This document shows, one piece after another, positions 1 through 64,000 of a DNA stretch of 64,000 nucleotides. The translations under genes were made by a program, and so were the position numbers. The stretch covers positions 2,719-66,718 of the forward strand of contig QAMI01000059.1 of NCBI GenBank assembly GCA_003150395.1, given 5' to 3'. The notes under the pieces were generated by a model. It was not told the origin of the DNA and ran no database searches. It saw only the letters and a program-made list of their open reading frames with translations. The stretch comes from Candidatus Gastranaerophilales bacterium (GTDB taxonomy: Bacteria; Cyanobacteriota; Vampirovibrionia; Gastranaerophilales; Gastranaerophilaceae). Position 1 is the first letter of the stretch. Every line of letters starts with the position of its first letter.

Positions 1-1977
1 ATTAACTTCACAAGAATCTCCGCCAAGTTCTACTCTTGCTGAACCTTGAGAATCTGTTCCGTTTTGTGCATAGCAGCTTGGTTGTGATTTCCATTCAGCT
101 TCAGTATACATTGCTTTATAGCCTGCTCCGGTACAGTTTTTATCACTGCCTCTTATTCCAGGAACTACATCTGAGTTGCCGACATATTTTATGCCAAGAC
201 CAGCGCCAATGTCATTTGTACGGCATTGAACACCTTTACCGCCTTTCCCGCCATCTACTTTTTCCGGATAGTATGATGCATACTTTGATGATGGGCTATA
301 TGTATGTAGACATTCTGTACCTGATGAGTGTTGATTTACATAACTGCATTGAGGTGAGGAATTATAATGGTAGTTATGATTATACTTTGTCGTTGTGCGA
401 CAATTGTAAATCTCATTAATGTAGTTATGTCCTGATGGGCAAGTATCAACCTTAGATGTGCTATATGATACTTTATAGCCAGTAACCAAGCTTTTTACTG
501 GTGGGTCATTGAAATAATCATTAGGGTCGTTTGCATCTTGTTCAATTGGTGTTTTTTTATTCTTGCCACAGTCTTGTATAGAAGTTGGCATATTTGATGA
601 AGGGCCGTTCCCTTTTGCATCACTGAAACATCTGGTTCCATATGCATTGTTATTTGTTTCAGAGCCGTCATAAAGGATTTTTTGGTTATAAACTTCAGAT
701 GACATTTTGGTTACAATTTTTGCAATTGCTGCTGAGCCTCCGCCCATAGGAATAATATCATCTCCAAATGCATCTCTTATGCCTCCTGTATCACAACTAA
801 CGTTAACTTTGTCAAAAACTTGTAAGAATGAACCAAAAATTCCATCGCTAACGCCGGAAAATTTGCTGGGGTTTCCGTAGTTGCAGATACTATATGTGTC
901 GTTTTGGTCTCTAAGCACCTGACGTTCTTTTTCTTTTGTAGTATCTCCATTTGCTTTATCTTTTTCATAAACTCTTTTTGGAGGATTCGGTTCTTTATTT
1001 CTGTAGTCAAATGTGTAAGTATCAACTGCAGATACTTTAAGATTTGAGTATGTATCAGTAAAAGAACTTGATGGATAAGTATATCTTTCACAGGTACCGG
1101 TATGGAGTGGCCCATAGTCATAATAACAATCACAGTCATAAGTTTTATATGTCCGGCCGTTACATTTTGTATAACCGCTATGCCACTTTCCATCATCATC
1201 ATAATAACCTGGTTCGTAAGATGTTGACCCGTCACAATGACAATCATAATCACTATAATCACAACCATATTCTTTACAAGTCTTATGACAGCCCCACGAC
1301 TTGTCTTGGTACCTGTAACTGCATGTTGTATAATCATAGGGCTTACTATAGGTTTGGCAAGTATATTTTCTTTCTTTGTCACCTTGATATTTCCACTCCC
1401 TATATTTTAAACAAATAGGAGTAGTATCCTGCTTAATGTAGTACAAATCCCCGCCGTCACCTGCGTCACCGCCGGGTTTTGTTAGCTGTTTGCCGCCGCC
1501 GTCACCGGTCGCATTTGCATAGGCGTACAATTTTCCGCCCAAGGAGCTTAATTCTCCCGAGTTTATACCTTTTAAATCTAATATCCCTTGTGTAATTCCA
1601 AAAGGTGACATAACTTCTGTCGCAGATTTAAATACTTGAAGGTAGCCGCCATGATAGCCGGCATCTCCGCCGCCGCCACCGCCTGCTGTTGCTTGAATAT
1701 ACAAATAAGATGCCCTTGCTGGCGGTTTAAACCGGCATTCTGTTCCTGCATCTTCATCCATAATTTTTTTTGTCAGGTTTGAACCTACATACTGTTCCTG
1801 ATGAAGTTTACCATCTTTGTAGTAACACATATAAGCCCCATGCATAGCAATTTTGGGCACTTTTACGTGTTTTTTAGAAATAACTGAAACGCCAGAAGCC
1901 AGCATTAATGATGTGATTACTAGAAGCAACATCATTTCGACAAGCGAAAATCCGCTCCAAATCCTCGTTTTGTTCAT
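1..1977 (-). CDS. Very large type IV pilin-like (prepilin N-terminal domain) protein, Cys/Tyr/Asp/Gly-rich; 3' end lies beyond the window (659 codons visible)
   Basis: Absent from the ORF track because there is no stop in the window. Hand translation from ATG 1977 (AAAGGTGA about 8 nt upstream) stays open to position 1. N-terminus is MNKTRIWSG|FSLVEMMLLLVITSLMLASG (G-1/F+1/E+5 prepilin signature). It continues with ATAGGGGGGDAGYHGG, GDGGGKQLTKPGGDAGDGGD and KEYGCDYSDYDCHCDGSTSYEPGYYDDDGKWHSGYTKCNGRTYKTYDCDCYYDYGP. Confidence 0.75.
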   Translation of the reverse strand, partial: MNKTRIWSGFSLVEMMLLLVITSLMLASGVSVISKKHVKVPKIAMHGAYMCYYKDGKLHQEQYVGSNLTKKIMDEDAGTECRFKPPARASYLYIQATAGGGGGGDAGYHGGYLQVFKSATEVMSPFGITQGILDLKGINSGELSSLGGKLYAYANATGDGGGKQLTKPGGDAGDGGDLYYIKQDTTPICLKYREWKYQGDKERKYTCQTYSKPYDYTTCSYRYQDKSWGCHKTCKEYGCDYSDYDCHCDGSTSYEPGYYDDDGKWHSGYTKCNGRTYKTYDCDCYYDYGPLHTGTCERYTYPSSSFTDTYSNLKVSAVDTYTFDYRNKEPNPPKRVYEKDKANGDTTKEKERQVLRDQNDTYSICNYGNPSKFSGVSDGIFGSFLQVFDKVNVSCDTGGIRDAFGDDIIPMGGGSAAIAKIVTKMSSEVYNQKILYDGSETNNNAYGTRCFSDAKGNGPSSNMPTSIQDCGKNKKTPIEQDANDPNDYFNDPPVKSLVTGYKVSYSTSKVDTCPSGHNYINEIYNCRTTTKYNHNYHYNSSPQCSYVNQHSSGTECLHTYSPSSKYASYYPEKVDGGKGGKGVQCRTNDIGAGLGIKYVGNSDVVPGIRGSDKNCTGAGYKAMYTEAEWKSQPSCYAQNGTDSQGSARVELGGDSCEVN

Positions 1978-2061
1978 ACGCTATTCACCTTTATATAATA
2001 AACTAATAAATATACTTTATTATAACATTTATCAAGGCAAAAATCAAGAGTAGATGATTAT

Positions 2062-3444
2062 TTGACATTCTTTTTACTTTTTTATGAGAATGCCTTTATT
2101 AATTGTCCAGAGCATTTTTATAACCGTTTTACTATTGATATAATTGTAAATGAGTGTTATAATGTTAATGTGAGTTCTGATAAAAAAGGAAATATTATTA
2201 ATAATCTTCCGCTTTTCTTCAATGTTGAACATGAACCTAATCCAAACAGAATTTTTCTTTTCAATAAAGGTGTTAGCGGAGAAGGGCCTGTGCTTTACCT
2301 TATAGACAGGGAACTTAGATGTGCAGATAATTACGCTTTACTTTTTGCAGCGGCTAAGGCTGCTTCTTGCAAAAGACCTTTGAAAATTTGTCATTTGTTT
2401 CATAATTTTGCCTCTGAAGATAAGCAGATATTCTATGAAGACGAACTTGATATTCTTAGACTGGATATGAAAAAAAATAATCTAGATTTTAAAATTATTT
2501 ATGATAAAGATGCATATACTTTTGTAAATGAAATTTCACCTGCTTGTGTTGTAATTGATTTTGATCCTATTAGGGAGGAGGGCGATTTAGAGCGTTTAAA
2601 GTATACAATTTATGAAGTAGACAGTCATAATATTGTTCCGGCAAGGGTTGTTTCTGATAAGCAAGAGTATAATGCTTTTCAATTTAGAAAACATATTTAT
2701 CACAAAATTTTTGAATATTTCACAGAGTTTCCGGAAATTTATTCGTCTAATTCAGAGGGGTATAAGGTTTTAAAAGACTTTATTGAAAACAAGATTGACA
2801 GATACGCTGATGAAAAAAATAATCCTAATGCTGATGTCGTTTCTAACTTAAGCCCTTATATTAAATTCGGTTTTATATCGGCGCAAAGGGTTGCATTGGA
2901 AGTATATAAAAGTGATACATTAAACAAAAATAAAGAGGCTTTTCTTGAAGAACTTATTGTGAGAAAAGAGCTTGCTGACAATTTTTGTTTGTATAATAAA
3001 AATTATAAAAACTTGCGTTCTGTGCAATTATGGGCTGTTCGTTCCCTTTTAAAACACAAAAACGATTTCCGGCCGGTATTATTTTCCCGCAAAGAACTTG
3101 AAAATGCCAATACCTCCGATATTATCTGGAATGCCGCACAAAAAGAACTTGTTCAAACCGGAAAAATTCATGGTTATTTAAGAATGTATTGGGCAAAGAT
3201 GCTTCTTCAGTGGACGGAAACTCCAATGGATGCGATAGATACTGCCATTTATTTAAATGATAAATATGCATTTGATGCACCTTCTCCAAACGGGTATGTT
3301 GGGATTTTATGGTCGATTGCGGGGCTTCATGACAGGGCTTTCAGAGAAGAAAACATCTCTGGCAAGATTAGGCGCATGAGTTATAGTGTTTTATATAGAA
3401 AACTTAAGAATGGTAATTATTTAAAAAAATTCGGACCAGTATAG
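2062..3444 (+). CDS. phr: Class II CPD photolyase (deoxyribodipyrimidine photo-lyase)
   Basis: The C-terminal half carries class II photolyase hallmarks: LSPYIKFGFISAQRV, HGYLRMYWAKMLLQWT, NGYVGILWSIAGLHDRAF, GKIRRMSY. The track start is TTG 2062. There is no in-frame ATG before the conserved core, and GTG 2170 is an alternative start. Confidence 0.85.
   Translation: MTFFLLFYENAFINCPEHFYNRFTIDIIVNECYNVNVSSDKKGNIINNLPLFFNVEHEPNPNRIFLFNKGVSGEGPVLYLIDRELRCADNYALLFAAAKAASCKRPLKICHLFHNFASEDKQIFYEDELDILRLDMKKNNLDFKIIYDKDAYTFVNEISPACVVIDFDPIREEGDLERLKYTIYEVDSHNIVPARVVSDKQEYNAFQFRKHIYHKIFEYFTEFPEIYSSNSEGYKVLKDFIENKIDRYADEKNNPNADVVSNLSPYIKFGFISAQRVALEVYKSDTLNKNKEAFLEELIVRKELADNFCLYNKNYKNLRSVQLWAVRSLLKHKNDFRPVLFSRKELENANTSDIIWNAAQKELVQTGKIHGYLRMYWAKMLLQWTETPMDAIDTAIYLNDKYAFDAPSPNGYVGILWSIAGLHDRAFREENISGKIRRMSYSVLYRKLKNGNYLKKFGPV
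2135..2163 (+). promoter_or_regulatory. Candidate sigma70-type promoter in front of the photolyase core
   Basis: TTGATA (2135-2140), 17-nt spacer, TATAAT (2158-2163). An in-frame GTG at 2170 lies 7 nt after the -10 box. Confidence 0.35.
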
Positions 3445-3456
3445 TCCGAATTTTAT
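3429..3456. terminator. Hairpin terminator between convergent genes
   Basis: ATTCGGAC-cagtata-GTCCGAAT flanked by an A-run and TTTT. The photolyase stop codon sits in the loop. Confidence 0.6.
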
Positions 3457-3479
3457 GTTTCAAGATATATTTAAATATT

Positions 3480-4115
3480 TTAATTGTTATTTTGGTTTTG
3501 GTTTGCTTCTTTTTTAACAGTTTCTCTTACAACAGATGTTGTTCTCAAATATGATTTTTCAAGTTCGCCTTTAACGCTTACTTTACCGTCAGCCGCTACA
3601 TAAATCGAATATCTGTCAGGGGTTTTGCAGTCCTGAGTACCAGATTTGCAATTAGGAGCTTTATCGCCGTTAATGTCAACCATGATTTCTGCTTCTGTTG
3701 CAAATGAAGTATTTGGCATATAATATGCTACGCTGTCATTTGTTGTAAAGCTTATTGTTCCATTACCGTTGCAAGTGATAGTGTCATCTTCGATTGTGTT
3801 CATCTTCATTGCGAATAGCTGGCAGAATTTAGTGTTGCCGCTGTATGAAGTGTCATTAAGTGTTACTGCTGTTGTGTTATCTAAGCCTTGATATTTTGTT
3901 CCGTCATCTTTTGATGCTTCCGGATAAAGATAGTCGTCGTTAACAAGTTCTGTTACAACCCGCTCTACATTTGTATAAGCTTTTTTAAACATCATTTTTT
4001 GTCTGTCAGGCTGGATTTGGTTAATTGCCGGCAGGATTAATGATGCTATAACCCCAACAATTGCCAATGCTACCAGAATTTCGCCTAAACTGAATGCTGC
4101 TTTTCTATTTTTCAT
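3480..4115 (-). CDS. Type IV pilin-like / pseudopilin protein
   Basis: MKNRKAA|FSLGEILVALAIVGVIASLILP (E at +5, hydrophobic helix). VDINGDKAPN motif is shared with the other pilin-like genes here. Confidence 0.8.
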   Translation of the reverse strand: MKNRKAAFSLGEILVALAIVGVIASLILPAINQIQPDRQKMMFKKAYTNVERVVTELVNDDYLYPEASKDDGTKYQGLDNTTAVTLNDTSYSGNTKFCQLFAMKMNTIEDDTITCNGNGTISFTTNDSVAYYMPNTSFATEAEIMVDINGDKAPNCKSGTQDCKTPDRYSIYVAADGKVSVKGELEKSYLRTTSVVRETVKKEANQNQNNN

Positions 4116-4308
4116 GTTAAATCCTCATAGTTACTTATAATTTTACTATACCACTATTTAAGCTATAATTATCATTATAAATTTTTATTTTATAAAAAAA
4201 TCCTCTGTTTGATTTGTTTTTGCTGAGTGAACAAGTTTGAAATCCTTGACTATGATGCTTTGATATGTTATAATAATAAGTGTTATACTCTAAAACTGGG
4301 AGCAGGAT

Positions 4309-5175
4309 ATGTTTAGGAAAATGAAGGGTATTACAATAGCAGAAATGATGATAACCCTGGGGATTATCGGCATCATTGCAATGCTGGCTCTTATTACCAT
4401 AAAACCTTATGACAAAACTTATAAATGGCTGTATGTAAGAATTTATCATACGCTTGAAACCGCAGTGTATAATTCTATGATGGCTAGGGATAAATTCCCG
4501 GAGAGCACTACAGCTTTTTGTACAATGCTCACAGAATATATGAATGTCTCTGAAAATTATTGTACTACCGGGAATGATTTAAGCATAAATGCAACAGAAT
4601 TTCCGGAAGCAGATATAAAACTTGTTGCAAGCAACGGTATGAGATTATGGATAGCTTCGAATGGCGGGACATATTATACACACACAAACACTCAGGTTGA
4701 CGGGGCTCCGGCAAATATGAAATATTATGTAGTATTTGCGGATCTTAACGGTTCAAAAGGTCCAAACAAAGCTCAATGGACTGATGAGGGAAACTTGGGG
4801 TGGACTTCTGATAGCAAAATGGTTGATATTGTAGCTTTTGTAGTGACAGAAGCTTCTGTTGTGATTCCTATCGGACCTCCGGAAATAGATACCAGATATA
4901 TGCTGGCGTCTGCAATCTATCCGCCGGATGATGAGAATAAGCCTGAAGGTACACGCTCTAAACCAATGTCTTATTATGAGGCAAAATATGATGCCTTTGG
5001 CAGCAGCAAATCTTTAGCAGAACCAATGTCTCTTGACTTTTATAAAGATTTTGCAACAAATAGCCCGTTTGCAATAACTTATCCTGAGCCTGGCAGTGCC
5101 AATGTTGCTGAAGGATGTACTGATGGCGGTAATTTAGTTTCACCTTGTTATGTAAAAATTGAAGAATATAACTAA
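4309..5175 (+). CDS. Type IV pilin-like / pseudopilin protein
   Basis: MFRKMKG|ITIAEMMITLGIIGIIAMLAL; ADLNGSKGPN motif; divergent from 3480..4115. Confidence 0.75.
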   Translation: MFRKMKGITIAEMMITLGIIGIIAMLALITIKPYDKTYKWLYVRIYHTLETAVYNSMMARDKFPESTTAFCTMLTEYMNVSENYCTTGNDLSINATEFPEADIKLVASNGMRLWIASNGGTYYTHTNTQVDGAPANMKYYVVFADLNGSKGPNKAQWTDEGNLGWTSDSKMVDIVAFVVTEASVVIPIGPPEIDTRYMLASAIYPPDDENKPEGTRSKPMSYYEAKYDAFGSSKSLAEPMSLDFYKDFATNSPFAITYPEPGSANVAEGCTDGGNLVSPCYVKIEEYN

Positions 5176-5207
5176 AAAAAGCGGTTTAAAATACCGCTTT
5201 TTTTTTT
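5174..5207. terminator. Bidirectional intrinsic terminator
   Basis: AAAAAAAGCGGT-ttaaaat-ACCGCTTTTTTTTTT between convergent genes. Confidence 0.8.
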
Positions 5208-5210
5208 GCC

Positions 5211-6587
5211 TTATAAATTATCACTGCTTTTTGTATAATCAACTCCGCCTGTTGCTTTATATATATTAATTGTAGAGATTAAATAATTTGTTTTATAAAA
5301 AATGACGTTCCGTTCAGATAAAATAACTGCTTCCTCATCTTTCAAAAAATCAAGCTGGGATTTTGCTCCAATCAGCAATTTCTTTTTATTTAAAAGATAT
5401 TTTTGTTTTTCCAAATCAAGTCTTTCAGAACTTTTTAAATAGTTATTTTTCGAAAGCTTTGCTGCGGAAAGTGAGTCATTAAGCTCCTGAATTGAAGTTA
5501 AGATAGCTTTTTCATAAATCTGACCGGCCTTTTCGTATTCAAGCTTGTTAAATCTGAAATGAGCCATTTTAGCACCGCCTGTGAAAAGGTCAATGGAGGG
5601 AAGTATTCCAAAATTCGACAAAAAAGTATGTCCCTGAAAAATATGTGATAAATTATTATATGCATTAAATCCTGCCTGTCCGTATATTGTGAATTTCGGC
5701 AGGAAATCTCTTTTTGCAGCTTTTACATCAAAACCTATTTTTTTGATGTAATCTTCAGCTTTAATTAAATCCGGTCTTTGTGCAATTGCCTCTGCCGAGA
5801 TAGCTTCCGGAATATCAGGAGGTGAAATGTTATTATATGAGTTTCTTGAAATATCTTTCAGGTTTCTGTCGCCAAGAAGAACTAACATTTGATTAAATAC
5901 AACTTCCCGCTTGTCTTTATAGTCGTTAAGCTCCTCTTCAAATACTGTTAAAGCCTGTTTTTCTATAAGAACTTCAACTGTTGAGCAAAGACCGCTGTTA
6001 AATTTTTTCGTCTGCATTTCTGAAATTTTCTTTTGCAGTGCAACAAGCTCTTCCTGATTTTCAATTAATTTGTCGAGTTTGATAAGGTTAAAATAATTCG
6101 AGGCCAGCTGGCTTGTTAAATTAATATATGCGGAACGCTCATTTTGCTTGATTATATCACGCTGTTTTTCGATGCTTTTTGTTTTAAGCCTGTTTTCTCC
6201 CCAAATATCTACTTCATAAGTCATAGTGAAAGGAAGTAAAAACCTTGTCTGCGAGTAATCAGGAATTAAAACCGAGCCAAATCTTGTGTCTGCTGCGGTT
6301 AATTCTCTTCCGATGCTGCCGCTGAATCCAAGGTAAGGAAGTTCCCGGGCAAAAGCTTCTTTAACTGCCTGATCTGCTTGTTTTGACTTGATTGATGCAA
6401 CTTTTAAATCCTGATTGTTGTTGTATGCTGTCATCATGTGATTTATTAAATTTTCATCATTATACTTGTTCCACCAGTCAAGATTTACATATTTCAATCT
6501 GTAATCTGTATCTTCCTGGGGTTTTGCATAAACTGTCTGTGAAAAGCATAATATAAGTACAGCTAAAATAATTTTATAAACTTTCAT
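5211..6587 (-). CDS. TolC-family outer membrane efflux protein
   Basis: 458 aa with signal peptide MKVYKIILAVLILCFSQTVYA. OEP-like two-repeat sequence. Divergent from a HlyD/MFS pair. Confidence 0.75.
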   Translation of the reverse strand: MKVYKIILAVLILCFSQTVYAKPQEDTDYRLKYVNLDWWNKYNDENLINHMMTAYNNNQDLKVASIKSKQADQAVKEAFARELPYLGFSGSIGRELTAADTRFGSVLIPDYSQTRFLLPFTMTYEVDIWGENRLKTKSIEKQRDIIKQNERSAYINLTSQLASNYFNLIKLDKLIENQEELVALQKKISEMQTKKFNSGLCSTVEVLIEKQALTVFEEELNDYKDKREVVFNQMLVLLGDRNLKDISRNSYNNISPPDIPEAISAEAIAQRPDLIKAEDYIKKIGFDVKAAKRDFLPKFTIYGQAGFNAYNNLSHIFQGHTFLSNFGILPSIDLFTGGAKMAHFRFNKLEYEKAGQIYEKAILTSIQELNDSLSAAKLSKNNYLKSSERLDLEKQKYLLNKKKLLIGAKSQLDFLKDEEAVILSERNVIFYKTNYLISTINIYKATGGVDYTKSSDNL

Positions 6588-6756
6588 ACGGTATTCCTTC
6601 TAATATTATGTTAGCACAAAGGGGTTTTTCTTTGTCAAGTATGGTCCGAAAGCTTAATAACTAGCAGGTTTGGGAATTATAATTGTGTAATGCTTTACAA
6701 AATTTATTTTGTGTTAGTATGGAAATAGAGAAGAAATTATAAAAGTGAGGTTTAAA

Positions 6757-7887
6757 ATGGACGAAAAGAATAATGACCAATCTTTTGATAATAATGATGA
6801 TAATGAAATCAAACATATTGATAAAGAAGAATTAGAGAAAAAAGCAAAAGCAAAGTTAAAGAAAAAACGCCCCGAATATAAGAAAAAACGTGTTGTAATT
6901 CCTGCCATCAGTGCATTAGTCTTGATAATTACCGGAATACTTCTGGCAGTACATTCAACATTTTATCAATCAACAGATGATGCGTTTGTCGAAGGACACA
7001 TCATTTCAATTGCTCCGCGTGTCGCAGGGCAGGTAATTAATCTTTATGTTGATGACAACCAAGAGGTTAAGCAGAACCAAATTCTTGTTGAAATTGACCC
7101 GACCGATTATCAGGTAGCTTTAGCGCAGGCTCAGGCAAAGCTTGCAGAAGCAAAAGCAAAATTGGGTGTTATAGAAAAGCAGGTTGATGAAAATTCTTCA
7201 AAAGTTGATTTTACCGTTCAGGAATTGAATTCAACAGCCTCAAAACTGGACTTTGCTGAAAAAGACTACACAAGATATGCCGAAATGTATAAAGAAGGTA
7301 TTGTCTCAAAACAAGAATATGATAAAAGTTTGAATTCCTTGACTGTAGCCCAGGCAAATAAAAAGGCCGCTGATGAAAATAATAAAGCGGCAAGAGCTTC
7401 ACTGGAGGCTAATAAGGCAAAGATTGCTTCTCAAGAAGCAGAAATTAAAAGGCTTGAAGCAGAGGTTAAACAGGCTGAAATAAACCTTTCTTATACTAAA
7501 ATTTATGCCCCCGAAGACGGCAAAATTTCTGCCAGAACAGTTGAAAAAGGTAATTATGTTCAAATTGCACAGCCAATGCTTTCTCTTGTGCCTCAAAGGG
7601 TTTGGGTTGTTGCAAATTTTAAAGAAATCCAGCTTACTAACATGAAGCCAGGTCAAAAAGTTTGGATAAAGGTTGACACATACCCTCACAAAAGATTTAA
7701 AGGTCATGTTGACAGTATTCAAAGAGCAACCGGTGCAAAATCTTCATTATTCCCGCCGGAGAATGCGGTTGGAAGTTATGTAAAAATCGTTCAGCGAGTT
7801 CCTGTAAAAATCCTTTTTGATGATGATTTGGAAGGATATAATATTGTTCCAGGAATGTCTGTTGTTCCGAAAGTTAAAATTAAATAG
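6757..7887 (+). CDS. HlyD/EmrA-type membrane fusion (periplasmic adaptor) protein
   Basis: N-terminal TM segment, long A/K/E/Q coiled coil, C-terminal GSYVKIVQRVPVKI. ATG 6757 is preceded by GAGG (6747-6750); the track start is GTG 6745. Confidence 0.8.
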   Translation: MDEKNNDQSFDNNDDNEIKHIDKEELEKKAKAKLKKKRPEYKKKRVVIPAISALVLIITGILLAVHSTFYQSTDDAFVEGHIISIAPRVAGQVINLYVDDNQEVKQNQILVEIDPTDYQVALAQAQAKLAEAKAKLGVIEKQVDENSSKVDFTVQELNSTASKLDFAEKDYTRYAEMYKEGIVSKQEYDKSLNSLTVAQANKKAADENNKAARASLEANKAKIASQEAEIKRLEAEVKQAEINLSYTKIYAPEDGKISARTVEKGNYVQIAQPMLSLVPQRVWVVANFKEIQLTNMKPGQKVWIKVDTYPHKRFKGHVDSIQRATGAKSSLFPPENAVGSYVKIVQRVPVKILFDDDLEGYNIVPGMSVVPKVKIK

Positions 7888-8017
7888 AGTTTGATTTCAG
7901 TTTAATTTCTGATTTTCAGAGCTGTTATTATACGATAGCGCAACTTGTGTAATTAGCCAGATATATTGTGTATCAAAAGTTGCAAGATAAAATAAAACCA
8001 ATTCCGGAAGTAATATT

Positions 8018-9565
8018 ATGGAAAGTGAAAAACAAGTTAATCCGTATATAGTAGCAATATCTGTGCTTCTCCCATCATTTATGGCGCTTGCGGCTTCTTC
8101 CGCCACAAACGTCTGCCAGCCGAATATTGCAGGTTACTATGGCGCGACTCAGTATGAAGCAAATACTGTTATTACGGCTTATATTATCTCCGGCGGTATA
8201 ATGCTTCCGATTACGGGCTTTTTAGTTAGAACAATCGGTAAAAAACTTTTATTTTTCTATAGTATATGGCTTTTTTGTATCGGAGCAGTAATGTGTATAC
8301 TTGCCCCGAATCTTCAGATGCTTATTGTTGCAAGAATTGTTCAGGGAATTGGAAGCGGATGTATTTTGCCTTTATGTCAAGCTGTGCTTTTGGAGGTTTT
8401 TCCTGTAGAGCAGCGTGGGGTTGCAATGGGACTTTTTGGCGTTGCTGCAATGTTTTCACCTTTGGCCGGACCGTTTCTTGGCGGTTATTTGACAGATTAC
8501 TACAGCTGGCAGTGGGTTTTTATAATAAATATTCCTCTTTGTATGCTTTCGTTTCTTCTTATAAAACTTTTTGTGAAAAGCGACAAACCGCCGAAACAAA
8601 AATACAGAAAGAAATTTGATATAGTGGGTTTTATGTCTGTTGTTGTTGCAATGGGCTGTATGCAGGTTGTGCTTGATAAAGGCCAGCAATATAACTGGTT
8701 TGACACGCCTTGGATATGCTGGCTTACCGGAATTTGTATTTTCTCCTTCATTCTTTTTTATGTTTGGGAACTGGAATATAAGTATCCGATTATAGATATA
8801 AGGGTTTTTAAAGATAAAAACTTTCTTTTTGGAACTTGTGTCAGCTCCTTTCTAAATATAATGCTATATTCGACCTTGTTATTGGTGCCGATGTTTGTAC
8901 AAAGCTTGTTAGGTTACAGTCCATCCATGTCAGGGCTTACAATGTTTCCGCGAGCAATTGTTTGTTTTGTCGGTTTAATAGTAATGGGCGAGGTTTCAAG
9001 ATTTGTTGAAGGGAGAACTCTTGCAATAATAGGACTTGTTATGATGTCGGGAGCTATTTTTTTGATGACGAATTTAAATACTACAGCTTCTATTGAAAGT
9101 ATAATTTTGCCAAATTTGCTTTTGTGTATTGGGGTTCCAACAGCCTTTATTCCGATAACAGCTCTTTCTTTTGCAACTCTTGATCCAAAGCGCAACGCGG
9201 ATGCTGCTGCGCTTCATGCTATGTTTAAAAATATTGTAACGGCTGTTGCGACTTCTGTTTCTGCAACCTTTATCGCCAGAGCTTCACAGGTTCATCAAAC
9301 TTATCTTGTCCATAATCTTTCAGGCGAAAATCATATGTTTCATTATAAACTTATGGCAGCTCAGGCTAAATTTTCAACGTATTTTTCACCCTACATTGCG
9401 GCAAAAAAAGCCGCTGGTAGTCTTTATAACCAGATGCTTGTTCAGGCAAAACTTTATTCATTTTTTGATGCTTTTCAAATTTTGGCTTTTATGTGTTTGA
9501 TAATTATTCCGTTAGTAATTGTTCTGAAAAACAAATCTTCGAGAAAGAAAAAAGCTCAAGTCTAA
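8018..9565 (+). CDS. MFS drug efflux transporter, DHA2 (EmrB/QacA) type
   Basis: 515 aa with about 14 hydrophobic segments. Position after a HlyD gene is typical of EmrAB modules. Confidence 0.8.
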   Translation: MESEKQVNPYIVAISVLLPSFMALAASSATNVCQPNIAGYYGATQYEANTVITAYIISGGIMLPITGFLVRTIGKKLLFFYSIWLFCIGAVMCILAPNLQMLIVARIVQGIGSGCILPLCQAVLLEVFPVEQRGVAMGLFGVAAMFSPLAGPFLGGYLTDYYSWQWVFIINIPLCMLSFLLIKLFVKSDKPPKQKYRKKFDIVGFMSVVVAMGCMQVVLDKGQQYNWFDTPWICWLTGICIFSFILFYVWELEYKYPIIDIRVFKDKNFLFGTCVSSFLNIMLYSTLLLVPMFVQSLLGYSPSMSGLTMFPRAIVCFVGLIVMGEVSRFVEGRTLAIIGLVMMSGAIFLMTNLNTTASIESIILPNLLLCIGVPTAFIPITALSFATLDPKRNADAAALHAMFKNIVTAVATSVSATFIARASQVHQTYLVHNLSGENHMFHYKLMAAQAKFSTYFSPYIAAKKAAGSLYNQMLVQAKLYSFFDAFQILAFMCLIIIPLVIVLKNKSSRKKKAQV

Positions 9566-9645
9566 TTTGTAACGCAATATTAAGTACAAATGCAATTTTT
9601 AAAATTTTTCATTTATAATTTAAATGAAAGAAGACTTGGATTATT

Positions 9646-10335
9646 ATGTCATATCAACTTAACATTAATAATACCCCTGCAAAACCTTTCAATTCGTTTA
9701 AAAGCGCACCTAAGGTGAAAAAAGGTTATATGAATTACCGTTATCACAATTCTGAGGCTGTTGAAACTCATACAAAGGTAAAAGCTTTAGCAGGTTCTGT
9801 ACTGGGTGCAGGAATTTCGGCAGCGATTGTTGCGAAAACACAGAAAGTAAAGCTTTCTAATCCGATGAATATCTTTAAACTGAAATATGGTGTTAAAGAA
9901 ATGATTGCAGTCAGCAGCTTATCAATTATTGGCGGTGTAATCGGCGGTATGATTGGTTCAAACAAGAAAAAAGAAAAAATGGATGAAGGTGTTTTTCAAT
10001 TTATGAATGCTACAGTTCCGCTTCTTCTTGTTCATCCAACGACTAAACTTCTTGATAATTCTAAATCTTTAAAAGAAAATAAATTTGCTCGTATTGCAGG
10101 AATTGCCGCGGCATTGCTGGTTGGTATGAAAGGTGCTGCAGTGATTTCAAACTTTATAAATGACCCGAATGATAAAGTTCCGGACAGAAAGTTAACGATG
10201 AAAGATGCAATTGCAAACATTGATGATGCTTTAGGCGCTTTTGCGATTGCAAAAGTTCCGTTTGCAGACAAAGTTGAAAAAATAATCCCTCTGATATTTG
10301 TATGGTGTGGCTATAGGGCAGGTCAAAGCAATTAA
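9646..10335 (+). CDS. Hypothetical membrane protein
   Basis: 229-aa ORF with Gly/Ala-rich hydrophobic segments. No family recognised. Confidence 0.5.
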   Translation: MSYQLNINNTPAKPFNSFKSAPKVKKGYMNYRYHNSEAVETHTKVKALAGSVLGAGISAAIVAKTQKVKLSNPMNIFKLKYGVKEMIAVSSLSIIGGVIGGMIGSNKKKEKMDEGVFQFMNATVPLLLVHPTTKLLDNSKSLKENKFARIAGIAAALLVGMKGAAVISNFINDPNDKVPDRKLTMKDAIANIDDALGAFAIAKVPFADKVEKIIPLIFVWCGYRAGQSN

Positions 10336-10369
10336 AAAGGTGAAAATTTTTGATTTTTCACCTTTTATT
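10335..10369. terminator. Bidirectional intrinsic terminator
   Basis: AAAAGGTGAAAA-tttttga-TTTTCACCTTTT between convergent genes. Confidence 0.75.
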
Positions 10370-10375
10370 TAAGAC

Positions 10376-10711
10376 TTATTCAATACTGCGAATTTTTAAC
10401 TGACCGTTTTGTTCAACAAATTGAACATTTTGTTTTGGCTGTTGATTATAAATTCTCTTCATTGCCGGTTCTGTTAGTTCAAATTGTTTATTTTTAGCTT
10501 CTTTTTGTTCTTTTAAATCCTTATAGTCATTGTACTCTTGATATCTGAATTTCATGTCATTAATCATCTGCATATCATGAAGTTGTGTTGCTCCTCCGGC
10601 TCCCATTATCTGATTCATCGCTCCTCCGGGAATATCTGCGCCTGAGAAGGCAAAAGCCGAGGTTCCAATCGTAATTAAGCTCAATAAAATTCCGTATTTA
10701 AACTTTTTCAT
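10376..10711 (-). CDS. Small secreted hypothetical protein
   Basis: Signal peptide MKKFKYGILLSLITIGTSAFA followed by a polar, Q/K-rich body. Confidence 0.5.
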   Translation of the reverse strand: MKKFKYGILLSLITIGTSAFAFSGADIPGGAMNQIMGAGGATQLHDMQMINDMKFRYQEYNDYKDLKEQKEAKNKQFELTEPAMKRIYNQQPKQNVQFVEQNGQLKIRSIE

Positions 10712-10723
10712 ACTTAATCCCCT

Positions 10724-11449
10724 TTATTTAATTCTAAATACAACGTTTGCAACCGAGGTTACTTTTTTATCTATTGTAGAAGTGTCATTGATTCCGTAAT
10801 CAGAAACATTTGTTGAATCAGGTGGTGTAATTTGGAATACACCCATCCTTACAGATTGAATTTTACCGGGACGGTTGTGTGTAGCTTTTAACATTGCTTC
10901 TGCGCGCTGTTTTGCATCAGTTGTCGCATCTTCCAATAGTTTAACCTTTAAATCGGAAAGCTGCGAATAAAAATATGATGGTTCAAAAACATTAATATCA
11001 ATGCCTTTAGAGATAAGACTTGATATATCGGTTGAAATCTCTTTTATTTTGTAAACATCTTTGGAATTAATGCTTATCTGCTGTGATAAATTATAATATG
11101 CAATTTCATTTGTGGCATTGCCATTTGGCGTGTATTTATATTGATTGTAGCCATTAACAGATTTTAATTCGATATCTTCTTTTGCAATCCCTTTATTTTC
11201 AAGGTATTGCATAACAACAGGCATTTGTTTTTGAATTTGTGCGTATGCTAAAGCTTTATTTGGCTGTCTTGCTGTAATTTCAAATTGTAAACGGCCGCTG
11301 TCTGATTTTACAGTTTGAGAAGCTGAGCCGGTTACTGTTATTTGGTCATTTGAAAAGGTTCCGGATAAAACCTTTGCAGAACAAATCAATCCGGCCGCCA
11401 AAATTATTGACAACGTAACAATTTGTAATTTCTCCAATTTTTCAAACAT
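10724..11449 (-). CDS. SIMPL-domain (DUF541/YggE-like) protein
   Basis: GSASQTVKSDSGRLQFEI, LLEDATTDAKQRAEAMLKA and GVFQITPP resemble the SIMPL family. ATG 11449 is preceded by GGAG; the track ORF starts upstream at 11503. Confidence 0.65.
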   Translation of the reverse strand: MFEKLEKLQIVTLSIILAAGLICSAKVLSGTFSNDQITVTGSASQTVKSDSGRLQFEITARQPNKALAYAQIQKQMPVVMQYLENKGIAKEDIELKSVNGYNQYKYTPNGNATNEIAYYNLSQQISINSKDVYKIKEISTDISSLISKGIDINVFEPSYFYSQLSDLKVKLLEDATTDAKQRAEAMLKATHNRPGKIQSVRMGVFQITPPDSTNVSDYGINDTSTIDKKVTSVANVVFRIK

Positions 11450-11586
11450 AATAACACTCCTTAAGTTAATAGAACTTTTACATATTATAACAAAATTTTT
11501 CATTACCGAACTGTTTATATAGATTTGTGAAGTTTTGGTAATTTTACATTCTCTTATTATATAATAAATTCATATAGGAGATAAAA

Positions 11587-12939
11587 ATGAGCGATTATAT
11601 CAATGACGTTTTAAATAATGTAAAAGAAAAAAATCTTAATGAACCTGAATACTTACAGGCTGTTGATGAAGTCTTAACAACAATACGGCCGATAGTTGAA
11701 CTTCATCCGGAATATAAAAAGCTTGCAGTTCTGGAGCGTATGACAGAACCTGAAAGAATAATTACTTTCCGTGTTCCCTGGGTCAATGACAATGGAGAAG
11801 TTATTGTTAATCGCGGTTACAGAGTTCAGTACAGCGGTCTTATCGGACCTTATAAAGGCGGATTGAGATTTGACCCGAGTGTAAACCAATCAATTATGAA
11901 ATTTCTTGCGTTTGAACAAATATTTAAAAATGCATTGACAGGACTTCCAATTGGCGGAGGTAAGGGCGGAAGCGATTTTGACCCGAAAGGTAAATCAGAT
12001 ATGGAAATTATGCGTTTTTGCCAAAGCTTTATGACAGAACTGCAAAGACATATTGGTCCTGATGTGGATGTTCCGGCCGGTGATATCGGTGTTGGTGCCC
12101 GTGAAATCGGATATCTTTACGGCCAGTATCGCAGAATTAAAGATCGTTATGACGGAGGTGTTTTAACCGGCAAAGGGCTTGAATATGGCGGCTCTCTTGC
12201 AAGAACTGAAGCCACCGGATACGGTTTGATTTATTTTATGAGAGAAATGCTTAAAGCCAATGGCGCTCAGACTCTTGAAGGTAAAACAGTTACAATTTCC
12301 GGCTCAGGAAATGTTGCAATTTATGCATGTGAAAAAGCACAGATGCTCGGCGCTAAAGTTGTTGCCATGAGCGACAGCAGCGGTTGTATTTATGATGAAA
12401 ACGGAATTGATTTGGCTGCTATCAAACAAATTAAGGAAGTTGAAAGAAAACGAATTAAGGAATATTTAAATTATCATCCGCAAGCAAAATATATAGAGCG
12501 TAAAGATAATAATTCTCCTATTTGGGAAATTAAAACAGATATTGCGTTGCCTTGTGCAACACAAAATGAAGTTACGCTTGAATCTGCCAAAAAGCTTGTT
12601 GAAAACGGTGTAATTGCAATTGGGGAGGGCGCTAATATGCCTTGTGAACTAGCTGCAACAGAATATTTCCTGAAACATGGTATTCTTGTTGCTCCTGCAA
12701 AAGCGGCAAATGCAGGCGGAGTTGCAACATCAGCAATTGAGATGAGCCAGAATTCAATGAGATATTATCTTTCTTTTGAACAGGTTGATAATATGTTGGA
12801 TGCGATTATGGTAAATATTTTCAAGTCCACACAGGAAGCTTGCGAAAATTATTCATTAGGTAATAATTATGTTGCAGGAGCAAACATTGCGGCGTTTACA
12901 AAACTTGCAAAAGCAATGATTGCACAAGGAATTGTTTAA
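11587..12939 (+). CDS. gdhA: NADP-specific glutamate dehydrogenase
   Basis: 450 aa with KGGLRF, GLPIGGGKGGSDFDPKGKSD and the GSGNVA dinucleotide fold. Confidence 0.95.
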   Translation: MSDYINDVLNNVKEKNLNEPEYLQAVDEVLTTIRPIVELHPEYKKLAVLERMTEPERIITFRVPWVNDNGEVIVNRGYRVQYSGLIGPYKGGLRFDPSVNQSIMKFLAFEQIFKNALTGLPIGGGKGGSDFDPKGKSDMEIMRFCQSFMTELQRHIGPDVDVPAGDIGVGAREIGYLYGQYRRIKDRYDGGVLTGKGLEYGGSLARTEATGYGLIYFMREMLKANGAQTLEGKTVTISGSGNVAIYACEKAQMLGAKVVAMSDSSGCIYDENGIDLAAIKQIKEVERKRIKEYLNYHPQAKYIERKDNNSPIWEIKTDIALPCATQNEVTLESAKKLVENGVIAIGEGANMPCELAATEYFLKHGILVAPAKAANAGGVATSAIEMSQNSMRYYLSFEQVDNMLDAIMVNIFKSTQEACENYSLGNNYVAGANIAAFTKLAKAMIAQGIV

Positions 12940-12969
12940 TTTTTAGAATAGTAAAAATAAGGAGCACAA

Positions 12970-13748
12970 ATGTCAAAAACACAAGTTATTATTGGATTTA
13001 ACGGGGGGGGGGGCACCCGGAAAACAGCTCCTTAAAGCCTTTTAAAATCAATGCTTTTACTCTTGCCGAAGTTCTTGTAACTCTGGGAATTATCGGGGTA
13101 ATTGCAGCAATGACTCTTCCGTCTGTTATTAATAAGGCGGAAAAAATGATTTTAAAAAACCAATTCAAGAAAACATATTCAACATTTTCGCAAGCATTGC
13201 TTAAATCCGAAGCTGATTATGGTGCAAAACCAGCATGTTATTATCTGACATCATCAAATTCTTCTGTATCCGGACTTATCTCAAGCCAGTATCTTGATGT
13301 AGAATGCAATGTTTTAAAAACACTTTTTCTGAAAAATTTGAATGTAATTGCAACTTGCGAAGATAATGCATACCCGACCTGCATACCAAAATATAAAGGT
13401 TTTGATACCATGGCGATTGAGAATAATCCAGACTTATCAGAAGAAGAAGCTTTAGAGATAGTCAGGGGGCAGTCGGGTTTCAAGCAGAATAATATTTTAT
13501 ACAAAGCACCTGCATACGTTTTGTCAGACGGTAGTATAATTTTGAGTTATGCCTCGGCATCCTTTCCTAAAATATTTGCAATAGATATTAACGGCAAAAA
13601 AGGACCAAACAAATGGGGGCATGACCTGTTTTCTTTCTGGATTGGAAGTAATGAAAAATCTAATATTATCCTTCTCGGAACAACTTATCTGGTTGAAAAA
13701 GGCGGTGTTACATCAAGAAAAATGATACAAGATGTTCTTAAAAAATAA
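12970..13748 (+). CDS. Type IV pilin-like protein, frameshifted at a G11 tract in the leader region (candidate phase-variable gene, OFF as sequenced)
   Basis: AAGGAG (12959-12964) then ATG 12970 gives MSKTQVIIGFN-G11. The frame as sequenced stops at TAA 13033. The other frame reads HPENSSLKPFKINA|FTLAEVLVTLGIIGVIAAMTLP and runs into track ORF 13110..13748. That frame has no canonical start between TAA 12999 and FTLAE. Confidence 0.75.
13003..13013. repeat. Homopolymer G11
   Basis: Counted directly: 13003-13013 are all G. Confidence 0.95.
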
Positions 13749-13814
13749 CTGCCAGCCAGGGTAATTTTTATTGAAGGCTCAGGAAATATAATCCTTTAAT
13801 AAGGAGAATTTCCA

Positions 13815-14261
13815 ATGAAGATTTATAGAAAACCGTCTGATGAAGTTTTAGTAAAGATGCTAGATGAAATTTCATACAGAGTTACTCAGTGCAATGCTGA
13901 AGAAAAGCCGTTCTCAAGTATTCACAACCGCAATTATAATGAGGGAATTTATGTTGATATTGTGACAAAAGAACCGCTTTTTTCATCACGATGTAAGCTT
14001 TTTACTAACTGCGGCTGGCCTTCTTTTTCTGCAACAATAAGCGATGATGCAGTTAGAGAATTTACTCATAATATTTGCGGATTTAAATTTGTTGAGGTCA
14101 GGAGTAAGTTTGGCAATTCTCATCTTGGACATCTTTTCAATGACGGCCCGAAAGAGGCCGGCGGTATGCGTTACTGCATAAACGGCGCCGCACTTAAATT
14201 TGTGGCAAAAGAAGATTTGGTAAAAGAAGGTTATGGAGAATATCTCTCATTTTTTCATTAA
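13815..14261 (+). CDS. msrB: Peptide-methionine (R)-S-oxide reductase
   Basis: 148 aa with CGWPSF and the catalytic RYCINGAAL motif. Confidence 0.9.
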   Translation: MKIYRKPSDEVLVKMLDEISYRVTQCNAEEKPFSSIHNRNYNEGIYVDIVTKEPLFSSRCKLFTNCGWPSFSATISDDAVREFTHNICGFKFVEVRSKFGNSHLGHLFNDGPKEAGGMRYCINGAALKFVAKEDLVKEGYGEYLSFFH

Positions 14262-14263
14262 AC

Positions 14264-14292
14264 AAAAGCCGGATTTAATCCGGCGCTTTTTT
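14264..14292 (+). terminator. Intrinsic terminator of msrB
   Basis: GCCGGA-tttaa-TCCGGC followed by GCTTTTTT. It overlaps the 3' end of the convergent esterase gene. Confidence 0.65.
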
Positions 14293-15249
14293 GTTAAAGA
14301 TTTCTTTCAGCAAGGCTGATGTTAATCTCAAAACAGATTTTGTCTGACAGGTGTTTTGAAGGGCGTTTAACATCAGAAAATCATGAATTGTGCCGTTTGC
14401 ACGGAAATTTATCACTTCAACGCCTGCTTCATCAAGCCGGCGTGCGTATTCTTCGCCTTCATCTCGCAAAACATCGTTTTCTGCAGTAATTATTATTGCA
14501 GGTGGTAAGCCTTTCAAATCTTCAACCGGAGCTTTTAGTATTGAAATATACTTGTCATCACGGAGCCTTTCGTCAGGCAGATACGCGTCAAAAAAGTATT
14601 CCATTGCTTTTTTCGTAAGCCAGGGGCCGTTTTTGAATTCATTATAAGATTTTGTGTCCATAGAAGCATCGCAAACCGGATAAAATAAAACCTGAGCTTT
14701 CATTTTCGGGCCGCTGCTAAGTTTTGCTCTTATCATTGTTGCAGCAGCCATATTTGCACCTGCACTGTCGCCTGCAATAGCCATTTTATTGTTATCTATG
14801 TTAAATTCATGAGGATTGTAGTAAACATAATCCATAACTCCGTAAATTTCATTAAGTGCTGTCGGATATTTTGCTTGTGGAGAACGTGAATATTCTACAA
14901 AAAATACAGCGGCATTTGTTTCAATTGCGAGTTTTTTTATCAAAGCTCCAAAAATTTCTTTATCGCCCATTACCCATCCGCCGCCATGCGCATAAATTAT
15001 TGCGGGAAGTTGTTCATTGGAAGAATTATTTGGTCTTGCAATTCTTACACTAACTTCACCTGCATATTCAGTCAAAATGGTGATGTCTTTAAGTTCAGCT
15101 TCAATGTCAATGAAATCTTTTTTCTGAAGTTCTGATAAAAATTCCCTTGCTTCTTCTGCTGTCATTTCATAAAGCGGTTTTCCGCCTGAAGCCTCGATGC
15201 GTTCGATAAATTCTTTTACTTCGCTTGAAAGATTAATTTTTTCAGTCAT
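14275..15249 (-). CDS. Alpha/beta hydrolase, hormone-sensitive-lipase-type esterase
   Basis: HGGGW oxyanion motif and GDSAGAN nucleophile elbow; 324 aa. Confidence 0.85.
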   Translation of the reverse strand: MTEKINLSSEVKEFIERIEASGGKPLYEMTAEEAREFLSELQKKDFIDIEAELKDITILTEYAGEVSVRIARPNNSSNEQLPAIIYAHGGGWVMGDKEIFGALIKKLAIETNAAVFFVEYSRSPQAKYPTALNEIYGVMDYVYYNPHEFNIDNNKMAIAGDSAGANMAAATMIRAKLSSGPKMKAQVLFYPVCDASMDTKSYNEFKNGPWLTKKAMEYFFDAYLPDERLRDDKYISILKAPVEDLKGLPPAIIITAENDVLRDEGEEYARRLDEAGVEVINFRANGTIHDFLMLNALQNTCQTKSVLRLTSALLKEIFNKKAPD

Positions 15250-15393
15250 ATTAATACCTCATATCAGTTCTACAAAGCTTCACCGTTTAATTTCAGCAAA
15301 GCCTTCTCAAAGTTTTGCCCGGACTGATATAAGATAAATCCTGCTTGTATATAATTTTCAGGATAATGCTTCCTTGACTTACAATAAAATATA

Positions 15394-15439
15394 GAGATCC
15401 TTCGCAATATTGTCATTCTATGCGATTGCGAAGAATCTC
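15394..15439. repeat. Strong inverted repeat (15-nt arms, 1 mismatch, 16-nt loop); possible terminator of the upstream (-) gene or REP-like element
   Basis: GAGATCCTTCGCAAT (15394-15408) pairs with ATTGCGAAGAATCTC (15425-15439). On the - strand a T-rich stretch follows. The loop contains a GTCATTC core resembling the repeats at 59.3-59.5 kb. Confidence 0.6.
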
Positions 15440-15515
15440 CTCAAAATATTGCTCAGTATGACATATTTAGGAAAGGTAGTGTAGGTCAATGGAGAATTCC
15501 CATTTTCAGTATAAT

Positions 15516-16070
15516 TTAATCTGCATTTTTTATTGGCCGGCATGGATTTCCAACCGCCACGACATTTGATGGAATATCTTTTGTCACAACGCTTCCGGCG
15601 CCGATAACCGTGTTATCGCCGATTGTTACTCCCGGCATTATGCATACGTTTCCGCCGAGCCAAACGTTATTACCAATAGTGACAGGCTTTGCATATTCGA
15701 TTCCTTCGGCTCTTTCTTTGCTGTTTATAGGGTGGCAGGCTGTGTAAATCCCGCAGTTTGGCCCAATCCAGACGTTATCGCCCATTTTGACTTTTGCACA
15801 GTCAAGGATTACAAGATTGTGGTTTGAATAAAAATTATCTCCGACTTCAATGTTGTAACCGTAATCACAGAAAAAAGCCGGCTCTACATAAGGGTTTTCT
15901 CCGGTTTTACCCAAAATCTGTTTGAGAGTTTTTTTACGGGTTTCTGTGTCTGAAGGGTTTATCTGGTTATATTTCTGGCATAAAGTTTTGACTTTAATTC
16001 TTTCATAATATAATTCCGCATCCGCCGGATTGTATATCTCGCCTGCAATCATTTTTTCTTTTTCACTCAT
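15516..16070 (-). CDS. Maltose/galactoside O-acetyltransferase family (left-handed beta-helix)
   Basis: 184 aa with hexapeptide repeats (IGDNVWIGPN, IGNNVWLGGN, IGDNTVIGAGS) and a Maa-type N-terminus. Confidence 0.85.
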   Translation of the reverse strand: MSEKEKMIAGEIYNPADAELYYERIKVKTLCQKYNQINPSDTETRKKTLKQILGKTGENPYVEPAFFCDYGYNIEVGDNFYSNHNLVILDCAKVKMGDNVWIGPNCGIYTACHPINSKERAEGIEYAKPVTIGNNVWLGGNVCIMPGVTIGDNTVIGAGSVVTKDIPSNVVAVGNPCRPIKNAD

Positions 16071-16123
16071 TTAATATCTCCCCATATTTGGTTTTAAATT
16101 ATAAACGATTTTTGCTAATTTAA

Positions 16124-17290
16124 TTAACAGGTCCTTAGTCTTTCGACAAAATTTTTAAGTCGTTCAATTGCAATTTTCAGGTTTTCTATTGAATATGCAT
16201 ATGATATTCTTAAATATCCTTCTCCGCATTCGCCAAATGCCGTACCCGGAACAACTGCTACTTTTTCTTCTTTTAAAAATCTTGTTGCAAACTCTTCACT
16301 TGTCATGTTGAATTCTTTAATGCTTGGAAAAACGTAAAATGCGCCGAATGGTTCAAAACATTGTAAACCGATTTCTTTGAATGCATGTAGTAGAAAGCGG
16401 CGTCTCTGATTGTAAGCCTGTCGCATTGTTTCCACATCATCATCGCCATTTTTCAATGCTTCAATTGCTGCATATTGGCTTGTTGTCGGAGCGCACATAA
16501 TTGCAAACTGATGGATTTTTGTCATCTGCTGAATTATTTCTTTTGGCGCACAGGCATAACCCAATCGCCATCCGGTCATTGCATAAGCTTTTGAAAATCC
16601 GTTAATTAAAATGGTTCTTTCTTTCATTCCGGGCAAAGACGCGATCGAAACATGCTTATCTTTGTAAGTCAAAGCCGAATAGATTTCATCCGACATAACG
16701 AGAATATCTTTCTCTATAACTATTTTCGCAATATCCTCCAAATCTTTTTGTTCCATGATTGCGCCTGTGGGATTGTTCGGATAAGGTAAAATTAAAACTT
16801 TTGTTTTATCTGTAATTGCGGCAAGAAGCTCTTCCGGCTTTAACCTGAAATCGTTTTCTGCCTTCAGATTTATTATTACAGGTTTTGCTCCTGCAAGAAC
16901 AGCACAGGGTTCATAAGAAACATAAGACGGCTGAGGTATTATAACTTCATCCCCCGGATTTATAACCGCACGAAGTCCGATATCAATTGCTTCCGAGCCG
17001 CCGACAGTTACAAGAATTTCTTTTGCAGAGTTATATTCGATATTTTGTGTTCTTTTTAAATAGTTTGAAATCTCTTGTCTAAGGTCTTTTAATCCTGAGT
17101 TTGAAGTATAAAAAGTTCTTCCGCGTTCAAGTGCGTAAATTCCTTCATCTCTGATGTGCCATGGAGTGTCAAAATCAGGTTCGCCGACACCAAGCGAAAT
17201 TGCATCTTTCATTTCGCTTACGATATCGAAAAACTTTCTGATGCCTGAAGGTTGGATTGAAGCAGTTTTGTCAGATATGAAATTCCTCAT
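16124..17290 (-). CDS. Class I/II PLP-dependent aminotransferase
   Basis: 388 aa with NPTG, SKAYAMTGWRLGY (Lys-PLP region) and RISY near the C-terminus. Confidence 0.85.
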   Translation of the reverse strand: MRNFISDKTASIQPSGIRKFFDIVSEMKDAISLGVGEPDFDTPWHIRDEGIYALERGRTFYTSNSGLKDLRQEISNYLKRTQNIEYNSAKEILVTVGGSEAIDIGLRAVINPGDEVIIPQPSYVSYEPCAVLAGAKPVIINLKAENDFRLKPEELLAAITDKTKVLILPYPNNPTGAIMEQKDLEDIAKIVIEKDILVMSDEIYSALTYKDKHVSIASLPGMKERTILINGFSKAYAMTGWRLGYACAPKEIIQQMTKIHQFAIMCAPTTSQYAAIEALKNGDDDVETMRQAYNQRRRFLLHAFKEIGLQCFEPFGAFYVFPSIKEFNMTSEEFATRFLKEEKVAVVPGTAFGECGEGYLRISYAYSIENLKIAIERLKNFVERLRTC

Positions 17291-17769
17291 GGGGTAATGA
17301 CCTCTCTTTCATCACGATTTTCTTCATTGAAAATCGTTCCATGGTCTTTGTATTTTTTCAGGATAAAATGCGTTGCCGTACTCAAAACGCTGTCGAGAGT
17401 CGACAGCTTATCTGATACAAATGCTGCAATTTCTTTTAAAGTTTTTTCTTCCAAAGTTACAAGCAGGTCATATCCGCCGGAAATCAAATAAACTGCATGA
17501 ACTTCAGGGTATTTGTAAATTCTTTCAGCGATTTTGTCAAATCCCTGCCCGCGCTGGGGGGTAACTTTAACTTCAATTAATGCAGTAACCTTTTCTATTG
17601 AGGTTTTTTCCCAATTTATAAGTGTGTGGTAACCGCATATAATGCCTTCTTTTTCAAGCGCGCTAATTTCAGCTAAAACCTCTTCCTCTTTTGCGCCGAG
17701 CATTATTGCAAGTTCTGAAAAATCAATACGGCTGTTTTTTTCTAATATTGAAAGCAACTCTTCTCTCAT
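17287..17769 (-). CDS. Lrp/AsnC-family transcriptional regulator
   Basis: 160 aa with an N-terminal HTH and a C-terminal RAM-like domain. 4-nt ATGA overlap with the aminotransferase. Confidence 0.75.
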   Translation of the reverse strand: MREELLSILEKNSRIDFSELAIMLGAKEEEVLAEISALEKEGIICGYHTLINWEKTSIEKVTALIEVKVTPQRGQGFDKIAERIYKYPEVHAVYLISGGYDLLVTLEEKTLKEIAAFVSDKLSTLDSVLSTATHFILKKYKDHGTIFNEENRDEREVITP

Positions 17770-17941
17770 AAGTTTCTCCTGTCAAATCTTATTCTAAATT
17801 ATACTCCAAATCTTTTATTTAACAAAATTGTTTTAATTTTTGGAATATTTTTAATAAAAATTTGATTTATTTTTTTGACTTGTTGTATACTTAATTACGT
17901 AGATTGTAGTATTAAATTTAAGGTGATTTAATAATTTAGTC

Positions 17942-19021
17942 ATGGAAGAAATGCTTTTACATAAGAAAGTTGGAATTCCCCGCGCGATTTCTTATTATAA
18001 TAATTATCCATTTTATTACGGATTTTTCACAGCTCTTGGGATTGAAGTTGTGCTTTCGGACAAAACCACAACCAAAATAATAAATGAGGGAAGCAGTTAT
18101 GTTGTTTCTGACACCTGCCTGCCGATAAAAGTTTTTACAGGACATGTGGTAAATCTTTTGAATAAAGGATGTGATGTGATTTTTGTTCCGTCGCTCCAAT
18201 CAACCGGTTTTAAAATAAACAATTGCAGCAAAATCAGAGGCTTGCCGGAAATTATCAGAAATGTTATAAACAAACCTTTTACAATGATTGAGCCAACGCT
18301 TGATAAGACGGAAAATATCGGATTTCATGATTTTTGCATGCAAATAGCAGAAGCATTCGGAATAACTGATTCGAAAATCGTTAAAGCTGCAGCTAAAGCG
18401 GGATGGAAAATTTATGACGATTTTCTTGAAATGACGCAATCCGGAGTTCCTTATAAAGAAGCTCTTGAAAATGCTTTGAACGGCAAAGTTCTTAAAAAAT
18501 CCGTCGATATTGTAAAACCGCTTTCGGTTGTTATTATGGCACATGGATACAATCTTTTTGACGAGCGGATTTCGATGAATATAATCAAAAAATTGGAAAA
18601 AATGGATGTGAAAGTTTATACATCACTTGATGTTCCTCCGCAAAAGGCGCTTTCCTCAATCAAACAGATAGGCGAAATCCAATACTGGGCAAACGAGCTT
18701 GAACTCACAGGAACTGCGGCGTATTACCTTTTAAATAATAAAGTTGATGGCATTGTTGCTCTTTCTGCTTTTGGCTGCGGGCCTGACTCGTTGATGGTTG
18801 ATGAAATGTCATATCATTGCAAAGAAAAAGGCATGCCGCTTATTCATCTGACAATTGATGAGCATACAGGAGAAGCCGGGTTTGTAACTCGTTTGGAAGC
18901 ATTTGTCGATATGCTTATGAGGAAGAAACGCCGTCAGTTTGTGAAGAAATCAGAGAATATCAAATCAGCGGATGTTGTTAAACTAAGAGAGGCCAAAATT
19001 TTAACAGGTTCTGTAAAATAG
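17942..19021 (+). CDS. Acyl-CoA dehydratase-activase-related protein (DUF2229-type)
   Basis: N-terminus GIPRAISYYNNYPFYYGFFTALGIEVVLS. C-terminus GCGPDSLMVDE...LTIDEHTGEAGFVTRLEAFVDM. Confidence 0.65.
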   Translation: MEEMLLHKKVGIPRAISYYNNYPFYYGFFTALGIEVVLSDKTTTKIINEGSSYVVSDTCLPIKVFTGHVVNLLNKGCDVIFVPSLQSTGFKINNCSKIRGLPEIIRNVINKPFTMIEPTLDKTENIGFHDFCMQIAEAFGITDSKIVKAAAKAGWKIYDDFLEMTQSGVPYKEALENALNGKVLKKSVDIVKPLSVVIMAHGYNLFDERISMNIIKKLEKMDVKVYTSLDVPPQKALSSIKQIGEIQYWANELELTGTAAYYLLNNKVDGIVALSAFGCGPDSLMVDEMSYHCKEKGMPLIHLTIDEHTGEAGFVTRLEAFVDMLMRKKRRQFVKKSENIKSADVVKLREAKILTGSVK

Positions 19022-19030
19022 CTTTTTATT

Positions 19031-20083
19031 ATGAAAAATGATTTTGCAAAAAACGAAGCATATAAATATCGCGGCGCAATCCATGTTCATTCTACTTTTT
19101 CAGATGGTTCAGGTGATATTTTTGAAATTGTTTCAGCCGCGAAAAAAGCCGGCCTTTCCTGGATTATTGTAACCGATCACAATAATCTTGATATTCAGGA
19201 AGGAATTTACAGCGGAATTTATGTTTTGAAAGGCGAAGAAATTTCACCGCCGGATGATAATCATTATCTGGCTTTTGGTATTGATGATGTTATCCAGCCT
19301 TCAGAAAATCCGGAAATATATGTTCAGGAAGTAAGAACCCGCGGCGGATTTGGATTTGCCGCGCACCCGGATGAGTCAGAGAAAAGAAAAAACAATGCAA
19401 AGCCAATTAAATGGCTCGATAAAACAATAAAAGTAGACGGAGTGGAAATCTGGAACTGGTTTTCAGATTGGGCGAACAATTATGATGAAACAAATATTTT
19501 TACAATCGCATATGCTTATTTTTTCAGACATAATCTCATTAAAGGGCCTTCTTTCGAAACTTTGAAATGGTGGGATGAGCTGAACAACAATGCCGCAGAA
19601 ATTGTTCCTGCAATAGGCGGGGTCGATGCGCATGCTCTGAAAATTTCCAAATACATAATTCCTCTTAAAATTTTTCCTTACGAATGCTGCTTCAAGACTC
19701 TGAACAATATTATTACGCTTGAAAATCCTTTGCCAGAATGTTTTGAAGAAGCTAAAATGACTATTTTCAATGCCATTAAAAGAGGCTCAAATATTATTAT
19801 TAATCAGAAACTCAATAACACAAAAAACTTTCCGGAATTTTATATTGCAAACTCAAATTCAAAAGCTTTTTGCGGAGACGCAATAACCTTGACTGACAAC
19901 ACATATTTGACAATAACAATCCCAAAATTTGCAAAAATAAAAGTTTTCAGAGACGGAAAACTGTTTAGTCAGGAATGCACAAACCTATTCCGGACTAAAC
20001 TTAAAAAACTCGGGAAATATCGTTTTGAAGCTTATTATAAAAATCACCCTTGGATTTATTCAAACCCGATTTGCGTGAAATAA
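19031..20083 (+). CDS. PHP-domain metallophosphoesterase (CehA/McbA-like)
   Basis: GAIHVHSTFSDGSG, IIVTDHNN, AAHPDE and GGVDAHA metal-ligand motifs. Confidence 0.7.
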   Translation: MKNDFAKNEAYKYRGAIHVHSTFSDGSGDIFEIVSAAKKAGLSWIIVTDHNNLDIQEGIYSGIYVLKGEEISPPDDNHYLAFGIDDVIQPSENPEIYVQEVRTRGGFGFAAHPDESEKRKNNAKPIKWLDKTIKVDGVEIWNWFSDWANNYDETNIFTIAYAYFFRHNLIKGPSFETLKWWDELNNNAAEIVPAIGGVDAHALKISKYIIPLKIFPYECCFKTLNNIITLENPLPECFEEAKMTIFNAIKRGSNIIINQKLNNTKNFPEFYIANSNSKAFCGDAITLTDNTYLTITIPKFAKIKVFRDGKLFSQECTNLFRTKLKKLGKYRFEAYYKNHPWIYSNPICVK

Positions 20084-20105
20084 CTTATGTGCTAGGATTA
20101 ACATT

Positions 20106-21257
20106 ATGGAAAATGCAGAAAATGAATTTAAATCAATAATGGAAGACACAATTCCTGCCAAAGACAGGGTTATTGCCTGGCCGAGAATGGGCAGGATTGA
20201 TATTCCTCTGAAAGCATTGCTGGTATCGCTTGGCGCGAAGGTTGTAATTCCGCCGCCAAACAGCAACGAAGCTCTCGAAATTGGTGTAAGAAACAGTATT
20301 GAAGGTATTTGTCTTCCTTACAAATTAAATCTTGCAAACTATATAATGGCACTTGATAAAGGCGCAAATACTTTGATGATGTTTCAGGCGCCGGGTTCTT
20401 GCAGGCTTGGAAATTATACAAAAATGGCTCAAAAAACATTAAAATCAATGGGTTATGAATTTGATTTGGTAATTTTTGACATGTATAAAAGCAAAATGAA
20501 ACAAACTTTACATGCCTTCTGGCATGTTACCCATTGTATAAATCCCTGGCGTTATTATAAAGGTTTCAGCCTTGGTTTTAATAAATTTTTTGCAATTGAT
20601 ACAGCAGAAAGACTTCTCTTTTATACCCGTCCGCGCGAGCTTAATAAGGGCGATGCAGAAAAATGCTACAATAAATGGCTTCAAATTACGGATGAAACAA
20701 ATTCGGTGTGGAAAGCTAAAAGACTGAAAAAACAAATTATTGAAGATTTCAAAAAAATTCCTATTGATAAAGATAAAAAAGTTCCGATAGTTTATTTAAT
20801 CGGGGAATTTTTTGTGCTTCTCGATCCTTATACAAACCAGAATATTGAAAAAGAATTGGGCGATATGGGAGTTGAAGTTCAACGCCAGATTATGTTTGGC
20901 GACTGGCTTGAGCATGTATTGAAACCGTCTCTTTTATATAAAAGAGAATCTCACAGAGCACGCTCTGTGAGATATGCTTCCCCCTATATGAAACGTGCGA
21001 TAGGCGGCGAGTGCATAGAGACTGTCGGTGATACAGTTTATGCCGCAAAACATGGCGTTGACGGAGTAATACATATTTCACCGTTTTCCTGCATGCCTGA
21101 AATCGTTGCGCAGAATATTCTGCCCAAAGTCAGCAAAAATGAAGATATTCCAATTCTGTCGCTTGTTCTGGATGAACAGACTGGTAAAGCAGGATATCTT
21201 ACAAGGATTGAGGCGTTTATTGATTTGATTAAGCGCAAAAAAATGAAAAAGAATTAA
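20106..21257 (+). CDS. Acyl-CoA dehydratase-activase-related protein (paralogous to 17942..19021 at the C-terminus)
   Basis: ISPFSCMPEIV...LVLDEQTGKAGYLTRIEAFIDLI parallels the C-terminus of the first gene. Confidence 0.6.
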   Translation: MENAENEFKSIMEDTIPAKDRVIAWPRMGRIDIPLKALLVSLGAKVVIPPPNSNEALEIGVRNSIEGICLPYKLNLANYIMALDKGANTLMMFQAPGSCRLGNYTKMAQKTLKSMGYEFDLVIFDMYKSKMKQTLHAFWHVTHCINPWRYYKGFSLGFNKFFAIDTAERLLFYTRPRELNKGDAEKCYNKWLQITDETNSVWKAKRLKKQIIEDFKKIPIDKDKKVPIVYLIGEFFVLLDPYTNQNIEKELGDMGVEVQRQIMFGDWLEHVLKPSLLYKRESHRARSVRYASPYMKRAIGGECIETVGDTVYAAKHGVDGVIHISPFSCMPEIVAQNILPKVSKNEDIPILSLVLDEQTGKAGYLTRIEAFIDLIKRKKMKKN

Positions 21258-21369
21258 TAATATGTAAAGTTTCTTGTATTATATTGGCCGATCGGCTAAT
21301 TTTTATTGTATGGTTTGCATGTTCATGATATTATAATTTTGACTAAAATAATATTGTACATGAGGGGAT

Positions 21370-22428
21370 ATGATGATTACCGAATCAAGAAACAAAATGA
21401 CGTTCGAGCGTCTAAAGTATTATAGACACCTTGGCGGCGGGGCTCTTGAATGTATTGCGAGCAGACTTTCAAAAACTCCAAAACCGTTGTGCTTTTCGCT
21501 TATGGTTACAAGCAAATGTAACTGTGATTGTGACTTCTGTTTCTGGAAACACAAAAAAGGCACGGATGACATGCCAAAAGAAGAAATTATAAGACTTTTG
21601 ACAGAAGCAGGCCAAATCGGTTATATGGATAGCATTCTCTGGGGCGGTGAACCTTTAATCAGACAGGATTTCGCAGAAATTTGTAAAGCGTCTCATGATG
21701 CAGGTTTATATACAAAAATCGCAACAAACGGCTGGTATCTTGAAACTAATCCTGATTTTGCCCAATATACAGATTTAATGTTTGTGTCATTAGACGCAAT
21801 AGGTAAGGCGCATGACGATATTCGCCACATGCCCGGAATTTGCGATAAAGTCATGTCCGGTATTGAATATCACAAAATTCATTCACCCAAAATGAGAATT
21901 TATGTATGCTGTACTGTTTCAACTCAGACTAATTTTGAACAAATAAAAGAAGTTGCTCAATACTGTAAAGATGCGGATATTTTGTTGTATTTCACTGTTA
22001 ACAAAGCCGCTTCAATACCTGAAGAAGCTGAAAATGTTCTTGCGACTGAACTTGAAAATGAACAACTTTCACAAATGTTTGTCAAGATTAAAGAGCTTAA
22101 AAAACAAGGCTATCCGATTAGAAATTCATACTATTTCATGGACTACATTATTGACAAGAAAACTTACTATGAATGCCATTGGCCAAGAATTGCAACTGTT
22201 ATTTATTCAAACGGTGACATGCTTAGATGTTATGACAGAAAACCTTTTATAAGTGTCAGAAACAGACCTTTAAAAGATGTTATAAAAGATCCTCTGTTTA
22301 TCGAAACAGTAAACAAATGCAAAGATTGTAAACTAGCATGCGTCGGAAATTATGCACTTGATGCGTCTGGCCTTTGGAAACTTGAATGGCCTGCAATCAA
22401 ATCTTTGATGGAAATTGCTATTACATAA
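21370..22428 (+). CDS. Radical SAM protein
   Basis: CNCDCDFC contains CX3CX2C; GGEPLIRQDF; Cys-containing C-terminal region. Confidence 0.75.
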   Translation: MMITESRNKMTFERLKYYRHLGGGALECIASRLSKTPKPLCFSLMVTSKCNCDCDFCFWKHKKGTDDMPKEEIIRLLTEAGQIGYMDSILWGGEPLIRQDFAEICKASHDAGLYTKIATNGWYLETNPDFAQYTDLMFVSLDAIGKAHDDIRHMPGICDKVMSGIEYHKIHSPKMRIYVCCTVSTQTNFEQIKEVAQYCKDADILLYFTVNKAASIPEEAENVLATELENEQLSQMFVKIKELKKQGYPIRNSYYFMDYIIDKKTYYECHWPRIATVIYSNGDMLRCYDRKPFISVRNRPLKDVIKDPLFIETVNKCKDCKLACVGNYALDASGLWKLEWPAIKSLMEIAIT

Positions 22429-22476
22429 AATTGTTTTTTACTTAAGAATTGTGAAAATAAAATTAAAAGGGATATT

Positions 22477-24948
22477 ATGAAAAAAATACTTACATTAGCA
22501 ATATTGTTGACATTCTGTATGGAACCTTTAGCATTTGCGTCATCCGATGTCGCAGATACAGCTTCGGCCGCTGCCAGGGTTAAAATGGTGCAGAATGAAG
22601 ATCCGGCAATTAATCTTGATGCATTTGAAAATAATTATCAGGAAGCCGCAGAATCTTCCGCTCCAAAAGTTGTCCTAAGTCCTATAGAACAAATCTTTAA
22701 CGGAAAAGATACCGCTGTTTCAGGAAAAGTTCTTCACCAGGCAGGTTATGATCTTTTCACCTCAGGTTCAACGTCGCAAACTTCCGTAGGTAAATTTGGC
22801 AATTCCTATAAGTTAAGTATCGGCGAAAAAATCAATGTTTATACTTACGGAGATTCGGTTGACGTAATGGCAATTTCCGGAGCAAGTCTTGTTTCACCTT
22901 CATCTTCAACCCAGGTTGATTCAAAGGGTAATATTTTTATCCCTGGAGTAGGTTTAGTTAAAGCCGAAAACAGAACAATAAGCGATGTTGAGAATGAAGT
23001 TAACCGTGTTGCTGCACAAAAATATAAAAGTATGAAAATACGACTAACTGTTGCAACAGGTCAGGAATTTTCAGTATTTGTATACGGTCAGGTTAACAGA
23101 CCGGGCAGAGTCTTGATTGGAAATAATTCATCAGTTTTCGATGCGTTAAACGCAGCAGGCGGAGTTAAGAAAACTGGTACCTTAAGAAACATTTCATACA
23201 CCTCTGATAACAAAACAAAAAGTGTGGATTTATATAAAACTTTGTTCTTCGGAAACGATGATGGAATTATTGTTCGTCCAAACGACAAAATTTTTGTAGG
23301 CAAAATCGGTGATGTTGCAGCAATTAAAAACGGTGTAACTGTTCCTGCAATATATGAAATCCTTCCGGGAGAAAATATTGAAAAAGTCGTTGCTTTTGCA
23401 GGGGGATTGTTACCGCAGACACAAGTTTCTGAAGTTACTCTAATCGGATTTGATGTAAACCTTAAACAAAAGACAGCAGAAAACATTGCCTGGGATAAAG
23501 CAAGGTCAAAAGTTCTTAGAAGCGGTGATTCTGTAGAATTCAGAGAATTATACAATAATGCTGAAAATATCGTAACAATTCAAGGTAATGTAAAACATCC
23601 GACAACTTATGCTTATAAAGAAGGCATGAGGCTTTCTGACATTTTGAAAAGTGAAGACGAATTGTTAGAAGAAACTTTCATAAACCAGGCTGTTATTAGA
23701 AGAATTTCAGGTAAAGATAATACTATTGAAACAATTCCGATTTTCTTAAAAGAATTTTTCGCAGGAATGAACGATCCTGTTTTACAGCCGAAAGATATTA
23801 TTAATGTTTATAAAAATACAAATTCATTATTTGTGGACGTATATGGTTGTATAAACACCCCTAAACATCTTACATATACAGCCGGCATGACTCTAAACGA
23901 TGTTATGACAGATATTCAGTTCCTTGAATCAGATGTACAAAAACAGGATGTTGAAACTGAAAATAAAGAACAAGCAGAAACTGAGGTTGCATATCAAAAA
24001 GGCGCTGTTGAAGAAAACAGTGTTCATCTGGCTGCAGGAACCGCAAATTCAAACAAACTTATACCGGCAGAAAAAGTAGCTGTTGAAATTACAACTCCGA
24101 GCGGTGCTACTCAGGTTTACTATTTATATGATATAATGATAAATTCAGATAGAATTAAATCTATTGCTATCTCACCAGAGGATAAAATTTTCTTCAGAAC
24201 CCTGCGCGGAAATGAAGTTATGAAAACCGTTAAAGTTTCAGGTTTCGTAAAACATCCGGGCGTTTACACTTTTGTTGAAGGTAAAAGACTTGCTGATGTT
24301 ATAAAGATGGCCGGCGGGCTCTCTAAAGAAGCTGATTTGCGCGGAGTTGTATTCAAAAGGACTAACCTTCAGGGCAAACAGGTTGAACTTGCTCATAAAA
24401 ATAACGAGCGTGACATAAAACTTATCGAAGGTAGAATGGCCAGTGCGTATAAACCAACAGAAGCCGATCAGCAGTCAAAAGCTGAGATGTTAGAAATGCT
24501 AAAAGCTGAAGATCAGACAATTGCACAAAAATACACAGGGCAAATTGCTTTGAATATAAAGGATAACGATATAGATAAAATCAAAGATTTGGATAATATA
24601 GAAGTTCAGGATGGTGATGATATCTATATACCTAGAACTTCAAACCATGTAAGTATTATTGGTGAAGTTTACAATGAACAATCCTTTGTATACAAAAAAG
24701 GGGCAAATGCAAAATATTATATAAAAGAAGTTGGCGGCTATACTCCAAACGCAAACAAATTCCGACTTTATAAAGTAAGCGTAAATGGTCGCGCAGAAAA
24801 AATCAGAAACGGCAGCGATATTCAGCCCGGTGACACTATAGTTGTTCCGAGAAAAATTGCCGGGAATGATTGGATTACGCCAATATGTGAAACCCTTAAA
24901 GGTGTAGCGTCAATTATCGTTATGGCATTTGCTATCAATAAGTGGTAA
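22477..24948 (+). CDS. Polysaccharide export protein (Poly_export plus multiple SLBB-like repeats, Wza-related)
   Basis: 823 aa with a signal peptide. Repeated segments of the type V.V.G.V..PG.Y....G.RL.D.I..AGG. Confidence 0.7.
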   Translation: MKKILTLAILLTFCMEPLAFASSDVADTASAAARVKMVQNEDPAINLDAFENNYQEAAESSAPKVVLSPIEQIFNGKDTAVSGKVLHQAGYDLFTSGSTSQTSVGKFGNSYKLSIGEKINVYTYGDSVDVMAISGASLVSPSSSTQVDSKGNIFIPGVGLVKAENRTISDVENEVNRVAAQKYKSMKIRLTVATGQEFSVFVYGQVNRPGRVLIGNNSSVFDALNAAGGVKKTGTLRNISYTSDNKTKSVDLYKTLFFGNDDGIIVRPNDKIFVGKIGDVAAIKNGVTVPAIYEILPGENIEKVVAFAGGLLPQTQVSEVTLIGFDVNLKQKTAENIAWDKARSKVLRSGDSVEFRELYNNAENIVTIQGNVKHPTTYAYKEGMRLSDILKSEDELLEETFINQAVIRRISGKDNTIETIPIFLKEFFAGMNDPVLQPKDIINVYKNTNSLFVDVYGCINTPKHLTYTAGMTLNDVMTDIQFLESDVQKQDVETENKEQAETEVAYQKGAVEENSVHLAAGTANSNKLIPAEKVAVEITTPSGATQVYYLYDIMINSDRIKSIAISPEDKIFFRTLRGNEVMKTVKVSGFVKHPGVYTFVEGKRLADVIKMAGGLSKEADLRGVVFKRTNLQGKQVELAHKNNERDIKLIEGRMASAYKPTEADQQSKAEMLEMLKAEDQTIAQKYTGQIALNIKDNDIDKIKDLDNIEVQDGDDIYIPRTSNHVSIIGEVYNEQSFVYKKGANAKYYIKEVGGYTPNANKFRLYKVSVNGRAEKIRNGSDIQPGDTIVVPRKIAGNDWITPICETLKGVASIIVMAFAINKW

Positions 24949-25806
24949 TTAGTTACTAAAAACTTTTACAGATTTAGGGGCGACTTTGATATCAATGTCG
25001 CCTTTAAATTTTTGTTTTTCTCCATCAACATGACAGGTAGTAAAGTCGTTTTTTATGTACAATTCTTTTGCCTGAAAATACATCGCTTTTGAACCGCTGA
25101 ATTTTTTGTTAAGCAAAATCATTAAAAACTCTATAAAATACATAATCGGATTTTGAACTTTCAGTATGAAAACATCCAACAACTCATCATCAAGTTTGCA
25201 GTTGTTTGAAATTGAAACCAGATTTTTAAACATATTTCCTGCATTTGCAATTATGATGCAGGTTGCAAGAACAGAAATCTTTTTTTCATCAGCAGTAATC
25301 GTGTATTTTTTTCTTTTTAACCTTAGTGCAAAAATTATACCCGATAAAAAATATGCAAAATATCCGAATTTATTTTTCAAACTTTGCGGCGTTTTGCAAA
25401 TAATATCTGAATCGTAACCAAAACCTGCTCTCAAGATTGAAAATTTTTCATTTACCTTTATAACATCAATTGTTTTGATATTATTTTTCTTAATAACTTC
25501 AAGAGATTTTTGAATATTTGTGGAAATCCCGAGTTTTGCGGCCAAAAGGTTTGCTGTGCCGCATGGAATTATCGCTAAAGCTTTGTTAGTGTTAATTATA
25601 TATGGAATTATTTTGTTTACAGTACCGTCGCCGCCGATTGCAATTACAGTTTTAATCTCCTGAAAATCAACCTCTGAAAGCTCGTCTATTCCAACGCTTT
25701 TAAATTCAGCGTTTTGGTTTAAGAGAAATTTGATAACATTTTTCTTATATTTGACGGCTTTTCTTCTTCCTGCATTCGGGTTGTTAACTATTAAAAATTT
25801 TTCCAT
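24949..25806 (-). CDS. Diacylglycerol-kinase-family lipid kinase (YegS/BmrU-like)
   Basis: IVNNPNAGRRKA and IAIGGDGTVN motifs. Confidence 0.75.
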   Translation of the reverse strand: MEKFLIVNNPNAGRRKAVKYKKNVIKFLLNQNAEFKSVGIDELSEVDFQEIKTVIAIGGDGTVNKIIPYIINTNKALAIIPCGTANLLAAKLGISTNIQKSLEVIKKNNIKTIDVIKVNEKFSILRAGFGYDSDIICKTPQSLKNKFGYFAYFLSGIIFALRLKRKKYTITADEKKISVLATCIIIANAGNMFKNLVSISNNCKLDDELLDVFILKVQNPIMYFIEFLMILLNKKFSGSKAMYFQAKELYIKNDFTTCHVDGEKQKFKGDIDIKVAPKSVKVFSN

Positions 25807-25906
25807 AAGTTGATTATTGCATGTTTAATATAACTTATCAATATGGCAAAAAATAAGAATACTTTTCATGTTTGTTATATAATAATATCATAATAAGGAG
25901 ACTAAA

Positions 25907-27433
25907 ATGAGAGTAGAAAAACAGTCAACTGTTTGGCAGCCTAATTCAATGGGAAAATTCGACAAATTAAAACTTAAATTCAATGATTTTGCTATTGATT
26001 GCCTTCTGAATTATCTGGGAAATAATTTCAGCAAAGAAAAACTTATAAATCTTGCAAAAATATTTGAAAAAATTGCAGGTTCAAAAGGCGGAATAAATCA
26101 CGCACGCAGAATGCAATGGCTTTTCAAATCAGAGCATCCGCACCTTTTCTGGTGGAAAAAGATTTTGACAGAACTCCACCCGAATTGCAGAAACAAATGG
26201 ATTAAAAACTTCTTTGTAAACGGATACTACGGCGACAATTTGAGAAAACGTACTCAATTCAATGAGAAAAACGGATTTTTCCCGCCAACTGTTCTGCTTG
26301 CAAGTATTACAAAACGCTGCAACTTCCACTGCAAAGGCTGTTGGGCGCATGAATATGATGTTAAAGAAGATTTGACAAAAGAAAAATGGAGAGAAATCTT
26401 CACAGAAGCTCGTGATGTCATGGGAATTCACATATTCCCAATTGTTGGCGGCGAACCTTTTGCAAGAAAAGAATTTCTTGAACTTGCCGAAGAATTTAAT
26501 GATTGTACATTTATAACATTTACAAACGGCTCGTTGATTACTGAAAAAACAGTAGAAAAATTAAAAAAACTCGGTAATGTTCAGCCAATGTTTTCGATAG
26601 GCGGGTTGAAAGAAAATACTGACGCAGTTCGCGGCGAAGGCTGTTTTGACATGGTTATGGAAAAAATGGCCATGCTTAAAAAAGCAGGAATTTTCTTTGG
26701 GGCAAGCATTACTGCAACAAGTCAAAACTGTGATGAAGTCACATCTGATGAATTCATGAAAATGCTCTCTGATAAAGGTGTTTTATGGGCCTGGTTTTTC
26801 CATTATGTTCCGGTCGGCGACAGCCCGGATGTAAGCATGGTTCCGAATGCCGCTCAAAGACAGCAGATTTTGAAGGCTGTTTATAACGCAAGAAATACTC
26901 TTCCGATGATGACGGTTGACTTCTGGGGCGACGGTCCTGAAATGATGGGTTGTATTGCAGGCGGCAGACAGTATATTCACGTAAATCCAAGAGGAGATGT
27001 TGAACCGTGTACTTTTGTTCACCTTGCAACACATAATCTTAAAGACTGCACTTTGACAGAAGCGCTTGCCGCACCGTTTATGCGTGCAATCAGGGATGGA
27101 ATTCCATACGAAGACGGGAACATGCTTCGTCCATGTATGATTGTTGACAGACCTGAAGTTTTGAGAAAATATTATGAAGAATTCAAACCTTATGAAACTC
27201 ATGAAAATGCAGCGGCTTATCTTACAAACCCTGAAATTACAGCAAAAATTGATAAATATTCTCAAGATGTAAAAGAAATTCTTGATAAAGATTGGCGCGA
27301 AAATCTCTGGATGACAATATTCCCCCTGGAAGGCGAATATTATGTGGACAGAGACCACTTCTGCTCGAAAGAACGCCCGCAAATTAAAGAAGAACATAAA
27401 TGTACAGGAAATTGTGCATGCTGTGGAAAATAA
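25907..27433 (+). CDS. Radical SAM protein with SPASM/twitch-like C-terminal Cys region
   Basis: CNFHCKGCW (CX3CX2C), VGGEPFARKEF, CIAGGRQYIHVNPRGDVEPCTF, and a terminal CTGNCACCGK. Confidence 0.75.
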   Translation: MRVEKQSTVWQPNSMGKFDKLKLKFNDFAIDCLLNYLGNNFSKEKLINLAKIFEKIAGSKGGINHARRMQWLFKSEHPHLFWWKKILTELHPNCRNKWIKNFFVNGYYGDNLRKRTQFNEKNGFFPPTVLLASITKRCNFHCKGCWAHEYDVKEDLTKEKWREIFTEARDVMGIHIFPIVGGEPFARKEFLELAEEFNDCTFITFTNGSLITEKTVEKLKKLGNVQPMFSIGGLKENTDAVRGEGCFDMVMEKMAMLKKAGIFFGASITATSQNCDEVTSDEFMKMLSDKGVLWAWFFHYVPVGDSPDVSMVPNAAQRQQILKAVYNARNTLPMMTVDFWGDGPEMMGCIAGGRQYIHVNPRGDVEPCTFVHLATHNLKDCTLTEALAAPFMRAIRDGIPYEDGNMLRPCMIVDRPEVLRKYYEEFKPYETHENAAAYLTNPEITAKIDKYSQDVKEILDKDWRENLWMTIFPLEGEYYVDRDHFCSKERPQIKEEHKCTGNCACCGK

Positions 27434-28074
27434 GCTTTGTTCTTGCTTTAGTATTCGTAATTTTATGTGTTTTAATAACTTCCTGTTCTGTTGTAACCCA
27501 ATGGGACAGGAGTTTTATCATATTTATTCAAGAACGGCTGGCATTTTTACCGAATTGGATTCCAATGCTTCCTGATTGTGTTCTTTATACTGCGATGATA
27601 ATTTTGCCTCTTGGGCTTGGTGTTGTATTTTTTTTCAAAAAAAGATTGTGGGCTGATTTAATTTGCTTTTTATCAATTCCGCTTGTAACCTTTTTGCTTA
27701 ATTGTATTTTAAAACCTCTAATTCATCGTTCAAGACCGCCTTTGGAATTACAAATTACCTCAATCCATCCCGACAGTTTCAGTTTTGTCTCAAGCCACAG
27801 TTTGGTCACAATTTGTCTTTGGGGCATGGTAATTTTTTATTTAATTCAATATTGCAGAAATAAATTTTTGAAAATTTTTGGAATTTCCGTCTCTATTTTA
27901 TGGATTTTATTTGTGGGCTTAAGCCGCGTCTGGATAGGCGTCCATAACCCGACAGACGTTCTCGGAGCATATATTTTGGGCCTTCTGCTTTTAAGTTTTT
28001 ATATCTTATTGCCTGCACAAGTTAGTAAGGTTTTGAATTTGATTTTCAAGCGTATAAAAAATCCGGCTAAATAA
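27400..28074 (+). CDS. PAP2-family phosphatase (integral membrane)
   Basis: KPLIHRSRPP, SFVSSHS and SRVWIGVHNPTDV match the three PAP2 motifs. It overlaps the preceding gene by 34 nt. Confidence 0.8.
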   Translation: MYRKLCMLWKISFVLALVFVILCVLITSCSVVTQWDRSFIIFIQERLAFLPNWIPMLPDCVLYTAMIILPLGLGVVFFFKKRLWADLICFLSIPLVTFLLNCILKPLIHRSRPPLELQITSIHPDSFSFVSSHSLVTICLWGMVIFYLIQYCRNKFLKIFGISVSILWILFVGLSRVWIGVHNPTDVLGAYILGLLLLSFYILLPAQVSKVLNLIFKRIKNPAK

Positions 28075-28087
28075 CCGGATTTTTTAT
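28057..28087. terminator. Bidirectional intrinsic terminator
   Basis: AAAAATCCGG-ctaaataa-CCGGATTTTT between convergent genes. Confidence 0.75.
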
Positions 28088-28106
28088 TATTCTGATTTAA
28101 TCCTAA

Positions 28107-29480
28107 TTATTTAACAAGTACATCAAACGCAACTTTTTTATTCATTTCAGAAAGCATTGTTTTAATTTGTTTGTATAGCTTCGAATTTGTTTTGCCGATG
28201 CTTGCAAAGATTATGACTTCGCTGCTGTTTCTTACCTGCTGTACAAAGTCGTTTGAAATATCAGCTTTGACAAGTGTAACATTTCTGAATTCCTTTAATT
28301 GGTCTATAATATTTTGAGGAATATTTTCAAACACAATAATTGAAATTTTTTGGTCTTGGTTTGCAAGAAGCATTAATTTCAAATCGGAAAAATCGTTTTC
28401 CAGATTATAAATTATATTATCACCAAGCATTGAATATGATAATTTTTTGTCGGTAACTTCTGCAAAAATTACTGCAAAAATTGAGGCAATAAATCCAAAA
28501 ACAATACCGAGTAAAATATTAATTAATAATTTAGGTGAAGAATATTCAAAATCTCTGAGTTTTTGCGGTTCTTTAATCACAAGAACTTTCGAAGAATCGG
28601 ACATATCTTCGACCATTTTGGCCCATTGAAGCTTTGAGGATAGATTTGCAACTTTAGCCGCTTCTTCGGTAACCTCGATTCGTGAGCGTTGGCCTTCAAT
28701 AATCTGACCTTGTAAATTAGACATTGCATGCTGTGCGGATTTGGAAAATGCACTCATTGCAGATAATCCACCGGTTGAAACGACAGCTTGTTCAGGAAGA
28801 CCTGAAACTGTATTAACTTTTTTATTTAAAGCTGTTTTAGCTTTATTGTATTCGTTTTCTATCATTTGTTTATCGGATTTAGACTTTTCTGAATTTAATT
28901 CTTTATGCAATGCAATATAGTTTGTAATAATTGAATTTACAACATTATACGCAAGCTCAGGGTCTTTGTTTTTGTATTCAATACTTACAACATTTGTGCC
29001 TTTTTTGTTTTCAAACGAAATATTTTTCTTTAAAAATGAGGCTGTCGAAATATATTCACCCTCTTTTTTATTTGGTATAATTCCCCATTTTTTCTTTATA
29101 ATAAGATTATTTTCTCTGATAACTTTATCAATAACAAGAGGGGATTGCATAAGTTCAAGTTCATTTGTTAATGCTCCTGCGCCACCAGACATGAGAGCAG
29201 CCATACCACCGCCTGCCCCAAGTTCTTCAATAGCGTAAGGGTTAATTTCCATCATGTTCGAGTTGTTGGCTTTGTTTATGTACAGGTCAGAGGTAACTGT
29301 GTATTTTTTTGATGTAACAAAAGTTAGTGATATAAATAATAATATTATTGCGCTAAAAATTTTAAAAATTAAAAATTTCCGTGTACAAAGAGCAAAAAAT
29401 ATTTTTTTTAAATCTATCGTTAATTCTTTATCAAGTTCTTCCTGTGGAATGTAAGCTGTTTGCTGCATATAATCTCCCAT
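28107..29480 (-). CDS. Polysaccharide co-polymerase / chain-length determinant (Wzz-type) with a C-terminal extension lacking a Walker A motif
   Basis: Wzz-like N-terminal TM, long periplasmic coiled region, second TM LLINILLGIVFGFIASIFAVIFAEV. The tail of about 100 aa has no GxxGxGK[ST]. Confidence 0.65.
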   Translation of the reverse strand: MGDYMQQTAYIPQEELDKELTIDLKKIFFALCTRKFLIFKIFSAIILLFISLTFVTSKKYTVTSDLYINKANNSNMMEINPYAIEELGAGGGMAALMSGGAGALTNELELMQSPLVIDKVIRENNLIIKKKWGIIPNKKEGEYISTASFLKKNISFENKKGTNVVSIEYKNKDPELAYNVVNSIITNYIALHKELNSEKSKSDKQMIENEYNKAKTALNKKVNTVSGLPEQAVVSTGGLSAMSAFSKSAQHAMSNLQGQIIEGQRSRIEVTEEAAKVANLSSKLQWAKMVEDMSDSSKVLVIKEPQKLRDFEYSSPKLLINILLGIVFGFIASIFAVIFAEVTDKKLSYSMLGDNIIYNLENDFSDLKLMLLANQDQKISIIVFENIPQNIIDQLKEFRNVTLVKADISNDFVQQVRNSSEVIIFASIGKTNSKLYKQIKTMLSEMNKKVAFDVLVK

Positions 29481-29539
29481 TAAATATTTTTTTTCAGGAT
29501 ATAATAAACAAACAAAATTTGCAAATTTTTTAACATAAA

Positions 29540-30865
29540 ATGTATTTTTATGCTAAAATTCAAAATAACATGTTTAATCTTAAATATAATTTTTTAGTAG
29601 CTGTTCAAATTATAGTTGGTATCTTAAATACTGCACTCTTGATGCGTGTTTTTGGCGTCTCTATCCAGAGTGATGCTTATTTATTAGCAAGTTCTATTTT
29701 AATTTCCCTTCAAGGAATACAAAATATGTTCATAATTCAATTTATTCATTTTTATAATGATGAAAAAGTCAAATCAATTGAATCTGCAAATAAATTTTAT
29801 AACTGTTCTTTGCTTTTTGCTTTTATCTTTGGCATACTATCTTTTATAATTTTTTATTTGTTTTTGAATCAAATTATACATTTGTTTGTTTTAAATATTG
29901 ATATTGAAAGATTAAGAGTTTTAAAACAATTATTATTTGTATCAACTATCGTGCTTGTTTTTTATCCTGTTATTTCTATTAATGAGGCAATATTGAATGC
30001 AGAAATGCGGTTTTCTATTCCCTATATATTAAATACAATCCCTGCTGCTACTGTGGTCCTCGCCCAAATTGTATTATTGTATTTAGGAAGTAAAAATATA
30101 ACAATTTTAGCTTTTGCTCAGTCAATAGCTTCGGTTATGGTTGCCGTGTTTGGTACTATATATATTTCTCAAAAGCTTGTACCTTTTAGAGTTCAGCTTT
30201 GGCATGTAATTATGCCTAAATTTATAAAAAATAGTTTCGAAATAGCTGGTGGACATGCTTTTTATGGGATTATGTTTAATTTGGTATTAAATAATTTTCT
30301 TGTATTATTTTCGAAAGGTATAGTATCTTGCTACTATTATGCTAAGAAAATTATTGATATTTCGACTCTTTTTTCAATTGGTCCTTCAAAAAGTATTTTA
30401 AGATCAAATATTTCTAAATCTCTTGCTAATCAGGAACCTGAGTTAATAAAGAATTATATAAAAAAGTTTATAAAGCTTTCTTTAGTTATCTTTATTGTTG
30501 TTGCAACAGTTGCCTATTTATTACAGGGTCCTATAATAAAATTAATTTCGAATGACAGTATAAATAATGTTCAGATAAAACAAATTTCATATCTTTTCTT
30601 GGGCCTTTTGCCATGGAGTTTAATTGAACTTTTAGGTGTTCCTTTTGCTCAGTTAAATATTGCAGCTAAAAAGAGTATTTATTTAATTACTGCAAATATA
30701 GGTTTTATAATTGCTATTATAATTACTCTATACTTATTTAAAAATATCCTACAACTATATTCAATTATTCCTGCGACAATAATTGCAGCTACAACTTGTA
30801 CAATTTGCCATATTATATTTTCAAAAAAAATATTTGCTAAGTTAAGGAGAGTTTCGAATGAATGA
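29540..30865 (+). CDS. MOP-superfamily flippase (Wzx/MurJ-like)
   Basis: 441 aa with about 12-14 TM segments, located in the polysaccharide locus. Confidence 0.65.
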   Translation: MYFYAKIQNNMFNLKYNFLVAVQIIVGILNTALLMRVFGVSIQSDAYLLASSILISLQGIQNMFIIQFIHFYNDEKVKSIESANKFYNCSLLFAFIFGILSFIIFYLFLNQIIHLFVLNIDIERLRVLKQLLFVSTIVLVFYPVISINEAILNAEMRFSIPYILNTIPAATVVLAQIVLLYLGSKNITILAFAQSIASVMVAVFGTIYISQKLVPFRVQLWHVIMPKFIKNSFEIAGGHAFYGIMFNLVLNNFLVLFSKGIVSCYYYAKKIIDISTLFSIGPSKSILRSNISKSLANQEPELIKNYIKKFIKLSLVIFIVVATVAYLLQGPIIKLISNDSINNVQIKQISYLFLGLLPWSLIELLGVPFAQLNIAAKKSIYLITANIGFIIAIIITLYLFKNILQLYSIIPATIIAATTCTICHIIFSKKIFAKLRRVSNE

Positions 30866-31757
30866 TATAAATAATCCAATGATAAGTGTGCTAACATCTT
30901 GTTATAATTCTGAAAGTTATATGCAACGGTATATTGACACTATATTGTATCAAACCTATGACAATATAGAACTAATTTTAATAAATAACGGTTCCACAGA
31001 TAAAACAGAAGATATTATTTTAAGTAATAGACATGCACTTGAAAAAAAATGTAAAAAGTTTATATATATTCGTCATGAAAATGTGTTACAAATAGGAGCT
31101 TCTATTAATGATGGTTTAAAACATGTTACTGGAACTTATTTAACTTGGCCAGATTCTGACGATATTATGTATCCAGATTATTTGACTAAAAAAGTGCGTT
31201 TTCTTGAAGATAATCCTCAGTATGATTTTTGTTTTAACGCAACTGATGTTGTAAATGAAAATGATGTAAATTTAATAATTAGACAAAATAAAAGAGTGAT
31301 TAAAGACGAGGATGATGATAAAAATTTGTTTGAAGATTTGATTTTTAGCCGTAATGTACTTTTTGAACCAATTGCAAGTTGCATACGTACAGAGCCTTTT
31401 TGGAAGGTAGTGCCTGAACATCAAATTTATCCTGGTATTTTAGGACAAAATTGGCAGTTCCTTTTGCCTATGGCTTATCATTATAAATGTGGATATATTC
31501 AAGAAAGCTTGGCTAAATATGTTTTAAGACCAACTTCAGAATCAAATAAACCGATGAGTTTTATACAAAAGAATAAATACTATTATGATATTCTTATAAA
31601 TACTGTTAATTCTATAGATATGCCTCAGGCAGAAAAAGTAAAGTACTTATTTCTTATAAACAAAATGTTTTTTATTAAATTTACTAGAGAATTTTTCATA
31701 AAATGTTTTTTTATAAGACAAATTAGAAACTATTTTAATTCAAAGAAAGGTCATTAA
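30858..31757 (+). CDS. Family 2 glycosyltransferase
   Basis: ISVLTSCYNSESYMQRYIDTILYQTYDNIELILINNGSTDKT; DSDD motif. Confidence 0.85.
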   Translation: MNDINNPMISVLTSCYNSESYMQRYIDTILYQTYDNIELILINNGSTDKTEDIILSNRHALEKKCKKFIYIRHENVLQIGASINDGLKHVTGTYLTWPDSDDIMYPDYLTKKVRFLEDNPQYDFCFNATDVVNENDVNLIIRQNKRVIKDEDDDKNLFEDLIFSRNVLFEPIASCIRTEPFWKVVPEHQIYPGILGQNWQFLLPMAYHYKCGYIQESLAKYVLRPTSESNKPMSFIQKNKYYYDILINTVNSIDMPQAEKVKYLFLINKMFFIKFTREFFIKCFFIRQIRNYFNSKKGH

Positions 31758-34006
31758 TGAAACAAGTTATAGAAAAAAAAGATTGTTGTGGATGTTCTGC
31801 ATGTGCGAACATTTGCCCTCATAAAGCAATTTCAATGGTTGAAAATTCTGAAGGTTTTTTATATCCGGAAATTGATGAGACTAAGTGTATAAATTGCGGA
31901 TTATGCGAAAAAGCATGCCCGATTTTGAGTAACAATAATGGCAATTTTAAAAATCCTGACTGTTATGCCGCTATGGCAGACGACGAAACAAGAAAAGTTA
32001 GTTCATCCGGCGGTGCTTTTTCGATTATTGCAGAATATATTTTAGAAAAGAATGGTTATATTTGTGGCTGTACTTTTGATAAAAATGACCTAAAGGCAAA
32101 ACATATAGTAATTAACTCAAAAGAAGATTTGTATAAACTTCGCGGGTCTAAATATGTCCAAAGCGATATTGGAACAACTTATCAAGATGTAAAAGAGTTG
32201 TTAGAAAATGGAAAGTTTGTTTTATTTAGTGGAACCCCTTGCCAAGTTGCAGGTTTAAAATCATTTTTGAGAAAAGAGTATGAGAACTTATTGACTGTTG
32301 ATATTTTGTGTCACGGGGTACCTTCTCCTAAAGTTTATCGTAAATATTTGAATGAACTTCTTACCTCTAGCAATGAAAAGGTAATAAATGTAAATTTTAG
32401 AGATAAAGTTAGGGGTTGGTCACCAACATTAACTCATACTACTACTACTACTACTACTACTTATAGTTATGTACAAGTAGATGATACATATATGCAGCTA
32501 TTCTTAAATAATATATCTCTAAGAAAAAATTGTACAGATTGTAACTTCTGTTCAACACAACGTCCTGGAGATTTTACGATTGCAGATTTTTGGGGTATAG
32601 AAAATTTTGATAAAAATCTAAATGACGGAAAAGGCACGTCATTAGTGTTGGTGAATAATCCAAAGGCAAAAAATATATATGAAAAACTTTTAGAGAAATT
32701 CCTTCTTTCTAAAAGTGTTCCTTTGAAATATGCGATTTTAGGAAATCGTAATTTATATGCACCGCACAAAGTTCATCATAAAAGAGAAGAATTTTTTAAA
32801 GAATTGGATAAATTTTCGCTAAAGCAACTGGTGAATTTATACGTAAACCATAAATATGATTGCGGAATTATGAATATGTTTAATAGTGTGAATTGTGGAG
32901 CGATGTTAACTTGTTATGCGTTACAAGAAACCTTAAAATTGTTAGGTTACACTTGTGCTGTAATAAATTTTGGTTATTGGGATAAGGAATATAGAAATAG
33001 TACTCATATAAATTTCGCAAAAAAGTATCTTAATACTACAAAAATGTTTAAAACAGCTAAAAGTCTTGTTGAAACAAATAATATATTTGATAAATTTATC
33101 GTAGGTTCTGACCAAATATTTAGATACTGGAATGGTAATTTTAATTATTTATATTATTTGGATTTTGTTGAAAATAATAAGAAAAAAATAGCCTGTGCTG
33201 CAAGTTTTGGTATAAATAGATTTGAAGCCCCAGAAAAATATAGAATATTTTATGAATATTACTTAAATAGATTTGACGCTATATCAGTGCGTGAGCTTAG
33301 TGGAATAAATATTTGTAAAGAGTATTTTAATAAAGATGTTGTGCGGATTTTAGATCCTGTTTTTTTAATAAATAAGGAAAAGTATGAACATATAATTTCT
33401 ACTTCTAACTTGCAATATGATAATTACATCTTACACTATGTTATTTCAAATTCAAATGTTGATAACTTCATTGATTTGTTAGCAAAACGATATAAATGTA
33501 ATATTATAAAGGTTCAAAAAAATGAAAAAATAGAAGATTGGCTTTATTTAATCAAAAATGCTAAATTGATAGTTACTGATTCTTTTCATGGTACGTGTTT
33601 TTCAGTTATATTTAATAAAGATTTTGTTTGTTATCCTACAGCTCAAGACGGTGCTGAGCGCTTAAGTTCTTTATTAAATATATTTGGATTAGAGGAAAAT
33701 TTATATTATAATTTTAGTAACGTAGAAAAACTTCACAAAATAGACTACAAAAATGTTAATAGAATTATGGAAATGGAAAAGAGTATGTCTATAACATGGC
33801 TGAGCTCAGAATTACAAAAGCAAAAAAATGATTTTGACAAATCTATTGAAACCCGATTAATTTTTGAGTTGTTAAAAAATAGTAATAAAATAATCCGTTA
33901 TCCAAGACAATCATTATATAAAAGAATTTATAATAAATTAGCAAAGCTTGTTAAGTCTGGTTTTAAAAGGCTTAAATTTTTCATTAGGTTTGTTGTAACA
34001 TATTAA
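31757..34006 (+). CDS. Fusion protein: FrhB-like (coenzyme F420 hydrogenase/dehydrogenase beta-type, 2x[4Fe-4S]) domain plus polysaccharide pyruvyl transferase domain
   Basis: N-terminus CCGCSACANICP / CINCGLCEKACP, then an FrhB-like body. Poly-Thr linker. The C-terminal half has DKFIVGSDQIF and LIVTDSFHGTCFSVIF, typical of pyruvyl transferases. Confidence 0.65.
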   Translation: MKQVIEKKDCCGCSACANICPHKAISMVENSEGFLYPEIDETKCINCGLCEKACPILSNNNGNFKNPDCYAAMADDETRKVSSSGGAFSIIAEYILEKNGYICGCTFDKNDLKAKHIVINSKEDLYKLRGSKYVQSDIGTTYQDVKELLENGKFVLFSGTPCQVAGLKSFLRKEYENLLTVDILCHGVPSPKVYRKYLNELLTSSNEKVINVNFRDKVRGWSPTLTHTTTTTTTTYSYVQVDDTYMQLFLNNISLRKNCTDCNFCSTQRPGDFTIADFWGIENFDKNLNDGKGTSLVLVNNPKAKNIYEKLLEKFLLSKSVPLKYAILGNRNLYAPHKVHHKREEFFKELDKFSLKQLVNLYVNHKYDCGIMNMFNSVNCGAMLTCYALQETLKLLGYTCAVINFGYWDKEYRNSTHINFAKKYLNTTKMFKTAKSLVETNNIFDKFIVGSDQIFRYWNGNFNYLYYLDFVENNKKKIACAASFGINRFEAPEKYRIFYEYYLNRFDAISVRELSGINICKEYFNKDVVRILDPVFLINKEKYEHIISTSNLQYDNYILHYVISNSNVDNFIDLLAKRYKCNIIKVQKNEKIEDWLYLIKNAKLIVTDSFHGTCFSVIFNKDFVCYPTAQDGAERLSSLLNIFGLEENLYYNFSNVEKLHKIDYKNVNRIMEMEKSMSITWLSSELQKQKNDFDKSIETRLIFELLKNSNKIIRYPRQSLYKRIYNKLAKLVKSGFKRLKFFIRFVVTY
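32438..32461 (+). repeat. In-frame trinucleotide repeat (ACT)8 encoding Thr8
   Basis: Eight consecutive ACT codons counted, lying between the two domains. Confidence 0.9.
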
Positions 34007-35168
34007 AAAATTTATTATATAACTCTTCAGAATAGTTTTTTTCTATATAACTATATGCATATTTGGACATTTGTTCAAGCTTATTCTTGTCTTTTAATAA
34101 AGAAATAATTTGATTTGCAAAATCAATGTCTGTTTTACATTTAATAGTAGCTTTGGTTTTAATTCCTTCTAACCCTATATTGTTTGATATAACAGGCAGG
34201 CCCATAGCTAATGTTTCTAATATTTTTATTTTAATTCCACTCCCGTATCTAAGGTAAACAATAAATAATTTGCATTTATTATAATATTCCTTTAAATCTT
34301 CAACAAAACCAGTAATTATGATTGACGGGTCAGAGTAACTATATCTTTTAATTAATTCAGGAGGGTTTTTACCAATAATATAAAATTTAATATTGGGTAT
34401 ATGTTTTTTTATATCGGGGTAAATATTCCTCAAAAAATATGAAAGTCCATCAATATTCGCATCCCAAGACATTGTTCCTACATACATAATGGAATTTTCT
34501 CGTTCTGCAAATGGTGTAGTATTAGTTGGGTTATTATTTATAATTATTGCGGGAAGCATTGAAATTTTTTGTTTGGGTACACCAATTCTAAATAAATGAT
34601 TTTTATCTTCTTCTGTAACGGTTAGTACTTTAGTAGCTCTATTGCATATTTTGCATTCATAGTTCTTTATTTTCTTAACTTCCTGTTTTAAATAAACTTT
34701 TTTTATAAGATTTCTTTCTTGTTTTTCTAATCTTTCCCACATAACATATTCAGCGTTGTGTTCCTTTAAAATTACTGTTTTGGGATAATCATCAGGAATA
34801 AATTGCATAGATAACCAATGATCAGAGTATATAATATCATATTCGTTCGCTATTTGTTTAACTTGTTTATACATTTCTTCTGATTTATTTCGAAAAATGC
34901 TTAATGGTAAATTATTTTGTATTGCTGCTAATATGTTTGTTAAATTTCTTTGTTTTGTTACAAAGTTTATCAAGTATACTTTATTTATTCCAATTAATTT
35001 TAATTCTTTTTCTATTTTATTAATGTTATGTTCATCTTCATTATAAAATGATATATAATCTACTTTAAAATTTTTGCATAGATATTTTAATGAATGTAAT
35101 GTACCAATTAAACCACCACTAATTGCCGGAATGGGTACTCTCGGAGTTATAAATAGTAACTTTTTCAT
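33984..35168 (-). CDS. Family 4 (GT-B) glycosyltransferase
   Basis: C-terminal GSGIKIKILETLAMGLPVISNNIGLEGI motif. 23-nt convergent overlap with the preceding gene. Confidence 0.8.
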   Translation of the reverse strand: MKKLLFITPRVPIPAISGGLIGTLHSLKYLCKNFKVDYISFYNEDEHNINKIEKELKLIGINKVYLINFVTKQRNLTNILAAIQNNLPLSIFRNKSEEMYKQVKQIANEYDIIYSDHWLSMQFIPDDYPKTVILKEHNAEYVMWERLEKQERNLIKKVYLKQEVKKIKNYECKICNRATKVLTVTEEDKNHLFRIGVPKQKISMLPAIIINNNPTNTTPFAERENSIMYVGTMSWDANIDGLSYFLRNIYPDIKKHIPNIKFYIIGKNPPELIKRYSYSDPSIIITGFVEDLKEYYNKCKLFIVYLRYGSGIKIKILETLAMGLPVISNNIGLEGIKTKATIKCKTDIDFANQIISLLKDKNKLEQMSKYAYSYIEKNYSEELYNKFFNMLQQT

Positions 35169-35177
35169 ATGTTGATT

Positions 35178-36650
35178 CTAAATCCTTTCTTGTGAATTGT
35201 GCAATTGTGTTATTACTAATCCTAAAAATAAAAAATAATAAAAATTTCCCGTAACACCACTTGCAGAATCTGTAAACATTGAGTTGATGGTATATCCTAA
35301 AAAGGCTCCAGCTGTTGTTAAACTAAGCTTGGCTAATTCTAGATTTTTGTTTTTATTTGAAATATATCCTTTTACTAATGAATAAATTGATGTAATTATA
35401 AACATTAAGTATGGTATAAATCCAATAAGTCCAGTTTGTCCAAGCATTGTCCCAATCATAGATTCTTTGCCAACAGCTTCTGTAGAAGCATTATCATCGA
35501 AAGATGTAAAATTCCCTGCATTACCGAATCCTAGTCCAAAGGGATGTTCTAAGCCAGAAAGAATACCAGTTTTAAGACCATCAATATGAGCTGCTGCACC
35601 AGAATTAGTTAGCAGAAGAAATGCTATCGTAAGTGTGATACATGCATAAACACTTATTAAAAAAGTTCTACGAATTAATAAAGGGATTTTTTGATTAAAA
35701 TATAATATAAATGAGCTTCCACACAATATAATTATAAGTGCCCCTTTACTAAATGTTAATATTATGCAGAAAAAAACTAAAAAATTAATTATAAACTTAG
35801 TAAAGAAATCTTTTATTCCTTTAATTTTCATTGTGTTAACGAAACAACTACAAAAAATTGAATATAGTAATGAGAAAGCGAGAAAACTACCTAATGTTGT
35901 TGGCTCTATGTAAGTTGTAATAAATCTAGGAAGTGCTCCCCAAGTATAATCAATAAAAATGCCACCTTTCATTACATCTCCAAAAGACCATTGTATTGGG
36001 ATAAAACCAGCTAAAACTTGTTTATTAAAATATTCATTTACATTAAACAATACTTGATAAATATAATGTCTTGCACCAAAGTAATCAATAAGTCCAAAGA
36101 TGCAAATTGAATATGTAAAGAATATAGTAAATTTTAAACTGTTTTTCAGCTGTTTAATATTAATTACAGCTAGTCTACCTATAAAATAAACTAAAGGCAA
36201 CATTATAAAACGTCTAAACGATAATAAAGTTAACCATATATTTACATGTGAAAATATTGCATAACATATTAAGATAATGCAAAAACTTATTAAAAAAGTA
36301 TCAGAACTTTGAAGTTTTATTTTTATTTTTTTTATACAGAAAAGACTAAATAATATAAGAAATATGTAGACAAATAATATTTCTTTTATTAAGAAGAAGC
36401 TTCTAAATGTTTCTACTGTAATAATAGGTAGTGATGCTAATATTAACCCTATAAATCTTTGAAAGCCAAACCAAAGAGTTATAAAATTTATTAATAAATT
36501 AAATTTTTTAATTATTAGGTATGATAGTATTGCTATACTAATAAATCCTAAAGTCAGACTAAAAGTTATATCAATCAAAGGATTTCCTGATATATTAGAC
36601 AAACATAGTATTATAAAAAAAAGTATAACTATATAAATTAAAATACTCAT
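35178..36650 (-). CDS. O-antigen polymerase/ligase-like (Wzy-type) polytopic membrane protein
   Basis: 490 aa with more than 10 TM segments, located in the Wzx/Wzy locus. Confidence 0.6.
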   Translation of the reverse strand: MSILIYIVILFFIILCLSNISGNPLIDITFSLTLGFISIAILSYLIIKKFNLLINFITLWFGFQRFIGLILASLPIITVETFRSFFLIKEILFVYIFLILFSLFCIKKIKIKLQSSDTFLISFCIILICYAIFSHVNIWLTLLSFRRFIMLPLVYFIGRLAVINIKQLKNSLKFTIFFTYSICIFGLIDYFGARHYIYQVLFNVNEYFNKQVLAGFIPIQWSFGDVMKGGIFIDYTWGALPRFITTYIEPTTLGSFLAFSLLYSIFCSCFVNTMKIKGIKDFFTKFIINFLVFFCIILTFSKGALIIILCGSSFILYFNQKIPLLIRRTFLISVYACITLTIAFLLLTNSGAAAHIDGLKTGILSGLEHPFGLGFGNAGNFTSFDDNASTEAVGKESMIGTMLGQTGLIGFIPYLMFIITSIYSLVKGYISNKNKNLELAKLSLTTAGAFLGYTINSMFTDSASGVTGNFYYFLFLGLVITQLHNSQERI

Positions 36651-37450
36651 TTTAAGTGTTTCCTACTAAAATACTCTTTTGCGCATAAATAATAGTAAAA
36701 TGGTATTGTTGTCATTTGTCTTTTGAAACGAAGCTTTGGTTCTTGCAATAGCCGATATAGCCATTCGTTACCTGTTTTTTTAAAGAAGGTAGGTGCTCGC
36801 TTGACCTTGCCTGCAATAAAGTCAAATGAGCCTCCAAGACCTATACAAATTTTAATGTTTTCTTTTTCAAAAAACGAATAATTATCATATATAAAGAGTT
36901 CCTGCTTGGGGGCTCCAAAAGCTACACATAATACATCAGGCTTAAAACATCTAATTCTATTTTTAATATTATTTAACTCAGAATCAGAAAATGAACTATT
37001 TTTTGTATAAGGTGGAGAATAGTTAGAGATTTCTAACTTTGGATATAGTTTTTGCAATTCAATCTTTGCCTGTAAAGAAACTTCATCGGAAGCTCCAAGT
37101 ATGAAAAATTTTTTATTATGTTTCATGCATAACTCGGAAATTTCATATACTAAATCAGACCCACAAACTCTTTCTTTAATATTTATATTATACCACTTGA
37201 GTACATTTATAATGCCTACACCATCAACGGTATTTAAATCGGAGATAGAGTTAAGGTACTTTTTAAATAAGTTGTTTTTTTGAGCTATCATGATTAATTC
37301 TAAATTAACTGGAGTGATTAAATATGGTTTTGTTCTTGTTGAATTAAGTATAATTTGTATTTTATTTAGTACAGCACTTTTTTCTAGGATATCAACTTTT
37401 ATATCTAATATTAGTGTAGAATGCGTTTTTTTATTTACATCATTATCCAA
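36647..37450 (-). CDS. WecB/TagA/CpsF-family glycosyltransferase
   Basis: VDGVGI, AFGAPKQELFI, GLGGSFDFIAGKVKRAP, NEWLYRLLQEPKLRFKRQ. Confidence 0.85.
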   Translation of the reverse strand: MDNDVNKKTHSTLILDIKVDILEKSAVLNKIQIILNSTRTKPYLITPVNLELIMIAQKNNLFKKYLNSISDLNTVDGVGIINVLKWYNINIKERVCGSDLVYEISELCMKHNKKFFILGASDEVSLQAKIELQKLYPKLEISNYSPPYTKNSSFSDSELNNIKNRIRCFKPDVLCVAFGAPKQELFIYDNYSFFEKENIKICIGLGGSFDFIAGKVKRAPTFFKKTGNEWLYRLLQEPKLRFKRQMTTIPFYYYLCAKEYFSRKHLK

Positions 37451-38460
37451 CTTTCGGCCCCCAAGTTTGTAAATCTAAATCTTCTGAATTCTCCACCTAG
37501 TTTGGATAATTCTTCAATAACTCTATATCGGCTATTGCCAGGACAATAAAACATGAAAAAACCGCCGCCGCCGGCTCCTGAAATCTTTCCGCCTGTTGCA
37601 CCTGCTTTAATTGCGGTTTCATAAATATTGTCAATAACAGGATTTGAAATTGCAGATGACATTTTCTTTTTATTTTCCCAGCCGGTATTTAATAGTTCGC
37701 CCATTTTCGATAAATTTCCGGTCAACAATGCTTCTTTCATATCCAAAGACTGCTGCTTTAATTTATGCATTGCATCAATTGCTTTTTCTTCTTTTTTCTT
37801 TGTGTTTTCAACCTGACTTTCAATAATTTTAGCTGAAAGTCTGCTTGTTCCTGTATAATACAACAAAACATTGAATTCCAACTCGTTAACATATTCTTTT
37901 CTAATTCTTAAAGGATTTACCAAAACTTTCTCATTTGCGGCAAATTCCATAAAGTTAAACCCGCCAAATGCTGCAGCATATTGATCCTGACGTCCGCCTG
38001 CCATGTTTAAATCTTCGCGTTCAATACTCCAGGCAAGTTTTGCTAGGTCATATTCACCAAGCGGAAGGTTTTGCCATTCTTGAAACGCTTTTACAATTGC
38101 AACAACAAGGGTTGAGCTTGAGCCTAAACCGCTTCCGGCAGGGGCATCAACATAGGTTGTCAAAGTAAAACTCAAAGGCTTTTTTATATAATCTTTTATC
38201 AAACGATTGTACACACCTTTTAACAAATCAAATTTGCCGTCTATTTTAAAAGCTTCAACTGAATCAAAAGTGCAAAATTCACCTCTGTCTTCACATCTAA
38301 ATTCGATTTTTCCGTCATTTCTTGGCTCAATTGTTGCATAAGCATACATGTTTATACATGCATTCAGAATAGAACCTCCAAAAATGTCACAGTATGGGCT
38401 GACATCGGTTCCCCCGCCTGCTAGACCTATTCTTAATGGAGCTTTTGACCTGATAAGCAT
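37435..38460 (-). CDS. hddA: GHMP kinase, D-glycero-alpha-D-manno-heptose 7-phosphate kinase type
   Basis: SKAPLRIGLAGGGTD, PAGSGLGSSSTLVV, GGKISGAGGGGF. Neighbours are gmhA and hddC-gmhB. Confidence 0.75.
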   Translation of the reverse strand: MLIRSKAPLRIGLAGGGTDVSPYCDIFGGSILNACINMYAYATIEPRNDGKIEFRCEDRGEFCTFDSVEAFKIDGKFDLLKGVYNRLIKDYIKKPLSFTLTTYVDAPAGSGLGSSSTLVVAIVKAFQEWQNLPLGEYDLAKLAWSIEREDLNMAGGRQDQYAAAFGGFNFMEFAANEKVLVNPLRIRKEYVNELEFNVLLYYTGTSRLSAKIIESQVENTKKKEEKAIDAMHKLKQQSLDMKEALLTGNLSKMGELLNTGWENKKKMSSAISNPVIDNIYETAIKAGATGGKISGAGGGGFFMFYCPGNSRYRVIEELSKLGGEFRRFRFTNLGAESWIMM

Positions 38461-39038
38461 ACATTTTCCCCTTTAAAGATTGCTTCTTCTACCAACGCGC
38501 AAATTATATGACCAATCATTATGTGCGCTTCCTGAATTGTCGGTGTGCTTTCGGACGGTACTTTTATTATATAATCACAAAGTGTATCCATTTCGCAAGC
38601 TTTTTGACCGACGAGTCCAATAGTTGTTACATTTTTCTTTTTGGCTTCAAGGATAGCTTTTACAATATTTTTGGAATTTCCAGAAGTTGATATTGCAATA
38701 AAAACATCTCCTTCATTTGCATTTGCCTGAATTTGTCGGGAAAAAGAATTTTCATAACCGTAGTCATTTCCGATTGCAGTTAAAATTGAAGTATCGGTTG
38801 CAAGAGAAAATGCACTCAAACCAGGTCTATCAAAAAAGAATTTTGAAACGAGTTCCCCTGCAATATGCTGAGCGTCTCCGGCTGAGCCCCCATTGCCCGC
38901 TGTTAAAACCTTTTTGCCGTTAATATAGGCTTCTACAATAACATTGGCTGATTTTTGAATTGTTTTAAGTAAGTTGTTATCATTTAATATTTCTTGCTTT
39001 GTTTTTATTGATGCCTCAATGTAGTTTTCTATGAACAT
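38433..39038 (-). CDS. gmhA: Phosphoheptose isomerase (SIS domain)
   Basis: GNGGSAGDAQHIAGEL, TAIGNDYGYE, ISTSGNSKN. ATG 39038 is preceded by AAGGAG; the track ORF starts at 39086. Confidence 0.85.
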   Translation of the reverse strand: MFIENYIEASIKTKQEILNDNNLLKTIQKSANVIVEAYINGKKVLTAGNGGSAGDAQHIAGELVSKFFFDRPGLSAFSLATDTSILTAIGNDYGYENSFSRQIQANANEGDVFIAISTSGNSKNIVKAILEAKKKNVTTIGLVGQKACEMDTLCDYIIKVPSESTPTIQEAHIMIGHIICALVEEAIFKGENVCLSGQKLH

Positions 39039-40098
39039 TTTAATAGGTCTCCTTTGTTTTGAAACTTGCCTAAAACGATTGGACAATATTTTTCTAATAT
39101 TTTAATTGTGTAGTAGTTTATAAGCAATAGTATGAATGTGAATATTATTAAAAATATTAGTTTTAGGATTATATTTGGAAAGTAATTTATTATTTGTGTA
39201 TTCAAAATTCGTAGAGGAAAAAGCAGTAACTCATGAAAAAATATTATAAATAATGTATTTTTTGCTATAGTTTTTATAAATTCATTTTCATCGCAGAAAA
39301 ATTTAGAAATTATACATATCATATATGTTCCGATTATGCCACCTAAATATGATAAAAACAAGGATTGATTTTGAATATTTTTATTAGGAAGACTCATTTC
39401 TATCACTCCGTTATGTGAAAGTATATTTTCTAATAGTAAATAACTAATTATAACCCCCCCCCCCCAGCTCTAAGCCCTTTTTTAGTATAGCTTTTCAGCA
39501 TATAGCCAAAAGTGAAATAAGGTACCGCCATTAGAGTATTATCAAGGCAAAAATATAAATTTATATTATTTATAAATAAAAATTTACATATAAATATTGC
39601 TGAAATGTTTAACAAAACTAAATTTCTAATATTTAAATTTATATTATTAAATAGTAATCTAAGTTGTATGATTGTCATTATAAACCAGCATGGCGCGCAA
39701 TTTGGTATTGAAATAGGTGTACTAGAAGCATCTCCAAGAATTGCTCCACTGACAATTCCTAATATTTTATATCCTAAATAAGGTTTTATTAGAAACAAAT
39801 ACCAAGCTTTAAAAGGTAAGTATATAATCTGGTAAATTAAATAAGGAATTAAAAGTCCATATAAAATTTTTTTATAGTTATCAGTTTTTGTTTTTGATTT
39901 ATATAAATACCCTGCCATAATAAAGAATAAAGGCATATGAAATAGATAGATAAAATCCCATAGATGTGAGAAAAATGTAGAATTTTTTAGAAGTCCAAAT
40001 GGCGATAATGTATGCCCAAAGACTACCAAAAATATTCCAATAAACTTTGCAATATCTACCCAAACAATATTTCTATTTTCAATAATATTTTCAGACAA
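39029..40098 (-). CDS. Acyltransferase-3 (OafA/YrhL-like) membrane O-acyltransferase, split by a G12 tract (candidate phase-variable gene, OFF as sequenced)
   Basis: Track ORFs 39448..40098 (N-terminus NRNIVWVDIAKFIGIFLVVFGH) and 39029..39406 are both polytopic. Together they equal one acyltransferase of about 350 aa. The second frame is open back through the tract. Confidence 0.8.
39454..39465. repeat. Homopolymer C12 on + strand (G12 in the gene sense)
   Basis: Counted directly. Confidence 0.95.
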
Positions 40099-41260
40099 AT
40101 TTTAGTACCTCGCATTTTAAGTATGGAAGTTTTATATTGTCAATTTCTGGATTGTCGCCGATCATTATTGAATTTTTTAAATCAATTTTTAAATTATCAC
40201 ATGCCTTCAAAATCATGCCAGGGTTTGGTTTCCGCAATATGGTGTCAAAATGATATTCTATTCGGGTTCCATCTTTGTGAAACGGACAAAATTCTATAGC
40301 ATCAAATTTTAGGTTTTTTGTTTTATAAAATTCTTTTATACCTTCAAAATTCTCCTGCATGTCCGTAAAACTGAATTTTTCTTTTGCAACACCCGCTTGA
40401 TTTGTAACCATCACAACATAATAACCTTGTTCTGAATATTTTCTTACAATATCAATTGTACTTTCTATAATTTGAAAATCTCGACCATGAGGGTATTCTG
40501 TGTTTACAATTAAGGTCCCGTCTTTGTCAATGAACAATGCGGGTTTTGCTTTCTTTTTTATCCATGACGGAATTAACTCTTGAGCTTTTGAGTAATCCTG
40601 TGGAATTCCAATATCAATAAAACAGCCGCCTAAGGGTAATCCGTAAAGTTTATCTTGCGATAATAATTTCGGGAAAATTTCGGTTTCCAAAGAGATAAAT
40701 TCTCCATTAAAATTTTTTACGAAATCTTTTAAAACTTCTTTTTTAAGATAATAAATCCCGCCGTTAATATATCCGTCAATACGGTTTTCCGGCAAAGAAC
40801 CCTTTTCTACAAAAGATGTTGTTTTGAAATCATCGTTTATTTCCACCATGCCATATCTTGAGATATTGTTGGTATATCTTAATGTAATTGTGCAAGGCTT
40901 ATCTTTGCTGAAATCTTCAAGAAGTGAATAATCAATATCAAAAAAAGTATCGCCGTTTATCACAAAAAATTCATCTTCAAGATAATCATAAGCATTAAGA
41001 ATAGCACCGCCTGTCCCTAAAGCAGTTTCTTCTTTTATTAATATGGCATTCTTTAATTTTTTAAAGTGTTTTTCAATTATTTCGGATTTGTAACCGGTTA
41101 AAAATACAAAACTATCAAAACCTTGATGTTTCAATGTCTTTACCAGGTATTCAAGAAAAGGTTTTTTAGAAATCGGAGCCATTGGTTTAGGTACATCACT
41201 GACAACATGCGCTAATCTTGTTCCGAAACCGCCTGCCAATATCACTGCTTGTCTAGCCAT
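40091..41260 (-). CDS. Bifunctional heptose 1-phosphate nucleotidyltransferase (HddC-like) / D,D-heptose 1,7-bisphosphate phosphatase (GmhB-like) fusion
   Basis: N-terminus AVILAGGFGTRL...PKPMAPI (NTP transferase). C-terminus FIDKDGTLI, VTNQAGVAK, RKPNPGM, GDNPEIDN (HAD/GmhB motifs). Confidence 0.75.
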   Translation of the reverse strand: MARQAVILAGGFGTRLAHVVSDVPKPMAPISKKPFLEYLVKTLKHQGFDSFVFLTGYKSEIIEKHFKKLKNAILIKEETALGTGGAILNAYDYLEDEFFVINGDTFFDIDYSLLEDFSKDKPCTITLRYTNNISRYGMVEINDDFKTTSFVEKGSLPENRIDGYINGGIYYLKKEVLKDFVKNFNGEFISLETEIFPKLLSQDKLYGLPLGGCFIDIGIPQDYSKAQELIPSWIKKKAKPALFIDKDGTLIVNTEYPHGRDFQIIESTIDIVRKYSEQGYYVVMVTNQAGVAKEKFSFTDMQENFEGIKEFYKTKNLKFDAIEFCPFHKDGTRIEYHFDTILRKPNPGMILKACDNLKIDLKNSIMIGDNPEIDNIKLPYLKCEVLKFV

Positions 41261-42623
41261 GTCTGCCTCCTAAAGCCAAAAATACAGCTTTTATCAAAAT
41301 CCCGATTTCCCACAATAAATTCCGATGTTTTAAGTAATAAAGGTCATATTGAAGTTTTTCTGCGACATCATCACTTGAAACACAATGTCCTTGATTAATC
41401 TGCGCCCATCCTGTCCATCCGGTTTTAACCCACTGACGGCTTGTATAGTAAGGAATTTCATTTGAATATATTGAAACAAGATTTTCCCATTCACTGCGGG
41501 GACCGACAATTGACATATCGCCTTTTAATATATTTATCATCTGCGGAATTTCATCAAAACGAGCTTTCCTGACAAATTTACAGAATGGAATTACTCTGTC
41601 GTCTTCATCTTGAGATTCTGTATGCCCGATATGACCCTTTTGAGGTACATAATCATTTAAATACATTGTTCTTAGTTTATACATTTTAAATTGTTTGCCA
41701 TTTTTGCCAATTCTATTTTGTGTGTAAATTGCCGGGCCGCCATCAGTCATTTTTACTCTTATTCCAATGTATAAGAGTATCGGAAAAGTCACTGTTAATA
41801 TGATTAATGCTGCAATAATGTCATAAATACGTTTACAAAAATCATAAACTGCCGAACGTTTGTTCATGTAATCATAAAACAGCCAATTCATAGACATTCT
41901 GTCAATAAAATATTTACCGGTAACGAGCTCATAGAACTCAGGCATTTTGTAAACTTTTACGTTGCGCGGAATACTTTCTACCAAGCTTGTCAGCAATTCT
42001 TCTTCCATGCGCCTTTTAACGGCAATAATTACAATATCAATATTATTTAATTTTATAGTTTCTTTTAGTGCGAATGGTTTTGTAAGAATTTTGAGATTAT
42101 GGTCATTGATATAATCAGTGTCGTCGTCAAAATCTTTTATAAAACCTGTGACATTCATCTTTAAAGCTTTTTTATTAATAATCTCATCTGCAAGAAGTTT
42201 TGCATTCTTATCGGCGCCTATAATTAGAATGTTTTTAACTTTTTTGATATGGAAAAGATAATAGTGAAAAAGAGTTCTATAAACTTGTAGAACCAAGAAA
42301 ATTGTCACTAGGTTTGCGAGAACAAATTCGAGTGAATTTACATTATCAGCAAATGTAAGAAGCAGGATTGCTGCAGGAATTTGTGAAAACACAATACCTT
42401 CAAAAAGCAGATAATGATTTTTGAGATTAACGTTAAACTCTCGTATTTTGTAATTGTCTTTCAAAAATAGAACGGCCAAGCCCGTAAGAACAGTTATAAA
42501 AACTGTTAGGTGAAGAAATTCTTCTGGCATGGAAAATCTTTCAAACCAAAAAGTTGTTGATACTAAAAAAGTAATAATATCAACCGTTAACATCACCCAT
42601 ATAGATTTTGACAAAAATTTCAA
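41253..42623 (-). CDS. Polyprenyl glycosylphosphotransferase (WbaP-type initiating sugar transferase)
   Basis: 456 aa with N-terminal TMs and a C-terminal bacterial sugar transferase domain (RFDEIPQMINILKGDMSIVGPR). Confidence 0.85.
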   Translation of the reverse strand: MKFLSKSIWVMLTVDIITFLVSTTFWFERFSMPEEFLHLTVFITVLTGLAVLFLKDNYKIREFNVNLKNHYLLFEGIVFSQIPAAILLLTFADNVNSLEFVLANLVTIFLVLQVYRTLFHYYLFHIKKVKNILIIGADKNAKLLADEIINKKALKMNVTGFIKDFDDDTDYINDHNLKILTKPFALKETIKLNNIDIVIIAVKRRMEEELLTSLVESIPRNVKVYKMPEFYELVTGKYFIDRMSMNWLFYDYMNKRSAVYDFCKRIYDIIAALIILTVTFPILLYIGIRVKMTDGGPAIYTQNRIGKNGKQFKMYKLRTMYLNDYVPQKGHIGHTESQDEDDRVIPFCKFVRKARFDEIPQMINILKGDMSIVGPRSEWENLVSIYSNEIPYYTSRQWVKTGWTGWAQINQGHCVSSDDVAEKLQYDLYYLKHRNLLWEIGILIKAVFLALGGRHG

Positions 42624-42783
42624 ATCATACCTCTCTGTTCAATTATAATAATACAACAAACATGAAATTATATTAGCCAAATGGCTATAATATTAATAAA
42701 AGTTTTAACAATATATAACTAGTAGCTTATTAGTTTCTATATATTGTGTTATAATTATCTCTGTGAAACGTCAGGATAATAGT

Positions 42784-43785
42784 ATGACAAAGATTAAAAT
42801 TCTAGATTGCACTCTTCGCGACGGCGGCTATGTAAACCAGTGGAATTTTGGCGAAGAAAATATTCAAAAAATTATTCGAAATTTAGAAAATGCTCATCTC
42901 GATTATATTGAATGCGGGTTTCTTAATCAAAAAGTATATAACTCTAATGAAAGTCTATTTCAAAATATTAACCAATTAGAAAAGTTTTTATATAATAAAT
43001 CTTCTGAAACTTTATATTCTTTGATGATAAATTACGGTGAATATCCACTAGAAAACCTTCCTGAGTGTAAAAATAATAAAATTTTTTTAAGGGTTGCTTT
43101 TCATAAACGGAATTTTAAAGAAGCGATTATTTTTTGCGAGCAGCTTATTGAAAAAGGTTATGGAATCTTTTTAAATCCTAAACAAACAAATTTGTACACT
43201 TTCCAGGAAATGCTTGAACTTATAAATAGTGCTAATGAATTCAAACCAAAGGCTCTTACAATCGTTGATACCAATGGTGCAATGAAAGAAGATGATGTTT
43301 TTAAATTATTTCAATTAATTGATGAAAATTTAGATAAAAATATTGCATTATGTTTTCACTCTCACAATAACTTGCAGCTTTCTTTTGCAAATGCCAAATG
43401 TTTGATGAAAATTTGTACAGTAAGAGAACTTATTATAGATTCAAGTGTTTTTGGGATGGGGCGCGGTGCAGGAAATCTTTGCTCCGAACTTATTGTTAGG
43501 TATCTCAAAGATAATTACGGTGCAAATTATGAGCTTGTTCCGATTTTGAAGATTATAGACGAACAAATATATCCTATTTTTACACAAACAACTTGGGGAT
43601 ATTCTTTTCAGTATTTTCTTTCAGCTGTCAATAACTGTCATCCAAATTATGCTAAATATTTTGTTGAGAACCAAATTATTTCTGCTGAATTTATTAATAA
43701 TATTCTGCAAGCAATTCCTGATGATAAAAAATCCGTTTACGATAAGGATTTAATTAAACATTTGTGCAATTTAAGCAAAGTTTAA
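42784..43785 (+). CDS. HMGL-like (pyruvate carboxyltransferase/aldolase TIM-barrel) protein
   Basis: ILDCTLRDGGY, YIECGF and HSHNN motifs. ATG 42784; the track start is GTG 42763. Confidence 0.6.
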   Translation: MTKIKILDCTLRDGGYVNQWNFGEENIQKIIRNLENAHLDYIECGFLNQKVYNSNESLFQNINQLEKFLYNKSSETLYSLMINYGEYPLENLPECKNNKIFLRVAFHKRNFKEAIIFCEQLIEKGYGIFLNPKQTNLYTFQEMLELINSANEFKPKALTIVDTNGAMKEDDVFKLFQLIDENLDKNIALCFHSHNNLQLSFANAKCLMKICTVRELIIDSSVFGMGRGAGNLCSELIVRYLKDNYGANYELVPILKIIDEQIYPIFTQTTWGYSFQYFLSAVNNCHPNYAKYFVENQIISAEFINNILQAIPDDKKSVYDKDLIKHLCNLSKV

Positions 43786-43797
43786 ATGTTAAAACTC

Positions 43798-44757
43798 TTA
43801 TGAATACATCAAAATGCTGTTATAATGTAATTCTTTCACGATATCAATTATTTTGTTTATAAATTTCTTGTAGGCCTGTCTGTCGGCTTCACCTGAAAGA
43901 ATTATATCTGCATTAGAAATTGTCGGATGAATATGGGTTTTTGCTTTGCTGGCGGCGTTGTTGTAAACTTCATCGCTGGATGAACCCAAATTCCTTTCAG
44001 CTGCACGTTTGTAAAATCTTTCCTTTTGAATATTCGCCGAAACGTCAACATATATTTTAAAATCAAATGCATCAACGACTTTTTCGGTTAAAGTGAATAA
44101 CCCTTCCGAAATTATGATTTTAGCCGGAACCGCCCGGGTTACATTGTCTTTTCTGATTGCAGTTCCAGACATGTCATACTTTGGAAGCCAAACTGTTTTA
44201 CCGTTCAAAAGAGCTCTTATGTGTTCTTTCATTAGTTCCAGCTCTAATGCCTCCGGAATATCCAAATCGTAATGTTTTGCAAATTCAGCAAAACTTCCGG
44301 CTTTTTTTACCATTTCCGAGCGATCATAGTAATAATCATCTGTGTTAATTCTTGTAATCGCATTTTCAATGCAATATTCATTTGCAAAGGCTTCAATTGT
44401 ATCAATTATATCAAGCGTTATTGTTGATTTTCCGCTTGCAGTCTCCCCGGCAATTCCTATTGAACAGGCTCTGCCTTTGGCGCCGGATAAAAATAATGCC
44501 ATTTTATGAATGGCATTACTCGATACATATTTAAATATAGAATCAGATGAATCCATTTCATCTGCAAAAATTTTATTAAGCTTTTTTTCTATTGATTGAA
44601 AAACTAGAAGATTATTGTTTCTTTTACCTGAAAACAATTGTTTGTCTGAAGGTTTAATAGTTTTTGTAACGGTATTCTGCAATTTACAAATCCTTTTATT
44701 ATACTTCTTTTTTCCTATTTTACTACAATAAAAAATAAATAGAAGAAAATTTGTCAA
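43798..44757 (-). CDS. Uridine kinase/phosphoribulokinase-family P-loop kinase (start uncertain)
   Basis: IGIAGETASGKST Walker A. The track start is a TTG inside a TTGACA hexamer. The first in-frame ATG is at 44556. Confidence 0.6.
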   Translation of the reverse strand: MTNFLLFIFYCSKIGKKKYNKRICKLQNTVTKTIKPSDKQLFSGKRNNNLLVFQSIEKKLNKIFADEMDSSDSIFKYVSSNAIHKMALFLSGAKGRACSIGIAGETASGKSTITLDIIDTIEAFANEYCIENAITRINTDDYYYDRSEMVKKAGSFAEFAKHYDLDIPEALELELMKEHIRALLNGKTVWLPKYDMSGTAIRKDNVTRAVPAKIIISEGLFTLTEKVVDAFDFKIYVDVSANIQKERFYKRAAERNLGSSSDEVYNNAASKAKTHIHPTISNADIILSGEADRQAYKKFINKIIDIVKELHYNSILMYS

Positions 44758-44791
44758 AAATGTTAAAAATGTTCAAAATTTGTAATAAAAA

Positions 44792-45814
44792 TTATAATTT
44801 ATTGTTTTTTATTTGTTTATCAATTTTTTCGGCCAGATATGTTGAAATCATTGGTAAAAATCCATAATAAATTGCTGCAAAAATTAATGCCGGCCGTAAG
44901 ATATTGATACCTTCTATGTATTTGTAGAGTTTCGGGTCATTTTGGTTTAGTTTTGAAAATTTCTCAATAAAGGTTTGCGTGTGTTTTTTTATAACCCTGT
45001 CAACCGCATAGCCGCCGGTTAATGTAATTCCGGTTGAGATTACATTATTATAAATAAGCGCTTTTTTCCTATCTTCTTTAATTTTGCTGCTTTGATTTGT
45101 TAAATATGCAAAACTTGAGGTTAAGAGTATATCTGTGGCTGCTGTCATATGTTTTGCGATATTTTTGTCATTGTTTTGGTGTTTTGCGGCAAAGTTTCTA
45201 AAAACTTCCCAATCAAGAACTTTTGCAATGCCTTTTGGAATTGCTTCTGGCAAAGCGCCCGTAAAAGGAATGTTTTTTTCTTTCAAAGCTGTACTTTTCT
45301 GAGGAGTTTGTTTGTGCGGCACAATTTTTAGGTCAAACAGCTTGTCCATAATAATCGGAATAAAGGCAATTGTTAAGATAGATTTAGGAATTGCCGAAAG
45401 AAAGCCTGCACCTAATTTTAGAGTTTGGGTTGCAAGTTTGTAGCTCTTTGAAGAGGTCAAGGGATTTGAAGATGGCTGAAAACTTTTGATAGATGCCTTG
45501 TTAAGATATTTTTCGGGGTTTTTGTCGATTTTTTTTACGGCATTTTCAATTGGGAGTGCAATTGCTTCAACCATTGCAAATTTTATGAGTCCTGAACCTA
45601 TTGAATTTGCAATCGCATACTGTTTGTTCTCCTTTTCAACATTTGGGGTTGTAAGAATTGCAAGCGGACGTGTTGTAAGTGACATCACAAGCGCTGTTCC
45701 GGCAGAGAACGATGTAGCGTGCTCGGAAACTTTTTCAAGAGTTTTCAGAACTGTTTTGTTTGTCAAAACTCCTGTAAAATTTGGATTATTTCGGCTTACT
45801 TTATTTACTTGCAT
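44792..45814 (-). CDS. Hypothetical protein, member of a local paralogous family
   Basis: It shares an RP-x4-5-(D/P)(K/N)-x5-8-YA segment with 46924..47553 and 47553..48104. ATG 45814 follows AGGAAAAA. Confidence 0.5.
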   Translation of the reverse strand: MQVNKVSRNNPNFTGVLTNKTVLKTLEKVSEHATSFSAGTALVMSLTTRPLAILTTPNVEKENKQYAIANSIGSGLIKFAMVEAIALPIENAVKKIDKNPEKYLNKASIKSFQPSSNPLTSSKSYKLATQTLKLGAGFLSAIPKSILTIAFIPIIMDKLFDLKIVPHKQTPQKSTALKEKNIPFTGALPEAIPKGIAKVLDWEVFRNFAAKHQNNDKNIAKHMTAATDILLTSSFAYLTNQSSKIKEDRKKALIYNNVISTGITLTGGYAVDRVIKKHTQTFIEKFSKLNQNDPKLYKYIEGINILRPALIFAAIYYGFLPMISTYLAEKIDKQIKNNKL

Positions 45815-45893
45815 ACGCTTTTTCCTATTACAAGTAGACAACACACAAAGCAAAAAGTAAAATGTTTCTTAAAATTTTTATACTATAATAATT

Positions 45894-46598
45894 GTGATGA
45901 ATATAAAAGAGTTTATTAAATCGGAATTGTTAGGATGGGGAAGGGTTGAAAGAGTTATTTTTCCACTTGAGATTTTTTTGATTATAATAATATCAATCTA
46001 TATTGGCGATAATAAAATCGCGCTTGTTTCGGCCGTTTGCGGAATAAGTTATACTATTTTGGCCGGAAAAGGTAAAATTTCATGTTATTTATTTGGGCTT
46101 TGCGGAACTTTATGCTACGCATATATTTCTTATAAAAATCAACTTTATGGGAATTTATATCTTTATGCCCTTTATTATTTTCCCATGCAGATTTTGGGAA
46201 TTTTTAAATGGCGTCAGCACCTTAACAAAGAAACTAATGAGATTATTAAAACTTCGTTGAAATTTAGAGAACGTTTTGCATATTTTTCTTCTGCGATAGT
46301 GCTATCATTGATTGCTGCAGTTCTTTTAAAATATACCGGCGATTTAACACCTTTTTTTGATGCCTTCACAACAGTGTTTTCTATATTCGGCCTGATTTTG
46401 ACAATAAAACGCTGTATTGAGCAGTGGTATATTTGGACAGTTGTTAACGGCTTATCCGTAATTATGTGGATTGAAGCATATTTTCACGGTTCAAACTGTT
46501 TTGCTACAATTTTAATGTGGGGAACATATTTTATTTTAGGACTTTATTTCCTATACACCTGGCACAAAGAAATCCGGCAAAACCGTGCTTTAGGCTAG
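45894..46598 (+). CDS. pnuC: Nicotinamide riboside transporter
   Basis: 234 aa with 7-8 TMs and PnuC-like ILAGKGKISCYLFG and YFPMQILGIFKW segments. Confidence 0.75.
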   Translation: MMNIKEFIKSELLGWGRVERVIFPLEIFLIIIISIYIGDNKIALVSAVCGISYTILAGKGKISCYLFGLCGTLCYAYISYKNQLYGNLYLYALYYFPMQILGIFKWRQHLNKETNEIIKTSLKFRERFAYFSSAIVLSLIAAVLLKYTGDLTPFFDAFTTVFSIFGLILTIKRCIEQWYIWTVVNGLSVIMWIEAYFHGSNCFATILMWGTYFILGLYFLYTWHKEIRQNRALG

Positions 46599-46600
46599 AA

Positions 46601-46912
46601 TCAATTTATCGAAACCTTTTCCTTAATTCCTGCTTCATTTTTTTTATCAGATGCCGGTGCATTGTTGTCTTTGTATTTCCAATATAGAAACATGTCCACA
46701 AGCAGGAAAAACGTATTTATAATATACAACCAGAAAACCCAGTCCATATCATCAAGAACCTTATGTGCAATGCCGCAAATATATCCTAAAAGAATAAGCA
46801 TTGAAAAATGGATACTTTTGCCGTGGACGCACTTGCATTTGTAAGTTTTCAAGGCTGCAACCGGCCAGCTTATGCCAAAACAAACCATCATTCCTGCTTC
46901 AAATACACTCAT
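46601..46912 (-). CDS. Small 3-TM membrane protein (PQ-loop/SemiSWEET-like topology, tentative)
   Basis: 103 aa with three hydrophobic segments and a polar tail. Confidence 0.35.
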   Translation of the reverse strand: MSVFEAGMMVCFGISWPVAALKTYKCKCVHGKSIHFSMLILLGYICGIAHKVLDDMDWVFWLYIINTFFLLVDMFLYWKYKDNNAPASDKKNEAGIKEKVSIN

Positions 46913-46923
46913 AATTATCTCCT

Positions 46924-47553
46924 TTATGCTTTTATATTTATTTTACCATTTTCCTGTTTCTTGCTTTCTTCAAAACCTAAACCTCGCATTAGCGGATGAA
47001 GTATATGGTTGCTTAATTCAGAGGCAATCCAGGCCAAACCAATTACTGTTCCTGTTAAGTTGCTTAATTCAATCGCACCTTTGGCTGCAGGGAACTCCGG
47101 AGGTTTTGCATCGTTAATAAGATGCTCTTTTAATGTTAATTTGTCATCTTTATCTGCTTTTAAAGTATCTGAAATTTTTGACAGAAGTTTATTGTTTTTT
47201 CTTTCACCAATGGGCATTTTTGCCAGTTTTGCATAATTTAAATATTCTTGTGCATCTTTGAACGCCGGGAGTTCTTTATCACCTTTTAATATTTTCTGGG
47301 CTATCTTGAAACCGTATCTCTGAAAAATAAATGGAATCATTGTGAGATAAATTCCCAAGCATAGCATCTGATATAAGCCTTCTTTTGTTGCAGCGTACTT
47401 TCTTGTATCTTCATCAACTTTTTTATCCATCATAATAGCTGCCGGCCGGCCTGTTGCTTTGAAAATGGATTCTGTAGAGACTGTGTATTTTGTGTTATTT
47501 GCAAAATTTACAAATTTTGGATTTAAAAGTATATTTGCGACTTTATCAAGCAT
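46924..47553 (-). CDS. Hypothetical protein, local paralogous family
   Basis: KATGRPAAIMMDKKVDEDTRKYAATKEGL. 1-nt TAATG overlap with the upstream gene. Confidence 0.5.
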   Translation of the reverse strand: MLDKVANILLNPKFVNFANNTKYTVSTESIFKATGRPAAIMMDKKVDEDTRKYAATKEGLYQMLCLGIYLTMIPFIFQRYGFKIAQKILKGDKELPAFKDAQEYLNYAKLAKMPIGERKNNKLLSKISDTLKADKDDKLTLKEHLINDAKPPEFPAAKGAIELSNLTGTVIGLAWIASELSNHILHPLMRGLGFEESKKQENGKINIKA

Positions 47554-48104
47554 TATATACCTCCAATCTTCATTCCGGAACTGTAAAAATTTCTGAAATG
47601 ATACATATTTTGTGCTTGATAACCGTTAAAATTAATCTCTTTCTTCTCCGGGTGAGGTAAAGCTTTTGTTGAGGGTTTTTGAACTTCTGCTTTTTTCTTT
47701 GTTATGAATTTGTCAAGAAGCGGTTTTGTTGCCGCATTACATATTGCAGGTATAACAAATAATGCTGTTAAACTTACTGTAATTAAGGATAAGGTTGATT
47801 TCATTTTTGGAAGCTCTTTTACATTATTTGTTTTAACTGCAATATGTTTGGCTAGTTTTTCAACGCCTGCATCTGTTACCAGGTATGAGCCAAAGGCAAC
47901 TGCGCCCGTCAAACCTTCTCTGAATGCTGTGTAAATTCGTGAGGCTTTCTCCTGTTTTTTGTCCATCATTGTGAATGTGGGGCGAAGAATTCCTTTTGAT
48001 ACTGCAATTGTCAAGGCTCCGTAAAGGGCTTTGTTATTTTTTCCAAGACTTAGACAAATATCTTTAAAATATTTTTGAAACGGGGTATTCATTTTTATCT
48101 CCAA
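47553..48104 (-). CDS. Hypothetical protein, local paralogous family
   Basis: SKGILRPTFTMMDKKQEKASRIYTAFREGL. Confidence 0.5.
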   Translation of the reverse strand: MEIKMNTPFQKYFKDICLSLGKNNKALYGALTIAVSKGILRPTFTMMDKKQEKASRIYTAFREGLTGAVAFGSYLVTDAGVEKLAKHIAVKTNNVKELPKMKSTLSLITVSLTALFVIPAICNAATKPLLDKFITKKKAEVQKPSTKALPHPEKKEINFNGYQAQNMYHFRNFYSSGMKIGGI

Positions 48105-48194
48105 TACAATTTTAGAACCTGAATTTGTAATGTAAAGTGTTAATTTTACGCTTAATTCAGTAATTAAGTTATTTTTTATAATATAATTTTATGT

Positions 48195-48723
48195 ATGATG
48201 GAAAATAAAAAGGTATTTTTACTGCATTAACCATATTATGCATTGTCGTAAGTTATTTTATATGGAATTCTCTTGATTTCAGACTTTACAGGTTAAATTT
48301 TAAGAAAAATGCGAAAAAGCTGTCAATGAGAAACAGATGAATAAAGATATCGAAAAACAATACTTAAATAACGCATCTGTGTCAGATATGTTAAAACTGA
48401 TAAAAAAGAGTTGTGAAGGTGAACTTTTATCAAAAAAATCTACAAATTATTTAGTTAGGATTATGCAGGATACAAACACGGGGCAAGATAAACTCAAAGC
48501 AGGTTTGCCGGAAGGAGTTTTGATAGGGCACAAAACAGGCTCTTCATCAAGAAAGTCCAACAGAATAAAAATAGCAGATAATGATGCCGGGTTTGTTATA
48601 CTTCCTGGAGGTGGTGTTTATTATATTGCAGTGTTTATTCAGGATTCGCCAATGTCAGATTCTGAAAACGCTGACTTAATCCGCTCTATATCGCAAATAG
48701 TTTACAAATATTTTGTCAAATAG
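48195..48723 (+). pseudogene. Decayed class A beta-lactamase (catalytic N-terminal half deleted)
   Basis: The 128-aa ORF 48337..48723 has E-x-x-M-N (NEKQMN, spanning the ATG) and HKTGSS (KTG box), but no SxxK or SDN. Upstream only a frameshifted signal/TM remnant remains (MMENKK / GIFTALTILCIVVSYFIW). The space is about 145 nt where about 480 nt would be needed. Confidence 0.7.
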
Positions 48724-48760
48724 CCACCCAAAATGATAAAAAGCCTAAAAGCGCTTAAAA

Positions 48761-48799
48761 AATGGAGATAAGGCTTAATCCTTTATCTCCATTTTTTTT
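48761..48799. terminator. Bidirectional intrinsic terminator
   Basis: AATGGAGATAAGG-cttaat-CCTTTATCTCCATT flanked by A- and T-runs. It abuts the tRNA 3' end. Confidence 0.75.
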
Positions 48800-48802
48800 A
48801 CT

Positions 48803-48879
<77 letters not shown>

Positions 48880-48961
48880 ATATTTAATTCTCATGCCGAA
48901 TAAATGCCTCGACAACTTTATTATTAAATGCTGAAAATTAAAAATCAACCCCTAATTTTTT

Positions 48962-49681
48962 TTAGGCCTCTATGTCCAACAAGTTGTTTGTGTTAGCTTC
49001 AAATGCTTTTTGAGCCTCACCAAGGTTGTAGGCGTTGTATATATCTGCCAGATTTTTGGAAGCAGCGGCCAAATTTTTTGCGTTTGTATATTGAAGTATC
49101 TTGTATAATCCGTTATTGTTGATTTTACCGTCGATTTTAGAGGCTTCAAGCTCTTCACCCTTGCTTAACATATCGGATACAAGAATTGATGTTGAATATT
49201 CTGCATTGTCGACTTTTCCGTCTTTGTTTATGTCAAATGCAGAGGCATCAGCATTTTTGAAACTTGTTTTCAGCTTTTGTGTAAGCTCTTGAACTGGTAT
49301 TGATAGCTTTTTGCCCATTTCTTCAAATGCAGCCCCTAATAAAGCCATTTTATCAATATTTTTGCCGTTTGTACTGTCCGGCATGTACTGATATTCAAAA
49401 TCAAGTGGTGGTAATGATTTTAAAAAATTATCAGTTTCTTTGATTAGTTTTTCGGAACTTGCTTCTACAAGTTTTGTTTTTAATAAGTTCCCGTAATTTT
49501 TGTCTGAAAATTTAAAACTGTCTGTGTTTTTAGCTTTTTTGCCGCTAAGTTTTTCTAAATATTCAAAATGATTGGCAGCTGCGTTTCTGCCGTATCTTAC
49601 GGAATTGTCATTGATTTTGCCATCATAAATTCCTTTGCTGCCGTTGATATATGCCGCATTATTTTGAATTGAATAAACCAT
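48962..49681 (-). CDS. Hypothetical protein with EF-hand-like calcium-binding loop
   Basis: DINKDGKVDNAEY matches a DxNxDGxxD loop. No signal peptide is obvious. Confidence 0.5.
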   Translation of the reverse strand: MVYSIQNNAAYINGSKGIYDGKINDNSVRYGRNAAANHFEYLEKLSGKKAKNTDSFKFSDKNYGNLLKTKLVEASSEKLIKETDNFLKSLPPLDFEYQYMPDSTNGKNIDKMALLGAAFEEMGKKLSIPVQELTQKLKTSFKNADASAFDINKDGKVDNAEYSTSILVSDMLSKGEELEASKIDGKINNNGLYKILQYTNAKNLAAASKNLADIYNAYNLGEAQKAFEANTNNLLDIEA

Positions 49682-49771
49682 TCTTCACACCTTTTAATTT
49701 TATCCATTTTTATAAAACAACTAAAGATAGAAAATTGATTAATCTAGAAACTTTATTAAAATATATTAAGC

Positions 49772-50293
49772 TTACCTTTTGATAACACCCCAGGCCTTGA
49801 TTGTGCCGCGAATATATTTTACAAGATAATAGTGTCCGGATTCTACATATTCAATAGATGCTTCCATGTAAATTTCTTCTTTATCTGGTTTCATTCCGAC
49901 TTTCGCACGTTTTTTGTTAATTTTTTCGCGCTCTTTTGCTTCTTTTTTTCGTTGTTTTTTGTATTTCGGATCGTTTAATCGTTCTTTTTCTGATTCATCT
50001 TCCTCCACTTTAATTACCGGAATTAAAGCTACAGGAGTTTTACTTTGCGTAAGTATAAAGAATTTCCAATCATCGCTTAGTGCAAGCTCATAGTGTCCGG
50101 GTTGTATAAAATCCATTTCTCCATCAAAGAGATAGTTGGCTAAAACAAGAGTCGGATAATCGCTTTCATCAAGCGCATATCTGTAAATTGCCTGTGACCC
50201 CATTCTAATCCCCGACATATTTTGCGGCTGAGGCGGGTAGGCACGAATTGTGGGATGCATTAATACTGTATCAGTATAAATACCTTCAATCAT
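49772..50293 (-). CDS. Hypothetical protein with Lys/Glu-rich central segment
   Basis: 173 aa. TAATG 1-nt overlap with the rnpA stop. Confidence 0.5.
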   Translation of the reverse strand: MIEGIYTDTVLMHPTIRAYPPQPQNMSGIRMGSQAIYRYALDESDYPTLVLANYLFDGEMDFIQPGHYELALSDDWKFFILTQSKTPVALIPVIKVEEDESEKERLNDPKYKKQRKKEAKEREKINKKRAKVGMKPDKEEIYMEASIEYVESGHYYLVKYIRGTIKAWGVIKR

Positions 50294-50646
50294 TAAAGAC
50301 GCTCCAAAAGGTTTTTAATAATATTTTGCATTTCTGTAAAATTTTTATCAAGGGCTTTTTCACCGCCAACAAAAATTAGAGAAAGATAATTCTGTGAATT
50401 TGAAGTATTTCCGGATTTTAACAGTAATCTGTAACTTTCACGCATAAGGCGTTTTAAACGATTTCTTTTAACGGCGCGTTTGTGAGTTTTCTTTGATACT
50501 ACAAAACCTACGCGGGTTGGAGCGTTGGGATCCTTTTTTAATATTCCGGCAAAGAGCGTTACGCCGTTCTTGTGAAAAGAATTTTTAATCCTGTATGTTG
50601 CGGTAAAGGCCGCTTTATTTTTTAATCTGAATTGTTTTGGGAGCAT
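50293..50646 (-). CDS. rnpA: Ribonuclease P protein component
   Basis: LPKQFRLKNKAAF and VGFVVSKKTHKRAVKRNRLKRLMRESYR (RNR motif). ATG 50646 is preceded by GGGTGAGGGT. It lies downstream of rpmH. Confidence 0.9.
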   Translation of the reverse strand: MLPKQFRLKNKAAFTATYRIKNSFHKNGVTLFAGILKKDPNAPTRVGFVVSKKTHKRAVKRNRLKRLMRESYRLLLKSGNTSNSQNYLSLIFVGGEKALDKNFTEMQNIIKNLLERL

Positions 50647-50771
50647 ACCCTCACCCAAATTTCTAAGCTCATTATATTCGCTAAGAAATTTTACCCTCAG
50701 CCATACAGCATACAAACTCACACAGCTCGTAACGCGCTGGTTCGTTTTGCATCCCACAAAGGGCGAGGGTA
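50647..50771 (-). promoter_or_regulatory. Structured GC-richer spacer between rpmH and rnpA; possible SD-sequestering leader or inserted repeat
   Basis: In mRNA sense, ACCCUCGCCC (from 50761-50770) can pair with GGCUGAGGGU (50693-50702). It can alternatively pair with the rnpA SD GGGUGAGGGU (50647-50656). Confidence 0.3.
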
Positions 50772-50795
50772 AATAAATACCTTGTAATCTTTAGA

Positions 50796-50948
50796 TTAAG
50801 CTCTTTTTTTAGCTTGGATTGCTAATCTGTGACGGCCTTTTGCGCGGCGTCTGTTCAAAACTTCGCGTCCGCCCGGAGTTGCCATTCTTGCTCTGAAGCC
50901 GCTTACGTGCTGTCTTTTAATCTTTGTTCCTTCTAGTGTACGTCTCAT
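50796..50948 (-). CDS. rpmH: 50S ribosomal protein L34
   Basis: Hand-translated and below the track cutoff: [50 protein letters not shown]. Confidence 0.95.
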
Positions 50949-51046
50949 AATCTTTATTCCTTTTAATTTATATTTGTCGTATAATTCAAATGTTAAATGA
51001 AAAAAAATAAATAGTCAACACAATAGAGGGAGTCAGGTTAAATTAT

Positions 51047-51862
51047 ATGAACAAAAATTTTAAAAAAATAGGGTTTATCGGCTGCGGTAAAATGGCAGGA
51101 GCTATAATTTCAGGGATTAAATCCTGCATTTGCGGAAATCATTTCGAATTAAAGGGTTCTGAGGTCAACTGTGAGATTGCTGAACTTGCGCAAAATAAAC
51201 TCGGAATTGAAGTTTTGACAGATAACAGATTTTTGACAATGGACAGTGATGTTATTTTTATTGCTACAAAACCGAATTATGTAAGAAATGTTTTGGAAGA
51301 AATTAAAGACGAAATCACCCCGGAAAAACTTGTGGTTTCTATTGCTGCCGGCATTTCAACTGAAACTATTCTTGAAATAATTCCCAATGCACGCATAATA
51401 AGAGTTATGCCAAATACTCCGGCATTGGTAAAAGAAGGAATGTTTGCGGTTGCCAAGGGTGAATATGCAACTGAAGAAGATATTGAATTTGTTATGGAAT
51501 TGCTTTCTTCTATTGGTAAAGTAATTGAGGTTGAGGAAGGCCAAATCGATATTGTGACAGCAATTTCAGGTTCAGGCCCTGCGTTTTTCTATAAAGTTAT
51601 TGAAGACATGGCGCGTGCCGGTGAAAAACTCGGATTGGATTATGAAAAATCACTTCTTCTTGCAGCTCAAACAGCTTTGGGGTCTTCTAAAATGGTGTTT
51701 GACAGAGGCGAGGCTACTGTTCAAAATTTAATTGATAATGTTGCAACTAAAGGCGGATGTACTTTTGTCGGGATTACGGTTATGAATGAAGAACATTCAG
51801 ACAAACTTTTTTATGATGTTATTGAAAAGACAGCAATTAAAGCAAATGAACTTGGGAAATAG
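51047..51862 (+). CDS. proC: Pyrroline-5-carboxylate reductase
   Basis: IGFIGCGKMAGAI Rossmann start, RVMPNTPALV, SGSGPAF. Confidence 0.9.
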   Translation: MNKNFKKIGFIGCGKMAGAIISGIKSCICGNHFELKGSEVNCEIAELAQNKLGIEVLTDNRFLTMDSDVIFIATKPNYVRNVLEEIKDEITPEKLVVSIAAGISTETILEIIPNARIIRVMPNTPALVKEGMFAVAKGEYATEEDIEFVMELLSSIGKVIEVEEGQIDIVTAISGSGPAFFYKVIEDMARAGEKLGLDYEKSLLLAAQTALGSSKMVFDRGEATVQNLIDNVATKGGCTFVGITVMNEEHSDKLFYDVIEKTAIKANELGK

Positions 51863-51884
51863 GTTTTTGCTTTTATGAATTGTT

Positions 51885-51943
51885 GGCGGGAATTATATAT
51901 TTAAGGCTTTTCATAGCTTTTAATATTTAATTCCCGCCTTTTC
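51885..51943 (+). terminator. Long-loop hairpin terminator after proC
   Basis: GGCGGGAATTA (51885-51895) pairs with TAATTCCCGCC (51928-51938), followed by TTTTC. Confidence 0.55.
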
Positions 51944-52031
51944 TATATTAATTCATCTGTTTGTATGAATTTATTAAAGAAATTGATTTTCGGGACCGTA
52001 TTATGTTTTGTGTGGGTAAGAACAGAGGTTG

Positions 52032-52367
52032 ATGATAAAAAAATACTTTAATAAAAAATATATTCATATTCTCTTTGTTGCGTTATTACCGATATTTTTC
52101 TATATCGGGGTAAGGCTGCTTGTTAATGAAAATCCATACCCTATATGTATTTTTAAAATACTTACAGGACACAATTGCTGGGGCTGTGGAATTACAAGAG
52201 CTTTTAATGCATTGTTTCAACTTCAATTTGAAAAAGCTTTTGAATTTAATCCACGTATAGTTATAGTTGCCCCGTTAATGTTTTGGATATGGATTTCAAC
52301 ATTAATAAGAACAATTCACACAACGGAGTTTCAGCCGTCTTCTGAAACAGAGAGTACATCGAAGTAA
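52032..52367 (+). CDS. DUF2752-like membrane protein
   Basis: CPICIFKILTGHNCWGCGITRAF motif after the first TM. Confidence 0.65.
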   Translation: MIKKYFNKKYIHILFVALLPIFFYIGVRLLVNENPYPICIFKILTGHNCWGCGITRAFNALFQLQFEKAFEFNPRIVIVAPLMFWIWISTLIRTIHTTEFQPSSETESTSK

Positions 52368-52384
52368 AAAGAAAGAGGTTTTCT

Positions 52385-52699
52385 ATGGAATCAAAAAAGA
52401 ACTACACTGCGACATTACTTTTGTCATTTTTTCTAGGCGGATTAGGTATTCACCGTTTTTACACAGGTTATATCGGACTTGGAATTCTCCAGCTGCTAAC
52501 TGCCGGTGGATGCGGAATCTGGACATTAATTGATTTTATCAATATTTGTTTTGGCAACTTCAAAGCTGCAGACGGACAGGCACTTGATGAATACAATCCA
52601 ACATTAGGTAAAACCTTCTTCTTCGTTTGGGTTGCATTATGCTTATTAAGCGTAATTATGTATGCTACTGCTTTTGCAGAAATCTTTAGAAGTGTATAG
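52385..52699 (+). CDS. TM2-domain protein
   Basis: LLSFFLGGLGIHRFYTGYIGLGILQLLTAGGCGIWTLIDFI. Confidence 0.8.
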   Translation: MESKKNYTATLLLSFFLGGLGIHRFYTGYIGLGILQLLTAGGCGIWTLIDFINICFGNFKAADGQALDEYNPTLGKTFFFVWVALCLLSVIMYATAFAEIFRSV

Positions 52700-52709
52700 G
52701 AGGTTAGTT

Positions 52710-53138
52710 ATGTCAACTAAACAATGTCCTTTTTGCGGGGCTGAAATTGACAGTGAAGCTGTAAGATGCCATGCATGTCAAAAATGGTTAAATGAGAACA
52801 CTGAAGTTTTAACAGATGATAGACCTCAGGAGTTTTTGCCGACGTTATTGTTTGCATGGTTTTGCGGGGCTTTCGGAATTCACCGGTTTTATACAGGAAA
52901 TATTCCGATTGGAGTTGCACAGCTTTTAACCCTTGGCGGTTGCGGTATTTGGGCCTATGTCGACTTTATAATGATTTGTTTTAATCAGTTCCGTGACGGG
53001 CAGGGAAGATTGCTCAGAAATTATGATAAAAACATTGGGATAACTCTTTTTGTATTAAGCCTTATACCTGTAATTATCATATTATTTCTGGTTTTACTTT
53101 TGTGCTTTGCAGTTACACTTCCGGCATTGATACATTAA
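52710..53138 (+). CDS. Zinc-ribbon plus TM2-domain protein
   Basis: AGGAGG (52698-52703) then ATG 52710. CPFCGAEI...CHACQ, then FCGAFGIHRFYTGNIPIGVAQLLTLGGCGIWAYVDFI. Confidence 0.8.
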   Translation: MSTKQCPFCGAEIDSEAVRCHACQKWLNENTEVLTDDRPQEFLPTLLFAWFCGAFGIHRFYTGNIPIGVAQLLTLGGCGIWAYVDFIMICFNQFRDGQGRLLRNYDKNIGITLFVLSLIPVIIILFLVLLLCFAVTLPALIH

Positions 53139-53157
53139 AATATGAGGTTACACAAAT

Positions 53158-53640
53158 ATGACAGATAAAAAATGCCCTTATTGTGGTGATATAATTAGTG
53201 ATACTGATAATGTATGTCCTAAATGTGGTGAAAACCTAATACTAAAATGTCCTTTCTGCAAGGAAGAAATTAAAGCCTATGAAGTGGTGTGTCCGCATTG
53301 TACTTCTAAACTTCGCGGACGTAAAGAGCCAAAGTCCCTTTTTTATATAGGCTATGCGTTGGCTGCTGTATGGGGAATTATAAACTTACTGTTCTTGTGG
53401 GCTGCTGCGCATTTTCCTGAAATAATAACTGCAAAAGATAAAGACGGCATGCTCGTATTACCGCTTTCATCATATATGCAGTTAACTTTGCAGCCAATGA
53501 TATTCATTTCAATCCCTTACATAATGGCAGCCGTTAAAAAATATAAAATACCACTTGCAGTCATTTGTATGATAATCAACCTGATTTTAGGAATCGGCTT
53601 TTTAAGTTATTTCATACATCTTCAATATATATATCTTTAA
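53158..53640 (+). CDS. Double zinc-ribbon membrane protein
   Basis: CPYCG...CPKCG and CPFCK...CPHC, followed by 3-4 TM segments. Confidence 0.65.
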   Translation: MTDKKCPYCGDIISDTDNVCPKCGENLILKCPFCKEEIKAYEVVCPHCTSKLRGRKEPKSLFYIGYALAAVWGIINLLFLWAAAHFPEIITAKDKDGMLVLPLSSYMQLTLQPMIFISIPYIMAAVKKYKIPLAVICMIINLILGIGFLSYFIHLQYIYL

Positions 53641-53668
53641 AAAAAAAGCTCCCTTTTGGGAGCTTTTA
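53641..53668. terminator. Bidirectional intrinsic terminator
   Basis: AAAAAAAGCTCCC-tttt-GGGAGCTTTT between convergent genes. Confidence 0.8.
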
Positions 53669-53669
53669 G

Positions 53670-54489
53670 TTATTTAAGCATTTCTTCAAACATTTGTTTT
53701 CCGGTTTTACCACCCTTTTCGGTTGCGTAAGTAATAGGAACTAAGCTAGTTATACCGTTTACATTATCCCCCTTCAACTGGAAGGTAAACATATCATATC
53801 CCCATTTATTCGGGTTTTTATGACCATTGATGTCAATGGTGAATAATGGTGTTGTGGAGCTATACCCAAGTATAATAGTTCCGTCCGCTAAAACCCACGC
53901 CGGCCACTTTTCTTTAATGTTTTTGTCGCTAAACCCACTATTCGGGTCTGGGTTTGCTTCTGGATTGTTTTCAAGTTTTACCTTATCAACGCCTTTGTGC
54001 TTATTTGTAATACAACCTTTCTCAAGTGCTTTATTCTGACAATATGTTGCAACATTCAGTGTCTTGAATAGTTGTTCTCTGAATATTTTACATTCATTCA
54101 TGCCACCGTTATAATCTGATGGAAGAGATGAACCATCAGGCATTGACCATTTATTACAGTTACCATATTCGTTACGGTTGGTGCAGGTTGCGGCGGGGTA
54201 TGGTGAGTTTGCCCAGTAGAAACAATTAATCGGCGCTTCATTTTTTGCCTGAACCAATTTTATTCCATTAAAAAGGATGTTGTAAGCTTTTTTGTACTGG
54301 TTTTTCAAAATCATGTTTTGTGCTTTGTTAATGACTGAAGGTAAGGTCATCGCAGCTATAATTCCGATAATCCCAAGTGTGATTAAAACCTCTGATAATG
54401 TAAACCCTTTTGAAAAATGGTTAAAACCATTGCTATGACTGAATTCTACGGGGGGGGGGGCAGCCCATAATTCCTATTCCTCTAAGCAT
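53670..54489 (-). CDS. Type IV pilin-like protein, frameshifted at a C11 tract in the leader region (candidate phase-variable gene, OFF as sequenced)
   Basis: AGGAGG (rc of 54495-54500) then ATG 54489 gives MLRGIGIMGC-C11. The frame as sequenced ends RRIQS*. The other frame reads VEFSHSNGFNHFSKG|FTLSEVLITLGIIGIIAAMTLP and runs into track ORF 53670..54350. That frame has no canonical start upstream of FTLSE. Confidence 0.75.
54450..54460. repeat. Homopolymer G11 on + strand (C11 in the gene sense)
   Basis: Counted directly. Confidence 0.95.
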
Positions 54490-54535
54490 TTTTACCTCCT
54501 GTATTTTTGAATAGTGCATGCTAATGATATCATTT

Positions 54536-55663
54536 CTACATATTTTTATCAAGTCTAATTCCTTCCGCATTTGCCAAAAACTCCATAACATTTATAACTT
54601 TCGGGTGTTTTTTGTGTAAAACTCCGGCAGCTGCAAATCCTTGTAAAATTCCTAAAACACAGGCCGGGCAGGTTGTTAAAACAATATCAGCCCCGGTTTG
54701 CAGAATATTTTTAGCTTTTCTTTGGGAGATTTCAGCAGAAAGTTTTGGATTTTTCAATGCAAATTCTCCTGCAAACCCGCAGCATTCGTCAAAATCTTTC
54801 ATTTCAATATATTCAACATTTTCGCATTTTTCTAATAGCGTTTTTATAAAATTTGCGTTTTCAAGATGACAAGGTTTGTGAAAAGTGACTTTTAAGTTTT
54901 TTTTGAAACTAAATCTAACATTTTGTGTTGTCGCAAATTCACCGGCATTAATAAACCTTGGTTTGTATTCTGTATTTTTAAAATATCCTTTCAAAGTGCT
55001 TTCACAGCTTGCGCAATCGGTTAAAATGTAATCAAATTCACAATCCAGAAGTTGAAGATTTCGGTTTTTGACTTGCTTAAAACGTTCCAAATTCCCGCTT
55101 GAAAGAAACGGCAGGCCGCAGCATTCAAAATCTTTTTCAATAACTTCAACATCCATATTTGAAAAAACCTTCTTTAAATCGTTTTCAACTTTTGGCGCTA
55201 TGTTGTTCACACAGCCTTTAAAGTAGAGAAGCTTTGTTTTTGGGGTGTTGTTGTTTGACGCGGATATGGAATTTAATTTTTGTCTTAGTCCGAAGTTAGT
55301 CAAAGATTTAACAAGCTTTATAAAATTCCCGAAAATTAAATCTGATTCTAAAAATTTTTCAAGTTTACCGTGAAAAGTATTTTTGGCGTATTCATATTTT
55401 GCCGTGTTAAATATTTCACAGACATCAATACTGCTCGGGCAAAAGTTTTTGCATTTACCGCATTTAAGACACATGTCCAGATATTTTTCGATATTTTTGC
55501 TGAGTTTTAAATCACCTTTAAGAATTCCGTCGAGCATAACGAATTTGCCGCGGGAAACAGCACAATCGTTGCCTGTAATTTTATAAACCGGGCAGACAGA
55601 TTGGCAAAGTCCGCATTTTGAACATTTGTTAATTTCATCGGCAAAATCTTGAAGTTTTTTCAT
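54536..55663 (-). CDS. (Fe-S)-binding oxidoreductase subunit, GlcF/GlpC-like (2x[4Fe-4S] plus 2 CCG domains)
   Basis: CSKCGLCQSVCP, CLKCGKCKNFCP, CCGLPF, CCGFAG. Confidence 0.75.
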   Translation of the reverse strand: MKKLQDFADEINKCSKCGLCQSVCPVYKITGNDCAVSRGKFVMLDGILKGDLKLSKNIEKYLDMCLKCGKCKNFCPSSIDVCEIFNTAKYEYAKNTFHGKLEKFLESDLIFGNFIKLVKSLTNFGLRQKLNSISASNNNTPKTKLLYFKGCVNNIAPKVENDLKKVFSNMDVEVIEKDFECCGLPFLSSGNLERFKQVKNRNLQLLDCEFDYILTDCASCESTLKGYFKNTEYKPRFINAGEFATTQNVRFSFKKNLKVTFHKPCHLENANFIKTLLEKCENVEYIEMKDFDECCGFAGEFALKNPKLSAEISQRKAKNILQTGADIVLTTCPACVLGILQGFAAAGVLHKKHPKVINVMEFLANAEGIRLDKNM

Positions 55664-55681
55664 ACATAAATGATAACATAA

Positions 55682-56380
55682 TTACCACGGATAATCATCT
55701 CTGATTTCCCAGCCATCTGCCATAATCAACCCTAAACAAAATGCACCGTTTGTATCGCCGGCTTCTTTTCTACAACCATATCTTTGTGATTTAATAATTT
55801 CATTTCTGTCAAATTTTGAATATCCGCCAATATCGGATGTCCCTTTATAACCAAAAGGAACAAGGCCGTAGTCTTTAGATATAACAATCGCAAAAAAATC
55901 TTTTCCAAATTTGTTTGGCTTTTTATATCCGTTTAAATCAATACAGATAATCTTAAAAGGAAGATATGAGTACTGCTGGGTATTACTTAAATAAAATGTT
56001 GTTCCGTCAACAGTGCTTACAATCAGTGCTTCGGAGTAAAATGGAGTAAATGTATTTTCAATAGTTCCATTTGGCCTTGTATATTGAATTTTATCAGATA
56101 TTTTCCCATAAGATGTCATATTAATTGTTTTTAATTGAGGTTTTATATATTGATTAAAAAATTCAGCAGACGTCTGATTATAATTCCAATATGTCAGATT
56201 TTCGTTTTTTAGCTCAGAAAGTTCTATTGCCTGAGATAATATTGAATAAACTTTTTTTAATTGGTTTATTGTCTGAATTTTTTGATATTTCCCGATTAAC
56301 GCAGGTAGCGTTATAGCCGCAACAATTCCGATAATACCTAATGTTATTAAAACTTCTGGCATGGTGAATGCTTTTTTCAT
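55682..56380 (-). CDS. Type IV pilin-like protein
   Basis: MKKA|FTMPEVLITLGIIGIVAAITLP; IDLNGYKKPNKFGKDFF. The C-terminus YGCRKEAGDTNGAFCLGLIMADGWEIRDDYPW parallels 58634..59332. Confidence 0.85.
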   Translation of the reverse strand: MKKAFTMPEVLITLGIIGIVAAITLPALIGKYQKIQTINQLKKVYSILSQAIELSELKNENLTYWNYNQTSAEFFNQYIKPQLKTINMTSYGKISDKIQYTRPNGTIENTFTPFYSEALIVSTVDGTTFYLSNTQQYSYLPFKIICIDLNGYKKPNKFGKDFFAIVISKDYGLVPFGYKGTSDIGGYSKFDRNEIIKSQRYGCRKEAGDTNGAFCLGLIMADGWEIRDDYPW

Positions 56381-56524
56381 AAAAATCCTCTTTATTATAA
56401 TTTAAATATCTAACGAATGCGTTAATTATTACATTTATTCGTTCATTTGTCAATGAAGTTTTGAATTTATTTAATGAAAATTTAATTTAAAAGTAAAATG
56501 TTAAACGTATGAATGGAGCATTAA

Positions 56525-56740
56525 ATGATTATAAATGATTTAAAAAAAGTTTTACTAGACGTAAATATTTCATTGACCGAGTTAGCTGATGCGCTTGGAA
56601 AACGTTTAAATAAACATTATTCTTTAAATAATCTTTCAAACAAACTCCGCAACGAAACGATTACGCATCGTGAAATGATTATAATTGCAGATATTTTGGG
56701 GTATGATTTAAAATTTGTAAGGCGCAAAGAAAATCGTTAA
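56525..56740 (+). CDS. Small putative helix-turn-helix protein
   Basis: 71 aa. [12 protein letters not shown]...LSNKL resembles an HTH. Weak call. Confidence 0.35.
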
Positions 56741-58386
56741 ACAATCGCACCGTGGCTTGCATCCTGAACATTTTGTGCATATTTGAATAAATATCCTGAC
56801 TTAACTTTCGGCTCAAATGGTTTCAATTTTGAACGACGGTTTTTAAGGTCTACTTCGCTTACTAGAAGTTCTATTTTTCTGTTTGGGATATCTATTTTTA
56901 TTCTGTCGCCATCTTGTACAAGTGCTATTGCACCGCTCTTTGCAGCTTCTGGACAAATATGTCCGACGCAGATCCCGCGTGTTGCACCTGAAAATCTTCC
57001 GTCGGTAATCAGAGCGCAGGATTTGCCCAGACCTTTTCCTACTAAAAGCGACGTCGGGGCAAGCATTTCACGCATTCCGGGGCCGCCAGCAGGGCCTTCA
57101 TAGCGAATAACAATTACATCTCCGGCATTGATTTTGTCATTTTCTAAAGCTTCCATCGCGGCTTCTTCACTGTCAAAAGTTCTTGCCCTGCCTTCAAATT
57201 CATAACATTCAGGCGCCACTCCTGAAATTTTTATTACACATCCGTCTTTTGCAAGGTTGCCGTAAAGTACGCCTAGGCCGGCTTCTGTGTATGTTGAATT
57301 CTCATAAAGCGGAATGACTTCGGTATCGATATAAGCCTTTTGAGCAATTTCAGAGGTGGTTAAGCCACAAACCGTTGCAGTATTTGAAAGTTGTTTGCTT
57401 AAAGATTTCATCACTGCAGGAACACCGCCGGCATTGTGAAAATCTGACATTGTGAGTGTTGATGATGGATTAATTTTTACGATTTGGTGAATTTTACGGC
57501 TGAGTTTGTCAAAATCGTCTATTGTAACATCAAGATTGGCGGCGTTTGCAATTGCAAGAAGATGTAAAAACGTGTTTGTGGAGCCGCCGAGCGCCAGCGA
57601 GGCGGTAAGTGCGTTTATCAATGCATCTTTTGTGATTATGTCAGAAGGTTTTATATCATTTTTTACAAGTTCTAAAACTTGCATGCCGCTTTCAAAAGCT
57701 ATGCGGCGTTTGCGTGACGAAACCGCTGATGCTGAAGCACAGTACGGAAGCGACATCCCAAGGATTTCGGTCAGGCATGCCATTGTGTTTGCTGTGTACA
57801 TTCCTTGGCAGGCACCTGCTGAGGGGCAGGATTCCTCTTCAAGAGCAAGAAGTTCTTCTTCTGTAATTTCACCGTTTCTGAATTTTCCGACAGCTTCAAA
57901 AGAACCTGTTACCATTGTCAATTTGTGGTGATTTCTGCACTCACCATCTAACATGGGGCCTGCAGTTACTATTATTGCAGGAATGTTAAGCCTCAAAGCT
58001 CCGATAATCATTCCCGGCGTAATTTTGTCGCAATTAGAGAGTAAAACAATTCCATCAAGCTGATGTGCTGCGGCAACGCTTTCAACGCAATCTGCAATTA
58101 AATCACGTGAGGGTAAAGAATATCTCATACCATCATGCCCCATTGCAATTCCGTCGCAAATCGCAGGAACACCGAATATAAAGGCTTGACCGCCTGCAGA
58201 GTGAATTCCCTTCTCAATTTGACGTTCCAAATCTCTCATCCCGATATGTCCTGGCACCAGGTCTGAAAATGCGCTCGCAATTCCGATAAAAGGCGCTTTC
58301 ATGTTCTTTTTGCTTACGCCTGTTGCCATCAAAAGTCCGCGATGTGGAGTTTTTGAAATTCCTGATTTTATATTGTCACTTTTCAT
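56737..58386 (-). CDS. ilvD: Dihydroxy-acid dehydratase
   Basis: 549 aa with [51 protein letters not shown]. Confidence 0.95.
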
Positions 58387-58494
58387 AAATTTACTCCCTT
58401 GGTTTTATTTTACAGCAAATAAAACATTTGATAAAATTTCAAATAAATGGTATTATATAAATAGAATTAAAAAAGAATATAAGGAGCTAAGTTT

Positions 58495-58545
58495 ATGAAA
58501 AAGCGCACTATGACTGAATTGCCGGGGGGGGGGGGCATCCGCTAA
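58495..58545 (+). CDS. Upstream mini-ORF containing a G12 tract (MKKRTMTELPGGGGIR*); becomes the start of the downstream pilin at G11
   Basis: AAGGAG (58481-58486), 8-nt spacer, ATG 58495, stop TAA 58543. With one G fewer, the frame continues without a stop into MKKG|FTLAEV. Confidence 0.5.
   Translation: MKKRTMTELPGGGGIR
58524..58535. repeat. Homopolymer G12
   Basis: Counted directly. Confidence 0.95.
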
Positions 58546-58633
58546 TAGCACTCCTCACAGTTTTTTACGTATCTTGTGTATTGCTCATAATAATAATAAA
58601 ATGCTTAATGTATTAGGTGACATAAAGGGCGAT

Positions 58634-59332
58634 ATGAAAAAAGGTTTTACATTAGCGGAAGTTTTAATAACTCTTGGTGTCATCGGAATTATTGCAGCAA
58701 TGACTTTTCCAATGATGATTACCAAATATCAAAAACAGGTTACAGTTGAGCGTCTAAAGAAATTTTATTCTGTCATGCAAAATGCTATCAGGCTTTCTGA
58801 AGCTGATAATGGAGAAATGGCAGATTGGGATTTCCCTAAAGATACCTATGACAGAAATATGAAGACATTTTTTGACAGATATTACAGACCTTACTTGAAA
58901 GATTCTCAGGAATGCAGTAAGTCCTTATGTTTTAAACATGAAAAATATGATATTTATTACTTGAATGGGAAACCTGCTGGAGGAATTTATTCTGATAATT
59001 ATATAGTTAAGTTGAATGATGGGATGTATGTTTATTTTCTTCCAAATACTCCGGCAGCTTATATTTGGATGTTTGTTGACATAAACGGGCATCAGAAGCC
59101 AAACACCATAGGAAGGGACATTTTTGTTTTTGATATATATAGTTATCCTGCAAGGGCTCAACGCAAAAATTATCACATGAAATTCTGGGGTGAATACGAT
59201 AAAGATGATGGAAAATTAACTGACAGTAATGATTATGGCTGCAACAAGTCAGCATCTAGATATTCAGGTTTTAAATGCGGTGAATTAATCTTACGAAGCG
59301 GCTGGAAAATCCCCAAAAATTACCCCTGGTAG
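58634..59332 (+). CDS. Type IV pilin-like protein
   Basis: MKKG|FTLAEVLITLGVIGIIAAMTFP; VDINGHQKPNTIGRDIF; C-terminus YGCNKSASRYSGFKCGELILRSGWKIPKNYPW. There is only a weak SD (AAGGG) before ATG 58634. Confidence 0.85.
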   Translation: MKKGFTLAEVLITLGVIGIIAAMTFPMMITKYQKQVTVERLKKFYSVMQNAIRLSEADNGEMADWDFPKDTYDRNMKTFFDRYYRPYLKDSQECSKSLCFKHEKYDIYYLNGKPAGGIYSDNYIVKLNDGMYVYFLPNTPAAYIWMFVDINGHQKPNTIGRDIFVFDIYSYPARAQRKNYHMKFWGEYDKDDGKLTDSNDYGCNKSASRYSGFKCGELILRSGWKIPKNYPW

Positions 59333-59338
59333 GCGCAC

Positions 59339-59396
59339 ACGTAGTGTGCTTTTACACATTGGCTCAGTCATACTAATATCGCTGGTGAAGGAATTA
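59339..59396 (+). repeat. Direct repeat copy 1 (58 nt)
   Basis: ACGTAGTGTGCTTTTACACATTGGCTCAGTCATACTAATATCGCTGGTGAAGGAATTA. Confidence 0.85.
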
Positions 59397-59480
59397 GGTA
59401 TGGAAGTGCAGGATCAGGACTGGGCGCTGGGAAAGAGAAATGTTTTGTGACGATATTCGAAAAATGCGGCAGGGTTGTGA

Positions 59481-59537
59481 ACGTAGTGTGCTTTTACACA
59501 TTGCTCTGTCATACCAATATCGCTGGTGAAGGAATTA
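59481..59537 (+). repeat. Direct repeat copy 2 (57 nt; differs by 1 indel and 2 substitutions)
   Basis: ACGTAGTGTGCTTTTACACATTGCTCTGTCATACCAATATCGCTGGTGAAGGAATTA. Confidence 0.85.
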
Positions 59538-59725
59538 CGAGTATCCGCAGTATTAAAGTGGTACCGCTGATAGAGATGAAGTCCTCGTTCATTCCCTCGC
59601 CGGGGAGAGGGCGCAGTTCTGCAAGAGCATTTAGCGATTGCTAGAAATGCGGGTGAGGGTTTAAAAATCATAAGTTGCATGGTAGAAAATTTCGTAAATG
59701 TTCAACCACGCTATAGTTCAAGTTT

Positions 59726-61054
59726 TTAAACTTGAGCCTTTTTATTAATAGTACCTATAATAGCAGCCATTGTCCAGAAGATAAACTGAATTTGCGGCCT
59801 GAAAAATACAGTGTCGACAAGCCCGTGTACCATCATTGCAAGAATTGAAATTACAGCCGCTGATAAAAATATTACTTGTCGAATTTCAGTTGATTTTAAA
59901 ATTATTTTTATGCCTTGAGCCAGCATTGTTCCGATAAATCCTAAAAATGCAATTAATGCAAAAATTCCGCTTTCAACTGCAATTTCTAAGAAAATGTTAT
60001 ATGCTGACAGTGCGTCAAATCCTGTTCTCATATATAGTCCGTAGATTTCTCGAAAATTCTTGTTGCCTACGCCAATGCCTAAAAGCCAGTTTTCTTTAAA
60101 CATATTGAAAGATGATTGGTAAACATTAAATCTGAAAGAGTTTGACGAATCCTGCCGCATTGCAAACATAGATAGAACTCTCGCTCTTAAAGATGCAGAA
60201 AGCAGGATTGCCGATGTAATTAGAGCAATGCTGCCGCCTACAATTGCAGTGTAAATGGCTTTGTAATTTTGCCAGAAATATTTGGCTGAAACCGCAAAGG
60301 TTCCTGCAAGAATTACCATCATCCCGATATATGAGCCGCGGCAGCCGGTCAAAAAGAGAGCCGCCGTTGAAATTAAAGATAAAATTAAACCAACAATTCC
60401 GAAATGGTATTTTTTTTCAGTTAAGAATGCCGCTGTTGAGGCGTAAAGCGCCGGAATCCCAGCAACAAAATATCCTCCCAAAAGGTTTGGGTTGTATGGC
60501 TTTAAGGTTCCGTAAACACGCGTCATGATTTGTTCCGGATTAAGTTTTGATACATCTTGCCAACCGGAAATTTCTTCAACATGCGCAAAGTTTTGTAAAA
60601 ATCCGATTATTCCTTCAAAGCTTATGCAAAGCCCGATTGTAATCAAAATCGGTAAAATTTTATCTGTATTTTTTCTTAAAAAATGCGCGATGGAAAGATA
60701 AAAACCCATATATGTCAAAGTTTTTAAGAAACCTTTTAAGCTCAAGGCAAAGAGTGATGAGCCGGCTAGGCTGATTATTACAATCATAAAATACGCCAGA
60801 AGCCAGAGTTCAGCTTTTGAAGGTTTAAGTTCTTCGCCTTTTACAAATAAGAGCTTAACTATTGTCAGAAAAGTCGTAAAAAGTGCGATTAAGCCGATAT
60901 AATCCGACTTCATGACCGTTGATGCTGCAAATACCGCAAGAATTGATATGTAAATTAATTTATCAATATTTTGCAGTATAAGGCTGTTATTATATAAAAA
61001 TTGCGTGTGATTTTGTGTGAAATTAAATAATTTATTGAACATTTTCCACTGCAC
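59726..61054 (-). CDS. O-antigen ligase family (Wzy_C-type) membrane protein
   Basis: 442 aa with about 10-12 TMs and one larger loop. Confidence 0.6.
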   Translation of the reverse strand: MQWKMFNKLFNFTQNHTQFLYNNSLILQNIDKLIYISILAVFAASTVMKSDYIGLIALFTTFLTIVKLLFVKGEELKPSKAELWLLAYFMIVIISLAGSSLFALSLKGFLKTLTYMGFYLSIAHFLRKNTDKILPILITIGLCISFEGIIGFLQNFAHVEEISGWQDVSKLNPEQIMTRVYGTLKPYNPNLLGGYFVAGIPALYASTAAFLTEKKYHFGIVGLILSLISTAALFLTGCRGSYIGMMVILAGTFAVSAKYFWQNYKAIYTAIVGGSIALITSAILLSASLRARVLSMFAMRQDSSNSFRFNVYQSSFNMFKENWLLGIGVGNKNFREIYGLYMRTGFDALSAYNIFLEIAVESGIFALIAFLGFIGTMLAQGIKIILKSTEIRQVIFLSAAVISILAMMVHGLVDTVFFRPQIQFIFWTMAAIIGTINKKAQV

Positions 61055-61607
61055 TTAATTGCTGGTCTTTTGCTACTTCTTCTGCTCCATTAATAAGCTG
61101 GATGTTTGAAACGGTTCCGTTAAGTCTGTAGTCAGCACCTTCAAGAGTAATCGGAAGTCCGATTTTAATCTTGTTTCCGCCGACAACTGCGCCGTCTTTT
61201 GTGATTTTTGCTGTATCAGTAAGGGTTACAACTGCATCATATACATTTGGTTGTGAAACATCTTCAACTACAATTACGGTTTTTGTATTTCTTGTGTTCA
61301 ATACAGGAAGAACAATTTTGCGTCTTTCAGCTTTTACATTTGTTATTTGTAAATCTGAATACGGAACATTTCTTATGCTTATAAAAGTTGTTTCGTTGGC
61401 TTTTATTGGCAGTTCGTTACCTGTATAAGTTATGCCGCGCATGACAACGTCAAAAGAAATTTGAGAAACCGCATCAATACTTTTGCTTGCGGTCGAGCGC
61501 ATACCTTTCATTGTACAAAATCCGACGATTGCTGCGAGAATTATGCCTATGATAATAATATAGTCGACAATTCTGAGTTTTTTCAGAGTATTTAAAAAGT
61601 TTTCCAT
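61032..61607 (-). CDS. Membrane-anchored hypothetical protein (DUF4330-like, tentative)
   Basis: A single N-terminal TM then a beta-rich body. 23-nt overlap with the downstream gene. Confidence 0.4.
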   Translation of the reverse strand: MENFLNTLKKLRIVDYIIIIGIILAAIVGFCTMKGMRSTASKSIDAVSQISFDVVMRGITYTGNELPIKANETTFISIRNVPYSDLQITNVKAERRKIVLPVLNTRNTKTVIVVEDVSQPNVYDAVVTLTDTAKITKDGAVVGGNKIKIGLPITLEGADYRLNGTVSNIQLINGAEEVAKDQQLSAVENVQ

Positions 61608-61616
61608 AATGTTCTC

Positions 61617-62654
61617 CTATAAAATATTTTCGACAGCGCAAAGAAGTTCGCTGATTGTTGTTGTGGCGCATCCAAACTGTTTTACGACAAGACTTGCCGC
61701 TATATTTCCGATGAGAGCCGCATAAACACTGTCGGCGCCTGCTGCAAGTGCAAGTGTGTAAACTGCAGTAACAGTGTCGCCGGCACCTGTTACATCAAAT
61801 ACTTCGGATTTGTTAAATACTGGAATTTTAGTGTATTTTTTGTTCGGTTCTGTTACAAACATGCCGTCTGCACCGCAAGTTATTAATATTGATTTGGCTT
61901 TTGTATCACGTAAGAGTTTGTCGCCTGCTTTTTTCAAATCCTCGTCATTGTTTATAAAAAATCCGACTGACTTTTGCGTGTCAGGAAGGTTTGGTGTCAT
62001 AGAGGTTATGTTTTTGTATGTTTCGAGATTTTTTTGCGCATCAACAACGACTATTTTTTTGTGTTTATTTGCGATTTCGATTGTTTTTTCAATAACTTTT
62101 TTTGTGAGAGTTCCGATGTGATAATCCGACAAAATAACAGCATCAACTTCAGGAATTGCTTTTTTAAGCTGTTCAATTACGAGATTTTCAGTTTCTTTAG
62201 AAAGCGGTTCCTTGGTCTGACGGTCAATTCTTACAATCTGCTGGGTGATTGATGTAGAAATGCTTCCTGAAATTCTTGTTTTAGTTGTGGTTTTTCTGGA
62301 GGAGTCTTTCACAACATAAGCCGCGTCAACTTTAGCCTCTTTAAAGGTTTCAAAAAGCTGTCCTGACTGATAATCATCTCCGCAAACCCCGATAACTTTA
62401 ATTTTTCCGTTATTGAGAGTTGCAACGTTGTGCGCCGCATTGGAAGCAGCACCGAGAATAAGTTTTGTTCTTGTGTGCTGCAAAATCAGCACTGGTGCCT
62501 CGCGGGAAATTCTTTCAGTGTCGCCGTAAATCATCTCATCAATTGCCAAATCCCCGACAACAAGGATTTTGGGCTCGTTTAATCTTTTAATATATGAAAT
62601 TAGTTTCTTTTTATCAAAATCCATAACAATTCTCTTCAAAAATTTTTCTTCCAT
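61617..62654 (-). CDS. hldA: PfkB-family D-glycero-beta-D-manno-heptose 7-phosphate kinase (RfaE domain I type, stand-alone)
   Basis: ILVVGDLAIDEMIYGDTERISREAPVLIL, GAASNAAHNVATL, DVTGAGDTV. No adenylyltransferase domain is attached. Confidence 0.7.
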   Translation of the reverse strand: MEEKFLKRIVMDFDKKKLISYIKRLNEPKILVVGDLAIDEMIYGDTERISREAPVLILQHTRTKLILGAASNAAHNVATLNNGKIKVIGVCGDDYQSGQLFETFKEAKVDAAYVVKDSSRKTTTKTRISGSISTSITQQIVRIDRQTKEPLSKETENLVIEQLKKAIPEVDAVILSDYHIGTLTKKVIEKTIEIANKHKKIVVVDAQKNLETYKNITSMTPNLPDTQKSVGFFINNDEDLKKAGDKLLRDTKAKSILITCGADGMFVTEPNKKYTKIPVFNKSEVFDVTGAGDTVTAVYTLALAAGADSVYAALIGNIAASLVVKQFGCATTTISELLCAVENIL

Positions 62655-62736
62655 TCTAGCACAAACAAAAATTTTCGCAAAAAGGCAATTTTTTTATAGC
62701 TAAATACTTTATATAAATATAACTGGGGGATATTTT

Positions 62737-64000
62737 ATGGGAAAAATAGGATTAGGCATTGATTTATTAAAGAGTGGCGTAAAGATGTTTAAGAGCGCCG
62801 GTAAAACCGCAGTAAAAGATTTTGAGTTTTTAAAAGCTTCTTCTAAATGTAAAATGCCGGAAGAGTTTTCTGCGATTTTTGGTTCGCGTTCAGGAGTTTA
62901 CAAACTTTCACCCGAAGAAAAAGTTATTGACGCATTAAAAGAAGTCAAAACAAAAAGCGGTAAGGCGAAGTTCTCTGAAGAGGCGCTGAGGGCTGAAATC
63001 AAAAAGGTTAATTGGGGTTTTATGCGAAATAAGGACATTACAGGGCAATATTCAGATTCGAGATGTTTTGAGATTGCAAGCTTTGCAGAGCGCCCGGATG
63101 TTAATTTGAAGGATGTTGCAGAATTTTCGCTTTTGCCTGAACATTCTTTTGGTTTTGTAAATTCACTTTCAAAAGACAGATTTAAAATTTTCAAAGAATT
63201 TATGCGATATACCAAAGGGGACAGAAATTATATTCTCAAAATTGGAGAACCAAATCCCCGAAGATTTTCATTTGAACAACTGGTTCATATTTCAAAAGAT
63301 ATGTCAGAAAAAAGCGTTCAAAGGTTAAGAAAACTTGTTGATATCAAAAGACCTGAAGGAGCATCTGTATTTAAAGATGAATACGTTTTCAACGGCGATA
63401 ATTTAATAAAGCTTGCCCAAACGGATAATTTAGAAATTAACAGTCTTGTAAAACTTGCTAAAACAAGCGGTTTAAACGGGCATTCAATCTGTGAAATCGC
63501 AAAAGTCAAGGATATCGACCTTAAAGCTGCTTCAAATGTCATTAATAAAATCAAAAAATCCCATAACGGAGATGTCTGCTTTTTTGTTGAAAAAGATTTG
63601 TATGAGGCGGATAAATTCAGACTGCTTGAGTGGAGCAAGGCAAATGACAAAGAAGTTTTGGTAAAAACTTTTGATAACAAAATGAACTTAATCTCGACTG
63701 ACAAAATCGTCCCTGTTGCCGGCAAGCAAAATCAGGCAAAGATTATCGGAAAGGATTTTGAGGTTGTTCTGGAACCGCATGCAGTTCAGCGAAAAGATTT
63801 ACTTTCATATGAGAAAAAGATGGAAACAGTTTCCGAAACCCGAAAAATAAGAGATAAAAACGGAAATCTTTTGCGAACTGAATATTTAACTCCGTCTAAA
63901 GTTGAAGGGCTTCATAACTGGAAAGCGGTTTTGCCGGACGGAACAGTTAAGCCGATTATTGATGTTAAAATGGGCAAAAACGGAATTTTGACTGTCAAAA
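62737..64000 (+). CDS. Large hypothetical protein, 3' end beyond the window (421 codons visible)
   Basis: Absent from the track because there is no stop in the window. ATG 62737 follows GGGGGA. The frame is open to the end (MGKIGLGIDLLKSGVKMFKSAGK...). No family recognised. Confidence 0.6.
   Translation, partial: MGKIGLGIDLLKSGVKMFKSAGKTAVKDFEFLKASSKCKMPEEFSAIFGSRSGVYKLSPEEKVIDALKEVKTKSGKAKFSEEALRAEIKKVNWGFMRNKDITGQYSDSRCFEIASFAERPDVNLKDVAEFSLLPEHSFGFVNSLSKDRFKIFKEFMRYTKGDRNYILKIGEPNPRRFSFEQLVHISKDMSEKSVQRLRKLVDIKRPEGASVFKDEYVFNGDNLIKLAQTDNLEINSLVKLAKTSGLNGHSICEIAKVKDIDLKAASNVINKIKKSHNGDVCFFVEKDLYEADKFRLLEWSKANDKEVLVKTFDNKMNLISTDKIVPVAGKQNQAKIIGKDFEVVLEPHAVQRKDLLSYEKKMETVSETRKIRDKNGNLLRTEYLTPSKVEGLHNWKAVLPDGTVKPIIDVKMGKNGILTVK

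What the first reader, a model, noticed from the sequence alone, without database searches (positions are those of the whole stretch)
12958..59332. Candidate contingency system: G/C homopolymers embedded in disposable prepilin leader peptides
In this AT-rich window I find only four G/C runs of 11 nt or more. All four sit in surface-structure genes. Three (13003-13013, 54450-54460, 58524-58535) share the same placement. A strong SD (AAGGAG or AGGAGG) and an ATG come first. About 10 codons follow, then the tract, then 15-40 more leader codons. The leader ends at the prepilin cleavage motif ((G/A)|FTL(A/S)EV) of a type IV pilin-like gene.

The leader is removed by prepilin peptidase (established biology of type IV pilins). 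Changes of 3 nt in the tract would therefore leave the mature protein unchanged. Changes of 1 nt would toggle synthesis. In none of the three does the upstream ATG read into the pilin frame as sequenced, and each is one nucleotide from doing so.

Phase variation by poly-G slippage is established in Campylobacter, Neisseria and Haemophilus. I am not aware of a described case where the switch is built into long prepilin leaders of a multigene family. That novelty claim is inference.
Basis: partly seen in the sequence, partly recalled or inferred. Interest (0 to 1): 0.85.

Follow-up and report, generated by a model that had tools for sequence, protein, structure and literature searches.

The report
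Poly-G switches in pilin gene leaders
In an uncultured human-gut relative of cyanobacteria (Gastranaerophilales), about half of a large family of pilus-like surface protein genes carry a slippery run of 10-12 G's in the disposable start of the gene, so gaining or losing one G turns the gene on or off, and nearly all copies are "off" in public assemblies.

Summary
The window has exactly four G/C runs longer than 6 nt (G11, C11, G12, G12), against about 0.001 expected. Three lie between an SD+ATG and the prepilin cleavage motif of type IV pilin-like genes (TIGR02532 + DUF6613). The fourth splits an Acyl_transf_3 gene in a polysaccharide locus. All four are one nucleotide out of frame.

Comparative data support phase variation by slippage. 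Independent assemblies with near-identical flanks differ in tract length:
- site 1: G9-G12
- site 3: G10 and G12
- site 4: G12-G15
- site 2 lineage: C10-C12

In-frame alleles with the predicted leader exist for all four.

The design is lineage-wide. About 50 leader cassettes (SD, ATG, tract, leader) occur in roughly 30 Gastranaerophilales species. In these the pilin frame stays open from the tract to the cleavage site, over 6-154 codons. Only 2 of 51 are in frame as assembled, and the major subfamily is G10 (one short of "on") in 22 of 23 further contigs.

The mechanism is known in kind. Precedents are Neisseria Opa and pilC, and especially the Bifidobacterium breve pilus G-tract switch. This is therefore a new variant of that kind: a class III leader extension, a multigene family and an uncultured phylum. 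Switching within a population was not shown. Recoding by polymerase slippage, and off-by-one assembly calls, remain open.

The parts
12921..12949 (+). Promoter-like site upstream of the site 1 cassette (TGCACA-17-TAGAAT)
   Evidence: Consensus match only, 9 of 12.
12959..12972 (+). Site 1 Shine-Dalgarno AAGGAG (12959-12964) and ATG (12970-12972)
12970..13002 (+). Site 1 pre-tract leader codons (MSKTQVIIGFN)
   Evidence: Identical in 10 independent assemblies.
13003..13013 (+). Site 1 G11 tract. In frame at G12 or G9. As sequenced the ATG frame stops at 13033-13035.
   Evidence: Orthologues: G11 x8, G12 x1, G10 x1. G9 allele is P0008. The exact G12 protein is P0165.
13014..13055 (+). Site 1 post-tract leader in the pilin frame (HPENSSLKPFKINA), ending at the cleavage residue A(-1)
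   Evidence: No start codon in this stretch.
13056..13748 (+). Site 1 mature type IV pilin-like protein (FTLAEV..., DUF6613-type head), stop included
   Evidence: TIGR02532 19.6 bits against cutoff 16.3. PF07963 20.1 bits against cutoff 21.2. AF2 model pLDDT 90.8 with helix 4-56.
39029..40098 (-). Site 4: Acyl_transf_3 gene of the polysaccharide locus, split by the tract. 356 aa at G13.
   Evidence: PF01757 E=6e-20 on the G13 reconstruction. L105 carries G13 and a called 356-aa product.
39454..39465 (-). Site 4 G12 tract (C12 on the + strand), intragenic
   Evidence: Orthologues with identical flanks: G12 x3, G13, G14, G15. Three contigs end at the tract.
54524..54552 (-). Promoter-like site upstream of the site 2 cassette (TTGATA-17-TATCAT with TG)
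   Evidence: Consensus match only.
54461..54500 (-). Site 2 SD AGGAGG (54500-54495), ATG (54489-54487) and pre-tract leader (MLRGIGIMGC)
54450..54460 (-). Site 2 C11 tract in the coding sense. In frame at C10 or C13. As sequenced the ATG frame stops at 54435-54433.
   Evidence: C11 in every informative near-identical sample. Sister lineage: C11 x15, C12 x2, and C10 ON proteins P0126/P0130.
54405..54449 (-). Site 2 post-tract leader (VEFSHSNGFNHFSKG) ending at G(-1)
   Evidence: No start codon in this stretch.
53670..54404 (-). Site 2 mature pilin-like protein (FTLSEV...), stop included. Followed by a bidirectional terminator-like hairpin at 53644-53667.
   Evidence: TIGR02532 25.6 bits, PF07963 27.9 bits. 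Terminator.
58428..58456 (+). Promoter-like site upstream of the site 3 cassette (TTGATA-17-TATTAT with TG)
58481..58523 (+). Site 3 SD AAGGAG (58481-58486), ATG (58495) and pre-tract leader (MKKRTMTELP)
58524..58535 (+). Site 3 G12 tract. In frame at G11 or G14. As sequenced the ATG frame stops at 58543-58545.
   Evidence: G10 in sample ERZ28573821. ON-type 278-aa relative P0150.
58536..58645 (+). Site 3 post-tract leader, open in the pilin frame, with internal ATGs at 58601 and 58634 (MKKG|F)
   Evidence: The 58634 Met is Leu in relatives P0140/P0143/P0150.
58646..59332 (+). Site 3 mature pilin-like protein (FTLAEV..., DUF6613), stop included
   Evidence: PF20318 E=2e-12, PF07963 26.1 bits, TIGR02532 26.2 bits
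55682..56380 (-). Paralogous pilin-like gene with an ordinary short leader (MKKA|FTMPEV) and no tract. Internal comparison.

Best explanation
These are contingency loci, that is, translational phase variation by slipped-strand mispairing. The window comes from a gut Gastranaerophilales bacterium (Melainabacteria/Vampirovibrionia).

Each tract-bearing pilin-like gene is built in this order: a promoter-like site, a strong SD, an ATG, 7-28 codons, an uninterrupted G run (rarely a C run) of 10-12 nt, a leader of 6-150 codons kept open in the pilin frame, and the class III cleavage motif (G/A)|F(T/S)L(A/S)E.

Translation can reach the pilin only from the upstream ATG, and only when the tract length puts the two parts in frame. 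Replication slippage of +/-1 nt therefore switches synthesis. Changes of +/-3 nt only add or remove a Gly (or Pro) in a leader that is presumably cut off by prepilin peptidase.

The prevailing genotype at almost every locus is OFF, typically G10 with G11 = ON. My inference is that each cell expresses few members of a large repertoire of pilin-like surface proteins.

The fourth tract works the same way inside a surface-polysaccharide acyltransferase gene.

What is shown: the anatomy, conservation across species, tract-length polymorphism between samples, and the existence of ON and OFF alleles. What is inferred: slippage as the cause, reversibility, leader cleavage, and the sparse-expression logic.
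For: 1. The tracts are far beyond chance, and the run-length spectrum is bimodal.

2. Tract length differs between samples while flanks stay near-identical:
- Site 1: G11 x8, G12, G10, plus G9 (P0008).
- Site 3: G12 and G10.
- Site 4: G12 x3, G13, G14, G15.
- Site 2 sister lineage: C11 x15, C12 x2, and C10 (P0126/P0130).

3. ON alleles encode exactly the predicted fusion. P0165 is the window protein with G12. P0264 is my in-silico G11 version of the L003 gene, found verbatim in the collection. L105 (G13) gives a 356-aa acyltransferase.

4. The design is lineage-wide.
- 47 of 98 pilin motifs in 80 loci plus the window, from about 30 species genomes, have a tract upstream.
- 50 of 59 tracts >=8 nt open in exactly one frame into an ORF of >=200 codons. 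In 49 of these my pilin motif lies 6-154 codons downstream.
- The other two frames stop after about 4 codons.
- 1861 leader codons carry no stop, against a 9% stop rate in the other frames.
- 40 of 51 cassettes have no start codon at all in the pilin frame as assembled.

5. The tracts are uninterrupted in all species, and the ORFs of 200+ codons are intact. They are not decaying pseudogenes.

6. Several Logan contigs end at the tracts: L092, L097-L099, L108-L110.

7. A documented precedent has the same logic and the same OFF majority: the B. breve pilus G tracts (PMC9187656).
Against: - No reads were available, so heterogeneity within a population and reversibility are not shown.
- Consensus tract lengths are strikingly uniform for the G10 subfamily: 22 of 23, and about 92% of contigs in the L003 cluster. 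Site 2 is similarly uniform at C11. That is more stable than many classical contingency loci.
- Only 2 of 51 cassettes are in frame, where 1/3 is expected at random (P about 4e-7). This needs an extra assumption: selection for OFF, or a mutational attractor.
- Database G-tract lengths can be wrong by one (PMC9187656).
- No T4P machinery or prepilin peptidase gene lies in the window.
- ON leaders of 28-50 aa, and up to about 150 aa in relatives, are longer than the textbook ranges: under 10 aa for type IVa and 15-30 aa for type IVb (PMC4471445).
Confidence: 0.7

Rival explanations
1. Programmed recoding. The out-of-frame genotype is the functional one. The pilin is made at a low or regulated level because RNA polymerase slips on the 10-12 nt run and adds or drops a G in some transcripts, or because the ribosome shifts frame on the G run.
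For: - 49 of 51 cassettes, and all 28 tracts in a second data set, are out of frame.
- The in-frame length is avoided in every frame class: G10 always needs +1, and G11/G12 mostly need -1.
- The G10 consensus is very stable across samples.
- A homopolymer as long as the RNA:DNA hybrid is the known substrate for transcriptional slippage (my own knowledge).
Against: - Both directions are needed (+1 in about 30 loci, -1 in about 13). No single ribosomal shift explains that.
- There is no excess RNA structure downstream of the tract: mean z 0.09 against -0.2 in the control.
- In-frame DNA alleles do occur in assemblies (P0165, P0264, P0126, L105). Tract length does vary between samples, as DNA slippage predicts.
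- Well-documented bacterial slippage sites are A/T runs (my own knowledge).
- In the B. breve precedent, expression was tied to replication slippage (PMC9187656).
Confidence: 0.12
2. Sequencing or assembly artefact. The tracts are real but stable and in frame, and assemblies miscall their length by one.
For: - G tracts are hard to sequence, and an annotated G11 was mostly G12 in B. breve.
- The commonest class (G10, needing +1) would become in frame under a uniform under-call of one.
- L087 shows substitution errors right after the tract.
- Contigs break at the tracts.
Against: - No uniform bias rescues all loci. Site 1 needs +1. Site 2 needs -1, and its C11 is reproduced in more than 20 samples. 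Site 3 alleles G10 and G12 flank the in-frame G11.
- Site 4 ranges over G12-G15 with identical flanks.
- The same lengths come from different sequencing eras and assemblers: CAG scaffolds, SPAdes, MEGAHIT, Logan.
- The tracts themselves cannot be artefacts. They are conserved in about 30 species and are translated as Gly or Pro runs in ON alleles.
Confidence: 0.06
3. Regulatory upstream ORF. The short ORF ending just after the tract is a leader peptide that controls a pilin translated from its own start near the cleavage site. The tract is not a frame switch.
For: - Site 3 has in-frame ATGs after the tract (58601, 58634), and callers annotate those starts.
- PGAP annotated site 1 from a codon 3 residues before the cleavage site (MNAFTLAEV, P0152).
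- In about 12 of 45 cassettes, a complement of the SD lies just after the tract.
Against: - Sites 1 and 2, and most cassettes, have no ATG/GTG/TTG between the tract and the cleavage site.
- The pilin frame is kept open back to the tract over up to 154 codons. That is pointless if translation starts at the cleavage site.
- The Met at 58634 is not conserved.
Confidence: 0.05
4. The tract cassette is a recombination or inversion module, and the G run is a crossover or recognition site rather than a slippage switch.
For: - At site 2 the cassette is inverted relative to the gene. Its + strand, attgctATGACTGAATTctac-G11-CAGCCcatAATTCCT, matches the coding-strand leaders of site 3 and L053.
- In G orientation the tract is flanked by C at -1 (33/40) and CA at +1/+2 (36/40 and 32/40), whichever strand is coding.
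- The same cassette is joined to very different mature domains.
- Leaders look mosaic, with duplicated FTLAEGATHVA remnants.
Against: - Orientation is fixed in all informative orthologous samples of site 2, more than 20.
- No flanking inverted repeats beyond 5-8 nt, and no recombinase gene next to any site.
- Sites 2 and 3 carry the run in direct, not inverted, orientation.
Confidence: 0.03

Closest known systems
Bifidobacterium breve UCC2003 sortase-dependent pilus loci bbr_0113 and bbr_1889 (Penno et al. 2022, PMC9187656)
   Same: - A gut commensal.
- The first pilin gene is split into a short, well-initiated upstream ORF (which there encodes the Sec signal) and the body.
- The two parts are separated by a G10/G11 tract.
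- The annotated, majority genotype is OFF.
- One added or lost G fuses the parts and gives pili.
- The in-frame length is a minority that is enriched in vivo.

The length profile of bbr_1889 (G10 93%, G9 6.5%, G11 0.1%) resembles the between-sample profile of the L003 cluster here (G10 about 92%, G9 about 7%, G11 about 1% of contigs).
   Different: - Gram-positive sortase/LPXTG pilins with Sec signal peptides, not class III (prepilin) leaders.
- One or two loci per genome, not about half of a large dispersed family.
- Actinobacteria, not Melainabacteria.
- Switching was demonstrated experimentally there, not here.
Neisseria Opa proteins: CTCTT pentamer repeats in the leader-peptide coding region (PMC3960869)
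   Same: - A multigene family of surface proteins.
- Each copy is switched independently by a repeat in the part of the gene that encodes the removed leader peptide.
- In-frame repeat changes do not alter the mature protein.
- Most copies are off in a given cell.
   Different: - Pentanucleotide repeats, not a homopolymer.
- A Sec signal peptide on an outer-membrane beta-barrel, not a prepilin leader.
Neisseria pilC1/pilC2 genic G tract (Jonsson et al. 1991; G(9-20) genic in PMC5953494). Its position in the signal-peptide region is from my memory of the 1991 paper, which I could not open.
   Same: A poly-G tract near the 5' end of a type IV pilus-associated gene gives frameshift ON/OFF switching of piliation.
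   Different: PilC is a tip or assembly protein with an ordinary signal peptide, not a pilin with a class III leader. There are two copies only.
Campylobacter jejuni / Helicobacter poly-G contingency genes in surface-glycan loci (established knowledge)
   Same: An AT-rich genome in which almost all long G/C runs sit in surface-structure genes. Site 4, an acyltransferase in a polysaccharide locus, is a textbook example of this type.
   Different: In those organisms the tracts are mostly intragenic in glycosyltransferase, capsule and flagellar-modification genes. They are not in the leaders of a pilin family.
Type IV pilins / type II secretion pseudopilins (class III signal peptide proteins; review PMC4471445)
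   Same: N-terminal (G/A)|FxxxE motif, a hydrophobic alpha-1 helix (predicted helix 4-56) and a globular head. TIGR02532 scores are above the cutoff.
   Different: - The head domain (DUF6613) has no Foldseek match to any solved pilin.
- ON leaders are 28-50 aa, and over 100 aa in some relatives. The review gives under 10 aa for type IVa and 15-30 aa for type IVb.
- The genes are solitary among housekeeping genes.

Membership tests
Simple-sequence-repeat contingency locus (translational phase variation) | Uninterrupted repeat long enough to be hypermutable and far beyond chance | tested here: met
   Four runs of 11-12 nt against about 1e-3 expected. No runs of 7-10 nt in the window. Tracts are pure in about 75 cassettes.
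Simple-sequence-repeat contingency locus (translational phase variation) | Repeat lies between the start codon and the body of the ORF, so that +/-1 unit shifts the frame | tested here: met
   The ATG frame terminates 2-7 codons after the tract.
Simple-sequence-repeat contingency locus (translational phase variation) | Repeat number differs among close relatives while flanks are conserved, and both ON and OFF alleles exist | tested here: met
   Tract lengths. ON alleles: P0165, P0001, P0008, P0126, P0130, P0150, P0264, L105.
Simple-sequence-repeat contingency locus (translational phase variation) | High-frequency, reversible switching within a clonal population, with a phenotype | not testable with these tools
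   No reads and no cultures. The only hint is indirect: contigs that break at the tracts.
Type IV pilin-like (class III signal peptide) protein | Prepilin cleavage/methylation motif: G/A at -1, F at +1, E at +5, about 20 hydrophobic residues | tested here: met
   TIGR02532 19.6, 25.6 and 26.2 bits (cutoff 16.3) for sites 1-3. PF07963 27.9 and 26.1 bits pass for sites 2 and 3. Site 1 scores 20.1 bits, just under the 21.2 cutoff.
Type IV pilin-like (class III signal peptide) protein | Long N-terminal alpha helix followed by a globular alpha/beta head resembling solved pilins | tested here: inconclusive
   AF2 pLDDT 90.8, with helix 4-56 and an alpha/beta head. No Foldseek PDB match has E below 0.6.
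Type IV pilin-like (class III signal peptide) protein | Leader removed by a prepilin peptidase; genome encodes the peptidase and an assembly machinery | not tested
   None of the 20 window ORFs scanned is a T4P/T2SS component. The rest of the genome was not available.
Type IV pilin-like (class III signal peptide) protein | Short basic leader (under 10 aa for type IVa, 15-30 aa for type IVb) | tested here: not met
   ON leaders are 29, 28 and 50 aa for sites 1-3. Relatives reach about 150 aa. Ranges are from PMC4471445.
B. breve-type pilus G-tract switch | A short, well-initiated upstream ORF carrying the export signal and the pilin body in another frame, joined by a G tract; OFF majority | tested here: met
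   compared with PMC9187656. The resemblance is one of mechanism. The proteins are unrelated, and no LPXTG or sortase context was seen.
Programmed ribosomal frameshift / transcriptional slippage site | Conserved out-of-frame arrangement with a slippery run | tested here: met
   49 of 51 cassettes are out of frame, as are all 28 tracts.
Programmed ribosomal frameshift / transcriptional slippage site | Single conserved shift direction and a downstream stimulatory RNA structure | tested here: not met
   Both +1 and -1 are needed. Mean folding z-score downstream is 0.09 against -0.2 in the control. Rfam finds nothing at the cassettes.

The most novel reading that the evidence does not exclude
The almost universal one-nucleotide out-of-frame state is itself the selected, functional genotype. 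The evidence: 2 of 51 cassettes in frame in about 30 species; G10 in 22 of 23 further contigs where G11 would be in frame; and the in-frame length avoided in every frame class.

Under this reading, a whole family of pilin-like genes is expressed by polymerase (or ribosome) slippage on a G run. That would be constitutive low-level or condition-tuned recoding, with DNA-level in-frame alleles as rare over-expressers. It would be family-wide programmed recoding on a G/C homopolymer, which I believe has not been described.
Probability: 0.12. Interest if true: 0.85.

Novelty: new variant of a known kind. Interest (0 to 1): 0.6.

Why it matters
Gastranaerophilales are common, uncultured members of the human and animal gut, and their surface biology is essentially unknown.

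If the reading is right, most of their hypermutable loci control one family of type IV pilin-like proteins. About half of the family carries the switch, with three switches in this 64-kb window alone. Almost every copy is kept one slippage event away from expression. That points to sparse, stochastic display of a large surface repertoire, perhaps for adhesion, DNA uptake, or evasion of phages or IgA, in a phylum where no phase variation has been reported.

It also has practical consequences.
- Annotation pipelines truncate or mis-start these genes: 212/226/245-aa calls and an ATC start.
- Assemblies break at the tracts.
- The loci offer ready-made markers for strain-level population dynamics in metagenomes.

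The strong OFF bias, and the G10-versus-G11 pattern, are a concrete question that existing read data can test.

Tried and rejected
- **Metagenome (JGI) scan for the site 1 flanks with a variable gap:** no match.
- **Exact look-up of the 217-aa ORF 38433-39086:** not on record. I used 40091-41260 instead.
- **Foldseek of the confident AF2 model against PDB:** no significant hit, so fold-level membership among solved pilins could not be shown.
- **Rfam on the whole window:** only a tRNA. Nothing at the cassettes.
- **Frameshift-stimulating RNA structure downstream of the tracts:** none.
- **SD/anti-SD hairpin (AAGGAGCT ... AGCTCCTT) bracketing the tract:** present in about 12 of 45 cassettes only. 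Mean longest complement is 4.9 nt against 3.8 nt in shuffles. Not a general feature.
- **Invertible-cassette idea for site 2:** orientation is identical in all informative orthologous samples, more than 20.
- **Re-initiation after the short ORF:** rejected for most cassettes, because no start codon lies between the tract and the cleavage site.
- **T4P machinery in the window:** none among 20 ORFs scanned.
- **Within-species dN/dS on site 1:** too few changes to interpret (nonsynonymous 0-7, synonymous 0-4 per pair). I relied on intact ORFs across species instead.
- **Literature:** no paper links Melainabacteria or Gastranaerophilales with phase variation, homopolymers or pilin switching. Jonsson 1991 could not be opened.

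Full report
**1. Observation**

The window is 34% G+C. G runs reach 6 nt and C runs 5 nt. After a gap come exactly four long runs: G11 at 13003-13013, G11 at 54450-54460, G12 at 58524-58535 and C12 at 39454-39465. A first-order Markov model expects about 6e-4 runs of >=11 nt per base.

- Site 1: AAGGAG, ATG at 12970, 11 codons, G11, 14 codons, then A|FTLAEV.
- Site 2 is on the minus strand, so the coding strand carries C11: AGGAGG, ATG at 54489, 29 nt, C11, 15 codons, then G|FTLSEV.
- Site 3: AAGGAG, ATG at 58495, 29 nt, G12, about 36 codons, then G|FTLAEV.

None is in frame as sequenced. One nucleotude restores each: site 1 needs +1, sites 2 and 3 need -1.

Sites 1 and 2 have no ATG, GTG or TTG between the tract and the cleavage site. 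Site 3 does have in-frame ATGs there (58601 and 58634). The latter gives a canonical MKKG|F leader, but that Met is Leu in relatives.

The fourth run splits an Acyl_transf_3 gene in a low-GC polysaccharide locus. G13 restores a 356-aa protein.

**2. What the genes are**

All three proteins pass the NCBIfam prepilin cleavage/methylation model TIGR02532, at 19.6-26.2 bits against a cutoff of 16.3. Site 3 and a tract-less paralogue at 56380-55682 also hit DUF6613.

An AlphaFold model built from 44 relatives is confident (pLDDT 90.8). It has the long N-terminal helix typical of pilins (residues 4-56) and an alpha/beta head. The head matches nothing in the PDB.

The genes are solitary among housekeeping genes (gdhA, msrB, ilvD, a glcF-like gene). 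No pilus machinery lies in the window.

Relatives are named Candidatus Gastranaerophilales, Scatousia or Stercorousia. Two window proteins are identical to PWL74260.1 and PWL74212.1 of a Gastranaerophilales MAG.

**3. Does tract length vary?**

I fetched the same loci from independent assemblies by looking up neighbouring housekeeping proteins. This does not select on the state of the tract.

- **Site 1:** ten samples with near-identical flanks give G11 x8, G12 x1 and G10 x1. A further relative has G9 (P0008). The exact window protein with G12 is on record (P0165).
- **Site 2:** C11 in every informative near-identical sample. In the sister lineage, C11 x15 and C12 x2, with C10 "ON" proteins MLRGIGFIGCPPPVKF... 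on 7 contigs.
- **Site 3:** G12 here and G10 in another sample. An in-frame 278-aa relative is on record (P0150).
- **Site 4:** G12 x3, G13 (full-length gene called), G14 and G15, with identical flanks.

Several Logan contigs stop exactly at a tract: L092, L097-L099, L108-L110.

The G9 and G12 alleles of site 1 show that 3-nt steps change only the number of Gly in the leader.

**4. Generality**

A scan of species-representative genomes returned 591 relatives. I kept the best 80 loci, essentially all from Gastranaerophilales MAGs.

- 47 of the 98 pilin motifs in those loci plus the window have a G/C run within 260 nt upstream.
- 50 of 59 runs >=8 nt open, in exactly one frame, into an ORF of >=200 codons. 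In 49 of these my pilin motif lies 6-154 codons downstream. The other two frames stop after about 4 codons.
- Those leader segments total 1861 codons without a stop. The other frames of the same DNA have 9% stops. The region between tract and cleavage site is therefore kept translatable. This argues that translation enters from upstream of the tract.
- An SD-preceded ATG lies 21-34 nt, or 84 nt in one subfamily, upstream of the tract in 45 cassettes.
- About 90% of the tracts are G in the coding sense (Gly). A few are C (Pro).
- Many database proteins begin M..GGGG.. followed by APENSSLRGKEAG|FTL and the like.

**5. The OFF bias**

As assembled, only 2 of 51 cassettes have the SD-ATG in frame. 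Forty have no start codon of any kind in the pilin frame upstream of the tract. With random phase one expects a third in frame (P about 4e-7).

- G10 loci always need +1. G11 and G12 loci mostly need -1. The in-frame length is avoided in each class.
- In a second, independent set of metagenome contigs matched by a pattern that allowed G8-G14, one cassette subfamily is G10 in 22 of 23 cases and G9 once. It is never the in-frame G11. All 28 tracts in those loci are out of frame.
- In-frame alleles are nevertheless real. I built the G11 version of one such gene (L003) in silico and found it verbatim in the protein collection on one contig (P0264). About 123 contigs carry the G10 state, and 10 carry G9, where a second ATG comes into frame.

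A uniform under-call by one nucleotide cannot explain everything. Site 1 needs +1. Site 2 needs -1 and is reproducibly C11. Site 3 alleles lie on both sides of the in-frame length. Off-by-one calls at individual loci cannot be excluded without reads, and the B. breve study documents such a discrepancy.

**6. Mechanism**

The best-supported reading is classical slipped-strand phase variation. The tract sits in the 5' coding part that encodes an N-terminal extension of the class III signal peptide. The prevailing genotype is OFF.

I infer that the family is expressed sparsely, a few members per cell. This would resemble Opa proteins or Bacteroides capsules. The inferred parts are slippage as the cause, reversibility, cleavage by a prepilin peptidase, and the adaptive logic.

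The main rival is recoding by polymerase or ribosome slippage on the run. It would also explain why the in-frame length is avoided. Against it:
- both shift directions are required;
- there is no downstream RNA structure;
- in-frame DNA alleles exist.

The uORF-regulation and inversion-cassette ideas fit only single features.

**7. Comparison with what is known**

- Repeats placed in leader-peptide coding regions are classical. Opa CTCTT repeats are the standard case (PMC3960869). pilC has genic G tracts (PMC5953494).
- The closest precedent is Bifidobacterium breve. There a G10/G11 tract separates a short ORF carrying the Sec signal from the pilin body. The majority is OFF, and the in-frame length is enriched in the mouse gut (PMC9187656).
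- What is new here is threefold: the class III (prepilin) context with unusually long leaders (28-50 aa here, over 100 aa in relatives, against <=30 aa in the review PMC4471445); the scale (about half of a large dispersed family across an order); and the organism (an uncultured, non-photosynthetic sister group of cyanobacteria).
- I found no report of phase variation in that group.

I therefore rate this as a new variant of a known kind, not a new category.

**8. Verdict**

The novelty is real but more modest than claimed.

The most interesting open point is the near-universal "one G short" state. Existing read data could resolve it.

Noticed in passing
window 54400-54500 (+ strand) compared with 58505-58545, and L053 around 2947: At site 2 the leader cassette is inverted relative to its gene. 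The + strand reads attgctATGACTGAATTctac-G11-CAGCCcatAATTCCT. This matches the coding-strand leaders of site 3 (ctATGACTGAATTgcc-G12-CAtCC) and of L053, yet the site 2 pilin is read from the other strand through C11 with its own SD and ATG. All informative orthologous samples, more than 20, keep this orientation.
   Followed up: partly
L001-L080 and window, flanks of all tracts: Read in G orientation, the tracts are flanked by C at -1 (33/40), C at +1 (36/40) and A at +2 (32/40) in an AT-rich genome. The few poly-C-coding cassettes show the same flanks after reverse complementing. The 3' C completes a GGC codon in G11 ON alleles, but the strand symmetry is unexplained.
   Followed up: partly
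window 12959-12965 versus 13026-13033; also L002, L003, L023, L028: In about 12 of 45 cassettes, the SD context AAGGAGC(T) is perfectly complementary to (A)GCTCCTT lying 9-13 nt after the tract. The same motif supplies stop codons in both non-pilin frames (TAGCTCCTAA). This could sequester the SD, or serve as the SD of an inverted cassette. It is not universal.
   Followed up: partly
L130, L152, L003; leaders in P0018, P0108, P0111, L023, L041: The same leader cassette (...GGGG NSVAPKPA|FTLAEV) is joined to very different mature domains. Some leaders contain one or two degenerate copies of the cleavage motif (GFTLAEGATHVA...) upstream of the real one. This suggests mosaic 5' regions built by recombination at the conserved FTLAEV segment.
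   Followed up: no
P0002, P0139, P0155, P0159: Close relatives of the site 1 and site 3 genes carry a shared insertion of about 300 nt between tract and cleavage site (…RSLTRYRFENKSPKNFF…FSRFTSHFS…). It stays open in the pilin frame and gives leaders of about 110 aa.
   Followed up: no
L003 / P0267, P0276; site 1 / P0166; site 2 sister lineage / P0122: Several cassettes have a second start codon in another frame just upstream of the tract. Examples: a near ATG in frame at G9 for L003; TTG in frame at G10 for site 1; TTG in frame at C11 in the site 2 sister lineage. Tract length might therefore give three expression levels rather than two.
   Followed up: partly
L092, L097, L098, L099, L108, L109, L110: Logan contigs frequently end at or within a few nucleotides of the tracts. 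L087 has two substitutions immediately after the run. Both signs point to heterogeneous or poorly read DNA at these sites.
   Followed up: partly
window 13047-13748; P0152 = PWL74212.1: The public annotation of the site 1 gene starts at an ATC codon three residues before the cleavage site (MNAFTLAEV). Other gene callers start at internal Met codons inside the transmembrane helix (212, 226 and 245 aa). The family is therefore systematically mis-annotated.
   Followed up: partly
window about 28000-45000: A low-GC (27-31%) surface-polysaccharide locus. It contains a Poly_export/SLBB protein just upstream (22477-24948), a Bac_transf priming transferase, an NTP_transferase, SIS and GHMP kinase genes, and the phase-variable acyltransferase. 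A Wzy_C O-antigen-ligase-like gene lies at 61054-59726, next to site 3.
   Followed up: partly
window 1-1977 (- strand): A very large pilin-like protein (over 659 aa, running off the window start). It has a normal short leader (MNKTRIWSG|FSLVEMM) and Gly/Cys/Tyr-rich regions. Its Gly runs are encoded by mixed GGN codons, so it has no homopolymer.
   Followed up: no
model m56549fa529d2, Foldseek: The DUF6613 head domain is predicted with high confidence but has no structural neighbour among solved structures. It may be an uncharacterised pilin head fold.
   Followed up: partly
L081-L090 compared with window 13053-13748: Within-species differences in the site 1 pilin are mostly nonsynonymous (for example 7 against 2 codons). 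This fits either diversifying or relaxed selection on the surface-exposed part. The counts are too small to decide.
   Followed up: no

Follow-up and report, generated by a model that had tools for sequence, protein, structure and literature searches.

A candidate slipped-strand contingency locus in the leader of a pilin-like gene of the Gastranaerophilales

Introduction

The Gastranaerophilales are a widespread group of uncultured gut bacteria. In Neisseria, antigenic variation involving pilE and pilS starts at a G-quadruplex located upstream of pilE. In Neisseria gonorrhoeae and Neisseria meningitidis, pilC carries a homopolymeric G tract in the region that encodes the signal peptide (Jonsson et al. 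1991, via PMC5354566), and the opa genes, which encode a multi-copy family of surface proteins, contain a CTCTT repeat in the leader-coding 5' end of each gene (PMC5354566). In the low-G+C genome of Campylobacter jejuni, runs of ~8-13 G or C bases are nearly confined to genes for surface structures (PMC6321876, PMC8437040). A search of the literature found no paper that ties the Gastranaerophilales to phase variation. The locus described here, denoted locus 1, is probably a slipped-strand simple-sequence contingency locus in a prepilin leader, similar to pilC of Neisseria. The mechanism is textbook; the lineage in which it is found and the scale of its use appear to be undescribed.

Anatomy and frame logic of locus 1

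The analysis covers a 64-kb stretch of Gastranaerophilales DNA, hereinafter the window, the relevant features of which are collected in Table 1. The peptide that begins at ATG 12970 is MSKTQVIIGFN, and the G11 tract is reached 11 codons downstream of this start. With the tract as sequenced, the frame continues as GGGGTRKTAP and then runs into the stop codon of the short OFF-state ORF. The pilin frame, which reads RGGGHPENSSLKPFKINA/FTLAEVLVTLGIIGVIAAMTLP (the slash marks the predicted cleavage site), is closed by TAA 12999-13001, open from 13002 and devoid of ATG, GTG or TTG codons upstream of ATG 13110, the start of the mechanically called ORF of gene 1 (13110-13748). The details given in an earlier note on this DNA for the ATG, the G11 tract, the stop codons and the closed pilin frame all match the sequence. 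The region of the Shine-Dalgarno (SD) sequence, TAAGGAGC (12958-12965), has an inverted copy, GCTCCTTA, at 13027-13034 on the + strand.

Table 1. Features of locus 1 and of the three other long G/C runs in the window.
Feature	Coordinates	Strand	Remarks
gdhA	11587-12939		upstream of pilin-like gene 1
Promoter-like site TGCACA-17-TAGAAT	12921-12949	+	9/12 consensus match, weak, from consensus scan alone
Shine-Dalgarno sequence AAGGAG	12959-12964	+	5 nt before ATG 12970
Short ORF of the OFF state (G11), MSKTQVIIGFNGGGGTRKTAP	12970-13035	+	stop codon TAA 13033-13035
Homopolymer G11, flanks C-Gn-CA	13003-13013	+	ON at G9/G12; OFF at G10, G11, G13
Leader-coding segment in the pilin frame (…GGGHPENSSLKPFKINA)	13002-13055	+	translatable only if the tract brings ATG 12970 in frame
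Predicted prepilin-peptidase site	Ala(-1) 13053-13055, Phe(+1) 13056-13058	+	end of leader segment
Mature pilin-like protein, 230 aa (FTLAEVLVTLGIIGVIAAMTLP…), and stop codon	13056-13748	+	
First downstream terminator-like hairpin	14268-14284	+	after msrB
Switch 4, G12 on coding strand	39454-39465	-	splits Acyl_transf_3 gene (40098 to 39029)
Pilin-like gene 2	ATG 54489, mature part from 54404, stop 53670	-	
Switch 2, C11 on coding strand, leader of pilin-like gene 2	54450-54460	-	OFF; ON at C10/C13
Switch 3, G12 in short ORF (ATG 58495)	58524-58535	+	upstream of pilin-like gene 3

When the tract length was varied in silico from G8 to G14, a continuous product of ~259 aa (259/258) was obtained at G12 and G9 only, and the remaining lengths yielded peptides of 20-24 aa, in agreement with the earlier proposal that a functional prepilin is ON at G9/G12 and OFF at G11. 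At G10, the pilin frame is opened by TTG 12992, which lacks an SD sequence and was used by one gene caller (P0241).

These features can be combined in the following model. Frequent slipped-strand mispairing while the G tract is replicated would change its length by at least one base, and we infer a rate of switching that would keep populations heterogeneous. ATG 12970, with its strong ribosome-binding site, would serve as the constant start of translation, and the tract would set the reading frame. With a tract of G12 or G9, ribosomes would pass through a leader of 28-29 residues (MSKTQVIIGFN-Gly3/4-HPENSSLKPFKINA) into the pilin-like protein; at G10, G11 or G13, they would stop after about 20 codons, and pilin would not be produced, since translation has no usable place to begin within the pilin frame itself. 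Prepilin peptidase would cleave between Ala29 and Phe30. The glycines encoded by the tract lie in the cleaved leader and hence would be discarded, so that length changes in steps of 3 bases would leave the mature protein unchanged.

The promoter-like site upstream of gene 1 overlaps the end of the gdhA coding sequence and the 30-nt spacer that follows it, and the same hexamers are present in a diverged orthologue (L085). The terminator scan agrees with the earlier note in that no terminator-like site was found between gdhA and gene 1; the first such site is the hairpin downstream of msrB, which is likely to mark the end of the transcription unit. Gene 1 might be expressed either by read-through from gdhA, which is compatible with the missing terminator, or from a promoter of its own at the promoter-like site.

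Predicted product of gene 1

The ON product of gene 1 scores 19.6 bits against TIGR02532 (cutoff 16.3) and 20.1 bits against the Pfam family N_methyl, slightly under the cutoff of 21.2; the sequence Ala/FTLAEVLVTLGIIGVIAAMTLP fits the motif [G/A]/F-x-x-x-E with a hydrophobic stretch after it. We infer that this product is a class III (prepilin-type) precursor, for which processing and export are predicted and a function at the cell surface would be expected. Both Ala(-1), which is found in 149 of the 219 family members, and a 29-residue leader are atypical for classical type IVa prepilins.

In the mature part, a hydrophobic helix at the N-terminus is followed by a globular domain that contains Cys and the conserved motif DINGKKGPNKWG. 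In the AlphaFold2 model (mean pLDDT 80.9), residues 1-26, i.e. the leader, are disordered, the helix comprises residues 32-84, and an alpha/beta domain follows. A Foldseek search against the PDB gave no significant match (best E = 0.8), with a type IVb pilin in the second place (E = 0.87, probability 0.16). Likewise, the gene 1 protein has no match to DUF6613 (PF20318) at E <= 0.01. Two paralogues in the window, 58634-59332 (48.7 bits) and 55682-56380 (32.6 bits), do match this family, and the gene 1 protein aligns with the latter at 34% identity (E = 7e-19), which makes it a diverged relative. Pfam annotation of the 20 neighbouring ORFs in the window revealed neither pilus machinery nor a recombinase; a related Gastranaerophilus genome encodes pilA, pilB, pilC, pilT and pilD (PMC5877343).

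Long G and C runs in the window

The window has a G+C content of 34% and contains no G or C runs of 7-10 bases and four runs of 11-12 bases. The 11-G pattern did not occur in any of 100 dinucleotide-preserving shuffles, i.e. the G11 tract is far beyond chance. Judging from sequence comparisons, the other three long runs appear to vary as locus 1 does, two of them in pilin-like leaders and one in an acyltransferase gene.

The cassette of switch 2 is reversed compared with the usual orientation and is homologous at the DNA level to the forward cassette of another contig (L041); orthologues of locus 2 in the ON state are available (P0121, P0122). Pilin-like gene 3, downstream of switch 3, has its own ATG 58634, and the pilin frame is open from the tract onwards, with fusion of the two ORFs at G11/G14; this tract is G12 in the window and G10 in a contig that is otherwise identical over 11,650 bp. 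The Acyl_transf_3 gene that is split by switch 4 belongs to a polysaccharide-synthesis cluster and is ON at G10 or G13, with a product of 355-356 aa. Among near-identical contigs, the lengths of this tract are G12, G13, G14 and G15, and the last three were found in three contigs that have 23 SNPs in common.

Tracts across the pilin-like family

The Gastranaerophilales reference DNA examined (267 kb) contains 52 G/C runs of at least 8 bases, of which 46 lie no more than 330 nt upstream of the Phe(+1) codon of a pilin-like gene; a tract is present at 48 of the 87 pilin-like N-termini. With the device located ahead of about half of this large family of paralogues in the order, each cell would, under the slippage model, display a stochastic subset of the proteins. 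Between the tract and Phe(+1), the pilin frame is open in 51 of the 54 loci, compared with 2 of the 54 for each other frame; for stretches of at least 90 nt, the respective counts are 24/27 and 0/27. The openness of the pilin frame in nearly all of these loci points to selection for translation through the leader. The sequence AAGGAG(C/G) precedes the start in nearly all related modules. Among the 120 best homologues, 37 have been annotated as ON forms that begin with a leader of the pattern M-x(2-12)-GGG(G).

In the reference assemblies, however, only 3 of the 49 family loci are ON and 46 are out of frame. This share is far below the one-third expected for random lengths, so that either selection for the OFF state or another route of expression is needed. 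The modal tract length in the family is G10, where G11 would be ON. The frame shift that is required is +1 at 24 and -1 at 16 of the 47 paralogous loci.

Across the family, the C-Gn-CA flanks are conserved whatever the codon phase, and 16 of the 47 related modules have the motif GCTCC 9-15 nt past the tract, where it occurs in all three codon phases; neither the flanks nor this motif is required by a plain slippage model. The strong OFF bias, the inverted copy of the SD sequence and the conserved flanks are left unaccounted for by a slippage switch. At one chromosomal slot, the window and its orthologue L085 carry different leader cassettes, and this difference between lineages suggests recombination. 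Tentatively, and as something we regard as possible but short of probable, the tract might belong to a conserved, portable 5' switch cassette made up of a ribosome-binding site, ATG, a short peptide and C-Gn-CA, to which an inverted version of the ribosome-binding site is often added. Recombination might have carried this cassette, in either orientation, into about half of an order-wide pilin-like family of several hundred members, with nearly all copies one base away from ON. If so, these uncultured gut relatives of Cyanobacteria would run a lineage-wide combinatorial lottery of surface proteins, and the constraints on the DNA would point to an extra component, either a dedicated recombination or slippage factor, or rescue at the RNA level.

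Tract length at locus 1 in other assemblies

Related contigs were collected by protein-based look-ups in ENA and Logan assemblies; two of these (L087, L096) probably represent the window's own source contig and were left out as independent evidence. A JGI metagenome scan gave no match to the exact tract flanks, and the organism is evidently absent from that collection. At the exact site of locus 1, the other assemblies contain tracts of 9, 10, 11 and 12 bases, lengths that are assembly consensus values and, for runs of 10-12 G, may be wrong by a single base. Two of the calls are weak, namely the G9 of L002 and the G10 of L089, as both come from contigs that carry further indels.

One contig (L088), from an independent assembly, aligns with the window along 6,780 bp without any mismatch; the sole gap is the tract itself (G12 vs G11), and the annotated product of this contig (P0243) is exactly the G12 reconstruction. 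In another contig (L090; 99.4% identity), the tract, G10, is again the sole gap; a 99.3% relative (L001) has G12. Two contigs of 96% identity (L083, L084) have G11 and, despite the substitutions, retain an open ON frame, as do diverged orthologues of about 90% identity. A further public protein (P0001) is 98% identical to the full ON product. The earlier note had reasoned that its proposal would fall if the tract were fixed at G12 or if the gene were degraded in all relatives; the former is contradicted by the occurrence of G10, G11 and G12 in close relatives, and the latter by the full ON products in public assemblies.

Alternative explanations

The length differences bear directly on an explanation at the RNA level, under which G11 is the normal genotype, and slippage of RNA polymerase or ribosomal frameshifting yields a low, constitutive amount of the product. 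The predominance of out-of-frame loci and the modal G10, one base from ON, would fit such a slightly-off design. A run of GGG codons allows the tRNA to re-pair perfectly in any frame, and leaky expression from out-of-frame poly-G alleles has reportedly been proposed for the lgt genes of Neisseria. However, the shift that would restore the frame differs among the loci, being +1 in some and -1 in others. Moreover, no significant RNA structure is predicted downstream: the leader RNA folds no more stably than shuffled sequences (z = 0.41; the centroid structure has the SD sequence paired with its inverted copy, and the MFE structure has poly-G paired with CUCCU), and an Rfam search of the leader returned nothing relevant. 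Furthermore, differences in length between identical strains are seen directly in the DNA, and ON alleles are common in public assemblies. Altogether, RNA-level rescue is unlikely to be the principal explanation, and could act as a minor leak beside switching at the DNA level.

Somewhat less likely still is a miscount in sequencing or assembly, whereby the true tract is fixed at G12, the G11 is a consensus error, and gene 1 is an ordinary, constitutively translatable prepilin gene. Indeed, one base separates G11 from G12, errors are common in long G runs, G12 is found in the otherwise identical contig, and the two contigs with weak calls are clearly rich in indels; in the comparisons for switches 3 and 4, several contigs terminate exactly at the tracts, which indicates that assemblers struggle there. 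Yet G11 is found again in the two independent 96% lineages, and the clean contig in which the tract is the only gap reads G10. Tracts from the same strain differ by 2-3 bases (G10 vs G12 at switch 3; G13/G14/G15 at switch 4), beyond consensus error, and the fact that shifts in both directions are required across the family is incompatible with a miscount in one direction. A fixed tract would also leave unaccounted for the confinement of G/C runs of at least 8 bases to pilin leaders.

Initiation downstream of the tract and independent of it, from ATC 13047 (giving MNA/FTLAE) or from ATG 13110, is suggested by the existing annotations: an identical protein (P0246; NCBI PWL74212.1) is annotated as MNAFTLAEV, from a non-canonical codon that has no ribosome-binding site, gene callers pick ATG 13110, and 4 of the 49 family loci do have their own SD sequence and start past the tract. 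At locus 1, no ribosome-binding site was found by inspection of the sequence ahead of either 13047 or 13110, and we concur with the earlier note that a product started at 13110 would lack the cleavage site along with half of the N-terminal hydrophobic helix. In the family, 20 of the 49 loci have no ATG, GTG or TTG in the pilin frame, which is nonetheless open back to the tract, an arrangement that makes sense only with translation through the tract. This explanation therefore appears very unlikely. The three calls for gene 1, i.e. the 212-aa ORF from ATG 13110, the TTG start and the MNAFTLAEV annotation, then qualify as miscalls; as gene callers truncate or mis-start such genes and assemblers break at the tracts, the pilin repertoires of the Gastranaerophilales are systematically mis-annotated.

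The view that gene 1 is a frameshifted, decaying pseudogene draws on the out-of-frame state as sequenced and on the numerous pilin paralogues, which could be redundant, and it has very little to recommend it given that the gene body is undamaged, orthologues of 96% and about 90% identity retain the ON frame, an identical ON allele exists (P0243), and the frameshift falls exactly in a homopolymer that is conserved among dozens of paralogues. Equally poor is the case for an invertible cassette, in which a recombinase would flip the SD-ATG-tract segment between TAAGGAGC…GCTCCTTA and orientation would be the switch: an 8-bp inverted repeat brackets the tract, the locus 2 cassette is reversed, C-type tracts account for 5 of the 52 modules, and on the bottom strand of related modules, a start codon often abuts the C run, but this candidate was rejected because flipping locus 1 closes all three frames, all locus 1 orthologues are in the forward orientation and all locus 2 orthologues (75-89% identity) in a single one, no recombinase is annotated among the neighbours, and 8 bp is short for a recombinase site.

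Comparison with known systems

The preferred reading, a slipped-strand switch in the prepilin leader, has its closest counterpart in pilC. In both cases, the G run lies a few codons past the start, within the segment that the precursor loses (here, would lose) on export, and RecA-independent frameshifts toggle (here, would toggle) the translation of a pilus-related protein, with 3-base steps sparing the mature protein. The differences are that PilC is a Sec-exported tip adhesin or assembly factor encoded in one or two copies, whereas here the tract would sit in the class III leader of the pilin-like subunits themselves and recurs in about half of the members of a very large family of paralogues. 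The host differs too, being an uncultured, non-pathogenic relative of Cyanobacteria. The resemblance to opa lies in independent switching, which would result in combinatorial expression; opa differs in having a pentamer repeat, in encoding outer-membrane beta-barrels and in its copy number, about 11 vs dozens here.

The comparison with type IV pilins and pseudopilins (PMC4471445) rests on the [G/A]/F-x-x-x-E motif, in which position +5 is Glu, on a stretch of about 20 hydrophobic residues and on the long predicted helix, and the 29-residue leader of gene 1 is within the type IVb range. Unlike in those proteins, the -1 position in the present family is usually occupied by Ala rather than Gly, some annotated leaders exceed 100 residues, the DUF6613-like globular domain has no detectable relative among the solved pilins, and the genes are scattered among housekeeping genes, outside pilus operons. 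As in the pilE system, a G-rich element adjoins the 5' end of a pilin gene, and many pilin-related copies are present in the genome; however, a lone G10-12 run differs from the pilE G4 motif, the present data show neither silent cassettes nor gene conversion, and the frame logic suffices for on/off switching without recombination.

In C. jejuni, the sugar-modifying enzymes are reminiscent of the acyltransferase in the window, and the many variable loci combine into a 'phasotype'. The tracts of C. jejuni, however, are located mostly inside genes for capsule, lipooligosaccharide and flagellin-glycosylation enzymes, rather than in a conserved 5' leader cassette, and a pilin family of this kind is absent from C. 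jejuni. A large set of pilin-like genes that switch independently, together with a switching sugar acyltransferase, would mean that the Gastranaerophilales vary their surface, plausibly under antibody or phage attack, as the mucosal pathogens Neisseria and Campylobacter do.

Tract length variation at locus 1

When the sequence was re-read, every element described in the earlier note was found in place at locus 1, the pilin-like gene with a G11 tract between gdhA and msrB (Table). The pilin frame reads RGGGHPENSSLKPFKINA up to the predicted cleavage site and FTLAEVLVTLGIIGVIAAMTLP after it, is closed upstream by a stop codon, and contains no ATG, GTG or TTG ahead of ATG 13110, the start in the mechanical ORF list. 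In an in-silico rebuild from G8 to G14, a continuous product of 258/259 amino acids appears only at G9 or G12, the lengths that the note had predicted to join the upstream ATG to the pilin frame (ON, all other lengths being OFF). No terminator-like site separates gdhA from locus 1, and the promoter-like match ahead of the gene is weak.

Chance does not account for the tract. The window, with a G+C content of 34%, contains four G or C runs of 11–12 bases and none of 7–10, and an 11-G run did not occur in any of 100 dinucleotide-preserving shuffles.

Length variation at the exact site is well supported, with three lengths found, one of the changes lying within otherwise identical sequence. The tract is G12 in contig L088 (ENA ERZ28573876), where it is the single gap in a 6,780 bp alignment with 0 mismatches to the window, and it is the sole gap in L090 (Logan SRR31481453; G10, 99.4% identity) and in L001 (G12, 99.3%). 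G11 recurs in L083 and L084 at 96% identity, and the ON frame in these contigs is open despite post-tract substitutions (GGGGHPINSSLK… and GGGGRPKNSSLK…). The annotated protein of L088, P0243, is residue for residue the G12 reconstruction. Two G11 contigs identical to the window (L087 and L096, ENA ERZ27236828) were not counted as independent because they are probably its own source, and L002 (G9) and L089 (G10) were given little weight because of other indels.

Two explanations without switching are contradicted by these data. A fixed in-frame tract obscured by a consensus error, in the earlier note a tract fixed at G12, conflicts with the recurrent G11, the clean G10 and sister tracts that differ by 2–3 bases; a pseudogene, degraded in its relatives, conflicts with the intact ON alleles and conserved frames. 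The observation in the earlier note is confirmed, and its interpretation of the gene as a phase-variable prepilin is supported by the length variation, the intact ON alleles and the kept frames.

Public annotations place three different spurious starts at this gene: a non-canonical start codon yielding MNAFTLAEV (P0246, NCBI PWL74212.1), a TTG yielding MDLTGGGHPE… (P0241), and the internal ATG of the window ORF. Homopolymer-switched genes of these genomes are mis-called systematically.

Features of the window (a slash marks the cleavage site)
Feature	Position	Strand	Description
Promoter-like match	12921-12949		predicted, weak
Shine-Dalgarno (SD) AAGGAG, locus 1	12959-12964		5 nt upstream of ATG 12970
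SD and its inverted copy, locus 1	12958-12965 and 13027-13034
OFF ORF, locus 1	ATG 12970 to TAA 13033		MSKTQVIIGFN, G11 (13003-13013), GGGGTRKTAP
Stop closing the pilin frame	TAA 12999		frame open from 13002
C-Gn-CA, locus 1	13002-13015
Window ORF	13110-13748		internal ATG, MTLPS…
First terminator-like site	14268-14284
Acyltransferase tract, G12 (coding strand)	39454-39465	-	Acyl_transf_3 gene 39029-40098, polysaccharide-synthesis cluster
Locus 2 tract, C11 (coding strand)	54450-54460	-	second pilin-like gene, 53670-54489
Locus 3 tract, G12	58524-58535		short ORF (ATG 58495) upstream of third pilin-like gene
Prepilin-type gene, no tract	55682-56380	-	MKKA/FTMPE
Prepilin-type gene, no tract	3480-4115	-	MKNRKAA/FSLGE
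Prepilin-type gene, no tract	about 1953	-	…WSG/FSLVE
Contig ends, L093, L094, L099, L100	54461, 58508/58534, 39452, 39462

Other tracts in the window

The pattern at locus 1 is repeated at the remaining three tracts of the window. The Acyl_transf_3 gene is split by its G12, with 355-356 amino acids restored at G10 or G13; in near-identical contigs the tract is G12, G13 (ON, annotated as 356 amino acids), G14 or G15, and the contigs with G13, G14 and G15 all differ from the window by the same 23 SNPs. At locus 3, a contig that matches the window in every other respect over 11,650 bp has G10. The third pilin-like gene starts at an ATG of its own (58634). For 110 nt the frame from tract to pilin carries no stop, and at G11 or G14 the short ORF is joined to the pilin ORF; depending on its phase, the tract yields this fusion, a remote stop or one some 20 nt ahead of the pilin ATG, and these three outcomes might correspond to three expression levels. 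Short-read assemblies of the window strain break repeatedly right at the G/C tracts.

Locus 2, which starts at ATG 54489 with a leader ending …NHFSKG/FTLSE, is OFF in the window and would be turned ON by C10 or C13, with ON orthologues in P0121 (MLRGIGIKGCPPPVKSS…) and P0122. The plus strand of its tract DNA reads MVKTIAMTEFYGGGG, homologous to the usual pre-tract peptide. Relative to the gene, the cassette (SD, ATG, short peptide and tract) thus lies inverted, as a reversed copy of a forward cassette (compare reference locus L041), the frame nonetheless being open. An invertible switch might be suspected here, but the second orientation is found in 0 orthologues; as these share one orientation, the cassette was taken to be an ancient inversion rather than a flip-flop.

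Distribution across the pilin-like family

With one genome searched per species, related pilin-like loci numbered more than 583, and every one belongs to the Gastranaerophilales lineage. Among 80 fetched loci (267 kb), 46 of the 52 G/C runs of at least 8 bases are found no more than 330 nt upstream of the Phe(+1), the first mature residue, of a pilin-like protein, and about half of the pilin-like N-termini (48/87) have a tract. The layout is constant: SD, ATG, 2–15 codons, tract, a leader of 7 to ~95 codons, then Ala or Gly before FTLxE. Across the reference loci, two locus 1 orthologues and the window, tract lengths are G8 (1 locus), G9 (5), G10 (23), G11 (10), G12 (6), C10 (4) and C11 (1).

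Between tract and Phe(+1), the pilin frame is free of stops at 51/54 loci (24/27 where the stretch is at least 90 nt long), compared with 2/54 (0/27) for each other frame. This is strong evidence that ribosomes are meant to pass from tract to pilin, including at loci out of frame in the assembly. At locus 1, initiation downstream of the tract lacks a ribosome-binding site, and it leaves the open leader frames unexplained. ON-state annotations with M-x-GGG(G) leaders, such as MNYRGGGAPENSSLRGKEAG/FT, make up 37 of the best 120 protein matches, and truncated calls of the MTLPS… type 16.

Features beyond a plain slippage model

The bias toward OFF, the tract flanks, the GCTCC motif, the inverted cassette and cassette exchange all go beyond plain slippage. 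In the reference assemblies (L003-L082), 49 distinct pilin loci bear a tract; only 3 of them are ON, and in 20 the pilin frame has no start codon at all, as in locus 1. The modal tract is G10, whereas most such loci would be ON at G11; a shift of +1 is needed in 24 loci and of -1 in 16, which makes a one-directional miscount unlikely. Selection for the OFF state could underlie the bias, as could an equilibrium of mutation near G10 or leaky expression through RNA-level slippage, which, given the bias, is the most interesting of the rival explanations.

The tract is flanked by C at -1 (36/43 modules), C at +1 (41/43) and A at +2 (33/43), adjacent positions being unconserved; the C-Gn-CA embedding of locus 1 is thus present in almost every case. 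The post-tract CA is read in differing codon phases, and on the opposite strand an ATG, GTG or TTG abuts the C run. In 16/47 modules, against a background of 1.5%, the SD (AAGGAGC) recurs in inverted form as GCTCC 9–15 nt past the tract, and it does so in all three reading phases; RNA structure predicted for this region of locus 1 was not significant.

In L085 and L086, from another lineage, the same gdhA-pilin-msrB slot (1501-1815) holds a different cassette, MTKMQAMIEFS-G11, in frame (ON), followed by an open leader of 106 residues and a mature protein ~90% identical. A different cassette at the same slot suggests that leader cassettes are exchanged between loci. A partial repeat of the pilin 5' end, followed by a small palindrome, is present in many leaders (AFTLAEGATHVA… matching …GCTACGCACGTAGC…, then the true AFTLAEVL), as in L019 893-960, L038 1443-1510, L057 1407-1510 and proteins P0018, P0048, P0111 and P0133; either a scar of recombination or a small insertion that duplicated its target could account for it.

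The locus 1 protein

The ON product has a prepilin-type N-terminal cleavage/methylation domain (TIGR02532, 19.6 bits; cutoff 16.3). Pfam N_methyl scores 20.1, slightly below its 21.2 cutoff because residue -1 is Ala, the norm in this family (Ala 149, Gly 65; n=219). In the AlphaFold2 model (mean pLDDT 80.9) the leader is disordered, residues 32-84 form a helix, and the alpha/beta head that follows has no significant match in PDB. The protein is a paralogue of the DUF6613 member at 55682-56380 (34% identity, E = 7e-19) and is 44% identical to that of locus 2; every relative belongs to a Gastranaerophilales (Melainabacteria) genome from an animal or human gut. The 64 kb hold six prepilin-type genes dispersed among housekeeping genes, three of them tract-less with ordinary short leaders. 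No pilus machinery was found among the annotated ORFs of the window; pilA, pilB, pilC, pilT and pilD are reported as encoded in a relative within Gastranaerophilales (PMC5877343).

Mechanism and comparison with known systems

The simplest reading is that locus 1 is a classical contingency locus. Replication slippage would alter tract length, translation would always initiate at the strong upstream site, and the tract would set the frame. Prepilin peptidase would then remove the leader at the predicted site, so that the tract-encoded glycines would never be in the mature protein.

We found no literature report of phase variation in the Gastranaerophilales lineage or in this gene family; the mechanism itself is of a known kind. 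Locus 1 could be more than another case of that mechanism, given the scale and the cassette-like constraints. Neisseria pilC has a homo-G tract in the signal-peptide region, and the opa genes have CTCTT repeats at the 5' end (PMC5354566); the locus 1 tract, in the leader portion, would work in the same way. Across the genome, the pattern is like that of the Campylobacter jejuni poly-G loci.

What the first reader, a model, noticed from the sequence alone, without database searches (positions are those of the whole stretch)
54350..54500. Pilin-like gene 2: C11 in the leader (ON at C10 or C13); close paralogue of gene 1
On the - strand, AGGAGG-taaaa-ATG (54489) encodes MLRGIGIMGC, followed by C11. 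As sequenced the frame ends after RRIQS. The frame VEFSHSNGFNHFSKG|FTLSEVLITLGIIGIIAAMTLPSVINKAQNMILKNQYKKAY has no canonical start after its upstream TAG.

The mature part parallels gene 1 closely:
- MTLPSVINKA(E/Q).MILKNQ(F/Y)KK
- IDING.K.PNKWG.D.F(S/T)F
- the EKGG.T..(K/Q)M C-terminus.

The repeat encodes Pro here and Gly in gene 1. Selection therefore seems to act on the tract itself, not on the peptide it encodes.
Basis: seen in the sequence. Interest (0 to 1): 0.7.

Follow-up and report, generated by a model that had tools for sequence, protein, structure and literature searches.

The report
Phase-variable pilin gene, poly-C leader
An uncultured gut bacterium (Gastranaerophilales, a non-photosynthetic relative of cyanobacteria) carries a pilus-subunit-like gene whose start is separated from its body by a run of 11 C's that puts it out of frame, and related strains carry 10, 11 or 12 C's, so the gene most likely switches on and off by slippage; about half of this bacterial group's many pilin-like genes carry the same switch.

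Summary
On the minus strand there is AGGAGG, then ATG (54489), nine codons and C11 (54460-54450). The frame stops after RRIQS. The prepilin frame (…SKG|FTLSEVL…) has no start codon of its own and would be joined at C10 or C13.

It is a prepilin-type gene (N_methyl and TIGR02532 above cut-off). It has its own promoter-like site and terminator, and it is under purifying selection (dN/dS about 0.15).

Strains with identical flanks carry C10, C11 or C12. This was the only variable run among 29 homopolymers. Full-length ON proteins (272-273 aa) sit in the same 90% clusters as OFF forms.

The pattern is lineage-wide. 37 of 73 homologous genes in Gastranaerophilales species genomes have a G/C tract of 8-13 bases in a leader built the same way, a 34-fold enrichment. 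The stretch between tract and FTLxE is stop-free in the pilin frame in 36 of 42 loci, against 0 and 1 in the other frames.

Best explanation: slipped-strand phase variation, OFF in this strain. The mechanism is classical (compare Neisseria pilC). The lineage, the long-leader cassette and its use in both orientations appear to be undescribed. One thing is unexplained: ON is the minority state almost everywhere.

The parts
54524..54552 (-). Promoter-like site TTGATA-17 nt-TATCAT with TG (extended -10). It lies in the 3' end of the upstream Fe-S/CCG gene, upstream of the SD. The tract is not inside its spacer.
   Evidence: 10 of 12 matches. This is a consensus match only. The number of such sites in the region is no higher than in shuffles.
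54495..54500 (-). Shine-Dalgarno sequence AGGAGG, 5 nt upstream of the leader ATG.
   Evidence: The same SD-ATG-short leader-tract layout was found in 36 of 39 homologous tract-bearing loci.
54487..54489 (-). Leader start codon ATG. A second in-frame ATG lies at 54468-54466.
54450..54460 (-). Poly-C tract, C11 as sequenced. This is the switch: C10 or C13 joins the leader to the prepilin frame.
   Evidence: Length polymorphism C10/C11/C12 in related strains.
54433..54435 (-). TAG that ends the 18-aa peptide MLRGIGIMGCPPPRRIQS in the sequenced (OFF) phase.
54405..54449 (-). Post-tract leader in the prepilin frame (VEFSHSNGFNHFSKG), ending in Gly(-1). It contains no start codon.
   Evidence: It evolves almost neutrally. 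The equivalent interval is stop-free in the pilin frame in 36 of 42 loci.
54339..54404 (-). Prepilin-type cleavage/methylation motif and hydrophobic N-terminal helix: FTLSEVLITLGIIGIIAAMTLP.
   Evidence: Pfam N_methyl 27.9 bits (cut-off 21.2). TIGR02532 25.6 bits (cut-off 16.3).
53670..54404 (-). Mature pilin-like protein, 244 aa plus stop. Predicted as a 53-residue helix plus a beta-rich, Cys-rich head with the family motif DINGHKxPNKWGYD.
   Evidence: pLDDT 90.7. dN/dS is 0.15-0.16 against the sister lineage.
53644..53667 (-). Intrinsic terminator hairpin followed by a T run, directly after the stop codon.
54435..54445 (+). ATGACTGAATT on the opposite strand, directly next to the tract. It is identical to the leader-ORF motif of G-type cassettes (gene 3 at 58510-58520, L078). 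It looks like a relic showing that gene 2's cassette is an inverted G-type cassette.
12970..13748 (+). Gene 1, a paralogue with a G-type cassette: AAGGAG-ATG-10 codons-G11 (13003-13013). It is ON at G9 or G12 and OFF as sequenced.
   Evidence: Orthologue cluster with ON and OFF forms.
58495..59332 (+). Gene 3, a DUF6613-type pilin-like gene with a G-type cassette (G12 at 58524-58535). The leader joins the pilin frame at G11 or G14. It also has an internal ATG (58634, MKKG|FTL).
   Evidence: The 97%-identical strain L024 has G11, the joined frame.

Best explanation
Gene 2 is a prepilin-type (class III signal peptide) pilin-like gene of a Gastranaerophilales bacterium. Its translation is gated by a hypermutable poly-C tract. 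A strong SD and ATG start a nine-codon leader that runs into the tract. Only when the tract is C10 or C13 does the ribosome continue through 15 more leader codons into G|FTLSEVL... and produce a 272-273 aa prepilin. A prepilin peptidase would then presumably remove the 28-aa leader. At C11, the state in this window, translation stops after 18 codons. The prepilin frame has no start codon of its own, so the gene is OFF. Slipped-strand mispairing during replication changes the tract by +/-1 and switches the gene reversibly.

Shown here: the anatomy, the frame logic, tract-length polymorphism between strains, the existence of ON products, purifying selection on the mature part, and the lineage-wide recurrence of the cassette.

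Inferred: the slippage mechanism, reversibility and rate of switching, leader removal by a prepilin peptidase, incorporation into a pilus or pseudopilus, and the selective agent (host antibody, phage, or choice among many alternative pilins).
For: Anatomy and frames.

Prepilin domain above curated cut-offs. The AlphaFold model has the pilin layout, a 53-residue N-terminal helix plus a beta head, at pLDDT 90.7.

Own promoter-like site and terminator, with the tract outside the promoter spacer.

The tract is far beyond chance: 0 in 100 shuffles.

Length polymorphism with identical flanks: C10 in L025, L026 and L011; C11 in most; C12 in L012, L013 and L027. Scaffold gaps fall exactly inside the tract in L016, L017 and L028. 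It is the only variable run among 29 homopolymers, including A8 and T8, across the strain panel.

The same mature allele occurs as 272 aa (ON), 265 aa and 226 aa forms within one 90% cluster.

In nine further tract-bearing clusters, ON and OFF forms co-occur, and in-frame +3 variants are seen.

Lineage-wide: 37 of 73 homologous genes have a G/C tract of at least 8 bases within 400 nt upstream of FTLxE, 1.24 per kb against 0.037 per kb in the flanks. An SD and ATG lie 21-34 nt before the tract in most. The tract-to-FTLxE interval is stop-free in the pilin frame in 36 of 42 loci, against 0 and 1 in the other frames and 9 expected. Fifteen of 33 have no canonical start after the tract.

Not a pseudogene: mature-part dN/dS is 0.15-0.16.

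Other G tracts in the window sit in a paralogue, in a second pilin-like family and in an Acyl_transf_3 gene of a polysaccharide locus. That is the typical gene set of a contingency-locus repertoire.
Against: No reads were available, so within-population heterogeneity and switching are not shown directly. The between-sample differences come from Illumina metagenome assemblies, in which long G/C runs are error-prone.

The strain panel was gathered by exact-protein look-ups. This biases which tract states are retrieved, so frequencies are only rough.

C11 is strongly modal in both lineages of gene 2. The four contigs of the window's own allele all have C11, and two of them (L022, L023) are 100% identical to the window and so are not independent samples.

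Across species genomes only 1 of 32 scorable genes is in frame as sequenced, and 24 of 32 need exactly +1 nt. A simple unbiased switch would give about one third ON.

No pilus machinery or prepilin peptidase lies in the window.

The globular head has no significant match to any solved structure.
Confidence: 0.78

Rival explanations
1. Programmed recoding. The tract is mainly a slippery site at which RNA polymerase (transcriptional slippage) or the ribosome (+1 or -1 frameshift on CCC/GGG codons, possibly helped by poly-Pro or poly-Gly stalling) restores the frame in a fraction of products. The apparent OFF state would then be the normal, low-expression state, and DNA-length changes would be secondary.
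For: Out-of-frame states dominate. Only 1 of 32 genes is in frame in species genomes, and 24 of 32 share one phase (G10 needing +1). C11 is modal in more than 20 independent assemblies of gene 2. The ON share is about 2-25% in the other clusters. Homopolymer runs of this length are slippery for polymerases and ribosomes; that is general knowledge and was not tested here.
Against: The required shift is not uniform. Seven loci, plus gene 2 and gene 3, need the opposite correction, so one recoding direction cannot serve all. DNA-level ON alleles (C10, G11, G12) exist for every cluster examined and encode the complete leader. The tract length does vary between strains. No stimulatory RNA structure was found: the leader folds more weakly than shuffles, z = +2.57.
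Confidence: 0.1
2. Sequencing or assembly artefact. The true tract is C10 and the gene is simply intact. The homopolymer length was miscalled.
For: Long G/C homopolymers are hard for Illumina chemistry and for assemblers. Three scaffolds break inside the tract.
Against: C11 is reproduced in more than 20 contigs from different studies and assemblers (MEGAHIT, SPAdes, Logan), while others give C10 or C12. A uniform +1 or -1 miscall cannot restore the frame both for loci needing +1 and for loci needing -1. All other homopolymers in the panel are invariant. Even if the length were miscalled, an 11-base C run conserved at this position in many genes would still need explaining.
Confidence: 0.05
3. 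Decaying pseudogene. A frameshift in a homopolymer inactivated a redundant pilin paralogue, which is no longer used.
For: The gene is out of frame as sequenced. Many paralogues exist, with seven pilin-like genes in the window. dN/dS between the window and L011 is high at 0.78.
Against: The 244-codon mature frame is intact in all strains examined. dN/dS is 0.15-0.16 over the deeper comparison, where dS is about 0.5. The SD, ATG, leader frame and terminator are conserved. ON alleles exist. The leader frame is kept open in 36 of 42 loci.
Confidence: 0.04
4. Transcriptional phase variation. The tract changes promoter spacing, or acts at the DNA or RNA level, and the upstream short ORF is irrelevant.
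For: A TAGAAT hexamer directly follows the tract at gene 2. At the 39454 tract a TATAAT follows G12. The tract-flank motif is conserved in both orientations, which fits a DNA-level element.
Against: The best promoter-like site lies upstream of the SD and does not include the tract. No -35-like hexamer is at the right distance (read from the sequence). The strong SD and ATG 21-34 nt upstream of the tract, and the open pilin frame from the tract onwards, are conserved, and neither has a role in a promoter model. Fifteen of 33 loci lack any start codon after the tract.
Confidence: 0.03

Closest known systems
Neisseria gonorrhoeae / N. meningitidis pilC1 and pilC2 (poly-G tract in the signal-peptide coding region)
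   Same: A homopolymeric G/C tract of about 9-20 bases sits inside the 5' coding region for the export signal of a type IV pilus-associated protein. Frameshifts give reversible ON/OFF expression and change piliation (PMC13017665; PMC5953494, tract G 9-20, 'genic').
   Different: PilC is a large tip-associated adhesin with a Sec-type signal peptide, not a pilin, and it has no homology to this protein. Here the tract lies in an N-terminal extension placed in front of a class III (prepilin) signal. The same cassette is attached to about half of a very large paralogous family. It is used in both orientations (G or C on the coding strand). The host is an uncultured gut commensal lineage, not a pathogen.
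Poly-G contingency loci of Campylobacter jejuni, Helicobacter pylori, Haemophilus and Neisseria ('phasome')
   Same: Several G/C tracts of about 8-13 bases per genome, concentrated in surface-structure genes (pili, glycosyl or acyl transferases for surface polysaccharide). Strains differ in tract length. This window has four such tracts, including one in an Acyl_transf_3 gene.
   Different: In those organisms the tracts usually lie within the ordinary coding sequence or promoter of unrelated genes. Here a recognisable modular leader (SD, ATG, 7-11 codons, tract, stop-rich motif) recurs in front of paralogous pilin genes, with leaders from 14 to more than 150 residues. ON states are unusually rare in assemblies. 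(The description of those organisms is from general knowledge plus PMC5953494.)
Type IVb / Tad-type prepilins with long leader peptides
   Same: The G|F-x-x-x-E cleavage/methylation motif is preceded by a leader much longer than the 6-7 residues of type IVa pilins. The 28-aa ON-form leader of gene 2 falls in that range (general knowledge; motif tested).
   Different: There is no sequence relationship beyond the N-terminal motif. The leader here is not conserved as a peptide (omega about 1) and exists to carry the tract. Leaders above 100 aa in orthologues of gene 1 are outside anything described for prepilins, as far as I know.
Transcriptional-slippage or frameshift-dependent genes (IS element transposases, dnaX, Shigella mxiE/spa genes)
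   Same: A homopolymer run separates two frames that must be joined to make the full product (general knowledge).
   Different: Those use short A/T runs of fixed length with a fixed direction of shift. Here the runs are G/C, they vary in length between strains, and different loci need opposite corrections.

Membership tests
Simple-sequence-repeat (homopolymer) translational phase variation / contingency locus | A hypermutable repeat tract lies inside the translated 5' region of the gene. | tested here: met
   C11 lies nine codons after the SD and ATG. Tracts of this length are absent from shuffles.
Simple-sequence-repeat (homopolymer) translational phase variation / contingency locus | Changes of repeat number shift between a full-length and a truncated reading frame, and no alternative start bypasses the tract. 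| tested here: met
   Simulated C8-C14: 272-273 aa at C10 and C13, 13-19 aa otherwise. There is no ATG, GTG, TTG, CTG or ATN between the upstream TAG and F1.
Simple-sequence-repeat (homopolymer) translational phase variation / contingency locus | Tract length is polymorphic among closely related strains while the flanks are conserved. | tested here: met
   C10, C11 and C12 occur with identical flanks. It is the only variable run of 29 homopolymers. ON and OFF protein forms are present in the same 90% clusters.
Simple-sequence-repeat (homopolymer) translational phase variation / contingency locus | Length heterogeneity within one population, and reversible high-frequency switching. | not testable with these tools
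   No reads or cultures were available. Scaffold gaps exactly in the tract (L016, L017, L028) are only suggestive.
Simple-sequence-repeat (homopolymer) translational phase variation / contingency locus | Expression of the protein follows the tract phase. | not testable with these tools
   This needs reporter fusions, proteomics or ribosome profiling.
Type IV pilin / pseudopilin superfamily (class III signal peptide proteins) | N-terminal G|F(M)xxxE cleavage/methylation motif followed by a hydrophobic helix of about 20 residues. | tested here: met
   Pfam PF07963 27.9 bits against cut-off 21.2. TIGR02532 25.6 bits against 16.3.
Type IV pilin / pseudopilin superfamily (class III signal peptide proteins) | Pilin fold: a long N-terminal alpha-helix packed on a beta-sheet globular head. 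| tested here: inconclusive
   The AlphaFold model (pLDDT 90.7) has helix 3-55 plus a beta-rich head. Foldseek finds no solved structure with E below 0.9.
Type IV pilin / pseudopilin superfamily (class III signal peptide proteins) | A prepilin peptidase and assembly machinery (PilB/C/D or Gsp) are present in the genome. | not tested
   None in the window among the ORFs scanned. The rest of the genome was not available. pilA-D and pilT are reported for Ca. Gastranaerophilus termiticola (PMC5877343).
Specific equivalogs (GspG, GspH, ComGC/D/E/F, PilA) | Whole-protein score above the curated NCBIfam cut-off. | tested here: not met
   All are far below cut-off. For example ComGE scores 29.2 against 49 and GspG 22.2 against 88.85, and the matches cover only the N-terminal helix. 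The gene is not assigned to any named pilin type.
Pfam DUF6613 (PF20318) | Score above the gathering threshold. | tested here: not met
   Gene 2 and gene 1 give no hit at E <= 0.01. Gene 3 (47.9 bits) and 55682-56380 (32.6 bits) do. A few homologues of gene 2 carry the domain, so the families are neighbours.
Invertible-promoter / DNA-inversion switches | The same locus is found in both orientations within or between populations, flanked by inverted repeats. | tested here: not met
   About 30 contigs of the gene 2 locus all have the same orientation. The inverted relation to G-type cassettes is evolutionary, not an active flip.

The most novel reading that the evidence does not exclude
The SD-ATG-short leader-G/C tract-stop motif may be a transferable switch cassette. 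On this reading it has spread, by duplication, recombination or insertion, in front of about half of the hundreds of pilin-like genes of Gastranaerophilales. It would work in either orientation and would be tuned so that the commonest tract length (about G10) is one step short of ON. Each cell would then display only a few of its many alternative pilins. Residual expression from the OFF state by polymerase or ribosome slippage on the run could be part of the design. That would be a pilin-repertoire variation system built on homopolymers instead of gene conversion or inversion, in an uncultured lineage allied to cyanobacteria.
Probability: 0.2. Interest if true: 0.8.

Novelty: new variant of a known kind. 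Interest (0 to 1): 0.55.

Why it matters
Gastranaerophilales are widespread but uncultured members of human and animal gut communities, and almost nothing is known about how they interact with hosts, phages or other microbes. This analysis points to a large family of pilin-like surface proteins, about half of which sit behind a mutational ON/OFF switch. If that holds, these commensals use the same bet-hedging logic as mucosal pathogens such as Neisseria and Campylobacter, but applied to the pilin subunits themselves through a reusable leader cassette.

It also has a practical consequence. Gene callers split or truncate these genes (226, 265 and 272 aa products from one allele), so pilin repertoires in metagenome catalogues are systematically mis-annotated.

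The rarity of ON states in natural samples gives a directly testable question about which selective force in the gut keeps these genes off.

Tried and rejected
1. SD sequestration or a riboswitch-like structure in the gene 2 leader. The RNA folds more weakly than shuffles (z = +2.57). No Rfam family reaches its threshold; the only sub-threshold hits are on the terminator hairpin. An anti-SD-like GCTCCTT after the tract exists in many G-type cassettes, including gene 1, but I did not establish a function for it.

2. Tract as promoter spacer. Rejected for gene 2, because the promoter-like site lies upstream of the SD.

3. Active DNA inversion. Rejected, because the orientation is constant in about 30 contigs.

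4. Lipoprotein signal (the IMGC before the prolines). Rejected. The segment is too short, and the Cys is only a by-product of the G-C boundary: other C-type leaders read RIAPPP.

5. Structural assignment of the head domain. No solved structure matches.

6. Independent replication of the phase statistics in JGI metagenomes. The scan failed with a tool error and consumed the cap. It was replaced by cluster-member analysis.

7. The first look-up by exact protein (P0002) returned only C11 contigs. That was an ascertainment artefact, and many of the 226 versus 265 aa differences turned out to be gene-caller choices, not tract differences.

8. Literature searches for Gastranaerophilales or Melainabacteria together with phase variation, homopolymeric or phase-variable found nothing relevant.

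Full report
OBSERVATION

Reading the minus strand of 53600-54700 gives the following, in order:
- a promoter-like TTGATA-17-TATCAT with an extended -10 TG (54552-54524)
- AGGAGG (54500-54495)
- ATG (54489)
- nine codons, MLRGIGIMGC
- a run of eleven C (54460-54450)
- RRIQS and then TAG (54435-54433)

One base out of phase, the frame VEFSHSNGFNHFSKG|FTLSEVLITLGIIGIIAAMTLPSVINKAQ... runs to a TAA at 53672-53670. A terminator hairpin follows it (53667-53644). Between the upstream TAG of that frame and the Phe of FTLSE there is no ATG, GTG, TTG, CTG or ATN codon. The first ATG gives the 226-aa ORF 53670-54350, which lacks the signal and the hydrophobic helix.

Varying the tract in silico gives a 272-aa protein at C10 and a 273-aa protein at C13, and 13-19 aa peptides at every other length. 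The window is 34% G+C. Runs of at least 11 G/C never appear in 100 dinucleotide-preserving shuffles, yet four loci have one.

The exception is 'close paralogue'. The mature proteins of gene 1 and gene 2 are 47% identical: 76% in the N-terminal helix and 16% in the centre.

WHAT THE GENE IS

The reconstructed protein matches the prepilin N-terminal cleavage/methylation domain above curated cut-offs: PF07963 at 27.9 against 21.2 bits, and TIGR02532 at 25.6 against 16.3 bits. It reaches none of the named pilin or pseudopilin equivalogs.

An AlphaFold model of the mature part is confident (pLDDT 90.7). It shows a 53-residue N-terminal helix followed by a beta-rich head, which is the general pilin layout. 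The head matches no solved structure.

About a thousand homologues exist. Labelled ones, and nearly all loci recovered from species-representative genomes, are Candidatus Gastranaerophilales / Melainabacteria. At least 578 pilin-like stretches were found in that collection.

The window holds seven pilin-like genes scattered among housekeeping genes, and no pilus machinery among the ORFs scanned. Pilus genes including pilD are reported for a termite-gut Gastranaerophilus (PMC5877343).

IS THE TRACT VARIABLE?

L022 and L023 are 100% identical to the window over 20.3 and 9.8 kb, so they are the same strain.

In a sister lineage, about 88% identical in DNA, the SD, leader and flanks are identical among some 30 contigs from many samples and assemblers. 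The tract there is C10 (L025, L026), C11 (most) or C12 (L012, L013, L027). Three scaffolds have gaps exactly inside the tract. Among 29 homopolymer runs in the shared 6.8 kb, including A8 and T8, it is the only one that varies.

The protein catalogue shows the same thing. One mature allele occurs as 272 aa (MLRGIGFIGCPPPVKF..., ON), 265 aa and 226 aa. The window-type leader occurs in an ON form in P0138, and P0001/L011 has C10.

I first over-read the 226 versus 265 aa difference. Many of those are the same C11 state called differently by gene finders, because that lineage has a TTG in frame at C11. The window has TGG there, so that escape does not apply to it.

The 97%-identical strain L024 keeps C11 at gene 2 but has G11 instead of G12 at gene 3. 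That joins gene 3's leader to its pilin frame.

IS IT A GENERAL DEVICE?

In 73 usable homologous loci from species genomes, 37 have a G/C run of at least 8 bases (mostly 10-12) within 400 nt upstream of FTLxE. That is 1.24 per kb against 0.037 per kb in the 353 kb of flanks.

In 36 of 39 tract-bearing loci a strong SD and ATG lie upstream of the tract, 21-34 nt before it in most.

The decisive control is the reading frame. The interval from the tract to FTLxE averages 42 codons. It is free of stop codons in the pilin frame in 36 of 42 loci, in 0 and 1 loci in the other two frames, and in 9 expected from composition. Fifteen of 33 loci have no canonical start after the tract. So translation enters these pilin genes through the tract.

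ON-type leaders, with a run of Gly or Pro within the first 25 residues, head 24 different 90% clusters. These leaders range from 14 to about 200 residues. Orthologues of gene 1 have 115-aa leaders.

In nine further tract-bearing clusters, ON and OFF forms coexist, and in-frame +3 variants occur (GGGG against GGGGG).

The gene is not decaying. dN/dS of the mature part is 0.15-0.16 at dS of about 0.5. The post-tract leader has omega 0.6-1.05.

TRACT VERSUS PEPTIDE

About 31 cassettes have G on the coding strand and 7, including gene 2, have C.

The leaders of gene 1 and gene 2 do not align in the same orientation (score -3), but they do when one is reverse-complemented (score 18). A profile of the 24 nt on each side of G-type tracts scores all seven C-type cassettes positively only when they are inverted: +41.8 bits summed against -90.0 bits. 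Opposite gene 2's tract lies ATGACTGAATT, identical to the leader-ORF motif of gene 3 and L078.

So the C-type is an inverted G-type cassette.

There is no sign of active inversion. The orientation is constant in all contigs of this locus.

MECHANISM AND RIVALS

The best-supported reading is classical slipped-strand phase variation of translation, with this strain OFF (confidence about 0.78).

The main rival is programmed recoding (transcriptional or ribosomal slippage), at about 0.1. What prompts it is an unexplained regularity. Only 1 of 32 scorable genes in species genomes is in frame as sequenced, and 24 need exactly one extra base, typically G10 with ON at G11. ON forms make up only about 2-25% of contigs in each cluster. 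C11 is strongly modal for gene 2.

Three things count against recoding. Different loci need opposite corrections. DNA-level ON alleles exist for every cluster examined. The leader has no stimulatory structure (z = +2.57).

A uniform miscall of homopolymer length cannot explain both phase classes. The pseudogene and promoter-spacer models fail on the selection, frame and promoter evidence given above.

My preferred interpretation of the ON deficit is that most variable pilins are kept off in most cells, one step from ON, perhaps helped by a mutational preference for tracts of about 10 bases. This is inference, not demonstration.

COMPARISON WITH KNOWN SYSTEMS

The nearest documented case is the poly-G tract in the signal-peptide coding region of gonococcal and meningococcal pilC (PMC13017665, PMC5953494). 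The principle and the pilus context are the same. The protein there is unrelated and not a pilin, and the signal type is different.

The set of tracts in this window covers two pilin families and an Acyl_transf_3 gene that is intact only at G10 or G13. It resembles the contingency-gene repertoires of Neisseria and Campylobacter.

Four features appear not to have been described: the lineage, the placement of the tract in an extension in front of a class III signal peptide, the modular cassette shared by about half of a very large paralogous family, and its use in both orientations. Full-text searches pairing Gastranaerophilales or Melainabacteria with phase variation, homopolymeric or phase-variable returned nothing relevant.

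VERDICT

The core mechanism is ordinary. The architecture and the host lineage make it a new variant of a known kind.

Interest is moderate (0.55). It rises if the cassette proves to be a tuned repertoire-switching system, or if OFF-state expression by slippage is real.

Noticed in passing
window 39029-40098 (- strand), tract 39454-39465: G12 (on the - strand) splits an Acyl_transf_3 gene in a low-GC polysaccharide locus. Neighbours are a nucleotidyl transferase, an SIS-domain protein and a Wzy-type ligase. The gene would be a full-length 355-356 aa protein at G10 or G13 and is OFF as sequenced. A TATAAT directly follows the tract.
   Followed up: partly
window 58495-59332 (+), tract 58524-58535; L024 about 8590 on its reverse strand: Gene 3 (DUF6613-type pilin) has a G-type cassette and also an internal ATG giving a classical MKKG|FTL leader. 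The tract may therefore modulate expression without strictly gating it. The window has G12 (short upstream ORF). The 97%-identical strain L024 has G11, with the leader joined to the pilin.
   Followed up: partly
L033-L112 (species genomes): There is a strong deficit of in-frame states: 1 of 32. There is also a dominant phase: 24 of 32 need +1 nt, typically G10 with ON at G11. In strain clusters, ON forms are about 2-25% of contigs. The cause is unknown. Candidates are selection for OFF, mutational bias, recoding, or an assembly preference for shorter runs.
   Followed up: partly
window 55682-56740; L001-L005 and L024 compared with L006, L015, L022, L023: The DUF6613 pilin-like gene (55682-56380, classical MKKA|FTM leader, no tract) and a neighbouring 71-aa ORF (56525-56740) lie between ilvD and the Fe-S/CCG gene. 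Closely related strains differ in whether this insert is present or absent.
   Followed up: no
L001-L010 (TTG at ATTTATTGGCTGCC); proteins P0056, P0113, P0051, P0060, P0061, P0236: Several family members have a second start codon directly next to the tract in a different phase, giving products such as MAAPPPV..., MRGGGN... and MPPPR.... Two of the three phases could then yield a prepilin, making three expression states. Alternatively these are gene-caller artefacts.
   Followed up: partly
proteins P0024, P0034, P0040, P0043, P0070, P0085, P0107, P0108, P0111, P0119: Long leaders often contain a partial copy of the pilin N-terminus (AFTLAEGATHVA... or GFTLAEVFS...) a few dozen residues before the real AFTLAEVLITLG. 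These may be footprints of recombination between pilin genes, or a repeated element upstream of them.
   Followed up: no
G-type cassettes, e.g. window 13023-13033 (AGCTCCTTAAA), L051, L052, L105: The motif after the tract (TTAAGCTCCTTAA and variants) is the reverse complement of the SD AAGGAGC and carries stop codons for the OFF frames. A role as an anti-SD or as an inversion-symmetric element was not resolved. Gene 2's leader shows no significant structure.
   Followed up: partly
L016, L017, L028: Scaffold gaps (runs of N) fall exactly inside the poly-C tract in three independent assemblies. This fits either mixed tract lengths in those samples or coverage loss at the run.
   Followed up: no
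gene 2 orthologues, window compared with L011: dN/dS of the mature part is 0.78 between the window and L011 (31 non-synonymous against 10 synonymous changes), but 0.15-0.16 against the more distant L004 lineage. This may reflect recent diversifying selection or recombination in the exposed head domain.
   Followed up: no
window 1953 (-), 3480-4115 (-), 4309-5175 (+): Three further pilin-like genes with short classical leaders and divergent N-terminal helices (GFSLVEMM, AFSLGEIL, GITIAEMM) cluster at the start of the window, next to an outer-membrane efflux (OEP) gene. They may belong to a different pilus or pseudopilus set.
   Followed up: no
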